Source: Octopus sinensis
Lineage: Eukaryota
Direction: 5' to 3'
Length of the DNA stretch: 64,000 nucleotides
Assembly: GCF_006345805.1 (NCBI RefSeq)
Contig: NC_043006.1
Location: forward strand, 67,766,001 to 67,830,000
The position numbers were made by a program, and so were the translations under genes. The notes beneath the pieces were generated by a model. That model made no database searches. It was not told the origin of the DNA and saw only the letters and a list, made by a program, of their open reading frames with translations. This document shows positions 1-64,000 of this stretch, in pieces. How positions within the stretch are numbered: position 1 is the first letter of the stretch; the number at the start of each line of letters is the position of its first letter.

Positions 1-167
1 ATGTGCATTCTGTCAGGCAGCAAAAAGCTCTGTATAATCCTTTGTCACCTATAAGATCGCACACTGCAAGAAACTCTGAGTAGTACCAGTGAATCATTAG
101 CTTCTGAAGAACATATTGGTGTGCATTTTTTTATTTATTAAAAGCCAGATATTATCTATTCATATTA

Positions 168-204
168 TAACTTGAAGTTTTGCCTACACAAGGCTCATCA
201 GGTA
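168..204 (-). ncRNA. Degenerate hammerhead-ribozyme-like motif
   Basis: The minus strand reads CTGATGA-GCCT-tgtgt-AGGC-AAAAC: intact first box and a perfect 4-bp stem II. GAAA is mutated to AAAA, consistent with CpG decay. Confidence 0.45.
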
Positions 205-419
205 AATTTTGTACCGTTGTATATTATATTCTGATAAAATTACTTTTTTAGTTGAGTTGAGTTGAGTTTTTTTTTTTTTTATGGTTGCTGTTAATCAGGA
301 ATCATGGATGGGTGCATATGTTTGATGTGTAATTAATATGTTAATCTAAGAAAGAATGTCATTGTAATTTTATACAAAGAAACCTTTTTAGAAAGGAAGG
401 AAATTGAACATATTTTATA

Positions 420-908
420 CAGTAATCACTCACCATATTGTGGTTCACCAATCACGCCCCCAGTACATTGCAGATTTTTCTGGCTAACATATGTAAATTT
501 ATATTGCGGACTCCTCAGAATATTGTGGGTTTCTACAACCGATAGATATTTATATTACTTTAGATTTTAGCTATTTCTATGATAAAATAAGCATTTTCAC
601 ACCTAAAAATTAATAAATAGAAATACAATACAGTACTGCACTGTGTAACACATTAATTAAAATATATTAAGAGAAAATACGTAGTGTACAAGAGATGAGT
701 AAACAAAGAATCCCGCACACTGTGTGGCAAATGAAATTTAGGAGGCAAGTATGTGGTATTGTTTTACATTTATAATAAAATAAATATATACAAATTATAA
801 AAATTATTTTTTAAAAATATACAATACAGTACTGTTTCTACTTTGTGGATTTTCACCTATGGCAGAGGATTTTGGAACGTAACACCTGCGATAGTCAAGG
901 GAATACTG
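420..908. mobile_element. Tc1/mariner (pogo/Tigger-like) non-autonomous element
   Basis: Ends CAGTAATCAC... and ...GGGAATACTG form imperfect TIRs, with TA on both flanks (418-419, 909-910). Confidence 0.6.
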
Positions 909-1189
909 TATTTCTGAATTGAAGACAGAAGATCACTGTTAAAGGGAGTTGACTCTAACTTCATTATGATCTAAATCATCATCATCATCATCATTTAATG
1001 TCTGCTTCCCATGCTGGCATGGATTGGACTGTTTGACAGAGGGCTGGCAAGCTAGAAGGCTGCACCAGGCTCCAGCCTGAAGTTAAATAACCCAAATTTT
1101 AAATAAAAATTTAAATATGTATTATATTTTGGGAACCATGAGTGAGACGTCATTATATTTAAGTGTTTATGTGGGCAAAAAAAACAAAA

Positions 1190-1740
1190 AAGTCACCCTT
1201 TTCAAGCCTAGCCAGACTCATGGGCCTGGTTTCCTGGTTTCTGTAGCATATGTGTTCCTCCCAGCTGGACGGGACGCCAGGCCATCACAGCGTTACTCAA
1301 GAAACAAGAAGAGAGAGTGAGAGGAAGTTGTGGCGAAAGAGTACAACAAGAGTCGCCACCACCCCCTGCCAGAGCCTCGAGGAGCTTTTAGGTGTTTTCG
1401 CTCAATAAACACACACGCCTTGTCTGGGAATCGAAACCACGATCCTCCGACTGGGAATCCGCTGCCCTAACCGCTGGGCCATTGCGCCTCCACTGCGCCC
1501 TTTTAAAGCCTAGCCGGGCTCATTGGCCCAGTTTCCCGGTTTCTATGGTGTATGTGTTCCCCAGCTGGACTGGATGCCAGTCCATCGCAGTGTTACTCAT
1601 TTTTGCCAGCTGAGTGGACTGGAGCAATGTGAAATGAAGTGTTTTGCTCAAGAACACAACGCGTTGCCCGGTCCAGGAATCGAAACTACAATCTTACGAT
1701 CATGATGCTGACACCCTAACCACTAACCCACGCACCTCCA
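1190..1740 (-). mobile_element. Two adjacent tRNA-derived SINE copies
   Basis: Reverse-complement tRNA A/B boxes (ctaaccac...ggaatcgaaac) and a CORE-like gtgttttgctcaagaacac segment. Related copies at 15532-15812, 41595-41995 and 62215-62325. Confidence 0.7.
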
Positions 1741-2299
1741 TAGTTGGCATTGTTTAGACATAGTAAAATGTTTCTGTTTTTTATACATGCCAGAAATAAC
1801 ATTGATTTTAAAACATAAGACATCATAGTTGAACATCTGTTTCCCATGCTGGCATAGGCTGAATGGTTCGACAGGAGCTGATGAACCTGAGGACTATGCT
1901 AACCTCCAATATCTTCTTTGGTACGGTTTCGATGGCTGGATGCCCTTCCCAACACCAAATGAATAATCATTATTAGTTAATTTCTTCCTGCCCACACAAG
2001 TAAAAATACCTTCTTAGATATCATAATGACACTCTATCAATGAAATCTTGACATATCAATGATATATATTTTTCTTGATTTTTTTAAAATTTGTTTTTTA
2101 ATGTCTTATAAATTACAATAAAATTAGCAGCCTCCTCCTTTAATAATAACTCTTCTTGCCTTCATATGATAATAGCATATATGAAATATAAACACTACTT
2201 TGTGTGGCCTGCCACAGTATTCATAGTCTATGCTGTGGAATTACCTGATTTTTAAACTGTAATATGTACAAAATACATATGATTTCTGTCATACACTGC

Positions 2300-2675
2300 A
2301 CATAAAAAGCACCATCCGAACGTGGCCGATGCCAGCGCCGCCTCAACTGGCTTCTGTGCCGATGGCACGTAAAAAGCACCATCCGAACGTGGCCGATGCC
2401 AGCGCCACCTTGACTGGCTTCCATGCTGGTGGCACGTTAAAAGCACCAACCAATCGTGGCTGCCGCCAGACTCCCCCGGCACCTGTGCCGGTGGTACGTA
2501 AAAAGCACCCACTACACTCACGGAGTGGTTGGCGTTAGGTAGGGCATCCAGCTGTAGAAATACTGCCAGATCAGACTGGAGCCTGGTGCAGCCTCCTGGC
2601 TTTCCGAACCCCAGTCGAAACGTCCAACCCATGCTAGTGCGGAAAACGGACATTAAACGATGATGATGATGATGA
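2300..2675 (+). mobile_element. SINE/non-autonomous retroposon with RTE-type 3' tail ending (GAT)n
   Basis: Contains ...ggttggcgttagg..gggcatccagctgtagaaa...aacccatgctag..ggaaaacggacattaaacgatgatgat. Further copies at 10870-11015, 13930-14213, 28800-28990, 37240-37402, 61800-62027 and 63760-64000 (-). Confidence 0.75.
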
Positions 2676-3371
2676 TTGGTTTCTTTAGACAAGGCCACTT
2701 CTAAATTCTTTTTTAAAGATTTACATGTTAATTACCATTAGAACAGTTAAGCAGATGCACACAGTCGTATTTAATTCATGACTACAGACATTCTTGTAAC
2801 ATAGGAGTGAAAGACAAAGAAAAAGACCTTGTAATGATAATAATAATGCTAAAATAAAAAATTATACATCCTGAGCAGTTCTCTCCCCTTAAAGGGAAAC
2901 TTCAACCACCCTTCTATTTCTTAGTAAACTCTCTTACTACAAAAGCAACTGTAGGTGGCAGCACCAACAGTCGCCAGTCAAATTTCCCACAATTTTTTCC
3001 TTCTTTTTTTATAAATTATATCATTAAAAATGTTTAATCACAGAAACTTAAAAATTTGCACCAAATTGCCTGATGAGCTGTGTATTGACATCATTTTAAA
3101 TTGTAATGGACACATGTAATAATAATCAGCCTCCAGTAAAAATGTATAATACTCTGCAAAGCAGGAAGCATCTAGCTCTCTTTTGTTTTATGATTTCTTT
3201 AAATTTGTGTGGAGGTGCAAATTGTGTGTGTATGTGTGTGTGCACGTGTGCCTATATGTGTAAGTGGGTGCATGTATGTAATCATGCATTTCTATGAGAA
3301 TCAACTCTCCGTGATGATGTACTTAACAAAACATAACTGTAATTAATTTTTAATATCTTCTGCAAGTAAAA

Positions 3372-3590
3372 TGGCAAGCTGGCAGAATCATTAGCATGCC
3401 AGGCAAAACCGTTTGAGGTATTTCATCTGTCTTCACATTCTGAGTTCAGATTCCACCAAGGTCTGCTTCACCTTTCATCCTTTCGGAGTCAATAAAATAA
3501 GTACCGGTTGGACACTGGGGTCAATGTTATCAACATACCTCCCCCCATAAAAAAATTGTTGGGCTTGGGCCAAAATTTGAAATCAGTATT
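3372..3590 (+). mobile_element. SINE with Meta-domain-like core
   Basis: Contains ggcaagctggcagaatc...ctgagttca..ttcc...cctttcatcctttcgg.gtc.ataaaataagtacc. More than 10 related copies in the window (13245-13820, 20540-20990, 35425-35570, 43660-43845, 44857-45025, 55275-55465, 56850-57260, 58885-59055). Confidence 0.7.
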
Positions 3591-4074
3591 TTCTGTGAGA
3601 TTTTTTTTTTACTTTATTTATTTTTTTACAAGGTTCCAGATTATTTTTCATGGATCAATATTACACCAACATATCCAGTATATTTCACTGGTTAATGAAA
3701 CTGTAACCATTTGAAGTGTTCGTTAGATACAGACATGGCTGTGTAATTAAAGTTTACTTTAACATTGCATGGCTCTAGGTTGTCTGACTGTGCTGCATCT
3801 TGGGCAAATATTTTCTATCCCAACCACAAGTCAACCAGATATAGACTGTACTGGTTTTGAAAAGGAAACCTTTAAATCCATTGCCCCTATTAACACTAGC
3901 ACTTTGCCCCTGGCTACATTCAGATGAGTTTAACCTATGGTAGCTACACCAGTTGCATCTCCAGTCAATAGTTTGTGTATGTTAGAGAGAGGTGGGAACC
4001 AACTATAAAGGTATGTGTGTGTTTGTTGACATGTTAGCTATAAAGGTATGCGTGTGTTGACATGCTAGCTGTAA

Positions 4075-4405
4075 AGGCGCATGGCTCAGGGGTTAGTGTT
4101 GAGCTTATGATCATGAGGTTGTGAGTTCGATTCTCGGACCGGGCTGCATGTTGTGTTCTTGAGCAAGACACTTTATTTCACATTGCTCCAGTTAACTCAG
4201 CTGTAGAAATGAGTTGCGACATCACTGGTGCCAAGCTGTATCGGCCTTTGTCTTTCCCTTGGATAACACTGGTGGCATAGAGAGAGGAGGCCGGTATGCA
4301 TAGGCAACTGCTGGTCTTCCATAAAACAACCTTGCTCGAACTTGTGCCTCGGAGGGTTACTTTCTAGGTGCAATCTCATGGTTATTCATAACCAAAGAGG
4401 TCTCC
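4075..4405 (+). mobile_element. tRNA-derived CORE-like SINE
   Basis: A box (tggctcagggg), B box (gagttcgattc) and ttgtgttcttgagcaagacacttta core. Second copy at 5470-5800. Confidence 0.75.
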
Positions 4406-5116
4406 TAGCTATAAAAGTGTTTGTGTGTGAGATGCTAAAATATGGAGTGACAGTACTAAGTGCACATATGTAATGCATGTGTAACATGTCATGTATACAT
4501 TTGTATCAATGTGTATGCTATACAATTTGTGTATGTATGATATGCTAGCAAAAGGGGGAGGAATGATAGAGACATGATGAACATCTACAAATTGGAGACA
4601 TTCTCTCAACTGTGGGGGTGTACATGTTGTGACAGTTATTCCAGTGATAGAGCTGTGTATCCTTACCAGTGACAGTTTTCACTATAAGCCTTAACTCATT
4701 GTCTAAATATTATTGTGTAGGAGTGCTAAAGAATGTGCCACATAAAAAGCACAGGTGCTTGTACATGGCACCAGCACAGGTGCTTTTTATGTGCTATGAT
4801 TGGTATGTAGTTTGACACCTCTTGTAAGTGTTTGCTCCAAAGTTTCTTCAAAGCCATTTACCCACAAGAATGATGATATTGGTATAGCTTTCTCCCTTGC
4901 ACTTCCATGCCAGCTGTAACAGAACCAGCTTCTCATATAAAGGTAGGCGATCAATACTTTGAAAGCGAACCATGTGTCTAAAGATATTGGACATCACCAT
5001 ATTATAATGGTCAAGTGGGGCAAGTTTCAGTCCATTGGCTAAAGTGTGCTCAATTTCTGTTCTATCACTAGGGTGGGAAAGTGTTGTAGGCAAGACTCTG
5101 GATACTTATCTAACAG

Positions 5117-5460
5117 CAAATATGGTGAAAATAGTGTGTTATTGTGTTTAGTAGTAATACATAATGGTAGTCAGTGTAGAGACCTATATGTAGTGTGTGT
5201 ATGGTAGTGAAACATGGACATTGTGTATAGAGGAAATATATGTAGTGAGTGTAAGATGTGTGTCGGTGTATGGTAGTGAAACGTGGACAGTGACTGCAGG
5301 GGACTATATGTAGTGTGTGTGTATGTGAGAGGCTATGTTTGCAAATTATGGACAGTATTTATAGAGGGCCATATGTGGTGTTTGTAAGATGTATGACAGT
5401 GTGTAAAATGTAAGGTAGCAAAGGATGGGCAGTGTTTATAGAAGATTATACATAGTGTAT
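5117..5460 (+). repeat. Degenerate ~60-70 bp tandem repeat containing the RTE-LINE YGSETW codons
   Basis: Recurring tatggtagtgaaac(a/g)tggaca...gga ctatatgt units. Relatives at 5820-5930, 31880-32060 and 38418-38478 (-). Confidence 0.55.
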
Positions 5461-7189
5461 AATCCTTGTGAAGATGCATGGCTGAATGGCTAGTATGTGA
5501 GGTTCATAATCACAAGGTAGCAAGTTTGATTCCCAGACTCGACCATGTGTTGTATTCTTGAGCAAGACCCTTTATTTCACACTGTTCCAGTTAACTCAGC
5601 TGTAGAAATGAGTTGTGACGTCTCTGGTGCCAAGCTGTATCAGCCTTTGCCTTTCCCTTGGATAACATTGATGGCATGGAGAAGAGAGACTGGTATGCGT
5701 GGGCGACAGCTGGCCTTCCATAAAACAACCTTGCCCAGATTTGTACCTCGGAGGGGAACTTTCTAGGTGCTATCCCATGGTCATTCATTACTAAAGGGGT
5801 CCTTTTTTTACTTTTAATTTACACATGGTGTTAAGATGTGCAATGGTGTATGATAGTGAATTATGGGCCATGTATATAGAGGACTAATGTGGTGTGTGTA
5901 AGATTCGTAATGGTGTGTAGTAGTGAAAATGATTTCATGTCCATTGTCCATGCTGGCATGGGTTGTTGAGTTTCATCAAGATCTAAGCAAGTTCTTTCTT
6001 TCTAACTAGTGTTACATCCCTCCTAGATAAGTTGGAATACCCTATTTTGCTTGAATGCCTCTGTTTTAGTTGGTTTATGATTTCTATGCCTGGATGTCCT
6101 TCCTAACACCAACAGTGTATTTTTTATTGTGGAACCAGCACCAAAGAGTTGCTGTACCCCCAACTAGGCCAGATGTATTTATGTTGTATGATATTTGATA
6201 TACCTGTATTTGTTTGTTCAAATATACACCACAAGTTGCTTTGAATTGTTTCTCTTAGCTCAATTTGTTTGAATTATGCAAACTGCCTTAGCCAGGAATG
6301 TGTTGTTCTCGTTTTGGTAAAAGTTTAAGTCTCTTGACTACTGCAAATAAAGTCGCACAATTATCTTGACAATGATGGCTATTGAGTCAGAAACACATAT
6401 CCATGGCTGTCTTCTTATCTCCAGACAATAAGCCTGACCTCTTTCCCTAGTGGCATGTCAACATTGGAGACTTTTTGAATCCTGGGATTATTTTCCCGTC
6501 TCAAATAGAGTTGGTCTTAATTGCCGTTTTGTAATTATGATACATCCTCAGGCGATCAAGATAACTTCAATGTATTAGGAATTTATGTTGTATGGTATTT
6601 GACATATCTGTATTTGTCTATATTGTTCAAATACATGCTACTGGCCACGCTTCTCTTTGCTCGTTTTCGTTTAAATTTTATTCGTATATACATGCAGTCA
6701 CCCAATCTCCATATGTGCTTTGACATAGTACTTATCTTCAGGCGAATTTGTGAATCTTCATACAAAGATATATGCATTAATACTAAAAGGTATATCTATC
6801 TCTCTATCTTATATAAGCACACATAAACATGTGTTAACTTGTACATTCATATGAGTGTTAAACATCTCTCTTACACACACAGAAGCAAGCATATGGATGG
6901 AGGGATCTATGTATATATATTTTATGTGTTTTTCTGTCAATGCCATTATCTATATTTACCATATATATATATGTTTATTATTTTTAATGTATATATTGCT
7001 TTTTAGCTGTGTATGTCTGGATATTTATATTTTCTTTCTTATGCTCGTGTGTGTGTGTCTATTCACATTTATTCTTACTTAGGTGTGTGTATGAGTATAT
7101 TTTTTTTTTTTGCATGTGTGTATATGTTTTAGCTTGTTGTTGTAGTTGTATTTATATCAATATTTCCAACATGTGCTTTGATGTGTGTG

Positions 7190-7230
<41 letters not shown>

Positions 7231-7487
7231 GAAGGTCACAATACATGTATTAAAGTGCTATTAATAGTTTCATATGCTGAGAAAACTCAAACATGTTCTT
7301 CTGGCGCAGACCACATATCATAACAAACTAAAGAAATTGAATAATAGAAGAAACACGTAAAAATTATTCAATTTATTCAATTTCTCTAGTTCGTTATGAT
7401 ATGTGGATTACATCTGAACAATGTGTTTGAGTATTTCTCAACATAGGAAACTATTAGTAGCGCTTTAATACATGTATTGCGACCTTT
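7231..7487. repeat. Foldback (inverted repeat) element
   Basis: aaggtcacaatacatgtattaaagtgcta... pairs with ...tagcgctttaatacatgtattgcgacctt. The arms continue inward to ~7345/7373. Confidence 0.8.
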
Positions 7488-7577
7488 AAATAAATAATGT
7501 TTATCTCTCACCAGATGGAGTACTTTTTTTGTTGAATTTTCTATTGTGGATCAGTACATTTTATATACATGTGTGTG

Positions 7578-8708
7578 TGTTAAACAAAATGAGACAGTAA
7601 AGCCAAGGCTGTGTGGAATTTTCAGGACATTTATAAAGAGAAAGTTAGTCTTATAGCTGTTCATGAGATATTAGGGATATCTCTTCATTAGAGGCAATGT
7701 GAGATAGAGGGAATTATTAGAGTTCGATATGAGGAGTTATTTTGGAAAAGGAAGGAAATTTAGGCGCAGGAGTAGCTGTGTGGTAAGTAGCTTGTTTACC
7801 AACCACATGGTTCCGGGTTCAGTCCCACTGCGTGGTACCTTGGGCAAGTGTCTTCTACTATAGCCTCGGGCCGACCAAAGCCTTGTGAGTGAATTTGGTA
7901 GACGGAAACTGAAAGAAGCCCGTCGTATATATATGTATATGTGTGTGTGGGTTTGTGTGTCTGTGTTTGTCCCCCTAGCATTGCTTGACAACCGATGCGA
8001 GTGTGTTTATGTCCCCGTTACTTAGCGGTTCGGCAAAAGAGACAGATAGAATAAGTACTGGGCTTACAAAGAATAATTCCCGGGGTTGAGTTGCTCAACT
8101 AAAGGCGGTGCTCCAGCATGGCCGCAGTCAAATGACTGAAACAAGTAAAAGAGTAAAGAGTGAGAGTAAGAAGTGCATAGGGAAATAGGAGAATGAATGT
8201 AGAAATAAAAAGTAAAGTGGTGTGTAGAATGGGTATAAATGCTTCTTGTCCGTGGTATATAAATTCCAGTGGGAGTTCATATTTTGTTATCACAAATGGA
8301 AAATGTGGACCCCTTTGAATGAACAGCACATGGAATCTATGTCTCCACACTTTCCATTTGTGATGACAAAATATGAACTCCCATTGGAATTTACATACCA
8401 TGGATAGGAAGCATTTCTTCCACCTCTACCAACTGCTTTCCTTGGATAATGGAACTGCAACAATAACATCTTTATACATTTTTATTTCTACATTCATTCT
8501 CCTATTTCCCTTTCTACTTCTTATTTCCATCCTTTCCTAAAACCACTCCTTATATTGAACTCTAATATTTCCCTCTATTTAACCATCGCACATCGTCTGT
8601 GATGAAGGGATATCTCTAATATCCCAGAAACAGATCTAAGACTAACTTCTGCTTTATAAATGTCCTATAAATTCCACACAGCCTTGATTTTGTTGTTTCA
8701 TTTTAACA
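7578..8708. mobile_element. Large foldback element with decayed hammerhead motifs, interrupted by a SINE
   Basis: The left arm (7578-7760 plus 8165-8225) is the reverse complement of 8465-8708, with an inner hairpin at 8261-8392. Hammerhead-like motifs at 8595-8642 (+) and 7648-7695 (-). Confidence 0.7.
7762..8165 (+). mobile_element. tRNA-derived SINE, full length
   Basis: Reads ggcgcaggagtagctgtgtggtaag...gggttcagtccc...accttgggcaagtg... with a (gagtaaaa)-type tail. Copies at 11870-12308, 14766-15108, 46775-47110 and 62730-63085 (-). Confidence 0.8.
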
Positions 8709-9409
8709 TATACATGCTCATACAAGACCCACATTAGACTCCTCACTTGTATTATTATTGAACCGAAAGTTTAACTATGGTCTTTCTATAGCACTTACAT
8801 ACCCTTACCTGCCACCTTGGGTCTTCTGGATACCAATACCTCTCGTGTGTATATATATATATGCACACGTATATACACAAACACGTGTATATGTATACTG
8901 ATGTTTGTGTTGAATCTTTATATTTGCATGTACTTTTGTATGTGTGAACGCATGATGCACTTGCATGTGTGCATGTATAATGGTATCCTTGGAAGTGTGA
9001 ATGCGTATATACACATTAGTATACATACACATGTTATTCGACACACGTTTCTCTCTGTATTTAACAAGCACTGATTGAATCTATGCACATGTGTGTTGCT
9101 GTAGAATACATATGTGCAAGTATGGTTGAGTTGTTGAGAAATGAGTTCCACAGCCACATGGTCCCTGGTTTGATCTCACTGTGTCGCATCTTGGACAACT
9201 GTCTTTTATCATTGCCTGACATTGACCACTACATTGTCACTAGGATTTTAGAGACCGAAACTGGATGGAGGCTCGTGTATGTATGTATGTGTGTTTGCCT
9301 TGAGATTTATCTGAGTTCTTCTTCATGGAGCTCAAGCCAATCCCTAGCAAAGTGACTGGACATTTTTGAGTTGAGATATTTCCTGGCATTTGTAAAAATG
9401 TGGCTGGGT

Positions 9410-9411
9410 TA

Positions 9412-9444
<33 letters not shown>

Positions 9445-9780
9445 TACTTCTGGAGGAACAGGATTCTTTAGTACTTTGGTGTTGTGTGTGTTTGTTTGTG
9501 TGTTTGTGTGTGTGTGTGTTGTGTATGTATGTGTTGTGTATGAATGTGTTGTGTATGTATGTATGTATGTATGTTGTGTATGTGTGTGTGTTTGTTGTGT
9601 GTATGTGTTTGCTGTGTGTGTATGTGTTGTGTGTGTCATGTGCATGTGTGTGTTCTGTGTGTGTGTGTATGTGTTGTGTGTATCTTTGTGTTTATGTGTG
9701 TGTTTTGTATGTATAGATGCATGTATGTATGTATTGTGTATATATGTTTAGGTGTATGCACCTGTGCTTGTGTTCTGTGC
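9410..9780. repeat. Degenerate (TG)n/(TGTA)n microsatellite field
   Basis: Direct reading. It is the source of the C/V/H/T-rich ORFs. Confidence 0.9.
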
Positions 9781-10059
9781 AAATATGGCTCTGTAGTACT
9801 TATGCGTTGTGCATATGTATATATATGTGTGTCATTACTTTCCACATGTGTCTTTGTAGTTGTATACAACCGAGTGTGTGCCCATATTCATTTCAAGAAT
9901 CTCAGATGGAGTGCGTTTTGGAATGTTTTACATATTTTTACTGTACTGCTAATGGACTGGATTTGAAAGACGTACATTACTTTCCTTTTCACTTTGAAAA
10001 TCCTAGCAGTCTGTGTTTTTGTTTGTTTGTAAGGATTGACAGACAGAGAGAGAACAAAA

Positions 10060-10380
10060 CCAGCATCCTTCACTGGATGTGTAATGTTTGGTGTGCATGG
10101 ACAACATGGTAGAGATTAACTGATAGATAAACTGTGTATGAGAGGAACTGGATATGGTGTGTTTGATTGATCTGATATGGACATGTATGATGGATAATAA
10201 TAGATGGGTAAAAAGAAGCTATGGCAAAGGAAGACATGGGCAGAATTGTAGAAGCTGATCTCAGAATGTTGAACTTTGCCAAGGAGATGACAAAGGAATG
10301 TAATAAATGGCAAGACACTGTGTTAGAAAAGACCTTTCTGACCCATGCATGCGTGGAAAAGCAGAGATAAAAACAATGAG
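10060..10380 (+). mobile_element. RTE-clade LINE 3' end fragment
   Basis: Decayed codons of the RTE C-terminus (..RKTWAEL VEADLRMLN..KEMT..) followed by acccatgc..ggaaaa, the same tail as the (GAT)n SINE family. Confidence 0.55.
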
Positions 10381-10439
10381 GCGGATTATATATATATATG
10401 TAAGGTTTCCAACCATGTTGCGACTATTTTGTTTTATTA

Positions 10440-10875
10440 CAAGATGGTGCCATGTAAAAAAGAAAGCACTAGTGATGGTGCCACGTAAAAAGCACTAGTG
10501 CTGGTGCCGTGTAAAAAAAAAAAGCACCAGTAGTGATATCACGTAAAAGGCACCGATGGTGGAACCACGTAAAAGGTGCCGATGGCGGATCCATGTAAAA
10601 GGTGCCGGTGGTGTAGCCACGTAAAATGCGCCAGTGGTGGATCCATGTAAAAGGTACCGGTGGTGGTTCCATGTAAAAGGTGCCAGAGGTGGGGGCCATG
10701 TGAAAGGCACCGGTGGTAGGGCCATATAAAAGGTGTCAGTGGTAGGGCCATATAAAAGGCGTCAGTGGTAGGGCCATATAAAAGGCGTTGGTGGTGGGGC
10801 CATGTAAAAGGCACCGGTGGTGGAGCCACGTAAAAGATGCCAGTGGTGGAGCCACGTAGAAGACGCCGGTGGTGA
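10440..10875 (+). repeat. ~22-bp minisatellite (ggtggtggagccacgtaaaaggcacc-like) leading into a (GAT)n-tailed SINE
   Basis: Many tandem units read directly. The unit resembles the internal ggtggcacgtaaaaagcacc motif of the SINE at 2300-2675. Confidence 0.85.
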
Positions 10876-13144
10876 AGCTGTATAGAAAGCATCCAGTATA
10901 CTTTGTAAAGTGGCTAGCATTAGGAAGGGTATACAGCTGTAGAAACCATGCCACAACAAACAATGGAACCTGGCCTTGCCAGCATTGAAGACAAACATTA
11001 AATGATGATGATGATTGGTTGGGATTTTATTCTTTACCCTCAGCTTTGGTCCTTCTCTTCCACGTATCTGCTATATCTGTGATGAAACATTTTCTGTTTC
11101 CTTCTCAGTTTTGCCAATCATTGCTTTGCTGTCTTTCCTTAACCTCATGTCAGCCAGGCAGGACATTGTGAATCTAACTACAAACCCACAACTGTCCACC
11201 TCAACTGGAAGCACTGTACACTCCCATCCTCATGCCTCCTTACGCAATTCTCTTGGTCCTTCATATTCTGTGTCACTTCTTTTCATGTGCCCACTTCATA
11301 TTGCCTTCTCCAAGACATCATCAGATCAACAATCCAGGCTGATCATGTTTATAGAGTTAGCAGGTTGCTTTCTCATTGCAGTTTGGGGACATAAATCACC
11401 ACACCAATATTCACCATCCATTTTCCATGCTGGCATGGGTTGGCTGGTTGAACAGGAACCCACAAACCAGAGTGCTGCACCAAGTTCCAGTGTCTGCTTT
11501 GGCATGGTTTCTATGGGTTGGATGCCCTTTCTAAATGCCAACCACTTCACAGGGTGAAGTAGTGTCTTGCTCAAGGTCACAGCGCACTGCCAGGAATCAA
11601 ACTCACAATCTTATGGTCATGAGCCTGATACCTTGACCACCAGGCCATGCACCTCCACTACATATATACATACATACCTCATAAATAAATTGTACCTGAA
11701 TCCCCTCTAGAACTACATTGAGTGTATGCATGTCTATGGGGTACTCAGCCACATGCACGTTAATTTCATGAGCAGGCTGTTCTGTTGATTGAATCAACTG
11801 TAACACCTGTCGCAACTGATGGAGAGTCAGCCCAATTCACAGGGTACCTTTTATATGTTAAAAGCACTAGAGGAGTGGCTGTGTGGTAAGTAGCTTGCTT
11901 ACAAACCACATGGTTCCGGGTTCAGTCCCACTGTGTGGCACCTTGGTCAAGTGTCTTCTACTATAGCCTCAGGCCGACCAACGCCTTGTGAGTGGATTTG
12001 GTAGACGGAAACTGAAAGAAGCCCATCATATATTTGTATGTGTGTATATATATGTGTATATGTGTGTGTGTATATATATATATAATGCGTATGTGTATGT
12101 TTGTGTGTCTGTGTTTGTTCCCCCAACATCGCTTGACAACTGATGCTGGTGTGTTTACAACCTGTAACTTAGCAGTTTGGCAAAAGAGACCGATAGAATA
12201 AGTACTAGGCTTACAAAGAATAAGTCTTGGGGTCAATTTGCTTGACTATAAGCAGTGCTCCATCATGGCCACAATCAAATGACTGAAACAAGTAAGAGTA
12301 AAAGAGTAAGTAACTGACAAGGCAAAACCCACCAATGGAGGTGGAGTGTAGCATTGAGCTGGGAAGGGTGGCTTTATGTCAAGTGAGGGGAAGTTAAAGT
12401 ATAAGAGAGACAGGTATGGGCATCTTGGTGTTGATAAGGTACATGGTGACCCCAGCTGGAAAAGAGAAAGAGAGGAGATTGTGGTGTGTCAGGGTGTACC
12501 TTCAAGTTACTTGAATACAAGTCATACAAAGGATTGGACAGGGTGAATGGGTAGAGAAGTTCACAAGAGTATGAAAGGAGAGTGAGAGATAGAGAGGAAG
12601 GGGAATGCAGTGAGTGATGAACACGGGAGGGGGGACCTCTTACAAATTTACTGATACCTTGTAGTCATTAGCTCCATGCAGAATTTTTGAGTATCTGCTG
12701 TTTGTACTTCTGTATTGTCCTTCCTCATCCTTCTTGCAGAAAACAGGTGCAGCTCTCTTGATTCTCACTACTTTGACATTGTTGCTCTGTTTTAGTGCAT
12801 TAGCAAGGATAGGTGCAGGTGTGGTTGTGCAGTTAAGTAGCTCACTTTGTAACCACTTGGTTCTGGATTCAGTCCCACTGCACAGCACCCTGAGCAAGTG
12901 TCTTTGCTGTAGCCCCAAGCTGACCAATTCCTCACGGTAGGAGGAAACTAAGGAAGCCTGCCATATGTATGTGTTTGTGTTTGTCGTCTCCACACCATAC
13001 TCCACTTTTTGACAACCAGTGTTGGTTTGTTTATGTCACTGCAACTTAATAGTTTGGCAGAGACTAATAGAATAAGCTCCAGACTTGAAAAGCGTTTTTG
13101 TTCTGTTTATTCATTTTCTCCATATCTCTCCCTCTCTCCTGCAG

Positions 13145-13210
13145 ATTCTAGACTCAGCTGCTACAGACCTTCTTCGGACTGGAGCTCCATATTCACCTCT
13201 TCATCTGGCA
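13145..13210 (+). CDS. ANKRD28: ANKRD28-like exon ([22 protein letters not shown])
   Basis: Pyrimidine tract plus cag acceptor, gtaagt donor, phase 0/0. Confidence 0.9.
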
Positions 13211-15485
13211 GTAAGTAAATACTTTTACTATTATTATTATTATTAAGCACGCTGGACGAAACCCATAGCAGTATTTCACCCGTCTCTTTGTTCTGAGTTC
13301 AAATTGCGCTGAGGTCAACTTTACCTTTCATCCTTTCGGGGTCGATAAGTACCAGTTGAACGCTGGGGTTGATGTAATTGACTTATCCCCCACCTCCTCC
13401 AAGCTGCCCTTGCAGCAAAAATTTGAAATAATTATTATTAAGGCGGTATTTCATCTGTCCTTACATTCTTAGGTCATCTTTGCCTTTCATCCTTTTGAGG
13501 GTTGATAAAATATGTGCCAGTTACACATCGGGGTCGATGTAATCAACTTAATTCCTCCTGCCAAATTTCAGGCATTGTACTATAGTAGAAAGGATTATTA
13601 TTATTATTATTGGCAGAATTGTTAGCATGCCTGGTGAAATGCTTAGCAGCAGTTCATCCATCTTTACAGTCCAAGTTCAAATTCCACGAAGATCAGCTTT
13701 GTCTTTCGTCTTTTCAGGGTCAATAAAACAAGTACCAGTTGAGTACTGGGCAGGGCAATGTAATCAACCAAACCCCTTCTCTCAAATTTCAGACCTTGTG
13801 CCTTATAGGAGAGTAGACTAGGAATCAAAGGGGTCCCTAGGCAAAACATGGTTGAGAACCACTCATCTAGACACACTTCTTTTCCGCTTTTTCCTTTTTT
13901 TTTTTATTTAATGTGTGCCACCTGACTAGTCCCATGCCAGTGGCACCTTAAAAGCACCATTCGAGCCTGATCGTTGCCAGTGCCACCTGACTGGCTCCCG
14001 TGCCGGTGGCATGTAAAAAGCACCATTCGAGCATGATTGTTGCCTGTGCCAGTGGCATGTAAAAAGCACCCACTAATTTCTCAGAATGGTTGGCATTAGG
14101 AAGGGCATCCAGATCAGATTGGGGCCTGGTACAGCCTCCTGGCTTGCCAGCACTCAATCACACTGTCCAACCCATGCCAGCATGGAAAACAGACACTAAA
14201 CAACGATGATGATGCTGTAGCCCTTCTACTCCTTTCTTCTTCATAATATAACTGTCCATTTGTTTTTATTCTTCTGCTTATTATTGCTACTGTTGTTGTT
14301 GTTGCAGGCCTACAATGGTCATGAACAGGCATTGAACGTTCTGCTGGGTTACATAATTAACCTCGACATCTGTGATATGAATGGTAAGTTGGATTGTCTT
14401 TTGTTTTCATGACTCAGTCATGCTCTACCACCTTCATCACTACCATCACCACACACCTGCCAAAACAGGACACATAGAATTTAATCGCTGTTGTTGTTTA
14501 ACCCAGGGCCAGCACTGATCCTGCAGACCTATGATTTATCTTTTACTTATTCCAGTCATTATGATAATTGTTCCTTAAGGTGGCAAGCTGGCAGAATTGT
14601 TGGAATAGAAAACTCCCATGTGCTGAGTTCAAATCCCACCAAGATTATTCACCACCTTAAAAGGTTTATTTGAACAAATTGATCCCTTGTACTTTCTTTT
14701 TTAAGTGCAGTACCTATTCTCTTCATCTCTTTTGCTGAACTCTGCCAAGTTACGTGGATGTCATCTATGGTTCCAGGTTCACTCCCACTGCCTGGCACCT
14801 TGAGCAAGTGTCTTCTACTATAGCCTTGGGCTGACCAAAGCCTTGCGAGTGGATTTGGTAGACAGAAACTGAAAGAAGCCCATCATATATATATGTGTGT
14901 GTGTTTGTTTGTTCCCCCACCACCACCATCGCTTGACAACCGATGTTGGTGTGTTTACGTCCCTGTAACTTAGCGGTTCAGCAAAAGAGGCCAATAGAAT
15001 AAGTACTAGGCTTACAAAGAATAAGTCCTGGGGTTGACTTGTTTGACTAAAGGTGGTGCTCCAGTATGGCTGCAGTCAAATGACTGAAACAAGTAAAAGA
15101 ATAAAAGAATATATATATCGTTACTATTATGCAAAAGTGTTGTGAGTCCAAAATATTGAGTTTTTTCCAGAAAACGAAAAAATAGTTTCACCATTCCATT
15201 TCTTTTTACATTAGCAATAGTTTCAGCTTAACAATAATACATTGTTGGGTGCATAAAATCGTAACTCTGTACATGTGTGATATTTTCGGTCAGAAATATT
15301 TTTGCAAAACTATCGTATGTGGGACTCATTACACTTTTGAAAAATGCTAAACATTTGTACTGCACTTTGATAATTTTCATCTGAAGCAGCTGGAGATAGG
15401 ATAGTTTGACCAAAAGAACCGACTATTGCAAGCAAAATAAAATATCAAAAACTCACATTTGGCCAAATTTGGACATATGACAGTT

Positions 15486-15535
<50 letters not shown>

Positions 15536-15809
15536 ACCGACCAGTCCATCAGATGTAGTTACACATCGCTGGTTACAATGTGTTCGCTTTGTTTTAGCCT
15601 TCGAATGACGCCACCTTGCTGGCTAAGCGAGCAGGCCAACAGAAGAAAGAGTGGGAGAAAGAGTGGTGAAAGAGTACAGCAGGGATCACCACACCCTGCT
15701 GGAGCCTCGTGGAGCTTTTAGGTGTTTTCGCTCAATAAACACTCACAACACCTGGTCTGGGAATCGAAACCACGAGTCCGCTGCCCTAACCACTGGGCCA
15801 TTGCGCCTC

Positions 15810-15855
<46 letters not shown>

Positions 15856-16249
15856 CATACATACATATATATGTATATATATTGTTGTAATTATGTTAAA
15901 CTGTCGTATGTCCAAGTTTAACCTGATGGTGCTTTTTTTATTAGGAAGCAATACTACTGTATTGCACTATTTAATAACTTTTTCTTTCAAAACTTTCTCA
16001 CTGTTCTCGGTCTGTTAATCTCGAGGTGTTTCAGACGAGTAAATACTGGCAATGGTGTAGCAACATTTGAGATTTTGTCTAAGTGAATCTAGCAGATGAG
16101 AACTAATCAAATTCACGTCCAACAAACGTAATTTGGAAAGCTCGAAACCTAGGTCCTAGATTATCCATATTTGGGTTGTACATTTATTTAATGTTCTTCC
16201 TACAGGTTAGATGAAATTTTTTATGTTCGCCACCAGCAACATTTTTGCC

Positions 16250-16326
<77 letters not shown>

Positions 16327-16407
16327 TGAAGCTTTACTATAGCGTCGTATATTATCGACTGCTATTTCCAGTAAATATTAGTGCATTGTTGTACCACTAT
16401 CTCATAA

Positions 16408-16455
<48 letters not shown>

Positions 16456-16919
16456 ATTAGTCACTGCGAAGATATATTAACCCCTTAAAGGGGTGATTTC
16501 ATCCAAGTTACACTGGTTTAATACCTTATATTGTTGAGAAATATCTCTTCAATATAGGTAGGTATATTATAAATATTGAATATTATTAAGAAAATGGAAG
16601 TTTAAATGGTTGTAAATTAATTTAACATATTTTTAATTAAGCCTACAATTGTTTCAATTTACACTCTATACAAATTACAAACCTATAGATTAAAATGCTG
16701 GCATTTTGAACATTTTGAGTAAAATATCATCAGGGCCAATGGACATTAAAGGAACTGCATGTTGATCAATTGAGATTCACCAAAATCTTTAAAATGCAGA
16801 TTTTTTATTCTATGGGTTTGTAATTTGTATTGAGCGTAAATTGAAATAATTGCAGGCTTAATTAACAATATGTTAATAGATTAATTTATATCCACTTAAA
16901 CTCTCCATTTTCTTACTTG

Positions 16920-16972
<53 letters not shown>

Positions 16973-17049
16973 TGAAGCTTTACTATAGCGTCGTATATTA
17001 TCGACTGCTATTTCCAGTAAATATTAGTGCATTGTTGTACCACTATCTC

Positions 17050-17104
<55 letters not shown>

Positions 17105-17564
17105 GTCACTGCGAAGATATATTAACCCCTTAAAGGGGTGATTTCATCCAAGTTACACTGGTTTAATACCTTATATTGTTGAGAAATATCTCTTCAATAT
17201 AGGTAGGTATATTATAAATATTGAATATTATTAAGAAAATGGAAGTTTAAATGGTTGTAAATTAATTTAACATATTTTTAATTAAGCCTACAATTGTTTC
17301 AATTTACACTCTATACAAATTACAAACCTATAGATTAAAATGCTGGCATTTTGAACATTTTGAGTAAAATATCATCAGGGCCAATGGACATTAAAGGAAC
17401 TGCATGTTGATCAATTGAGATTCACCAAAATCTTTAAAATGCAGATTTTTTATTCTATGGGTTTGTAATTTGTATTGAGCGTAAATTGAAATAATTGCAG
17501 GCTTAATTAACAATATGTTAATAGATTAATTTATATCCACTTAAACTCTCCATTTTCTTACTTG

Positions 17565-17646
<82 letters not shown>

Positions 17647-18046
17647 TGGTCAAACCGGCCAACCCATGCTAGCATGGAAAACGGACGTTAAACGATGATG
17701 ATAGTGTGTAATGTCAGAAATTATAGCATTAAGTTTCTAAAATGGCACAGCCTTGTGGCCGGTAGCATCGTCTTCATGTTAGATTGATAGCTTTTCACTT
17801 TTGTCTTTATATTCTGTCAAGGATGCTGCTTTGAACCAAGGCAAAAAGAACCACCAATTCTTCTTCGTCATCATCATCATTTAACATCCACTGGACGGTT
17901 TGACAGGGAGTGGCTAGGCAGAAGACTGCACTAGGTTTCTGTGTCTGTTTTGGTAGGGTTTTTTACAGTTGGATGCCCTTCTGAACACTAACCACCCTGC
18001 AGAGGTGTAGGACAGTGGCTATTCATGCAGTATCTTGGCTGTGGGG

Positions 18047-18091
<45 letters not shown>

Positions 18092-21000
18092 GATATATAT
18101 ATATTCACACTAAAACAGACAATGGAGTCTGGTAAGATCTTGGCCTTGCCAACTCCTGTCAAACCATCCAACCTATGCCAGCATCATGGCAAATGGATGT
18201 TAACCCTTTAGTGTTTAAACCAGCCATATCTGGCCAGAATATTATCCTTGTTTTATGTTCAAACTTATGTGATTCAGCCTCTCACACCTACCCTACAATG
18301 TCATTCTAAAGGTAAATAATCACACCATCAAAATCTTGAAGCTTTGAGACAAGGCACAAGTAATTCAAAACAACGTGAATAAATTTGAGAGAAATCTAAA
18401 CCCTAAAGGGTTAAATGATGATGATGATGGTGATATATAGAAACACATGCTCACACACTATGTATTTACATATATGCTCATGCGCACACACACACACACA
18501 CACATAAATTCTATCTCCCGTCAAACTAATTCAAAAGTCTGCTTTGCCCTTCTCCCCATTCATCATCATCATCACCATGAACTGTCCAACCTAAATTGCT
18601 CCCTGCTCAGTCCCTCCTATGTGTCTAATGATTATGTTTTTTTATTTCTCTTTCGCTCCTCCCACTCTCCTACAGGTCGCACCATGTTAGATCTGGCGTG
18701 TTTTCGGGGTCATACGGAATGTGTAAATATTTTATTACAAAACCGAGCTGGAATAGCGGTCCACGATTCAGTGATTGGCAGGACCCCCCTTCACAGTGCA
18801 GGTCAGTCTGTCACTCACTTTACTGTTGTTGTTGTTATTGTTGTTGTAGGGGTTTTTTAGTGAACTTGTGGATTAAGGTACAAAGTATACATAAGACAGA
18901 CAGGACATGGTTACAAGCAGTGTGTTTGTGTGTGTGTGAGACAGCCAGTGTATATGCATACATGCATGCATGTATGTTTGTATGTATACATGTATGAAAG
19001 CTAGTCAGTATATTACTATAACATGTGTATATGACAAGTATTCAATGCATTGTGTATGTGAAACAACCAGTATTACCATGGTATGTGTATATAAAAGCCA
19101 AGTTAGATAGTTAATGTATTGTGTGTGTGTGTACATATATATAAATACAGTGTACATTTAAACACATAAGAGGTGTCCATCATAGGATTCCTTGCACGAT
19201 AGAAGGAACAACTAAAGTCCAAGCCACTATTAGGGATAAAAACTCGTACTTATATGTACCTGTTGATGAAGACTTCGCCTAGCAAATTATTTTATTTGCT
19301 AAAAAAAAGTCAGAAACCATTGTCCAGGAGATAGATGGTAAATGTTTTTATTTTTCATTCCCTTCGAGTTTTTATCCCTAATAGTGGTTTGGACTTTAGC
19401 TGTTCCTTCTAGCATGCAAGGAATCCTATGATGGATACCTCTTATGTGTTTAAATGTATTTATATGAATAATGTATAGTCTATTGACTAAATTTTTCTAC
19501 ACGCTAGTCCACAGGTAATAAAAATTTCTAAAATCTTTATTACTCTGATATTATTAATTTTATATATATATATATATAAATCAGTGACTGTTTATGTGCT
19601 TGTGTGTGTATGTTTGTATTTCCATGTCTTGACATTGTCATTGTTGTAAATGAATACCATTCTTTTCCGATATTCTATGCAAACATTACTGACCTTGAGG
19701 AAATATTACCTTGCTTGGAAACAGGTAAGAGATGGTGATGGGAAGAGCATCCAGCTATAGAAAGATTTTACCTTAAACTGCCCAACCCATCATGCCATGC
19801 AAGCATTGAAAAGGGTCCTTCAAAATGAGGACATATGTGAGTATGTATATGTGTTGATGTGTGTGTATATATCTATGACAGCCATTTGTGTGTGTGTGTG
19901 TGTGGTGCTAGTCACCTTCTATTCATTTCTATATTACAACCTTTTAAACTGATAAAATGTGCTGTGCGTCTACTTTCAGCATACAATGGCCACACGGAAT
20001 GTCTACGGGTACTGCTACATGCTGCAGAGGATAGTTGCATAGTCGATTGTACAGATGACAACGAAAGGTAGGTTACTGCTACTCACCCCCTTCCCATAGA
20101 CATTATAAACAACCCTTCGTTTTGATTTTAAAAATACCCCATTATCATATCCAATTACTGGCCAATAATCTTGTTTCTAAATATCTACCCCTTAAATATC
20201 AACCCCTTAAATATTAACCCCTTAAGTATCAACCCCTTAAGTATCAACCTCTTAAGTATCAACCCCTTAAGTATCTAACCCTTAAGTATCTAATCCTTAA
20301 ATATCTACCTTTGTCTGCCTTCTTAGATATTTATTTTTATGACCCACATAATCCTCATGTCAGCACTCCCTGAAGTGTAATTCTAGTCTCACCAGATTGG
20401 GAGGTGGGGGAAGGGGACTTGTGAAGGCCATGGGCCCTACTCCTAACATCATTAAAAAAAAAACAATATCCACTCTCTATAGTTCGTCCCTTAAAGTAAT
20501 ATTTCCCATTATATTTCTTCTTTCCTACCATTTAATAATAATCCTTTCTACTATTAACATAAGGCCTGAAATTTTTTGTGGGAGAGGTTAGTTGAATATA
20601 TCAACCCCAGTGCTCTGCTCAACTGGTACTTATTTCATCAACTTTGAAAGGATGAGAGCAAAGATGACAAGGGCAGGATTTGAACTCAGAATGTAAAGAC
20701 AGGTAAAATGCCACCAAGCATTTTCTCTGGCATGCTAACGATTCTGCCGCCTCGCTACCTTTCCTACTATAGGTACAAGGCCTGAAATTTTGGAGGAGGG
20801 GACTAGTCAGTGACATATACCCCAGTGCTCAACTGGCACTTATTTTATCAACCCCTAAAAGGATGAAAGGCAAAGTCGACCTCGGTACATTTTGAATCCA
20901 GAACATAAAGACAGACAAAATACTAAGCACTTTGTCTGACATACTAACATTCTGCCTTCCTGAGATTCTACCAGCTCCTCACCTTAATAATAATAATGAT

Positions 21001-24000
21001 GATGATAATAATAATAATAGACCCCTAAATCAGTGTTGTTGTTGTTCAGTGGTACGACAGTAAAAAGTTATGTTATTTGTGGTTGTGTTTCAGAACACCG
21101 TTGATGTTAGCTGTTGCCAATGGCCACGTAGATGCTGTGTTAAATCTCATCACATCAGGTGCTATAGTAAACAACAAAGACATCCATGGACGGACGGCGT
21201 TACACAGAGGGGTCAGTTAACGCATGTTTTTCCTTCACTCTTTTTCCATTACACGCTTTTATCTCTTTTATTTTTTTTTGTTACAGTGAGTGGACAGAAA
21301 ACTATATGATATTTGTCTCTCTATTAATGATTTGTAGGTATATGGTATTTTGTTATGCAAACACAGTATACTTTTATAATAGAAGGAAGGTTTTTATGAT
21401 ACTTTTGGGGTATCTTCTTCTTCCATTATAATTATTCTGTTGATTCAAGGAGCTGGAAATACGAAGAATGAAGTTCTCAGGCGGGGTAAATTCAATAACC
21501 GTTTATTCACAGGTGCTACGTACAAGGGGTTTACTTTCAGTAACCATCTTCACAGCAGTGCGTAGTTAGCCTTCTCTCCCATACACGTGAGGTTCAATAA
21601 CCTCTGGAGACAATGCATGTGGTATCACAGCAGAACAAAAGTCTGCTGTGAGCTCCTGGCTTCGAAGTTTTGATTGGCGTCAGCATGAGAAGAATGAGGG
21701 GGGAAATGTCGTTGTCTTTTCCTTAAATAATGGTTGCAGGCAAGATCTTGTTTTTGTTTCATGTATGGCAATGGTTGCAGGTGAGATCTCACTGTTGTTT
21801 CAGAATGGTGCTGGCTTCTTTGTGCCTCACTACACTATAAAGTATACTGAATATTTTCATAAATCAATACCACATTCTGCTGTGTTAGCAGTGCTCTTTA
21901 CATTATTTTGTTAAGGTTATTTCTACAGATATTCTATAGAAATTATAACCAGCACTGATTTTTGCTACATTTCATATTGAGATGTCAGATGTAAACAAAC
22001 AATGAAATCAAACACAAAAACACTCATTACCCATTTATGTCTTCGATCTCATTTTTTGTTTACATCTCACATCTCCATATGAAATGTTGTAGCAAAAGTC
22101 AGTGCTGGCTATAATTTTTATAGAATATCTGTGAAAACAACCTTAACAAAATTCTCTCTATCTATCAATATACATATACTCATGTGTGTGTATATGCATA
22201 TAATATGTACATACATTTACATATAAAATATGTAGAAAACCATTGGGCCGGCAGATTTCCAAGATATAGCATCCCCGGATCATCACAGATCCTCCTCCAT
22301 GTTTAACAGTTGGAAGGAGACAGTCTGGGTCAAATGTTTCTTTTGGGCTGTTTCCACATGTATAATCGACTGGTGGTTGGAAATATGGTTAAAGGATGAC
22401 TCATCCAAGAAAATAACATTCTTCCATTGCTCTAGGGACCAATTCTGTAGATTTTTACTCCACTCTAAATGCTTTGCAACGTTTGTTTTTGAAAGTAGTG
22501 GTTTTCTGATTGCAGCCCTCCCGTGAATTCCAGCTTTGTGCAGCTCCCAGCAAACAGTTTTTGTGGAAATTGAGTTCTTGGGGTTGTCATTAAGCTCTGC
22601 AGTAATTTTGAGAATTGTACTTTTGTGATACTTTCTAACAATTCATGTAAGAGCCCGACGGTCCCTATCTGAGAGTTTTGGTTTTCTTTCGTAGTTTGGT
22701 TTCAACGAGGAGGTTTTTCCCTCTTTCTCAAAGGCCATCATTACTTTCCAGACAGTACTTTTTGATACACCATACATTTTGGCTGTTTTCGTTGGCTAGC
22801 CCCTGTCATATGAGCACCAACAATTTGACCTCTTTGAAAGTTCGATAGATCTGTCATTTTAATGAATTTTCATTAACTTTTCCTGATGGTATCTGAAAAG
22901 AAACAGCAATTTTAGCAAAACATATTAAGCATCACACAAAAAGCATAAAAATAAACAAGCTTTTGACGGTTTTATTGATATTTCAAAATTATGATGTTAT
23001 GATGCTAGGTGTTTCCATTATTTTGTCCAACCCCTATATGTATATATATATATCTCCACACACACATACAGGTACACAGTGTGCATTCATAAACTTGCAT
23101 TATTCTAAATAATTGTTGTTTTTGTTGTTGCAGGCAGCTAATGGTCACGAGGAATGTGTTGATGCATTACTGCACAATGGTGCAGAAATCACTGCCAAAG
23201 ACATCAAAGGACGCACACCTCTTCATTTTGCTGCGATGTGTGGACATGTGGGCATCCTAGGTACATTATTACAGGTATGTCATTTGGCTTTGGTGGGGAT
23301 TGGGCAGCTTCTATGCTGAAGTGTTAAGAAGAGGAAAGAGCATTTGGGGTTGTTGCTATGTTTGTGTTACGGCCACTGGATTTGTTTGTGCATGTGTGTC
23401 AGGTATGTGTGCGTGTTCTGAGTATGTATCCATTGATGTGTGAATACTGCTGTGTGTGTGTGTAAGTGACTGCTGCAATTGTAAGTTGTTGCCAAACTGA
23501 TTTAACATTTCTTATCCCAGTGGACACTAAAGGGCATGAGTGTCACAACATCACATCTCCCCTTCTTTATAAACAATTAAACAACTCTGTATCTTGTGTA
23601 CAACACTATACCTGTCCCCCAAATTTTACATTTGTGGTGGTGGTGGTGGTGTAGGTAGCATCTATCTGTCTAGTACCACCTCCATCACTACCACCCATTT
23701 TATGTTTACAGAAAACTGACTCACCCCCTCTCCCATATCCCACTATTCATATAGTGTGCGTGTGTGTGTGTATACATATCTATCTATATATATAAATATA
23801 CTGTCATACAAAGTTCCATTGAATAAAATATATTTGCGTAAAGCCATATGTAACATGTTTGAATGCATTCAGACATGATAAGTCCTTTCCCTGTGAACAT
23901 AGTCCTAGAACAAGATTCTCCTCTTAGACAACATGTGTAAGGTTATATTTTGAGCTGTGACTGACATCATTAGATCGTAGCACAAAGTGAAAAGATGCAG

Positions 24001-27000
24001 AAATGCCCGAATCCTATGATATAATGATGTCATTCAAAACCCAAAATGTATCTTCACACATTTTGTCTAAGGGGAAGATTTTTGTCTCAGGACTATTTCC
24101 GCAGTGGAAGGTCTTATCACATTCAAATGCACTCAAACATGTTTTGTGTGTGAGTGTATGTGTAAATATATATATTGTATACATACTATATATTTGTAAT
24201 TGTTTCAGATTGGAATTATGGGAGACCAAGAAGACAATAAAGGTTTCACACCACTCCATTGGGCCTGCTACAATGGTAAGTATAACCTAATGTTGTTGGT
24301 GGTGCTGGTCTTCAATATCATAGTGATGATGGTAGTTGACAGGGAACTAAACATAATCCTGATATACATTGCATACAACTGAAACAAGTTTCTTCTCCCC
24401 TAAATAAATGCTATATTTTCTGGCACACAAGTTGACATACTATAAAGTTTAATCACGTCATGTAAACATTCAAACATTGTCATTATCTTTACAGATCTTT
24501 TTGCATTCCACATGGGATCTTTGGTCCTCCAGAGTGTCTTGGTTTATAAGCCAGCCTTTTGTTTTTACCCCATAAATTTTGGTCTGAGAAATAAGATACT
24601 TGTTGTACATATATTTCAGCTAACCTCCATCATCACCACTCACACCAGCATAACAGCACTACCCTCACCACAACATAACACCCTGGCCCTCTCCACCATG
24701 ACACTACACCACTGTCCCCAGCCACCACCTCCAACACTCCCCTCACTTCTATATTATTATTATTATATCTGTTGCAGGACATGACAGTTGTATAGAACTT
24801 CTACTTGAACATAAGATGACACAGAGCAAAACCTTATTTACTCCCCTTCATTGTGCTGTGTAAGTATATTCTCTAATCACTTTCCTCCCATACATTCTGT
24901 AACTATTATCATTACCTCTGCCTTAGCGAAGGCTGAGGTATTGTTTTCAGTCATGTTTATTTGTTTGTCAATGGACAAGATATCTCAAGAACCGCTGGAT
25001 GGATTTGGATGAAACTTGTAGGGATGTTTGGCCTCATGACTGGCACAAACTGATTAGATTTAGGGATCGATCCGGTACTGGACAAAGATTCTGAAATATT
25101 TTTTCCAGTTTTTTTACTTAATTTTTGAGAGCGGTCGGGTTCATTTTTAGTATTCTCATTTGTGAGAGCAATTGAGTTTATTTCAGATATTTTCATAAAT
25201 TAAGTACCAGTTGTGTACTGGGGTCGATCTAATCGATGCCCCCACCCCCACCCTCCCTAATTTCAGGCTTTGTGCCTACAGTACAAAAGATTACTATTAT
25301 TGGGATACTGGGATCTATGTAATCAAGCAACTCCTCCCTTAAATTTCTAGTCTTGTGCTTATGTTAAAAACAATGCTTAGTGGCATTTTGTCCATCTATG
25401 TTGTGAGTTCAAATTCCACTGAGGTTGGGTTGAGCACTGTATCTATTGTAGAAAGAATTATTATTATTATTATTGTTATCATCTTTTTGCAGCATAAATG
25501 GTAATGAATCTTGTGTGGAAATTTTGATAGAAAAGTTGGGAGACGATATTGTGAAAGCGACAGATTCCAAGGGCAGGTAACTAAGATTGAGCTCACTTCA
25601 CTTTTCCCCTAACTGCGTTGTAGTTATTTTTTCCTTTTTTTAAATTTTAGTGAGGTCTTTTAAGAAATGTTGTCCCCATCCTACACTGTGGTGTTGCCTA
25701 TCTACTACACTATATGGATATTATCTCTCTTTTCACACTGTGCTCTTGTCTCCAGTATTAAGGACCAGAAATATTAAGACATCAAAGTTGTTATTTAGTC
25801 TTAATCAAGGCAGTCCAACTGTGACCATCTTGTCTTTTTGTGCATCTAGAACTCCATTATCTAATATCTTTTTTTTTTTTTTTTTTTTTAAAGATAGTGA
25901 AGTGAGATTTGAGAAAATTCACATATTTCAGACAAGGAGGGTCTCACGTTGCCTTGTTATAAATATGGTGATGAGAATGACTGCAGTGATAATGATTCTG
26001 TATGTGTGTGTATTTGCAATGTCTGTCAAAAAAAATCTGCAAATCACATGGAGGATTGAGGTGGCACTTGAACCTTCATAACAAACAAGCAGAAAGTGGG
26101 GCCTGTGCTGAAATGAGACATTGCTGCAGTATTTTATGATCAGCTCTTTCTTAACTGCCTTTCAGGGCTCAAAGGTTGTTTAAAATCTCACAAAAGGAAA
26201 GCACAATTATAGGTACAAGAAGAGTTCAAACTCTGCAAGGAATGGACTGCCACCATATACACACACATACATATATATATATGCATATGTATGTGTGTGT
26301 GCGTAGCATTATCATAATCCTTTAACATCCGTTTTCCATGCTGGCATGGGTTAGACCAATCCATGCATATATATATACATGCACACGTACACACGCACAC
26401 ACCTACATGCACACTCACACACTGATGCCCATACTGTTTTGTTTCAGAACACCGTTACATGCGGCTGCGTTTGGTAACCATTATGAATGCATGCAGATAT
26501 TGTTGAACCACGGTGCTGATTGCAACTGTTCTGATCGGATGGGACGGACACCGATAACACTAGCTGCAGCCAACGGTCACTCAACGGTAGTAGGTAGGTC
26601 ACATGATATCATTTACCCACTAAACTTTCCATAAGATGATCGTATAACACCATTACCACAAAAGCTGTAACAGTGTCCAACACACTGACCATTGCAAGGT
26701 GCAATCCAGTGACACCCATATCATTGTCCCTAAGTGATCATAAATACATTTATATAGTTTATACTGACAACTAAAAGATTTCTTTAATACATAACCATTT
26801 CATGCTGACCATCATCATCATTGCTTTACGTCTGCCTTCCATGCTGGCATGGGTTGGATGGTTTAACAGAAGCCTGCACCAGACTTCTCTGTTTTTTTTG
26901 GCAGGGCTCTTACACTTGTTTGTCCTTCCTAACACCAACCACCCAACCACAGCAAAGTGGACTGAGTGCTTTTTATGTGGCAGAAGCACAGGCGAGGTCA

Positions 27001-30000
27001 GTTTTGGTGTGGTTTTTTACTGCTGGATGCCCTTCCAAATGCCAACCACTTCAGAGTGTGGACTGGATGCTTTTTCCGTGGCATCAGCACTGACCATTCT
27101 GTTGTATTAATACTGGATGGCTGCTGTATTATCTCAGATTTTATTTACAATGTTCACTAGAGTATACTTCATCATCGTTGTCATCATTTTAAGGTTTGCT
27201 TTTCCATGTTCACATAGGTTGGACAGGATTTGTTGAGGAGGATTTTCTATGGTCAGTTGACCTTCCTATCAGCAACCCTCACCTGTTTCCAAATATGATA
27301 ATATTTTTCCTTGACCAGACATGTTTTGCACAAGTTTTGGTAATGAAGAACACCGCTTGCACAACAGTGACATTCGTTTACAATTATTATGCAATGTCAT
27401 GGCAAGGAAATTGTTCTTACACACAACTGGCATCTTTCCGTCTACCAAATCCATTAGTAAGGCTTTGGTTGACCTAGGGCTATGGTAGAAAACACTTGCC
27501 CAAGGTGCCACACAATGGTACTGAACCCAGAACCATGTGATTGGGAAGCAAACTTCTTACCTCACAGCCAATGTTGTCCATGGTCACTGCTTAACTGTAA
27601 CAGCTAACCACAATTATATACCTTCAATATCAACATTGACCAGTGGTCTTTGATATACAACTGACCACACACTAGCCTAAAGTAGTCTATGGTATACAAC
27701 TAACCACACTCAACAGTGATCTATATATAACTTGCTTCTTCTTTTACAGAACTGCTGTTGGAAAACGGTGCTGATCTGTCTTTGGTGGACGATGACAAAA
27801 ATACCCCCCTCCACCATGCTTGTATAAATGTAAGATTTGCATATTACTCTTTCTCTTTCTTTCGTCTCTTTGTCTTTGTGTATTTCTCTGCAGTTAAATA
27901 TATTACTCTCTCTCTCTCTCTGTGCTCCTCTCTTTACAGCACCATGCCCATGTTGCTATGCAACTGTTAAAGAAAATAAATGACTCCACGACTGTAAATA
28001 TTGCCAACTCTGAACTGAAAATGTAAGTATTGTGTGTGTGTGTGTGTGTCAACACTACTATGCATGTTAAGAATGTGCGTGTGTGTGTGTTAATACAGTC
28101 AGCTGTGTATGTCAACACTACTAACTGTGTGTGTCATCAGCATCAATTCTCAATATTCTCTTGGCAGAGTTTGAACTCGGAACATAACAACAGACAAAAT
28201 ACCGCAATATTGTTAAATCTATGTGTCAGTACAGTCAGCTGTGTGCATCTCTACATCCATCAGCTACTGAGACAAGACACAAGTTGATTATGGTGTTTCA
28301 TCTATTCTAATCTTGCAATCAAACTCCTGACAAGGCCTCTTTACAGCTAGGTAGACTGAGCATAAAAGGGATAGAGAAATGTCTTTATCACGTCAAGTGT
28401 TGGGTAGGTTTCCAATGAATCATACTCATACCCCCCCACTTCATTGTCCCCTCGTCTATGAAAATGCAACATTCTCACATCTGGGCTTACCATATAAATT
28501 GATGGATTTCCACCCAGTCTTCATCTACCAATTTTCACTCACAAATCTTTGATTGGTCAGAGACTATGATAAACAACCCTTTGCCCAAAGTGCTACACAT
28601 ATGGCTCCAACCTGAGTGTGTTGAATTGTGAAGTGAACCTCTTAACCACTTGGTCATTACCTAACCCCATCCACAGTGATGTGGGTGTAGTAACTAATTA
28701 TTTAGCTTAGCAGTGAGTGAGTGCTGGCACCACATGTGAAGCATCCACGCTGGTCCCATGTATGAAGCTGCACGCTGGCACCACACATGAAGCACTTACA
28801 TCAGCACTGCAGATGAAGCCCCCCGCACATTCCGTAAAGTGGTTGGTATTAAGAAGGGCATCCAGCCACAGAAACCATGCCAAAACAGACGACTGGAGCC
28901 TGGTGCAGCTCTCTAGTTTGCCAGCTTCTGTCAAACCATCCGACCCATTCCAGCATGAAAAGCAAACATTAAATGATGATGATGATGATGATTTGTCTGC
29001 TTGTTTAAAGGTGTGGTGGAAGGATAATTGTAATAGCAATGTTTTGATCAGTAACCCAACGTTAGTGACTTTACAGTCACTGTGCTATACCTAGCAAAAA
29101 CTTGGCACAGTGGCTGTAGCAAAGTTTGAACCTGTGACCAAAGGGATAGGGATTTAGAAACTTAACCATTGACCCTCTTGATCTACAATGATTCATTCAG
29201 AATGTGTGTGAATCTGTTGGATGCATCATTGTTTGTATATGTGTGGTTTGTTTAATGGTAGTAGTAGTAGCAGCAGCTCTACATCATCTCTGATAATACA
29301 GTTCTATATTTTAAGAGATGAAGAATTATGTACATTATTTACATTTGACGGATATTTGTCCTTACCTTGTTGTTGTTAACATAACATTTCGGCTGATATA
29401 CCCTCCAGCCTTCATCAGGTGTCTTGGGGAAATTTCAAACCTGGGTTCTCATTCCTAAGGTATTTTTTGATGTCGTTGTTATTATTATTATTATTATTCG
29501 GGTCACTACCTGGAATCGAACTTGGAATCTTGGGGTTAGTAGCCCATGCTCTTAACCACAACACCCACAGGCATATGGCATAGTGGTTAAGAGCACAGGC
29601 TACTAACCCCAAGATTCCGAGTTCGATTCCAGGCAGTGACCTGAATAATAATAATATCGGAAAATACCTTAGGAATGAGCACCCAGGTTCGACATTTCTC
29701 CCAAGACACCTGATGAAAGCTGGAGGGTGTATCAGCCGAAACGTTGTGTTAACAACAAACAAGATGAGGGCAAATATCCGTCAAATGTAAATAATGTATC
29801 AAATATCCGTCAAATGTAAATAATGTTTAGTCACCTAAACAATTAGGTATGAAGCACAGATCTGTTATTCCAGAGACATGTTGCTCTTGATAAAACTGAG
29901 CAGCTGAGTGCACCCTCTGATATGCAGTGATGAACTGGACATATTATACTCCTCCCACTGACCATTCTGTTTTTGTAAACCTGTACAAAAATGGCCACAG

Positions 30001-30599
30001 CAGAGGTGGGCAAGGTGGACTTGGTCGTGGCCATTATGGTTTCTCTGCACAATATTGATTGCCTGACAGGGATTGTAAAGACTATCCACCACCTTTGAAC
30101 TCTCAGACACTGACATTTCCTTTTTGCTTTGTTTCAGACCTTTACACATTGCTGCCCGGAATGGGTTAGTGGCCATTGTTAGAGAATTACTATTGAAAGG
30201 TTCCAGTGTGATGGCATTAGACGAAAGTGGTAAGTGCACACACACACACACACACATCAGGCATCTGCACTACATTTGTTTCACATATAGATAGATAGAA
30301 TAGTTACAAGCTTCATTAGAATCTAGAGTATGGCTGGGTACCTTAACATTGAGTTAACAGTCAGGTAAAACAACCATTGTCATTTGTTGGTAGTATACCA
30401 CAAGTATGTGCATACACACACACACACACACACAAAGGGAGTGTTGAAAAGTTCCTGGTTTTAAAGGTATTGCAAGGACCACTGCAATAAGTGTATGAAT
30501 CTGAGAGGGGAATATGTTGAATAAAATCATAATTTACTGATCCTCTGTGCTTTCTTTTACTCAAAGCCAGGAACTTTTCACCACCCCTTTGCATATGTA

Positions 30600-30646
<47 letters not shown>

Positions 30647-33600
30647 CTTGGAAATGGATGCATAGCATTCAATCATGTAATAATATAAATTATATATATA
30701 TATAAATGCATATATACATATGTACACACCTACATATATATGTATATATACATGCATATATGGGTACAGGACGTCAAAAAAACATGAACAAAATTAAAAA
30801 CAAGAACATAAAAAAAAACAAAAGCATGGAAAACAACTTGTTTTCGAACGACAAAAGAAACAAATAGAGAAACGAGACAGGCGACAAAGAACAATACCTT
30901 CATCAGTTGTCCCCTGTTTTATCAACTCCACGTTTTGAATGCTGGGAGAAGACGCAACTTTGTTAAAACAGTTGTTCCTGCAAAGCAAATTAAATAAAAT
31001 TTGGGATTTGCAGCGGGTTAAAGTGGTCACAAAAACAGGACAGTAAAAACAAATGGTAAGGGCTGTTAGATAGATATATATACACGTGAGCATACAAACA
31101 AAAGAAGGGCACTCAACACATTTATTGGGAGTTACATGTATGGATCAAACAGTTTGATTCAAATTCCTTTAGTACTTTAAGTTTCAAGTGTGATGCTAGT
31201 CTTCAGCAATTGGAATTAGAGCTGTTTCGGTAGCATTTTATTGATGCATTCACAGATTACATCATAGTATAAATCCACCGTCCTCAGAAAAAAAAAATTA
31301 AGCATGTACAAACAGGCAAGGTAAAAAGCCTTGATGATAACCTATTCAACAACTAACATGATGAACAAGAGATATTGTATTGGCAACTGAAGGTCCTGCC
31401 AGTAACTGTGGCCAAACGGTGACATAAATACTAAAACCACCTCCATCATTATTGTTTTCTTTATTACCAGGTTACACCCCAGCTTTGGCCTGTGCTCCAA
31501 ACAGCCAGGTGGCAGACTGTCTCTCCATTATCCTCAACCACATGATGCCTTTCCACAACAATTCTACGTACAGAATCAACCGTTCCAGTCTAGGTGAGTG
31601 TCTTTGATGTCAGTGTACATGAAACATCTCTACTGTGGATGAAACCTAACAGCTATTGCATGTATGTGAGTGTCTGAGTGTGTGTGTATGTGTGTGGTAG
31701 TTGTATCTTAGAAGCTCAATTCCTTTACTTTATCAATATATATTGACGTTGCTACTGTTGTTGTCGATGTTGTACTGTCAGTATTGTAGGAACCCTACCT
31801 CACACAGCTTTGTTCCACTGCATTGCACCCTTCTGTTGTCAGTGTTCCATGCATGATTGCTTTTATCAGTTTCTATTTGGTGTGTGTAAGATATGTGATG
31901 GTAGTGAAAAACGGACAGTGAATGTAGAGGACTACATGTGGTGCATGGTAGTGAAACATGGTTTTTATTGAGGCTTGTATGTGATGTATGTAATATGTGA
32001 TGGGTTACAGTCATGGATTATGGGCTGTGTATAGAGGACTGTATGTGCTGTGTGTAAAATGAAGTTGTTCGCAAATACACTCCAATCTCTGGTCCATAGA
32101 TAAGCTATCACTTTGTATTTTCACTATGGTGCCCTTTGTTGCTCAGAGCTGGTTGGGCACATACCACTCCCATCCTGGCTCACTCAGCTCTCCTCCTATC
32201 ATCGCCCATATTGTGTGCATCCTACCAAGCATCACTTTAACTACTACACCCAGTTCATTGTCAACAAGACATCAGCCATCTGGAATTCCTTTCCTGCAGC
32301 TATCAACTTCCAAGAATTCAAGCTGGGTATACATGACAACAGTTTCACTGATTTGACAGGGTCTGTGGAGGTCATGGGCACTGCCCTTCCTTTAGACCCA
32401 ACCAACTACTAAAAAAACAAATGTATGCGAGAATTAAATGACAATGTTTTAAGTGCTTCATTACATTCAATACAACTGTGAGACAGCTTTGTTATTATGG
32501 GCATATAACTATAAAAACATGTTACCCATCAGGTGGTGTATTGCCGTGTGTTTGGTATTGCATTGTTTATGCAATTAGGGGTGAAAATGATGTGGGATAT
32601 CATCACAGATTAAATAACCTGTTCAACACATATGAAAATCCTGCTGCATTACAGATTCTTCTTCCAAGTCACATCAGTGTGGAGGCAATATTGAAGATGA
32701 TTAGCAAATCCCAATACATTAACTCAATTCTCTCTCACAATCAACTCCTTCTCTCATTTCATTACAGATTGTGGTCAAGGTGAGAGGGCATAGCACTAAC
32801 TGTAACACTCTGTAATAAATTATTCCTTTGTCTTTCATTTTAAGCTTCAGTGTTCCAAGTTTGAATCCCATCGAGGCGTACTTTGTTTTTCATATTTCCA
32901 GGGTCAGTGAAATAAACAAAGACAAGACAAATGCTGGAATTAACCTAATCATCTGTCTAAGCTCTCCAACCATGTTGATTAATGACTGTATGATGGAGTG
33001 TTCAGATAAGAGTGGCTTTCCTTGAGTGCGGCTACTGCTTAAGTGTGATTATTACGAAGGGTGAGCATACTTCAGAGGTGGACATTTCAAAACAATGCCC
33101 TCCACTTTCTGGTCTGCTGCCCACAACTTTGTTGACAATTTATTGCTCCTGTTGTAATATTTTCAGAGAATTCACCCTCCGGTGATGATGATGATGACGT
33201 TGATGATGAACATCTGAAACCAATGTAATATACACATATATATACACATATAAATACTTATATACATATGTTCTTTATATTTAATTCTGACTAATTCTCT
33301 GAGCCAGTCTGGCCATTACTCCCACCTCTTCCAACTTCAAACATGCTACCATCACCGTTGTCAAGGCAACAGTGGTATTTCAATTTATCCCACCCCATCC
33401 CATAACTTGCATGCACGTGGTCAGTCCTGGCTCGTTCTGGCTTATAACTAATCTATATAACGTAGTTGTAGTGTGGCCCCTGATTCTGCTCTTTCTTCTG
33501 CCTTGTAGAGGTCCTTTGACCAAACACACTGCTTCGTGTATTGTCTCTTTCCATCTCTCTATATCTTTCTCTCTCTCTCCCCCTTTCTCTTTTCATGTAG

Positions 33601-35352
33601 AGAACTATATGTGATGTGCATATGATATTTATATATATATACATATTAGATGTGTATGCCTCTCTCGTGTAGATAGATTAGATCAATAGATATAGAGATT
33701 GAGGTAGATAGATAGAGAGATGTGTGTGTGTTTAGACAAGCAAACAGAAGAAAATGTACTCAATACATGTGATAGTTTATTTGGTTTAAGCTGAAAATTC
33801 AATTCATCCTTCCTCTCAGTTTCTCATCTCTGTCCATTTATTTCAAGCAACAAAGAGATGAATGAAGAAGTCAGGGCTTTGAAATGAGACAAAGGAACAA
33901 AAAGTTGGGGCTATTTCAATGGAATACATGGCACTTTGTTTAATAGTTGAAAGGAGTTCTGTATAGAAATGATTTATCTTTTGTTTTTCTCCTTAACCCG
34001 GCTGAAACTGCCTCTGGATCTCGAGTACAAATGTCTTGTTTTCATAAGTTTTGAATTAAAATCTTCCACCAAACCTTAGTCACAATTTATGTTGCTAACG
34101 CTAGCTTAATGATAACTAAGCTATTTTACTAAATTCTTTGTTATATTTCAAATTAATTGAAAGAAACACAGAGCACCTCAAAATAAATACAGTAACGAAA
34201 GGGTTAATATAGTTATTGGTGGACAATGCCTGATGGAGGAATTACTGCTATGTCTGTATAGGTTGTTGTTTTGGTGATCCTCTTGGCCTGTGTGGGTGGT
34301 AGTTTGTCAAGTCTTTCATAAATATCTGTTATGTCTGCATTTTGAGACCAACTCTTATTTTATCATATAACATTTTGACAAGTTGCAACAGAATATTACA
34401 TTATATATATATATTTTTTTTTTATGTGGGGAAGGGTTTGTTAAAATATGGCTTTTGCAGTTTCAACTATGGACTAAATTATGGAATGATGTCATCTTTA
34501 TTCTCACTTTCCAGATGTACTGGATTTGAGAGATGGAATATATGTTCTCTATATCTTAAGTAATAAGAAGGTTGCTATGGCCTTTTTTTTTTATCTGTTC
34601 TCTATTAGCCCTATATAGTACTTTGGTACCATCTGAGGATGTACTTTTAGCTTTATATGCTAAGGTGTTTTGGGGGCATTTGTCATTAAGTGGATATGCC
34701 ATGATGTTGCTGAAATTGAATTTTTGTTGATTGGTTCAGCGTGTTCCTTGTTCTGCTATTTTCTGTTACAGTGAAATAATTTAATTGCGATGCTTTCCAT
34801 GCAGCTATAACTAACTTTTACATTATTGCTATTAAAGTGATTGTTATATTTATTGATGATAGACTTGTTCTTTGTCAATATGTGTAATTCTATAGCTGTA
34901 TTGACTATTACACTACTGCTAAAAAGTGAGTTAAATCAGGTGGTATATCTTTAGTTTGTTTTGTGTATCTCTGATTTTAGACAAGATACACTGTTCCCAT
35001 GTCTGTTATAAGAGGAAGCTAAAAGGGTTGACATAGGGAAGGGTGTCCAGCCATAAAACCAATGATAAAAGTAGGACTTACTCTATTACATTCTAATTTT
35101 CTTTGAAATAAGTTATTGTTTGTAAATGATTCTTTAGTCACTGCTAATGGTGATTTTTTTTTAAATATAAAAGTATTAAATATACATCTTAATCTTTTTT
35201 TTTATGTGTCCATATGGCCTTTCATATGGTGATATACTGCCAGCCTATATCTCTGTGTCTATGCTGGACAAATTGGTGATTTTATATTTTTAATATATCT
35301 AACACACATGTGCACACACATAAGTATGTATGTATGTGTGTGTGTGTACATA

Positions 35353-35419
<67 letters not shown>

Positions 35420-38400
35420 ATCTAAAGGTGGCAAGCTGGCAGATGTGTTAGGGCACTGGGCAAAATGCTTAGCAGTATTCCAAGATTGACTTTGCCTTTC
35501 ATCCTTTCAGGGTTGATAGAATAAGTACTAGTTGAATACTGAGGTGGGGGGATGTAATTGACTTAACTACTCCTGGGTAAGAGTATAAAAAAATTTTTCC
35601 CTTCTATCAAGCCGTTGGGACAGAATAGGCTTATCAAACCAGTGTGATCTCGAGTTCAAATTCACAGCCTTCACATCAAACTGCAGTTGGTGGAGAGAAC
35701 ATGCTGAGCCATTCGTCCTACAGACAATGGAACATATTGGCAATCCACTCCAATCCAATAGATCTAACATATGCACCATTGAAGTTGCCCTTAGGGCATG
35801 GCAACTCATCACTTACCTTTTTTGTCCAGAATCTCCGGTGAATACACACTAAGAACATACACCTAGAAGTACTGTACACGTCACCGATACCTATGTAGTG
35901 TACATCTCATATACACACCTACACTACCAACAAGCTCAATGGAAACAGTTTATTATTTTCTTTCTTTTTGTTTGTAAATGAAAACTGATTCTTTAATAAA
36001 TAGTGTGTGATGTGTGTATATATCATGCATGTACAGCGTGTGTGTGTGTGTGCGTGCAATGACAGAAGCAGGATCTTATTTATGTTCCCCTTAGAAACTG
36101 AAAGAAGCCTGTCATGTGTGTGTGGTGTGTCCCATTGTCTTGACATAGCATGATTCATTTCCAATCAGCCGTGAAAAGCATATTTGCCCATGGGGGAAAT
36201 AATACCTCTCTTGGGAAAAACATGAGGATCGGCAACAGGTAGAGTGTCCAGCCATAGAAAATTTACAATCTACTTCAAGTAATTGTATGGCTTGTTTGAG
36301 CATGGAAAAAATTGGATGTTAAAATATTATATAAGGTTGGTGTTTTGTGTTGGCAAGACTTACATTATGTAGTGCAGTCATTAAAACGAGTACGGTAAAC
36401 TTGCTGTGAGGAGGAGAAAATCCAACATTTTGTACCCAATTCTTCTTCAGGGTAAAAGATAAGGAATTAATGGAAGACAGCAGAGTTTTACATCCTTAAA
36501 TGATGTAAAACTCTGCTGTGACTCATTGATTTTCATCTTGTCATGGCAAGTTCATTGCAGATTTTTTTTTTCAAGTGCATTACACTATATATTCATGTGT
36601 ATATACACATGCATACATACATACACACATGCACTCATACTGTGCCTATAATATGTATGTTTTGCATGTAGGGGTTGTATTTTCTTTGTTTTTGTTTATT
36701 CTATTCATATGGGTGCATGGCTGTGTGGTTGTAGTTAAGATCACTTCCCAATGCTAAAGTGTCCGGTTCAATCCCACCATATGGCACCTTGGGTAAGTGT
36801 TATCTGCCATAGCATCAGGGGATTGTAAACCTTTTACATAAAATTGGGCAGATAGAAACTGCCCTGGTGATTTGTGGGCCAGCCATTGTATCAATGATTC
36901 TGACTGTGGAATACGCAACTATTTACATACAGTTATACTAATTTTCCACTTGATTATTACTTTAATGGCACATGTGGCTATGGAATACTCTACCACTTAT
37001 ACAATCAAGTAGCAGTTCCTTTGGACTGAGCAATCAATTAGGCAATCATCAAAATCAGAGATCCATTCATATGATCTATGTTACATGTGTATATATTTTA
37101 TAGATATATGCATGTTTTTGTAGCATGTATGTGTATGGCCTGTGTGTACATATGAGTTAGTGGGCGTGTGTGTGCACACATGTATGTTTGGTTATATATA
37201 TATAGCACGGATACTTTCTTATGGTGCCTCATGAAAAGTACCCAGTGCACTCTGTAAAGTGGTTGGCATTAGGAAGGGCATCCAACCATAGAAACCATGC
37301 CAAAACAGACAGTTGGAGCCTGGACAGCTCTCTAGCTTCCCAGCTCCTGTCAAACTGTCTAAGTCCATGCCAGCTTGGAAAACTGACGTTAAATGATGAT
37401 GATATAAGGGTATGTATAAGCCTGTATATATATTTATGCATATCTTCAGTATTTCTCATTGAGAATGCAACAAGAAATCAAAAATTATTCAATCATAACT
37501 ATGTCTAAAGGAAAAAGTATTTTAAATATCATGCAAAACACACACACACACTTGTATATGCATGTAGGTATGCAATGACTATGTATTGTATTATATAAAA
37601 GGTTGACAGTCTACTTTGAGTTTTGCCTCAAGTTGGGCAACTCACTACTGCCTGTCCACTCTACTGGATGTATTGAGTTCTATATCAGATAATGCTTGCA
37701 CTATATAAAATATATTTTAACACACACACACACACACACTATATGTATTTCATAATATATCTCACATATGCTTTTCTGCATTGGACAGATTCATAACACA
37801 GTCCCGTTTTCCATTGCATCACCTTTGAGATACCAGTTTCTAAGATAGCTATGAACATGTCATTGCAGTTCTTCTTTGGTTTATCACTACTAAAAATAGC
37901 TTCCGAGTCCCCCCCCCTCACTTGTTATATACCATGCAGTTAGTCACCTGTTCATATAAAAAAACACGGACTCATCAGGTATTATTTTTGAGACTCATCA
38001 ATAAATTTTCTTGTGAGTCAACATTGCATACTCTCTTGACTAGTCATTTCCTTCTTTTATATATAATCTATGTTTCACTATTATCACTCATCACATAGTC
38101 CTTTCTGTCTCTCTCTCTCATCATATATTTACTCTCTCTCATCATATATTTACTCTCTTTCGTCATATAGTTGCTCTCTCTCGTCATGTATTTTTATTCT
38201 CTTTTTTCTCTCTCTCTCCCTGTATAAATATATATGTACACACACACATTTTGTCCATCTTTACGTTCTGAATTCAAATTCTGCTGAGGTCATCTTTGCC
38301 TTTCATCTATTCAGGGTCAACAAAATAAGTACCAGTTGAACACTGGGGTCAATGTCATTCACTTACTCTGTCCCCGCAAAATTGCTGGCTTTGTTCTAAA

Positions 38401-39633
38401 GTCTGAAACTAATGTTTTCACTATCCCTGTTTCACTACCATACCACACCACATGTAGTCCTCTACATACACTCACCATCTGTTTCTCTTCTCTATACAAC
38501 TACATATCTAGCATATACCTTGTATAGTCTTATCAACCAGTGTAAAAGTTCACTGAATGTTTTACACCCATGAGTCTCGTCATTTACCTTTGAAACAGTC
38601 CTTCATTACTGATTCAGTTTTCTCAAACTGTTAACTACTCTGTTTATCTTTTACATCTAAAACATTGTTTCCTAACAACAGATACTTCACCATGAAATAG
38701 TACCTCCTACACACTGTTAGAAAGTGGCCATATTTATCTTCTTCACACAAAGCCATTCTTCTTTCAACCAAATAGTTTACAATTCTTACAACCAGGTGCC
38801 ACTCTCTGTTAGCACCAGGTGCCGTTCCCCTGTTACTACCAGGTGCTGTTCTCCTGTTACGACCAGGTGCCATTCCCCTGTTACTACCAGGTGTCGTTTC
38901 CCCTGTTACTACCAGGTGCCGTTTCCCTGTTACGACCAGGTGCTGTTCCCCTGTTACGACCAGGTGCCGTTCCCCTGTTACTACCAGGTGCCGTTCCCCG
39001 GTTACGACCAGGTGCCATTCCCCTGTTACAACCAGGTGCCCTTTCCCTGTTACAACCAAATAGTTGTTAAACCACAGCAATTTTTGTGTATCCACAACTT
39101 TTGTGTCCTCAAGCTTTCACTGATTGACTTACAGGTAGAAACGACTCACTTCTTCCATCCACTGTTATTATTGACCCTCCCACTTTCACTCCCACCCTTA
39201 CACAGGCTCTATACATTCCTCTTTTTTTTCTTCCTCAGAGGGGGACACTTTCTCAGCGACATTTTTATAATGGCCAAGCCAACAAACATGATCATGTATT
39301 TGTGTGTAAGCCAACCCACAACAGAGTCTATGCATGTATGTGTGCATGAACTCCTGTATCTGTGTGTATATGTATATATATGTGCTGTGAATGTAAACTA
39401 TACACCCATTACTACACTGCTAATTAGTTAATTATCATCATATGTATAATTTCAGATTTATTGTCTACTGCTTTTTTATTATTATTATTTCTATTATTAT
39501 TATTATTATTATTATCATTATTATTATATATTTGCTTTTTACTCACCGTTCACCCACATCCAGGAAAGAGGGTAACCAACCCTCCATAGTAGGCAAGTGT
39601 GTATTTTGTCATCTCTCTCCCTCCCCACTCTCC

Positions 39634-39664
<31 letters not shown>

Positions 39665-42600
39665 TACTCTCTCTCTCTCTTTCTGTTGTCCTCTTCCTCC
39701 TCCTCATCCTTACTGTATACACAGTATATATACATTACTACACAACTGTGTACATGTTGCTGTGTCTGCACACTAACACATGCATGTACACATTGTACAT
39801 GGATGCACACACACACACACACACACACACGTGTCCACACATCCATATCGACTCCCCCACAAACACACATACAATGTTCACCCACATATGCACACACGTG
39901 CACATCAACACGCATACACACATCCACATGTCATAACAACAACTATCAATCTCAGACATTATCCCCTCCCTTCCACTTCTTTTAAAAAAAATAAAAACTT
40001 CTGACTCTACAGAGGGGCTGTGATTTTGCTTGCAAACCCTTCATATTTGTTACTAGATAAAAGGCTGCCCTTCTTTAGTGAAGAGCTGCTCTTTTATGAG
40101 GGCCACTCACAAGGTGGATTTATTTTGATGGTGTTTATGAATTATCCTTATTAATTTCAAATTTTCCTCCTTTCATCTCTACTCAATGTTTCACTCACTC
40201 TTACCACCTTCATTCAGCGGCGACAGTGAGTGAAGGTGCTGAGAGTTTCACCTTTTTTATTCATCACTCCACTCCCACACTCTACTCCATATTGCACTCA
40301 TTTATCATGTACATGTCACTCATTCTGGTCTCCTACCACTCATCCCTTATTCATCTATGCATATTCTGTGACATGCACTCAAAACTTCTATCTTTGTTGT
40401 TGTAAACCACTTTCGTGCACACTCTGCTCTGCACTGCATCTACGTCATATTCACTGCACCCATTTGTGGCCTAAACACATAGTCTGCACTTTGATAATCC
40501 ATAGTGTGATTTAGGACAGTCTTCCTTCTGAGACATGTCTCAACTACATATATCTTTCACCTCTCTGTTGCCATCTTAATATTTAACAAACAGTTTGCCC
40601 AACACTTGGGAAACACAAGCAAAAGACTGCTTTTCCTGGAGAAACTGCACCAACAGAGGTACCACCTCCTACAAACAGAACGGGAATGCAGAGGTACAAA
40701 GAAAACACAAGTCCAGAGCCAGCTCCTTGCCTTCAGTCCTGACAGACCATCAATATCTGACCTTCTTCTGAGCATGCATTGGACTGATTGGCCACAGATG
40801 GACACTCCACCTTGTCGTCTTCTCCCATGTGATGTTCTTAGTCATCATCAACAAAAATGAATTAGTGATTATAGAACCAATGGGATATTTAGCCAAAATT
40901 TTGAATCCTTTTAAGTCCCTCACAGCCATCATCAAATTATCAGGGTGGTGAACCACAAGTACCTTCTAGTTTGTCTTACCTGATGACCCCTGTCTTTCCT
41001 AGTCAGATCTGCTATTATACCTGTTCCTTGATTCCAAGAGAAGAAGAGGGTGTTTGGCTCTTAAAATGATATATTTCTCAACATCCTTCCATTAGCCTAC
41101 CTGACCATCCATTTGCTTATCACTCAAACAACTCCCTACCCAAGTATCTATCGACTGACCTACAAAGAATCTGCCTACTCCATCTGACCATTTACCCTAC
41201 TGGCTTCTCACCCATCCATCTATGTCAAGGAGATACGGATACTGAAATATCAACCCAGTTCATTCATTTTCAGTCCATGTATATCCGCCTTAGGTATTTT
41301 AGTCACTCTTTACTCCACATTAATTATCTGTGATAGACTAGTATTTCTACCTATCCAGGGGGAGATTTCATCTCTTATCCACTCATTACTTCACAAACCC
41401 TGAGCAAAGTTATCCCTATACTTCTGTCAGTCAACAAATGCAAAACTATCAATGGACAACACTTCAGTTATAAGGAAGAAACGGTAAATCAATAAGAGAA
41501 CCTCTACATGGTTATATGGTTACTGGACATTACTCTGGAAGGAATTAAGGCCAGTTTCCTAGTCTCTCTGGTGTTTTATATATTCTTTCTTGGACAGGAT
41601 GCCAGTCCATTGTAGCATTACTCCTTTTTTTACCAGCCGAGTGGACTGGAGCCATGTGAAATGAAGTGTTTTGCTCAAGAACACAACACATCATCCGGTC
41701 TAGGAATCGAAATCACAATCTTACAATCATGAGTCTAACACCCTAACCACTAAGCCACACTGATTGGATAGGAGTAAAGTGGAATGAAGTGTTTTGCTCA
41801 AGAACACTATGTGTTGCCCTGTCCAGGAATTGAAATCACAATCTTACAATCATGAATACAAGACCCTAACCACTAAGCCACACTGAGTGGACTGGAGCCA
41901 TGTGAAATGAAGTGTTTTGCTCAAGAGTACAATGTGTTGCCCTGTCCAGGAATTGAAACCACAATCCTGAGTCCAACACCTTAACCACTATGCCTTACAG
42001 CTACCTACCCAAGCATCTGTTGACTGACCTACAAAGAATCTGCCTGGTCTGACCACTTAACCTGGTTGACTTCCCACCCATCATCCATCCATGACCAGCT
42101 AGGATTAACATTAAAATCTCCCTCAAATCATAACTTTGTCATTATCATCATCATCATTTGGGTCAGCTTTTTACTGCTGTTATGGGTTGGACATATCATT
42201 ACAAACAGAACCAGTTCTTATTTTGCATCACACCTAAATGGGTCACGAACCACATCTTGGGTGTGTTACATTACACTGACCAACAAATTCTAACTTTTTT
42301 CTGCTGACCTAGTTTGAGACTTGTTTTGGAGTAATTTGAGGTCACTGAGTTTTTAAATGGCTATAGTTTTTTTCTATCACATCTGGTTTTATTATTTCTA
42401 TGGGCTAGCCCATATTGGCCCCACCCTTAGCTCCATGTTTGAATTGCCCTGACTCTTTTCGTTATACATGTGGGTGTTTTACAGTACCAAGTCAAAGAAT
42501 GAATGTTGGTGACATTATTGTTTACTGCTGTGACATGGTGGGACTGTTAAACACAATGGGTGTTGAACAGTATGATCCTAGTGAATGGAGACTCTTTATA

Positions 42601-45600
42601 GATAGTTCAAAGAAAAGTCTAAAATGTGTATTACTGGAATTGAAACGAACACGACACTGTTGGAAGGTAGGTTTAGAGAGGGTGTAGGCCAAAACTACAA
42701 GGATTCTGGATTGTTTTTCCTGTTTTTTTACTTAACTTTTGAGAGCAGTTGGGTTCATTTTTAGTATTCTTGTTTGTGAGAGCAGTCGAGTTTATTTCAG
42801 ATATTCTCATTTTGAAAATCATCTCTGGCTAATTGTTGAGAGGATGTTGGTGTTGCCTTGGCAGAGGTTTGTGCTCTCTGAGTATTCTTATTATTATGGT
42901 TATTAGATTGGCAGAACCATTTGGGTGTTTTTGTTTATTTCAAGTGCTTTGAAGATGTCTTTGCCTTTCATCCTTTCCATGTTGTTAAAATTAAATTGCA
43001 GTCAGGTTATTAGGATTGATATTATTTGATGGTTTCTCCCTAGAAAATACCTGGCCTCATGTTTCAGGCCTTTCTGCTTAGCACAAGGTATTGAACTCCC
43101 AAACCTGGCTTCTGTGTGTTGAGTATTGAGTCCTACAGCAATGTTTCACCCTCCATTCCACTCAACTTGATCCGTTGTCTAATTGATACGTTTACCGCTT
43201 TTATTTTTTTCCCCCAGGCATCAAGACCTTTGTTCTGACTGGGATCTAAAACAGGGTTATATGATGCATTTGACAGAGGCAATGACAATGTACACTCATT
43301 GAAAATTCAACTAAAAATTATACTTTGCCTTCTGTATTATTTTTTCCATCAATATCAAGTTTAAGGCAGTGAGTGAAGGCAATCATAAGGCAGCATGTTG
43401 TGTCCTTGAGCAAGACACTTTATTTCACATTATTCCAGTCCACTTAGCTAGCAAAAATGAGTTATACTTGTACTCCAAAAGGCCAACTTTATCACATTCT
43501 GTGTCTTGCTGAATCTCCCTGAGAACTACATTAAGAGTATGCGTGTCTGTGGAGTGCTCAGCCACTTGCCCGTTAATTTCACTAGCAAGCTGTTCTGTTG
43601 ATTGGATTAACTGGAACGCTCGTCGCTGTAACCAACAGAGTGCCAGTTAATCATTACCATTCCAGGTAAAATGTTTTGTGGCATTTCATCCATCTTTACA
43701 TTCTGAGTTCAAATTCTCCTGAGGTCGACTTTCATCCTTTCGGGGTTGATAAAATAAGTACCAATGAAACACTGGGGTCAATGTCATCAACTTAATCTCT
43801 CCCTTAAAATTACTGGCCTTGTGCCAATATTTGAAACCAATATTCAACAAATTTGCTTCCCAGTCACATTCTTGCAGGTCCAGTTCCACTGCATGGCACC
43901 TTCAGCAACTATAGCCCCAAGTTGACTAAAGCCTTGTGAGTGGATTTGGTTGACAGAACTGAAAGAAGCCTACTGTGTGTGTATGAGCATATGGTATACA
44001 AAACATCATAACTTAAAGTGCTGACTCTGAAATCTGTAGAAAATCTATAGTTTATCACATAAAACTGAAAATATTGCACTGCTAACACAAGAAGTAGGAC
44101 ATGATATTGACTTGTAAACCTTTAATATACTATAGTATATTATGGTTGCAAAATGAAATACTGTGTTGTTGCCAGTAATTAATATAATTATATTGTGTGT
44201 GTATGCTTGTGTATACACTTGTCTTGACATCATGTGATGGCTATAAACGAGCCTGTTGTTAGTTTCCAGTCTTCCATGAAAAATATGTCTGGCCATGTGG
44301 GAAATATTACCCTGCTTGGAAACAGGTGAGGGTTGACAACAGAAGAGCATCTAGCCATAGAAAATCTGTCTCAGCAAATCTCATCTGTTCCATGTAGGCA
44401 TGGAAAACGAACATTAAAGGATGATCTTATATATCATTATCATCGTTTAGCATCTGTTTTCCATGCTGGCATGGGTTTGACTGGAACTGGTAAGCTGGAG
44501 AGCTGCACCAGGTTCCAGTCATCCATTTGGCTTGGTTTCAATGGCTGGATACCTTTCCTAGCACCAACCACTTTACAGAATAAACTGAGTGTGTCTTACA
44601 TGGCACTGGCAATGACCATCGTCCACTTAGCTTGACATGTCTTTTCAAGCACATCAAATCACCAGAAGTCCCTTTACACCATAGATATAGTCCTTCGTGG
44701 CTGATATATGGTTAGTATGTTTCACACCAGACGGTCAAGGCCTAACAACAGTACAGGCACAGATATTGGATTGCTGACATGTGATGTTTGATGGCAGAAA
44801 AAGTCCAAGTTGTCATCTGCAGTAAACCTTCCTCACCACTTTAATATTTTCTTGGGTGGCAAGCTGGCAGAACTGTTAGCATGCCAGGCGAAATACTTAG
44901 CGGTATTTCGTCTACCGTTATGTCCTGAGTTCAAATTCCGCCATAGTCGACTTTGCTTTTCATCCTTTTGGGGGTCAATTAAATAAATACCAATTACACA
45001 CTGGAGTTGATGTAATTGACTTAATCTCTTTATCTGTCCTTGTTTGTCCCCTCTATGTTTAACCCCCTGTGGGCAATAAAAATATAAATATTTTCTTGTT
45101 TCCTTTCTCTATATGAATACTAAATTAAGCATTAGATAAGGCGACGTACCAATCTATATTATATACATTCATCAACATATCTTACATCTGATATAATAAT
45201 TGCTAGTGTTAAATAATTTTGCATATCTATTTCGATTCATCACAGCTGATTGCATACACAAACAGCGCACACTGTTCCCCCTAAGGGGCCTGTGAGGTTT
45301 TCTTTTTTGCCATCTTTTATCATGTTCGATACAGAATTATCCATTCTGCTGTGTCCTTCACTCATTCTACTAACTATTTATATTTCTCTCTTTGTATCTC
45401 TTTCTCTCTGTTGTTCAATGTTGGGTTTATTGCAGGAACAGTACTTTGATTCTGCAGTGGAGCTGTCTATAAAATTTTGTTGGCTTTCTGCTTAAGCTGC
45501 ATGCTATGCTTTTTGTTGGTGGGTTTTTTTTTTTTGGTTTATTTGTTTTGTTTTTTGATTCTAGCTTCATAGCAGCATAGGTGCACTTTGTTGCTTACAA

Positions 45601-46311
45601 AAATAACATGTATACATATTAGCCAGTCATTCTTTGTGATAAGCTGTCATTGTGGTGTCTACAATCAAGGCAGTTACCATTGGTATCAATAAAGCACCTG
45701 GTCAGCATTATGAAGGGCATCCAGCTGTAGAAACCATGTCAAAACTAGCAATAACCTTCAGTGCAGCCCTAGCAGCTTACCAGATCCTGGTAAATGATGA
45801 TTACTTCATTAGGAAGCACCCCCATAGAAAGTGATTGCAATCTGGGCATCTTAACATTATCTCTGTGTATCTTGTTTATGAAGGGTTGTGTATGTGATAT
45901 GCATAGCTGCTTTATATATATATATAATATAATAAAATATAACCCGTCTTGAATGGCTCAACAATGCAGAGTAGACTATAATAACTGTTGTACTTTAATT
46001 ATCCATAGTCTGATGTAATATTTTGGAATACAAAAATTCCTTCTTCAGATATTGCTAGGAATTGATCGAGTCACTGCTATAATCAGTTTTCCAACGGTTA
46101 CTGAAAACCAATTATAGCAGTGACTCAATCAATTCCTAGTGATATCTGAGGGAGGAATTTTTGTATTCCGAAATATTATATCAGACTATGGATAATTAAA
46201 TTACAACAGTTATTATAGTCCACTCTGCATTGCTGAGCCATTCAAGACAGGTTATATTTTACAAACAATACACAATGCTTCAAGCAAACTACAATACTCT
46301 CCTATATGTGT

Positions 46312-46367
<56 letters not shown>

Positions 46368-48629
46368 ACAAGCACATCCTTAGTCATGTGGTTAAGTTTT
46401 CACTTAACAATTACATGGCTTCAAAATCATTCCTATTGTATGATGCTGTGGGCAGATGTCTTCTATGGCTTAGTCTGACTTATGGCCCGTCAGTGGAATC
46501 AGCAAATGGAAACTGTAGGAAGCCTGTCATATATATATATATGTGTATCTGTGTGCTTGTCATTCTGTTGTCTTGATGCTTGCACATTTCACAAAAATCA
46601 GTGACCCTGTCTATACAGTGTTGTCTTTGTTTACATCTACTGAGGAAGTGTGGCCATTGAGTTGTTCATTGTTTGAAGGATTGGGAGAATCAATACTTTA
46701 CTTGGCAACAAGTTATGGTTGAGAGCTAGGGTATCTGGCTGCAGAAAGACTGCCTCAAGAAGTTTCATTTGTTGGTTGTGTGGTAAGTAGCTTGCTTACG
46801 AACCACACGGTTCCAGGTTCAGTCCCACTGCATGGCACTTTGGGCAAGTGTGTTCTACTATAGCCTCAGGTTGACCAAAACCTTGTGAGTAAATTTTGTA
46901 GCCAGAAACTGAAAGAAGCCCATCGTATATATATATGTGTGTCTGTTTTTGTCCCCCACAACATCGCTTGACAACTGCCCCATAACTTAGCAGTTCGGCA
47001 AAAGAGACCAATAGAATAAGTACTAGGCTTACAAAGAATAAGAACTGGGGTCGATTTGCTCAACTAAAGGCAGTGCTCCAGCATGACTGAAACGAGTAAA
47101 AGAGTAAAGAGATTAAAACAATGGTGACGATTATTTGACACTGTATACACATGATGTGTGTACATTCAAAGTGTGTCCTGTACACACTACGTACACACCA
47201 AACACATACACATCTGTTACAGCTTCAATATTGGAATGTAAGACTTAACATCAAATATTTGAGTTACCTCCCATGCCCTTCATGCAAGATAGATGACTAA
47301 TGGCAATGACCAAGATTATGGAATAGACCTACCTCAATCCAACTGGCTGTGAGGGGAAAATACAGACCAATGACCCAGTCCTTTTAGCTGTAAATAGATA
47401 CTATGGAAAGATGCTGGATTGTGTAAATGTCCTGTGCTAGTTTGCAGCTCTAGGTTCTGGTTCAAATTCTGATATGGAGGTTGTTTGATGTTACACAAGA
47501 ACTTCTCAGGCTTAGATTAATTTCAAATTTAACACAACCACTCCTGCCCTACTTCAAGTGATTAAATGCTATGAAATTTGTGTAGTTGATTCATATTCTG
47601 ATTTCCCTCCCACTCTAAACACACATGCGCACACACACTGCAACAGGAAACAAATGTGGTTTGGCATGTTTTATTAGTCTGCCTGCGTTAATAATGGGTT
47701 GAATAGTTCTGCAATTTCAAATATTTACCTGGATTGTTGCAGTAAATGTCTTGTTTGATTTGTTAGATGTTTTTCTTTTTTTTAATTCTATTTTCTTTGC
47801 TTGTTACATTTTTGTTTTTCTGTTGTTTTTTTTTAATGGATTGTTGCATGACTTTCAATAAAACTTCTCCCCTCAAAAGTGAAATCTGGGGAGAAGGGTT
47901 GTCTGGTTGTTGATTTTCAGACAGGGCTCTAGCTTGGCCTTAGCCATGGTGGCTAAACCAAACTCTTCAATCTGTGCCATAATTGTTCTAAGCTTTACAT
48001 CAGTAATATTATAACTTACATCAGACAATATTCTTAAATTGCAGTCAGGCTATTTTAAAATAACCAAACAAGAAAACATTTTCTTCTATCAAGAGTCAAT
48101 AAATTCCAGATACTTATTGGTGATTGTTTCAATCAACCTTATGGCAGAACTGGTAGAGCACTGGTGAAAATACCTTGTGGTGTTTAGTCATACAGTCTGA
48201 GTTTAAAACCCAAGGTCAACTTTAATCAATTACAACCTGCTCTCAAAAATTGAGGTTTGTGTCTTAAATTAGTTGTTGATTTTCTTGTGATGTGGCAGGA
48301 ACTGATCCATTACAAGCATTTTTTGCTGCAGGCTGCCTGCCATAACAGGAGATCTATTTACCCAGTCACCTCCAACTCAAGTAAACTGAGGTGGGGAGAT
48401 CATTATTATAAATTTGTTTGTTGTTTTTATCTCTTCCTTAACTATTTTGATATTTGATTCTGCAATGAATGTTGAAATATTTAATATCTAATCTAATTAT
48501 CACTTTCTCTCTCTCTCTTTGCAAACTCTAGTGCTTCCAAGGACTGCTGGTAGCGCCGACAGCCTTGGAGAGATGCTAAATGATGGACGAGATCAATCCT
48601 ACCAAAGTTCGGACTCTGAGTTCTACTGA
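13145..48629 (+). CDS. ANKRD28: Serine/threonine-protein phosphatase 6 regulatory ankyrin repeat subunit (ANKRD28/ANKRD44/ANKRD52 family), 3' portion, 15 exons, 489 aa
   Basis: Exons join through GT-AG sites in consistent phase (1470 nt). Family-diagnostic motifs: [91 protein letters not shown], and terminal SDSEFY (cf. SDSETY of vertebrate ANKRD28). Probably a co-ortholog of the three vertebrate paralogs. Confidence 0.93.
14308..14383 (+). CDS. ANKRD28: ANKRD28-like exon ([25 protein letters not shown])
   Basis: ttgcag acceptor, gtaagt donor, phase 0/1. Confidence 0.92.
16086..16162 (+). ncRNA. Type I hammerhead ribozyme motif (one core substitution)
   Basis: Stem I AATCTAG/CTAGATT; box CAGATGA; stem II GAACT..CAAATT/AATTTG..AGCTC; GAAA; palindromic stem III ACCTAGGT; GTC cleavage triplet. 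Confidence 0.75.
16290..17640. repeat. Near-identical ~645-bp tandem duplication bounded by (TA)n/(CA)n, each unit containing a foldback
   Basis: 16326-16922 is repeated at 16972-17567. Internal inverted arms at ~16586-16735 and 16770-16920. Confidence 0.85.
16640..16737 (-). ncRNA. Type I hammerhead motif with long stem II (second copy 17285-17382)
   Basis: The minus strand reads GGCC-CTGATGA-[TATTTTACTC...GAGTGTAAATT]-GAAA-CAATT-GTA-GGCT. Both core boxes are intact and stem III is palindromic (ACAATTGT). Confidence 0.65.
18200..18414. mobile_element. piggyBac-like MITE
   Basis: Ends TTAA-CCCTTTAG ... CTAAAGGG-TTAA. Related pieces at 55835-56035; a similar TTAA-CCC...GGG-TTAA element lies at 33993-34207. 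Confidence 0.65.
18676..18801 (+). CDS. ANKRD28: ANKRD28-like exon ([42 protein letters not shown])
   Basis: tacag acceptor, gtcagt donor, phase 1/1. Confidence 0.93.
19153..19458. repeat. Foldback element (~94-bp arms) with a hammerhead motif in its loop
   Basis: 19153-19246 is the reverse complement of 19365-19458. Confidence 0.85.
19259..19328 (+). ncRNA. Type I hammerhead ribozyme motif (C3>U)
   Basis: Reads CCTG-TTGATGA-A-GACTT..TAGCAAAT/ATTTGCTA..AAGTC-A-GAAA-CCATT-GTC-CAGG. Stem I CCTG/CAGG, GTC triplet. Confidence 0.72.
19980..20067 (+). CDS. ANKRD28: ANKRD28-like exon ([30 protein letters not shown])
   Basis: tttcag acceptor, gtaggt donor, phase 1/2. Confidence 0.93.
20180..20310. 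repeat. 14-bp minisatellite (cttaagtatcaacc)
   Basis: Tandem units read directly. Confidence 0.8.
21094..21211 (+). CDS. ANKRD28: ANKRD28-like exon ([39 protein letters not shown])
   Basis: tttcag acceptor, gtcagt donor, phase 2/0. Confidence 0.93.
21905..22152. repeat. Foldback element (~105-bp arms)
   Basis: ttttgttaaggttatttctacagatattctata... pairs with ...tatagaatatctgtgaaaacaaccttaacaaaa. Confidence 0.85.
22240..23036 (-). mobile_element. Truncated Tc1-family transposon with decayed transposase
   Basis: TIR-like end ggggttggacaaaataatggaaacac. The minus strand from ATG 22857 reads [21 protein letters not shown]... and later [38 protein letters not shown] (first catalytic D motif). 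Confidence 0.85.
23134..23274 (+). CDS. ANKRD28: ANKRD28-like exon ([47 protein letters not shown])
   Basis: ttgcag acceptor, gtatgt donor, phase 0/0. Confidence 0.94.
24209..24275 (+). CDS. ANKRD28: ANKRD28-like exon ([22 protein letters not shown])
   Basis: tttcag acceptor, gtaagt donor, phase 0/1. Confidence 0.93.
24778..24859 (+). CDS. ANKRD28: ANKRD28-like exon ([28 protein letters not shown])
   Basis: ttgcag acceptor, gtaagt donor, phase 1/2. Confidence 0.93.
24911..25195 (+). mobile_element. Helentron-associated (HINE/DINE-1-like) non-autonomous element, 5' part
   Basis: Reads attacctctgcc..aggtattgttttc..tttgtttg..tggatggatttggatgaaact. An overlapping copy carrying the 3' end (gccttggcagaggtttgtgctctctgag) is at 42698-42892. 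Confidence 0.55.
25493..25576 (+). CDS. ANKRD28: ANKRD28-like exon ([28 protein letters not shown])
   Basis: tttgcag acceptor, gtaact donor, phase 2/2. Confidence 0.93.
26448..26593 (+). CDS. ANKRD28: ANKRD28-like exon ([48 protein letters not shown])
   Basis: tttcag acceptor, gtaggt donor, phase 2/1. Confidence 0.93.
27750..27829 (+). CDS. ANKRD28: ANKRD28-like exon ([27 protein letters not shown])
   Basis: tttacag acceptor, gtaaga donor, phase 1/0. Confidence 0.93.
27940..28022 (+). CDS. ANKRD28: ANKRD28-like exon ([27 protein letters not shown])
   Basis: tttacag acceptor, gtaagt donor, phase 0/2. Confidence 0.9.
29378..29423 (-). ncRNA. Minimal type I hammerhead motif
   Basis: The minus strand reads GACAC-CTGATGA-A-GGCTG-gagggtatat-CAGCC-GAAA-TGTT-ATGTT. 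Confidence 0.75.
29705..29750 (+). ncRNA. Minimal type I hammerhead motif
   Basis: Reads GACAC-CTGATGA-A-AGCTG-gagggtgtat-CAGCC-GAAA-CGTT-GTGTT. Stem I GACAC/GTGTT, palindromic AACGTT stem III. Confidence 0.78.
30138..30229 (+). CDS. ANKRD28: ANKRD28-like exon ([30 protein letters not shown])
   Basis: tttcag acceptor, gtaagt donor, phase 2/1. Confidence 0.94.
30433..30591. mobile_element. Mariner-type MITE
   Basis: TIRs aagggagtgttgaaaagttcctggttt and aaagccaggaacttttcaccacccctt. Confidence 0.7.
31216..31290 (-). ncRNA. Hammerhead-like motif (degenerate stem I)
   Basis: The minus strand reads CTGAGGA-C-GGTGG...CTACC-GAAA-CAGCT-CTA. Confidence 0.5.
31471..31593 (+). CDS. ANKRD28: ANKRD28-like exon ([41 protein letters not shown])
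   Basis: accag acceptor, gtgagt donor, phase 1/1. Contains the family-diagnostic TPALACAPN. Confidence 0.94.
32080..32340 (+). mobile_element. CR1/Jockey-type LINE 3' fragment
   Basis: Decayed frame ...CSEL...HRPYCV...[16 protein letters not shown], typical of a LINE RT C-terminus (LWNSLP). Confidence 0.5.
32768..32779 (+). CDS. Candidate 12-nt frame-preserving microexon (adds DCGQ)
   Basis: Long pyrimidine tract followed by tacag|ATTGTGGTCAAG|gtgaga. Phase 1/1, no stop. Confidence 0.5.
33167..33228 (+). CDS. Candidate alternative exon ([20 protein letters not shown] or 15-nt ENSPS microexon)
   Basis: ttttcag acceptor in phase with the exon ending at 31593. It encodes an acidic tail to TAA; an internal gtgatg donor lies after 33181. 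Confidence 0.45.
38790..39060. repeat. 21-bp minisatellite (accaggtgccgttcccctgtt/acg)
   Basis: Tandem units read directly. They explain the repetitive ORFs at 38631-39431. Confidence 0.9.
42330..42636 (+). mobile_element. Chapaev-type (CACTA/CMC superfamily) DNA transposon remnant, internally deleted
   Basis: The ORF has the N-terminal C..PDSF.Y.CG motif fused to [22 protein letters not shown], the conserved Chapaev3 transposase motif. Confidence 0.7.
45934..46260. mobile_element. Foldback element (~157-bp arms) with a hammerhead motif in each arm
   Basis: 45934-46090 is the reverse complement of 46103-46260. The + arm (46141-46182) reads GATAT-CTGAGGG-A-GGAAT-ttttgt-ATTCC-GAAA-TATT-ATATC. 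The - arm has CTGAAGA but AAAA. Confidence 0.8.
48532..48629 (+). CDS. ANKRD28: ANKRD28-like terminal exon ([32 protein letters not shown])
   Basis: (ct)n tract plus tag acceptor, phase 1 matching the exon ending at 31593. Ends SDSEFY-TGA, like vertebrate ANKRD28 SDSETY. Confidence 0.88.
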
Positions 48630-51600
48630 CCAATCATTTCTTTTTTTTTTTTTTCTTCTAAATCTGCAATTTTTTCCTGGAGTGGGTGGGGTGGGGGTCT
48701 CATTTTTTTTCCTTTTTGGGGGGATTAAAAATCTACTCTTTGTGTTCATCTCAACACCAACAATAACAACAATATCCTTGCACTTCCTTGCCCCACATTT
48801 TGTTGTTATAATTTTTGCCTCAATTTTAAACAGATGGATACTAAAATGAAATAAAACTGCTGTTAGTGAATCCCTATTGTTAACAAGAACTACATTGTCA
48901 ATAAGAAGTGGCAGCAGCAATAACAACAACAGTGCCCTTTACCAAATGGAAAATGAGAGAGAGGGAGAGTTCCAGTTGCACTGAACATAAGAGAAATCTT
49001 CCCTACCCACATCTTATTACTTCCTCTTCTAACATTTATGTTTCAGTGGTGATTAATAACTAAGGATGATACCATAGTGGGGTGTGTGTGTGTGTATGTA
49101 CATGTGTATGCATACACATATATACATATACTTTATTTGTGGGTTAAGAAGACTAATAGTTATTAACCCACAAATAATGAATATTTGTCCACCAATGCAG
49201 TGTTGTGCACTCATTTTCATTGTTTGAAATTAGCATATATATAATAATAATAATAATATAGATCCATACTCACACAGACACTACCTCAATAACACTATGT
49301 AACTTATACTGCTTTCTGTCTTCAGGAACTCTTTTATAATAAAGCAGCCATGTCTGGTGCAGATATATACATGGTTCTCGCCCTAACTAACCTTTACATT
49401 CACACCAATCATGTGTTGTTCCTCTTTACTGCTAGAGCAGGAAATATGGGATAAGAGCCACAACACATGGGAGTTTTTGTTTTTTTTTCTCTCCCCAGAT
49501 TAAAGCTAGTATAAGATGCAAGGTTGCAGCTTTGTGTGCACAAATATGCATAGCAATATATACAAGTTTATGCAATTGTATATATGTATACATAGGATAC
49601 ACATTAATGAATGTTTAAATATAAAGCAAGAGAAAGAGAGGTAGCCATAATTTTTGTGTATGTGTGTATGTAGGTTTTTATAAGTATGTAGATATATTTA
49701 TGTGTGAGTTTGTTCATATGGGACCTCATTGAATCTACTGTTTAAGTGGATGTTGTGATGTGTATTATTGGTGGAAGGAAGTGGGTGTTCTTAGATAATT
49801 TAGCTGAAAATATGGTTTAATAAGTATTTATTTGAACAGCGGTATTTCCTCATTGAGAATACTGATGGCCCAAGTTGACAGTGGTACAGGGACAACCATC
49901 CAAAAAGAGCTAGCAGTTTATATCCTACCGTTTCTCTTGCATTGTGTCCATAGCCAACTCATGTAACTGTTAACAATGTGTATAGTCTATTGTGTCATGA
50001 GGCAGCTGGAACACAGTAATATTGGAGAATGTTTCAACTGCTTGCAGCACCCAATTCATCAAGAACACATCTAGGATCTAGAGAATGTAAGGTTGTCTCC
50101 CCTTGGTAAAGGCTGCAAGCTCCATTGTGATGACTTAGAGTACTGTGATACAAACTTGTGGCTCTTTGGTTCACGTCTGCTGCAGGGATTTTATTTTATT
50201 TTTTTCTTTCCATTGCTTCTTCACAAACTTCACAATATTCTACATAGTTCACTTAAGCTGTTGTCATTTGAATGTTACTTTCCAAACATTGGTGTCCTGA
50301 CCAAGGGATATTTACTACATCTTACATAATACTTAAAAAACTTCAGCTGGCTGAATAGATAAGGTACAGAACTACCAGACCATAGTGAATTGAAATCCAA
50401 TTGAAGTGTTTCAGTAGGTTTCTAAACACTTCTACATTACCACTCTTCACACCTACCTAAAGAAAGGAGCTTATACATGGAGATTAAACTTGCTATAAAT
50501 ACCAGCCACATTTTCCCACAAATCATTCTCTACACATCAAATTAGATGTCTATATAAGATAATGCAGTCCTTGGTATATTATGTTTTAAAAACAGACAGA
50601 ATGCTACAGCTGGACTGTTTTTGAGAAGTCTACTCACTTAAAGATAACTGTGGCTGCTAAACCCCTACCATCAAACTGTCAATAGGAATAGGTATCTTGT
50701 CCAGGTTAAGATTTATCTCATTTGCTTCATGTTACAAATCTAGCACCACAGTTGGAGAAGAAGAAGACCTTTACCTTTGGTTTTTCACTTTATATTTAAG
50801 CTGTCAACAATTATTGAACCTTAGGTGAGACTCACAATGGAGTACTGCTATATCTGTGAGGATGTCATTGTTAGAGATGCAGATATCCTAGAGCATTTGA
50901 CTGAATTATGAAGTCACTCACAGATATGCTCCAACCTCAAGCCCACAGACATGCCATCTGTGTGTGTGTCTCTCTTTCTCTCTCACTTTCTACCACTGCT
51001 TCTACAGTAATCTCTGCTCTTTGGATTTGGCTGGTCTCATGCTACCACCACTCTAACACTCTACTAACTCATCTCTCCTCTTATCACTCCCACACTTGAC
51101 ACTGTGTCCAGTCTTTCCTCCCCAGAACGCACATGTCTTTCCTGCAGTCTATGTGGAATGTTAACAGCATCAATCTCAAATGACTCAGAGTGCCTGTGGG
51201 GGCAGGCCATGAGTACTAACCCTTCATCCAGAGCTAGCAAAGAAGAAAAATACCTTTTATACTGTTTTTAGGTGTGCATAATTATGGGATGTGGAACTTC
51301 TGCAATTATTTATTGACCCAGTGAATAAGGATTTTAGCTCCAATATCTCCTTCACCTCCCATAAATTTGTATATGTATGTTGTATATATGTCATCCATAT
51401 ATAATAATTGAATAACTGCCGACAACTACATCAATAACAAAACTGAAAAACATGTCCCCTTTCCCTGCTTACTGAAGCTGGTGATTAAAAATACATATAT
51501 ATATATCTCAGTGGTAATACAAAATTTAATTAAAAGTATAAAATATAATTTTAAATGCCTTCCTCCCCAGATACCTGGAAAAATAAAACCTGTGATAGAG

Positions 51601-54009
51601 AATGCTTGATTTTATTGCTGGGGAGGTCTAGAGTCATTCCTTTCTCTCTCCTCCCACCATATCCACCACCTCAACTCTCGTTGCCCATTCCTTTGCTAAG
51701 TATCTGTTCCCTCTCATCCATTGTCATTGCTGTCTATTCAAAGAAACTAGCTTCCAGTTGGTATCACAGGGACATTTTTTGCTGTGTCAGCTGGGCTTTG
51801 TGTTGCTACATTTGTCACTGCTTTCTGCCTGTTCAACAGCTATTTATGTGATTGACTGTCAATTGTACCAGACACAAAGTTGTGGTACAACTAACAGTCT
51901 CATATGTTAACAACGGTGAAAACACTACTGAGTTTAAATGGCCTCCTGGAACAATGTTCAGTGGGTACACACATACACACTGTATTGAAGGTCTGTGCTA
52001 AGAGTTCAAAACCTCCTTGATATAGCTAGGACATTGTCCTATTGGTATATACAGAACAATGGTTCTTACTGTCATGTGCCATTACATCTATATTCTTCCT
52101 TCTCACCCCACTCGGCAAACATACACATACTACGTATGTAGAATACTTTTCAGGAGGCCATGTGTCATGTGATATAAAATTTTTAATTTTTTTGTTTCAT
52201 TTTTTTTTTTTCGGGATACTTTTTTAAAAAACAAATTTGCAGATTTTGGGGAGGGTTATCTTAAAATATTGCTGTGAATCCCTCATATTAAAAGAAAACC
52301 AATTGACTGTCAATGACTGAAGATATTCAAATCTTTTTTTTTTAAAAAACCTGTTTGCCGAAAGGTTAAACTTAGGGATTTCATTGGTTTTTTTCTTTTT
52401 TTTTAAAAACTCTGATGGAACTTATCAAAAGTCTATTTAAAAACAAATCTAAGAAACAGAACAAAACTACTTTCCCAACTTTTGGATATCAAAAATTCTT
52501 TTTTTCTCTTTTTTTTTAAAGGAGGGGTGGGAATCGTGGACAGTCTGTCATCTGTTGTCAATCAATGGTCTTCTTCTCTCTTGGAGAGCCGTTCATTCCA
52601 GTTTGACATGTCCAGTCAATCACAGTTCTTCTATGATCTTGGCTGTCAAACATAAATACATTGTCGGAATTTTTCATCTACTCAAAAAAAAAAAAAAATA
52701 TTCATAGTTTATTATTAATAGTAAAGCGGAGACTAAGGGGAACATTTCAAACAAACGTTACTTCACCCTTTTTTTTTTCCCCAAATAATAATTATTTTGT
52801 CCTTACTCCCACCCCATTCCCCATATAACTGCGATTTTCTTTGTTGAAAGAATAAAATGTGACATAAACAACACTACCAGTTCGCTTGGTTTTTCTTTAT
52901 ATATGCCTATTTTTGATCAGATGTCTGATTTTCTCTTTGAATATTTACAACTTTGACTTATTGTGTTTGTTGAAAGTGTAAAATATGGTTGTGATTAAGG
53001 TAGCCAACAACCGAAAGGTCAACACATTATATTATGTCACCAACATTGTATTCTTTTCACAGCCATGATAGCTACCTCTCAGATGACCCACCAGTCCACC
53101 TAGCTGTAAATGGGCACCATCACAGAAACAATTCCATTGCTGTAAACAGTGGAAGCATTGTTAAAAAAAGAAAAGAAAATTAACAAAATAATTTGGTAAG
53201 TTTCAGTACTGAGTTAACATCACTCCAATACTGAGCTTCAGATGAGTCTTAGTTCACCTTGCCTTTTTGTATCTAAACTGTAGTTAAATTCCTTACATAT
53301 TCAAACCAAGTGGATATCTTTTTTGACTGTGTGTGTGAATTGATACACTTTTACATATGGCTTATTTGTAATGAACTATATAATGTAGATGGTGGGCTTA
53401 ATTCATAATTTCATTTTCCATTCTCAGTTGAAGCTTTTCACATCACTGATTCATTTTCATCTCCCATCTTCTTTGACAAAATCTAGAGATTATGAGTGTA
53501 TCTTGAACCATCAGCTCAAGAACTGTATCAAGAGTGTTTAGAGACAATACACTTTGTTCGGTCAGCTCTGAACTATTGCTACAGGTTTTAGTTTTTTGTC
53601 TCTCTGGCACATTTAAGACATTTCACTAAAACACTCATGTGTGTACTTGCACATTGTAGATTTAACACAGACTGACTGAAAATGAAGGAGATTATAACAC
53701 TGATAAATGACATTATTGCTGTCTACTCTAGACATTATAGCATCTAATTTATGAAAATCGGAATGTCAAGTATTCTGAGTATAATTGGTAAGATAGTGGC
53801 TTGAGTTTTGTAACTGGATTTGTTGGTCTCAAAACTAGTGTCCAATATCATTTAGATTTGAATGTTAGCTGTTAACTCTGTCATTCTTTGTTCTTGCCAT
53901 AGAATGACTGTTAAACACCATCTCTACTGAATTCCTGGTAATGCAGTAATGAACAACAGATGTAGGAAAAGTTGCATCTGATTCTGTCCATTAGTTTGCC
54001 TGCAATCAT

Positions 54010-54660
54010 TGATGGCTGCCCCCTCGTTATCGAGTATGGCCATTGCATGAAGCTTAACTGTTATTGGTGCTGTGATCGAATGTGACTTTTATTTGCTTTT
54101 TAAGGCTACAGCCAGCTATTCAGGTGAGACTCACAGCACCATCAACAATCATGAACAATGTTGCTATCGTGCAATGCCTGTGCAAGAAGATTTTTTTTAA
54201 AGTGAGGAAAGGCTGTGCACTGAGTCAATCCCACTCACTAAGCAACAGCAGCCATAATCTGAAAAGAAGAACAAGTCAACATCATCGGTAACCACTGAGC
54301 CGCAGGTTTTATGTCTGAGTTATCCTAGTTACCTTCTCCTAGAAGGATGCCCTAACAAAGGCTAGGAGTCCTTCACTTCCAATGGTTTAATCGGGTATTC
54401 AGTCCGATTATTTTTATGTCCCCGCACATGATACGGCCTTAAGCCTTAAAAAGAAAATACACATTTATTGGATGGCCGTTGACTCTCGAGAGTTCCTCCG
54501 CCCTTTGACGGGTTTTGTTTTTCATCCCGCAGGGTGTCCAATAAACACCCTCCTCACCAAGCAAGCTTGGTGGGGTTGCCAGTTTAATCGCCGACGGTCC
54601 AACCATGCAACAGGTTGTACTGGGTTACATGTTACCAGTAGCAATCGAAAGTGACCTGAC
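54010..54660 (-). mobile_element. GC-richer, hairpin-rich repeat resembling an RTE-type 5' region or non-autonomous derivative
   Basis: Abrupt GC/CpG rise, several short hairpins, and minus-strand tagcctttgttagggcatccttctaggagaagg resembling RTE 5' UTR motifs (from memory, unverified). Confidence 0.35.
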
Positions 54661-57600
54661 ATATCTGCAATCATTACTCGAGTTTTATATGATGCAATTA
54701 TATATTTTTTTTTGCTCAGGAGCCCAGATGGGGGGTAAAGTTAGACACAGGGGCCCCGAGTCTGAGAAATTTAATATATAACTGTAAATAATTATTGTAA
54801 GGCTATTTATATGATCAGACTTTGTAAAGTATTATAGAGAACATTAGAATGAATATATGTAAGTGTGTGTTTGAATATGCTGATGGTTAGAGTGTCTTAA
54901 GTAATGACTCAACATAAAAAGGGTTCTGCTGAGATAAGTGAAAGGAAGATTAATTGAACTTTCAACTACACTGCTGGCTATCTTTAAGGGTCCAAGAAGC
55001 AAAAATTGGTGTTAAACTGAGAATATAGTGCTGTCTTGATTATTGACAATGATTGAGTAAGCACAGCTGTCCAAAGACTGGGTACTTTATTTTCCATGTA
55101 AATAGCAACTATGTTCAAGGACAGAGGAACAGAAGCTGGATAGAATGATTTAAGTCTAAAGAAACTTGAGAAGGCAGATATTATCACATCAACATGTTCT
55201 TGAAGCCATCTACCAAGACATAACATCAAGAAGAACAATAAAAAAAACTGCTAGTAATATATATGCTAGTAGTAATAATCCTTTCTACTATAGGCACAAG
55301 GCCTGAACATCGACCCCAGTGTGTAACTAGTACTCAATTTATTGACCCTGAAAGGATGAAAAGTAAAGTCAACCTTGGCAAAATTTGAACTCGTAACGTA
55401 GTGGCAAACGAAATACCACTAAGCATTTCCCCTGGTATGCTCATGGTTCTGCCAGCTTGCCACCTAAATACTAGTAGTTATAATAGAGCAGAAAGTTGAT
55501 GAATTTTATCAATCTTAGTGCTTGACTGGTATGTTATTTTATTGACCCCCAAAAGGACGAAAACAGCATTGAACTTGGAGCAATTGCTGTAATGCAGGGG
55601 TTTATTGGGGGGATTTTTTTTTAACACTTCAATGTTTCTGCAACTTGCTACTTTCAATAATACTTTGACATGAGATCAAGGCTACAAACTTTGTTGAGAG
55701 GATTTGGTTGTCTAAAGTGACCAGTATTTTGATTCCACCCACACTTCTCAACAACCTCAGTAGGATATAAACTCAAAGCCTAAAACAATGTCACTAAATC
55801 ATTCTACAACGACTACCATTCCACTGCTCTGATGTTTAACCTTTTAGCATTCAGAATACTCTGTCAAATGTGATGCTTATTTATTCACATTGTTTTAGAC
55901 TTATCATGCATTATCTTGTAGCACTGAGATGTTGATGAGGTAACTTAATTTTTAGAATGACATTGTAGGGTTGATGTGAGAGGCTGGATCTGGCCAATTT
56001 GAACATAAAATAGGTAGAATATTTGGGATGAATATGTACTGAGTAGCCAGGTTTTGATTTTCTATTTTGTAATTTAATTAACCTGAAATTAGATACAACA
56101 AAATGAATTATTCTGACAGACTAATGAACACCAAAACATAAGGACAAACCTGACAGTCATAACTAACAGTATTGTCTTTAAATTGTAAGCAAAATAATTG
56201 GTGACTTAAAATTGAAGATTGCTAAAATTGTCTGCAATTGAAATATATTGTTAGAGAAGAAAACATTACTGTTACCCTTCAAAGGGTAGTGTATTGGCAG
56301 AATTATTAGAGCATCAGACGAAATTAAACTGTTCTGGTTCTTTACATTATGAGTTCAAATCCTACCAAGGTTAACTATGCTTTTCATCTAACCTGGATTG
56401 ATAAAATTAAATACCAGTCTAATTGTAAGGTCAACATAATCAACTCTGCCAAATTTCTGGCCTTGTATCCGTTTAGAAATTATTAATTAAATTCCATACC
56501 AGCTAATATGTGTCTGCATGTATGTGTGTATATAAATATATACACGTATACATATAGAGAGAGAAAGAGGAATGATTATGTAAAACAAGTGAAATGTAAT
56601 GAAGGTAAATTGTTCATAAAATGAATCAGAAATACCAATAAAGTTACTTCAGATTTCGAAATTTTGAGATAATGATTTTAACTTCTGTGCCAATATTTCT
56701 TTCTTTGTGGTCCATGAATGTTCCAAATTCTCAGCTTTTATAATCAGATTGTCCAATCTGTTTGAATAGTATTTCTCAAATTTCTGAAGGTCACTGAAAC
56801 AAGAAGAAAACAGAAAGATGAATGGTAACAGTTATTAATTAGTATTATTGGTGACAAGTTGGTAGAATCGTTAGCACACTTAGCAATATTTCTTCTGGTT
56901 CTTTACATTCTGAATTCAAATTCTGTCGAGGTTGACTTTGCCTTTCATCCTTTCAGGGTCAATAAAATAAGTACCCGTTAAGCACTGGAGGTCAAAGTAA
57001 TTGACTAACCCTCTCTCTTAAAATTTCAGGCCTTGTGCCTATAGTGGAAAGGATGATTATTAAGGTGACAAGCTGGTAGAATCATTAGCACACAGGACAA
57101 AATGCTTAATAGCATTTCTTCCAGCTTTATGTTCTGAGTTCAAATTCTGTTGAGGACGACTTTGCCTTTCATCCTTCCGGGGTTGATAAAATAGGTACCA
57201 GTTGAGTATTGGGTCGCTGTAATCGACTAGCCCCTGCCTATAGTAGAAAGAATTATTATTACTATTGGTGAGGAGGGACCAGAGTACTAAATTGACTCAA
57301 TTCTTTCCCTACATGGGGTCTTGAACCAATTCTGGATAATTATGAAAATGTGGTAGATGGTACAAGTGCGAAAATGCCTTGTATTTAGTTACATAACTTT
57401 ACATTTCTTTCTAAGTAGGAGATATCAACCTAACTTACTATGCCCCACCTTAGAATTATTGTTTGTATTTAAATTAAAAATTATAATTATTAGTAGAAGT
57501 AGTAGTTTGTCAGCAAAATCAGTACAGCCTTCTGGTATTAAGTTATGTATCTTTACATTCTGAGTTCAAATCCCACTGAAGTAAGAGGTTACATACATCA

Positions 57601-58569
57601 TGCTGCCTAGTTTAACACTAACTACATCCTGGTCATGAGTGCCTTTAGCAGAGTTTACTGCTGCATGCTTCAGACAAGGCTCTTGCAAGGGAGTTATTGT
57701 GACCCCATGGCATACTGGCTCACTAATCTCCCTAAATGCCAAAAACTAGAGTTGAACCTGTAAAGCAATTTTCCTTACTATCATTCAAATCACACTTATG
57801 ATTCTTCTACAAAACTCAAATCTCTCAACCTTTATACTCTATCTCTACTGTCCAGGCCGCTGGCTTCACTTTGCTCTGGTGCATATGTAGATACCACTCT
57901 CCCTGCTTCTCATCTCTCACTCTTCTCTCCCACTATATGTGTATATATGAGAGTGTGTGTGTATATATACACTTGTATGTACTTGCATATACATATATTT
58001 ATATACAAAACTACAGCTAAGTAAAGCATCTGATTCTACCTAGAAGCCTAGTTATGGGAGATTAGAACTGCTTGTCAGTATGAGAAGGACCAAATCCACA
58101 TGGCACACCACAGTGCTTAGACCCTTCTGCTCAATTTGCTCAATGCTTTTGTAAAGTCAGATAGATCTACTGGAGACCTATCAGAAATATAGTCAATAAG
58201 TAAATGGCTCATTGAAAACCTATAATCAACAACATTATGCTTCTCAAAATACATAATATAAATAAATAGAACATATTATGACTTACTTAAACACCTGCTG
58301 CCACTGATTGCTTAATGCTTGCAGTTCTTGGTCCAATTCTGAAAATTAAAACACTGGTATTATAGACAAAGAGAGAAATATTTTTCATGTGCATATCTAT
58401 ATTCAATGCTAACATAGGATGATAGGTTTCGAAAATATGTTTACAAGAATTAAAAATAGGCTTTCTGCCTCACTGTGGAATATCACCAATGACTACATCA
58501 GTTTAGAGTGAAACAATAGCTTCACACTTCATTTTTTTAATCTGGTTTGCAACATTCTTTATGTGAATT

Positions 58570-58820
58570 CATGTGTTGAAACAAATTTTGTTGTATCAAG
58601 GGAGGGTCATCATGCCAATATAATTAACACACACACACACACTGGTTCAATTTCACTGATTTATTAAATATCAATTTCTTGCTGTTTTTGTCATAACAAA
58701 AACAAATAAAATTGGTTATTTAGTAAATGAACTGGGTGGTGGGGAGGGGGATTGAACCAGCATGTGTGTTAATTATATTGGTATGGTGACTTGCCGTAGA
58801 CACAACAAAATAGCTTCAAT
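58570..58820. repeat. MITE-like foldback
   Basis: gtcatcatgccaatataattaacac...ctggttcaat pairs with attgaaccag..gtgttaattatattggtatggtgac. Confidence 0.7.
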
Positions 58821-61800
58821 TTAAAAGGTAAATATAGAAAAGCTTCAGTCATAATGTTGAATTTCAACATTATTTTTGTAAACCCTGTATTTCGTCTGTC
58901 TTTACATTCTGAGTTCAAATTTTGCAGAGGTCGACTTTGCTTTCATTCTTTCAGGGTTGATAAATTAAGCACCAGTTGTGTACTGGGGTTGATCTAATTG
59001 ACTGACCCCCCTCCCCAAAAATTTCATGCCTTGTACCTAGAGTAGAAAAGATTATCTTGTAAACCTACTGTTAGCAGTGATACTAAATAATATAAAGTAG
59101 TACAACAGGAGTGATGGAGTCAATTAACTCAGCTCCACCACTGGCAATTATTTTATCAATTCTAGATGAATGAAAAGTAAAGTGGGCTCCAGTAACATTT
59201 GAACTTAGATTATTGAAGCACAAAATTACATTTTTGTTTTCATTGTTTAATTAGAAAGAAAGACAGTGCCTGTGTCCCATGTTCATAGGACCTCTGAGAC
59301 AGAGGAGCAGGGAAGTTATTTTCAAACTAGCTAAAAAACAAGATATCTGGCTCAAATACTTACAACAGAATGGGTCTGCAAAAGGTGTCAATGTTAAACT
59401 GGGTGACATATTAAGTTTATCACCCAAGTAGGCCACAGTAAGATTTGAACTCAAAGCACAAAGAACCAAAACAAATATCACAAAGCATCCTGACCAATCT
59501 TCTTACAGTTCTACCAATCCACTGCACTTGATTGGTACTTTATTTTACCAAATCAGAAAGGGTGTTAAGCAAAGTTAACCTCAGAGTACTAAGGATTAGA
59601 ACAAACACTGTAAAGCATTTTTATCTTAGACTGTTACAACTCTGACCATTCATTGGTCTTCAACATGTACAAATAATGTGAGTGATATAGAGTTATGTGG
59701 ACAATACAGGTAATAAATAGAATATTTTTTTAAGAGGATAAAAACCTTCCATTGTTTGAAAGAGGCCATTCGAAACAGATTCTTTAGGGTCATCTTGTGT
59801 GATGAAAGATCCTTTATCTAGTTTCCTTGTCTTTGTATTGTTAACATCATCTACGATAAAACAAATGACAAATATCCGTATTGTGTGGGGTGGGTGGTGG
59901 GTGTATTTTACAATGAAATATCAACAAAAATCTGGAGAAAACAATATGCCTTGAATTAAGAATATATGAATCATCATCAACATCATGAGAGGTTTGGTTT
60001 TTATTTTCATGTTACAGTGGATCAGATATGTTTGCAATACAATGTTGCCAGTTAACCTCTAAAGTACAAATTAAAAGTGCTTCAACTCATGAGTTTTGCA
60101 ACCCCACCCCGTATCATCTGAAGATCTGTGGATGGCCAGTTTAATAAGGTACTGGACCAAAGCTGTTGTATTCACTTCATTCTACAATGCCTCAGTCACA
60201 TCTAGTTGTCAATAGAAAGAGACACCACCAGAATTACTATGGTATGTTACTAGTGATAAACTACAATGCTAGTTAGAGGGTGACTTACATCTACACCACA
60301 AAACCGAAATTTATCACCAGCACCTTAAAAGCGCACAAAACTTAAGTTCATTATTTCAGATGATATAAAATAACTATCATTTGGGTGGGGGGTTGCATGC
60401 ATATTGAATATTTTTATTTATTTTCTTGCTTGTTGATGAAGTGTATAATGATGGCCTCTAATGTTAGGTGATGTGAAAGAACAAATACTGCAGATAGTAA
60501 AAACAATATCCACAGAAAATGCTTTACATAGTCATGATAAAGACATCGATGATTGGAATTGATAACAATATTGAATGAATCCAAACTTTTTCAGCTTAAG
60601 ACAACATTGTGGCTAATCCCAAAAATCAAGATGCTGTAATTTGTTCCAGGGTAGATGAAGAAATAAAAGAAACATAAAAAATGTGCCTTCATCTTAAACT
60701 CAGTAATCCAAGGATATGATACTTTCCTATTTTGAACAGAATCTAAGTTAAAAAAGCAGATACACTTAAAAATACAATGATCACTACAAAACAGAAGAAA
60801 CAGTGACACAAAGAAGTTTCTGAAGAAAGTATATCTATAGATTAAAGACTCTAAGAGAATTTGAAATAACTTTTTGAATATTTTTAATGTAAAAAAATTG
60901 CTTTTATTTTGAAAATATTTTTAACTTTAAAATGCGTTTTGTGCTTATTTCCTTACTCTCCAATGACTATTTACTAAACATCCATCCATCTGACAGCTGC
61001 AATGTAAGGTTTAAATTTTGGGTTTTACATTTTGAAAATCCCTTTTTTATTCCCCACACCACAAAATAATCACTTGCTATGTATCTGGCAGCTAATAAAG
61101 TGGTATTCATTATATCACTTTATTACTTGTTACTATCTCTATTTCTTATTTACTGTATTCCTTTTATTTAATAAACAGTATTATCCCAGATGCAGCACCC
61201 TTGATCATTGTTCTATCTAGTGAATCAGGACCAACCTGGGATTAAGCAACCCCCAGCTCAGTTCCTGAATCATTGAACCTAAATAAAACAAAAAAAGAAA
61301 AAAAATATGTGAATCTAAAGACCAAGAACTTACCATAGAAATTTCTTGGGATATCATCCATACTACTCAAGCTGTTGGAAGGAGAAACTCCAGACTGGGA
61401 AACTAAAAAGTTATCGGATTCCTTTAAAATATTTTCGAAAGATCAATAAATTAGAAATAAAATTATTAAAACAAAGGAAATAAACACTAATTGTGTAAAC
61501 AAGGAATATTATTTATTTATTGAGGAGTTAGTAAAAAATATTGTTTCCTTTTGATCAGAAAGAAGGTAAATTTATAGAAATGGGGAAGTGGTGTGCAACA
61601 GTCATGCATTTCCTGCGGATATTAAAAGCATAGGTGAGGTAAAATTGCTTTGATTAAAAATCAAAAACATATTGTTGACCATTTACCATAATTCAAATAC
61701 TGATTGGATGGAATGAGACAATTAGGCACTGCTGATTTGAACTCATCACACTAAATGTGATATCACTTTTCAGCACCCCTTATATATTTAAATATACCTA

Positions 61801-64000
61801 CTTGAGCGTGGCCGTTGCCAGTACCACCTGACTGGCCCACGTGCCGGTGGCACGTAAAAGCACCCAATACACTCTCAGAGTGGTTGGCGTTAGGAAGGGC
61901 ATCCAGCTGTAGAAACTCTGCCAGATCAGACTGGAGCCTGGTGCAGCCTTCTGGCTTGCTAGCCCTCATTCAAATCCTCCAACCCATGCTAGCATGGAAA
62001 GTGGACGTTAAATGATGATGATGATGATATATACATATATATAATAATGGAATCACCCGTTGTTAGACAACATATTAGGGTTCAACAATTTCTTACTGAA
62101 CAACTATACAGATGATTTGTTTATAGTGATCAAATGTCTCTGTAGACATAAGCTCATTCCCTCCATCAAATTAACATTACCTGTACAGGTGCAACTGGGT
62201 GCCACCTTTCGGATGTTGAAATGAAGAGCTTTGCTCAAGAACACAACACACCACCTGGTCAGGGAACTGATCTCATGGTCTCACAATCCTGAGTGCAACA
62301 CCCTAACCACTAAGCCATGAGCCTTCACAATATATACACGTGTTTGTGTGTGTGTTGTGTGTATTTATCCGCCCACAATCGCTTCACAACTGATGCTGGT
62401 ACGTTTACATCTCTATATCTTAGTGGTTCGGCAAAAGAGGCAGGTAGAATAAGTATTAGGCTTACAAAGAATAAGTCCTGGGGGCAATTTGCTCAACTAA
62501 AAGTGGTGCTCCAGCATGGCTGCAGTCAAATGACTGAAACAAATAAAAGAAACTAAAATAGAAAATACAATATAAATAAAGTTAAATAAGGCCTTATCTA
62601 ACTTTATTTATATTATATACTGCTCTATAACTTAGAGAATGTTTCTTTTTGGGATTTATGTTTTACCAACTATATATATTGGCTAAACTGGCAAAATGAC
62701 CATTCCGAAATACAACAATATATATATATTCTTTTAGTTTTTTACCTGTTTCAGTCATTTGACTGCAGCCATGCTGGAGCACCACCTTTAGTTGGGAAAA
62801 GCGACCCCAGGACTTATTCTTTGTAAGCCTAGTACTTATTCTGTCTCATTTGTTGAACTGCTAAGTTACAGGGACATAAACACACCAGTATCAGTTGCCA
62901 TGTGATGATGTGGGAACAAACACAAACGCACATACATATATATACAACGGGCTTCTTTCAATTTCCATCTACCAAATCCACTCACAAAGCTTTGGTCGGC
63001 CCAAGGCTATAGTAGAAGACACTTGCCCAAGATGCCATGCAGTGGGACTGAACCCAGAACCATGTGGTTAATAAGCAAGCTACCACACACACACACACAC
63101 ACACAAATATAAGTGAACATAAATAGTGTTTACTTATATTATGGTGCTTGTGAACACTTAAATGCAAAGAGTCTTTCAATGAGAAATAATTGTCTTGGAA
63201 AAGATATTCTTATAGTTTGTGTAAAAACATACTGAATGATATCAGCTGACTCTAAGAGAAATGTTTCTGTGTAGTTTATCAGATATAAACACCAATTCAG
63301 TGATTCATGGTCCAGCAAGAACTGCCATTTTCAAATGTAAATACCGAAAAATACATTTGCTGGCATGTACTGAGCTTTGTCAAGCTGAAATCGAAACACA
63401 CTAAGCAGTGAGGATAAAAATAAGTTGTGTACATTAATATTTAAAATGCTCATATACATTCAAATGTTGAAAGACCGCAGTAGTGTTTTAGAGAAAATAT
63501 TTTCCCTGTAATATGCGTGTAAAAATACAATGGAACTAGCTCGGTAACATATTCACTTGATATATACCTAGCATGGGAAAAAAATGCAAAACTTTGTGGG
63601 GTATTATTACATTTTAACCCATCCAGCATACACCTACATAGCAAATATTTGTATAAAGCAAAAAAAAAAAATGACAAACGGACAGAAAGGATATAAAAGA
63701 TAATAAAAAGGAAGAAGACAGAAAAAAGAATAAATAAATAAAAACAATTTCTTTTCAATCATCATCATCATTTAACGTCCGTTTTCCACGCTAGCACTGG
63801 TTGGACAGTTCGACTGGGGTCTGGGAAGCCAGGAGGCTGCACCAGGCTCCAGTCTGATCTGGCAATGTTTCTACAGCTGGATGCCCTTCCTAATGCCAAC
63901 CACTCCGTGAGTGTAGTGGGTGTTTTTTACGTACCACCGGCACAGGTGCCAGGGGAGGCTGACAATGGCCACAATTGGTTAGTGCTTTTTACGTGCCACC

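What the first reader, a model, noticed from the sequence alone, without database searches (positions are those of the whole stretch)
168..46260. Many unrelated minimal hammerhead ribozyme motifs, mostly in or beside foldback elements
Seen: at least seven sequence-unrelated elements share the hammerhead layout stem I - CUGANGA - stem II - GAAA - short stem III - NUH - stem I. The loci are 7648/8595, 16086, 16640/17285, 19259, 29378/29705, 31216 and 46141, with weaker traces at 168, 6520 and 36424. Stem III is usually a self-complementary palindrome (ACCTAGGT, ACAATTGT, AACGTT, consensus ACAGCTGT). Established: minimal type I hammerheads with palindromic stem III that work as dimers occur in Penelope-like element pLTRs and in metazoan non-LTR retrozymes, and PLE insertions often carry an inverted 5'-truncated copy. 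Inference: this genome hosts many small, non-autonomous, ribozyme-bearing PLE-mobilised families at high density that standard annotation would call MITEs or simple inverted repeats.
Basis: partly seen in the sequence, partly recalled or inferred. Interest (0 to 1): 0.85.

Follow-up and report, generated by a model that had tools for sequence, protein, structure and literature searches.

The report
Penelope-type ribozyme repeats, one tRNA-headed SINE
The window holds mostly decayed copies of nine repeat families whose ends carry the sequence layout of minimal hammerhead ribozymes, a known mark of Penelope-like retroelements, and one family has a tRNA-derived head, so it is likely a SINE spread by Penelope-type enzymes rather than by the usual LINEs.

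Summary
All seven main loci and 36424 are copies of dispersed repeat families whose column majority (36424: after allowing CpG decay) gives a minimal type I hammerhead with a palindromic stem III. A ninth family abuts 31216. Sites 168 and 6520 fail. A scored scan gives 6 hits against 0 in 40 shuffles. Most window copies are mutated.

The families show Penelope-like (PLE) insertion marks: head-to-head inverted copies and a tail on one arm only.
- B and G are 5'-truncated coding PLEs.
- C and E are non-coding partial tandems, retrozyme-like, with variant cores (U4C, U3·G8).
- A (29.3-29.8 kb) is a tRNA-Arg-like head, an (AAT)n tract and a hammerhead tail. It has 2,105 exact ribozyme copies, a one-armed tail in 39 of 42 pairs, and target-site duplications.

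PLE hammerheads are known; a PLE-mobilised SINE was not found in nine paper searches. Its partner PLE was not found, and cleavage and transcription are untested. An unchecked scan note from another genome describes a ribozyme-free, tRNA-like element with PLE-type insertions.

The parts
29296..29565 (-). Family A left arm: partial tRNA-like head (29497-29565), (AAT)n, body 29296-29471 with hammerhead 29378-29423 (palindrome hit by CpG decay) and the ~40-nt optional tail
29570..29798 (+). Family A right arm: tRNA-Arg-like head with A and B boxes (29570-29645), (AAT)n, body 29653-29798 with hammerhead 29705-29750 (G10.1 mutated); no tail
7570..7760 (-). Family B inverted arm with decayed hammerhead 7648-7695; cut off from the foldback centre (~8310) by an unrelated dispersed repeat at ~7768-8157
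8310..8860 (+). Family B arm: 3' non-coding end of a coding PLE with Hydra-type endonuclease; hammerhead 8595-8642; ~100-nt tail on this arm only
15920..16420 (+). Family C: non-coding ~435-nt head-to-tail unit (retrozyme-like); hammerhead 16086-16162; family master U4C
16400..16912 (-). Family D foldback: long arm 16400-16783 (-) with intact hammerhead 16640-16737 and long stem II; truncated inverted arm 16781-16912 (+)
16922..17598 (.). Tandem duplicate (678 nt, 99.9%) of 16276-16953, holding the second family D hammerhead 17285-17382 (-); a recent duplication or an assembly artefact
19130..19570 (+). Family E foldback: truncated inverted arm ~19130-19250 (-), main arm ~19255-19570 (+) with hammerhead 19259-19328; non-coding ~460-nt head-to-tail unit; family master U3·G8
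31070..31222 (-).
31217..31310 (-). Family F2 element, hammerhead 31217-31287; the 3' strand of stem I is replaced by the abutting F1 copy
36370..36490 (-). Family J, old copy; decayed hammerhead 36421-36453
45933..46091 (-). Family G inverted arm, hammerhead 46011-46054 (G12 mutated), no tail
46103..46300 (+). Family G arm: 3' end of a coding PLE (RT thumb plus GIY-YIG in longer copies), hammerhead 46140-46183 (A9 mutated), ~44-nt tail on this arm only

Best explanation
The motifs are minimal hammerhead layouts near the 3' ends of nine repeat families, which were likely all inserted by the reverse transcriptase-endonuclease proteins of Penelope-like elements (PLEs); two families are truncated coding PLEs, two are non-coding tandem units, and one is a tRNA-headed element that likely works as a PLE-driven SINE. 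Shown: the hammerhead layout, the polarity, the ORFs of B and G, the ~435 and ~460-nt periods of C and E, the head-(AAT)n-body linkage of A, the one-armed tails and A's target-site duplications. Inferred, from the in vitro work on an anole Poseidon (PMC11167929): the PLE protein nicks both strands of AT-rich DNA; each nick primes reverse transcription at one of two start sites downstream of the ribozyme, one giving the long end and one the short end; the two cDNAs then join at their truncated 5' sides, leaving a head-to-head foldback inside one duplication. Also inferred: A is transcribed by RNA polymerase III from its head and inserted as uncleaved RNA. The ribozyme would act as a weak, dimer- or protein-assisted cutter or as a recognition fold, which would explain tolerated core variants. 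D, F1, F2 and J look short and non-coding, but that is not settled.
For: Hammerhead in the column majority of 8 of 10 aligned families, with unrelated stems around a shared core; the test can fail, and did for 6520. Genome-wide, one core pattern has 12,950 matches against 34 for its reversed control; the exact family A ribozyme has 2,105 against 0. Inverted partner upstream/downstream: A 16/0 of 30, B 4/0 of 20, C 0/0 of 20, D 12/1 of 20, E 5/0 of 20, F1 9/2 of 19, G 4/0 of 20, F2 4/0 of 15, J 4/0 of 12; some rows are the two arms of one insertion. Tail on exactly one arm in family A: 25 of 25 pairs with both 3' ends (4 of 29 pairs dropped as truncated) and 14 of 17 in a second set. Other families: B 3 of 4 rows, D 9 of 14, E 7 of 8, F1 9 of 9, G 4 of 4. 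PMC11167929 calls this tail unique to PLEs. Flank duplications >=10 nt in 8 of 25 A pairs against 0.17% of 600 mismatched pairs. The arms share 9 private non-CpG letters against 3.7+-1.6 (7 of 2000 permutations). G: 25 of 100 endonuclease loci matched its end. B: 33 of 70 Hydra-type endonuclease loci matched its ribozyme region, most on the same strand ~1 kb past the endonuclease. Unbroken 775-796-aa RT plus GIY-YIG frames exist in G000. A head: 48 of 71 letters identical to a tRNA-Arg(UCU) gene of G000, z 7.7; A and B boxes each in 26 of 30 copies, 34 nt apart. The body follows the head in 24 of 30 head-selected loci, and a head piece precedes the body in 25 of 30 body-selected loci.
Against: No autonomous PLE sharing the 3' end of A, C, D, E, F1, F2 or J was found among 170 endonuclease loci, nor for A among 27 copies lacking the upstream (AAT)n. 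Rfam and ARAGORN do not call the A head a tRNA, and other tRNA isotypes score nearly as well as Arg. 3 of 17 pairs break the one-arm rule. 17 of 25 A pairs show no duplication of 10 nt or more. B looked non-coding in its first 20 loci and proved coding later, so 'non-coding' for D, F1, F2 and J is weak. The GIY-YIG Pfam hits of B and G fragments are below the curated cut-off (E 0.0008-0.007). The G palindrome is predicted not to self-pair stably (+1.4 kcal/mol) and A's only weakly (-1.7).
Confidence: 0.82

Rival explanations
1. Family A is an ordinary LINE-mobilised tRNA SINE that once captured a PLE 3' fragment behind its (AAT)n tail; the hammerhead is a passenger, and the foldbacks come from LINE-type twin priming or later rearrangement.
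For: No partner PLE found. A tRNA head followed by (AAT)n looks like a complete LINE-type SINE (recalled). In 2 of 30 head-selected loci no body was detected by the first screen.
Against: The 3' end is not a simple repeat but two discrete ends ~40 nt apart, one per arm in 39 of 42 pairs. Both arms carry the 3' end, which LINE twin priming does not produce (recalled). The same geometry occurs in the coding PLE families B and G.
Confidence: 0.09
2. All families are simply 5'-truncated copies of autonomous PLEs; no non-autonomous families are involved.
For: True for G and B. B's ORF appeared in only 4 of 30 upstream-selected loci, so small samples miss it. PMC4209133 reads most single motifs as truncated PLEs.
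Against: A has a fixed tRNA-like 5' start. C and E run upstream into their own 3' ends, with periods of 387-452 nt in 18 of 30 loci and 421-466 nt in 8 of 30, and no PLE ORF lies upstream on the same strand in 30 loci each.
Confidence: 0.06
3. The foldbacks are MITEs or simple inverted repeats, and the hammerhead patterns are chance matches picked by eye.
For: No Rfam hammerhead hit; most window copies are imperfect; 168 and 6520 fail. The 6520 family has its inverted partner downstream (2 of 12) and may be a DNA transposon.
Against: Enrichment over shuffles. Family majorities repair the window copies' mismatches. Many copies have one arm only, the arms differ in length at both ends, and two families connect to PLE ORFs.
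Confidence: 0.03

Closest known systems
Minimal type I hammerheads of metazoan PLEs (Cervera and de la Pena 2014, PMC4209133)
   Same: Core, extra nucleotide after A9, short palindromic stem III, many unrelated families per genome, opposite-strand pairs 100-700 bp apart, mostly truncated copies.
   Different: Stems II up to ~70 nt (D); masters with U4C (C) and U3·G8 (E), where the sections read report U3-A8; a tRNA-headed family is not described in the sections read.
EN+ PLE insertion units (Craig et al. 2021, PMC8557442; Frangieh et al. 2024, PMC11167929)
   Same: 5' truncation, inverted 5'-truncated copy, optional tail at one end, variable target-site duplication, (TA)n neighbours. B carries the Hydra-clade endonuclease motifs; G is a CCHH-type C-terminal GIY-YIG element.
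   Different: Tails of ~100 nt in B, D and E against 30-40 bp in print; the one-long-one-short rule is near obligate in A (39 of 42).
Animal non-LTR retrozymes (PMC7229834; bioRxiv 10.64898/2026.07.22.740005)
   Same: C and E are non-coding head-to-tail units of ~435 and ~460 nt with one type I hammerhead each; retrozymes are proposed to be non-autonomous PLE derivatives.
   Different: Mostly 1-1.5 units rather than arrays; minimal, variant cores; circular RNA untested. A is not tandem (no ~300-nt period in 30 loci).
Schistosome Sm-alpha / Sj-alpha SINE-like elements (passages in PMC6765202, PMC2770079)
   Same: Polymerase III promoter of tRNA-like origin followed by a type I hammerhead.
   Different: Those often occur as tandem repeats processed by the ribozyme, and no PLE-type insertion mark is given in the passages read. 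A has a minimal PLE-type ribozyme, no tandems, and head-to-head foldbacks with a one-armed tail.

Membership tests
Minimal type I hammerhead (PLE type) | Core C3-A9, G12-A15.1, U16.1-H17 with stems I and II | tested here: met
Minimal type I hammerhead (PLE type) | Palindromic stem III needing a dimer | tested here: met
   Perfect 4- or 8-nt palindromes in A, B, C, D, E, F2 (and J by CpG reading); odd-length ones in F1 and G; predicted self-duplex -11.4 to +1.4 kcal/mol
Minimal type I hammerhead (PLE type) | Extra nucleotide after A9 and G10.1-C11.1 pair | tested here: met
   Extra letter in all but C (E depends on register); G-C closing pair in 7 of 9, not in D and F1
Minimal type I hammerhead (PLE type) | Self-cleavage at H17 | not testable with these tools
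   No assay; only assembled contigs were available
EN+ PLE (autonomous) | RT plus C-terminal GIY-YIG ORF upstream of the ribozyme | tested here: met
   G and B, in longer genomic copies; none in the window itself
EN+ PLE (autonomous) | Same ORF for A, C, E | tested here: not met
   No same-strand upstream PLE ORF in 87 A, 50 C and 50 E loci
EN+ PLE (autonomous) | Same ORF for D, F1, F2, J | tested here: inconclusive
   None linked in 12-20 loci each, too few given the B experience
PLE-type insertion | Inverted 5'-truncated copy at the 5' side | tested here: met
   8 of 9 families; C had none in the first 20 loci
PLE-type insertion | Optional 3' tail at one end only | tested here: met
   A 39 of 42; B, D, E, F1, G; C, F2 and J not tested
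PLE-type insertion | Variable-length target-site duplication around the whole unit | tested here: met
   A only: 8 of 25 >=10 nt against 0.17% null; other families not tested
Hydra clade PLE (family B) | CxCx5C linker, no CCHH, CxxC and CxH around E and N | tested here: met
   Read by eye from broken copies L388, L389, L394, L398 against PMC8557442 section 11; the linker is complete only in the four-copy majority
Hydra clade PLE (family B) | RT phylogeny | not tested
   No reference set available
Non-LTR retrozyme (C, E) | Non-coding head-to-tail units with one type I hammerhead | tested here: met
   Partial tandems in 18 of 30 C loci and 8 of 30 E loci
Non-LTR retrozyme (C, E) | Circular RNA from double cleavage | not testable with these tools
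   No raw RNA reads offered
tRNA-derived SINE (family A) | tRNA-related head with A and B boxes at a fixed 5' end, short, non-coding, dispersed | tested here: met
   ARAGORN and Rfam negative
tRNA-derived SINE (family A) | LINE-type 3' end (simple-repeat tail or LINE-shared sequence) | tested here: not met
   The 3' end is a hammerhead body with two discrete ends; (AAT)n is internal. No LINE library was searched.
tRNA-derived SINE (family A) | Polymerase III transcription | not testable with these tools
   No run of four T within the element in 3 copies read; otherwise untested
PLE-driven SINE (family A) | Partner PLE with the same 3' end | tested here: inconclusive
   Not among 170 endonuclease loci out of thousands of candidates
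MITE / TIR element | Symmetric terminal inverted repeats with a short fixed duplication | tested here: not met
   Arms unequal at both ends and often single; duplications 10-16 nt and variable in A

The most novel reading that the evidence does not exclude
Family A is a SINE whose driver is a Penelope-like element: a tRNA-Arg-derived polymerase III head fused to a PLE hammerhead tail, copied thousands of times by PLE protein. That would add PLEs to the enzymes that mobilise SINEs and give a 270-320-nt natural minimal template for PLE integration. Its foldbacks, with one long and one short end, would record two-strand priming from the two start sites. A bolder corollary (about 0.2) is that the palindromic stem III pairs two RNAs so that each nicked strand gets a template, cleavage being secondary.
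Probability: 0.6. Interest if true: 0.68.

Novelty: new variant of a known kind. Interest (0 to 1): 0.5.

Why it matters
That PLE ends carry minimal hammerheads is known, so most of the window is an ordinary example, though one that Rfam misses. Three points go further. (1) A tRNA-headed, PLE-tailed family would extend the SINE-LINE partnership to a third retroelement class. (2) It defines a very short RNA that PLE protein should accept, which makes the open question of what the PLE hammerhead is for directly testable. (3) The near-obligate one-long-one-short arm rule and the amplified U4C and U3·G8 masters fit the in vitro result that cleavage is dispensable for insertion.

Tried and rejected
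- Rfam on the window and on a family A copy: no hammerhead, no tRNA. ARAGORN on 10 loci and, at lowered thresholds, on the head majority: nothing.
- Site 6520: family majority lacks the core, rejected. Site 168: two local copies, unsupported. Sites 60820(+) and 60515(-): scores in the shuffle range, not followed.
- My first reading that B is non-coding was overturned.
- My idea that A merely inserts beside a separate short SINE was rejected: head and body are linked both ways, and in L004, L011 and L024 another element sits inside A's (AAT)n.
- The apparent G10.1/A split in A was query bias; G dominates in contigs of four runs.
- Partner search for A failed.
- Expression: no RNA holder listed and only contigs offered. 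Contigs of 4 of 21 listed runs, under four organism labels, cover head and body but cannot show starts, ends or strand; no head-to-tail joint was among the rows shown. This is no evidence either way.
- The bacterial promoter scan is irrelevant here.
- Two papers were not held. No supplements were read, and no Repbase, Dfam or SINEBase was at hand, so family A may already be catalogued as a SINE.
Full report
Setting. The window is G000:C10:67766001-67830000 in a 2.72-Gb assembly, 37% GC and rich in simple repeats. From its repeats I take it for an octopod cephalopod; that is recalled and untested.

Observation. Rfam finds no hammerhead at E<=10. A strict descriptor gives 5 hits against a mean of 0.13 in 30 block shuffles. 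A scored one gives 6 hits at score >=9 against none in 40 shuffles; two of the six are a 678-nt tandem duplication. Most window copies are mutated, so I tested families. Every main locus is a dispersed repeat. First-look candidates, which are lower bounds and not copy numbers, were A 4335, B 2282, C 514, D 272, E 2210, F region 1047, F2 290, G 1372 and J 61. Alignments of 12-43 copies per family, taken from the best-scoring hits and so biased towards the query, give a full minimal hammerhead in the column majority of A, B, C, D, E, F1, F2 and G. J passes only when CG/CA/TG decay is allowed for. The 6520 family fails, and 168 has no family. The site at 31216 is two abutting elements of different families. 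Copies with all 11 majority core letters: A 32 of 43, B 16 of 23, C 6 of 20, D 12 of 22, E 18 of 27, F1 13 of 22, F2 3 of 15, G 7 of 21 (G is undercounted by alignment gaps). Genome-wide, a core pattern matches 12,950 times against 34 reversed, and the exact A ribozyme 2,105 times against 0.

Core variants. In C, position 4 is C in 14, T in 5 and A in 1 of 20 copies, with G5 changed to A in 5; this is symmetric CpG decay from a U4C master. In E, position 3 is T in 24 of 27 copies opposite G8 in 25. A coding sister subfamily of B also has U4C, and the youngest coding PLE family ends in a U3-A8 form. U4C is known from a viroid and U3-A8 from nature (PMC3088659, passages and section 8; PMC4209133).

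Insertion geometry. Inverted partners lie on the 5' side: A 16/0 of 30, B 4/0 of 20, C 0/0 of 20, D 12/1 of 20, E 5/0 of 20, F1 9/2 of 19, G 4/0 of 20 (upstream/downstream), F2 4/0 of 15, J 4/0 of 12. Some rows are both arms of one insertion, and the downstream cases lie in tandem duplications. In A a ~40-nt extension is on exactly one arm in 25 of 25 pairs with both 3' ends (4 of 29 pairs dropped as truncated) and in 14 of 17 in a second set. The same holds in B 3 of 4, D 9 of 14, E 7 of 8, F1 9 of 9 and G 4 of 4 rows, with tails of ~44 to ~100 nt. Outer flanks share >=10 nt in 8 of 25 A pairs against 0.17% of 600 mismatched pairs, and the arms share 9 private non-CpG letters against 3.7+-1.6 in 22 pairs. 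The foldback therefore arose in one event, from one source. These are the marks given for PLEs in PMC8557442 (passages). PMC11167929 (parts 1-2 of 4) traces the tail to two reverse-transcription start sites, calls it unique to PLEs, shows cleavage and extension of both DNA strands, and finds the ribozyme protein-assisted and dispensable for insertion in vitro.

What each family is. G: longer copies run into an RT thumb and a GIY-YIG domain ending ~250 nt before the ribozyme; 25 of 100 endonuclease loci match its end. B: 4 of 30 upstream-selected loci run into an endonuclease with the Hydra-clade motifs, Pfam GIY-YIG E 0.0008 and 0.005; 33 of 70 loci found with that domain match B's ribozyme region. 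C and E: their 5' sides run into their own 3' ends, with periods near 435 nt (18 of 30) and 460 nt (8 of 30), and no upstream ORF; they resemble retrozymes (PMC7229834 passages; 10.64898/2026.07.22.740005 part 1 of 5 and passages). D, F1, F2 and J: short, no linked ORF in 12-20 loci each, unsettled. Unbroken PLE frames of 775-796 aa with RT and GIY-YIG exist in G000. None lies in the window.

Family A. The full unit is a 78-nt head, (AAT)n of variable length, a ~145-nt body with the ribozyme, and the optional tail. The head majority matches a tRNA-Arg(UCU) gene of G000 at 48 of 71 letters (z 7.7, above all 300 shuffles; 27 distinct tRNAs of 6 isotypes compared, others close behind). A and B boxes are each present in 26 of 30 copies, 34 nt apart. 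ARAGORN and Rfam do not call it a tRNA. The body follows the head in 24 of 30 head-selected loci, and lies there in either orientation in 28; a head piece precedes the body in 25 of 30 body-selected loci. Inverted arms often end right at the head's first bases. A is not tandem. None of six other families tested has A and B boxes upstream (0 of 19-20 loci each). Copies are ~4% from the majority outside CpGs. In contigs of four runs under four organism labels, the only conserved core letter varying at 5% or more was G12, in a CpG; N7 and loop II vary. No partner PLE was found among 170 endonuclease loci or 27 copies without upstream (AAT)n; thousands of candidates were not examined.

Mechanism. 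Shown: layout, polarity, ORFs, periods, tails and duplications. Inferred: PLE protein nicks both strands, primes one cDNA from each start site, and the cDNAs join at truncated 5' sides. A is a polymerase III transcript used uncleaved, and C and E come from multimeric or circular RNA. A likely arose when a PLE 3' end came to lie behind the (AAT)n tail of a tRNA SINE (inference). Cleavage, transcription and the driver are untested.

Known and new. Minimal hammerheads in PLE ends, many families per genome and opposite-strand pairs are in PMC4209133 (parts 1-2 of 4). A tRNA-like promoter followed by a hammerhead is known from schistosome Sm-alpha (passages in PMC6765202 and PMC2770079). Nine searches showed no paper on a SINE mobilised by PLEs or on hammerheads in octopus repeats; a 2026 octopus repeat annotation has no occurrence of 'hammerhead' or 'ribozyme' in its main text (PMC13282606, passages). 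PMC6962438 and PMC10886601 were seen as passages only and added nothing. Lunse et al. and Ohshima and Okada 1994 were seen only as reference-list entries; the latter describes tRNA-derived octopus retroposons and may include this family. Subscription journals, supplements and repeat databases were not seen.

Verdict. The feature is real and mostly a known kind. The tRNA-headed, PLE-tailed family and the two variant-core tandem families are a new variant. Interest 0.5.

Noticed in passing
L269:1032-3374, L270:1021-3363, L275, L276 (G000 C1, C6, C19, C3): A very young PLE family with unbroken 781-aa RT plus GIY-YIG frames and a cysteine-rich linker (Neptune-like by the CX2-5CxxC motif); its 3' end carries a U3-A8 variant minimal hammerhead ~0.9-1 kb after the stop. 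A second unbroken family (L272, 775 aa) is 47% identical.
   Followed up: partly
L408, L410, L412, L417 and others: Another abundant hammerhead family, absent from the window: ~220 nt, non-coding, between (TA)n runs; roughly half of the first 100 listed matches of the genome-wide core pattern.
   Followed up: partly
window 16276-17598: 678-nt tandem duplication at 99.9% identity covering the tail of family C and the family D foldback; a very recent duplication or an assembly artefact.
   Followed up: partly
window 31164-31287: Family F1 abuts family F2 right at F2's predicted cleavage position, replacing the 3' strand of its stem I; possibly a short shared sequence.
   Followed up: no
L004, L011, L019, L024, L174: An unrelated ~300-600-nt element ending in (AAT)n has inserted into the (AAT)n tract of family A copies, suggesting a microsatellite-targeting retroelement.
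   Followed up: partly
L131-L150, family G stem III: The stem III palindrome grows by trinucleotide steps between copies and stays near-symmetric.
   Followed up: no
window 11585-11648 (-): A second, older tRNA-like head (75% to A's) followed by a different body without a hammerhead.
   Followed up: partly
window 6480-6600 and L297-L308: Old repeat family without a hammerhead; inverted partner downstream in 2 of 12 loci, possibly a DNA transposon end.
   Followed up: partly
L379, L380: A family B copy in which RT-like coding sequence joins directly to the 3' non-coding region, an internally deleted form present twice in the assembly.
   Followed up: no
window 10462-10927, 20148-20312, 38782-39095: Minisatellites with 26-, 15- and 24-nt units.
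   Followed up: no
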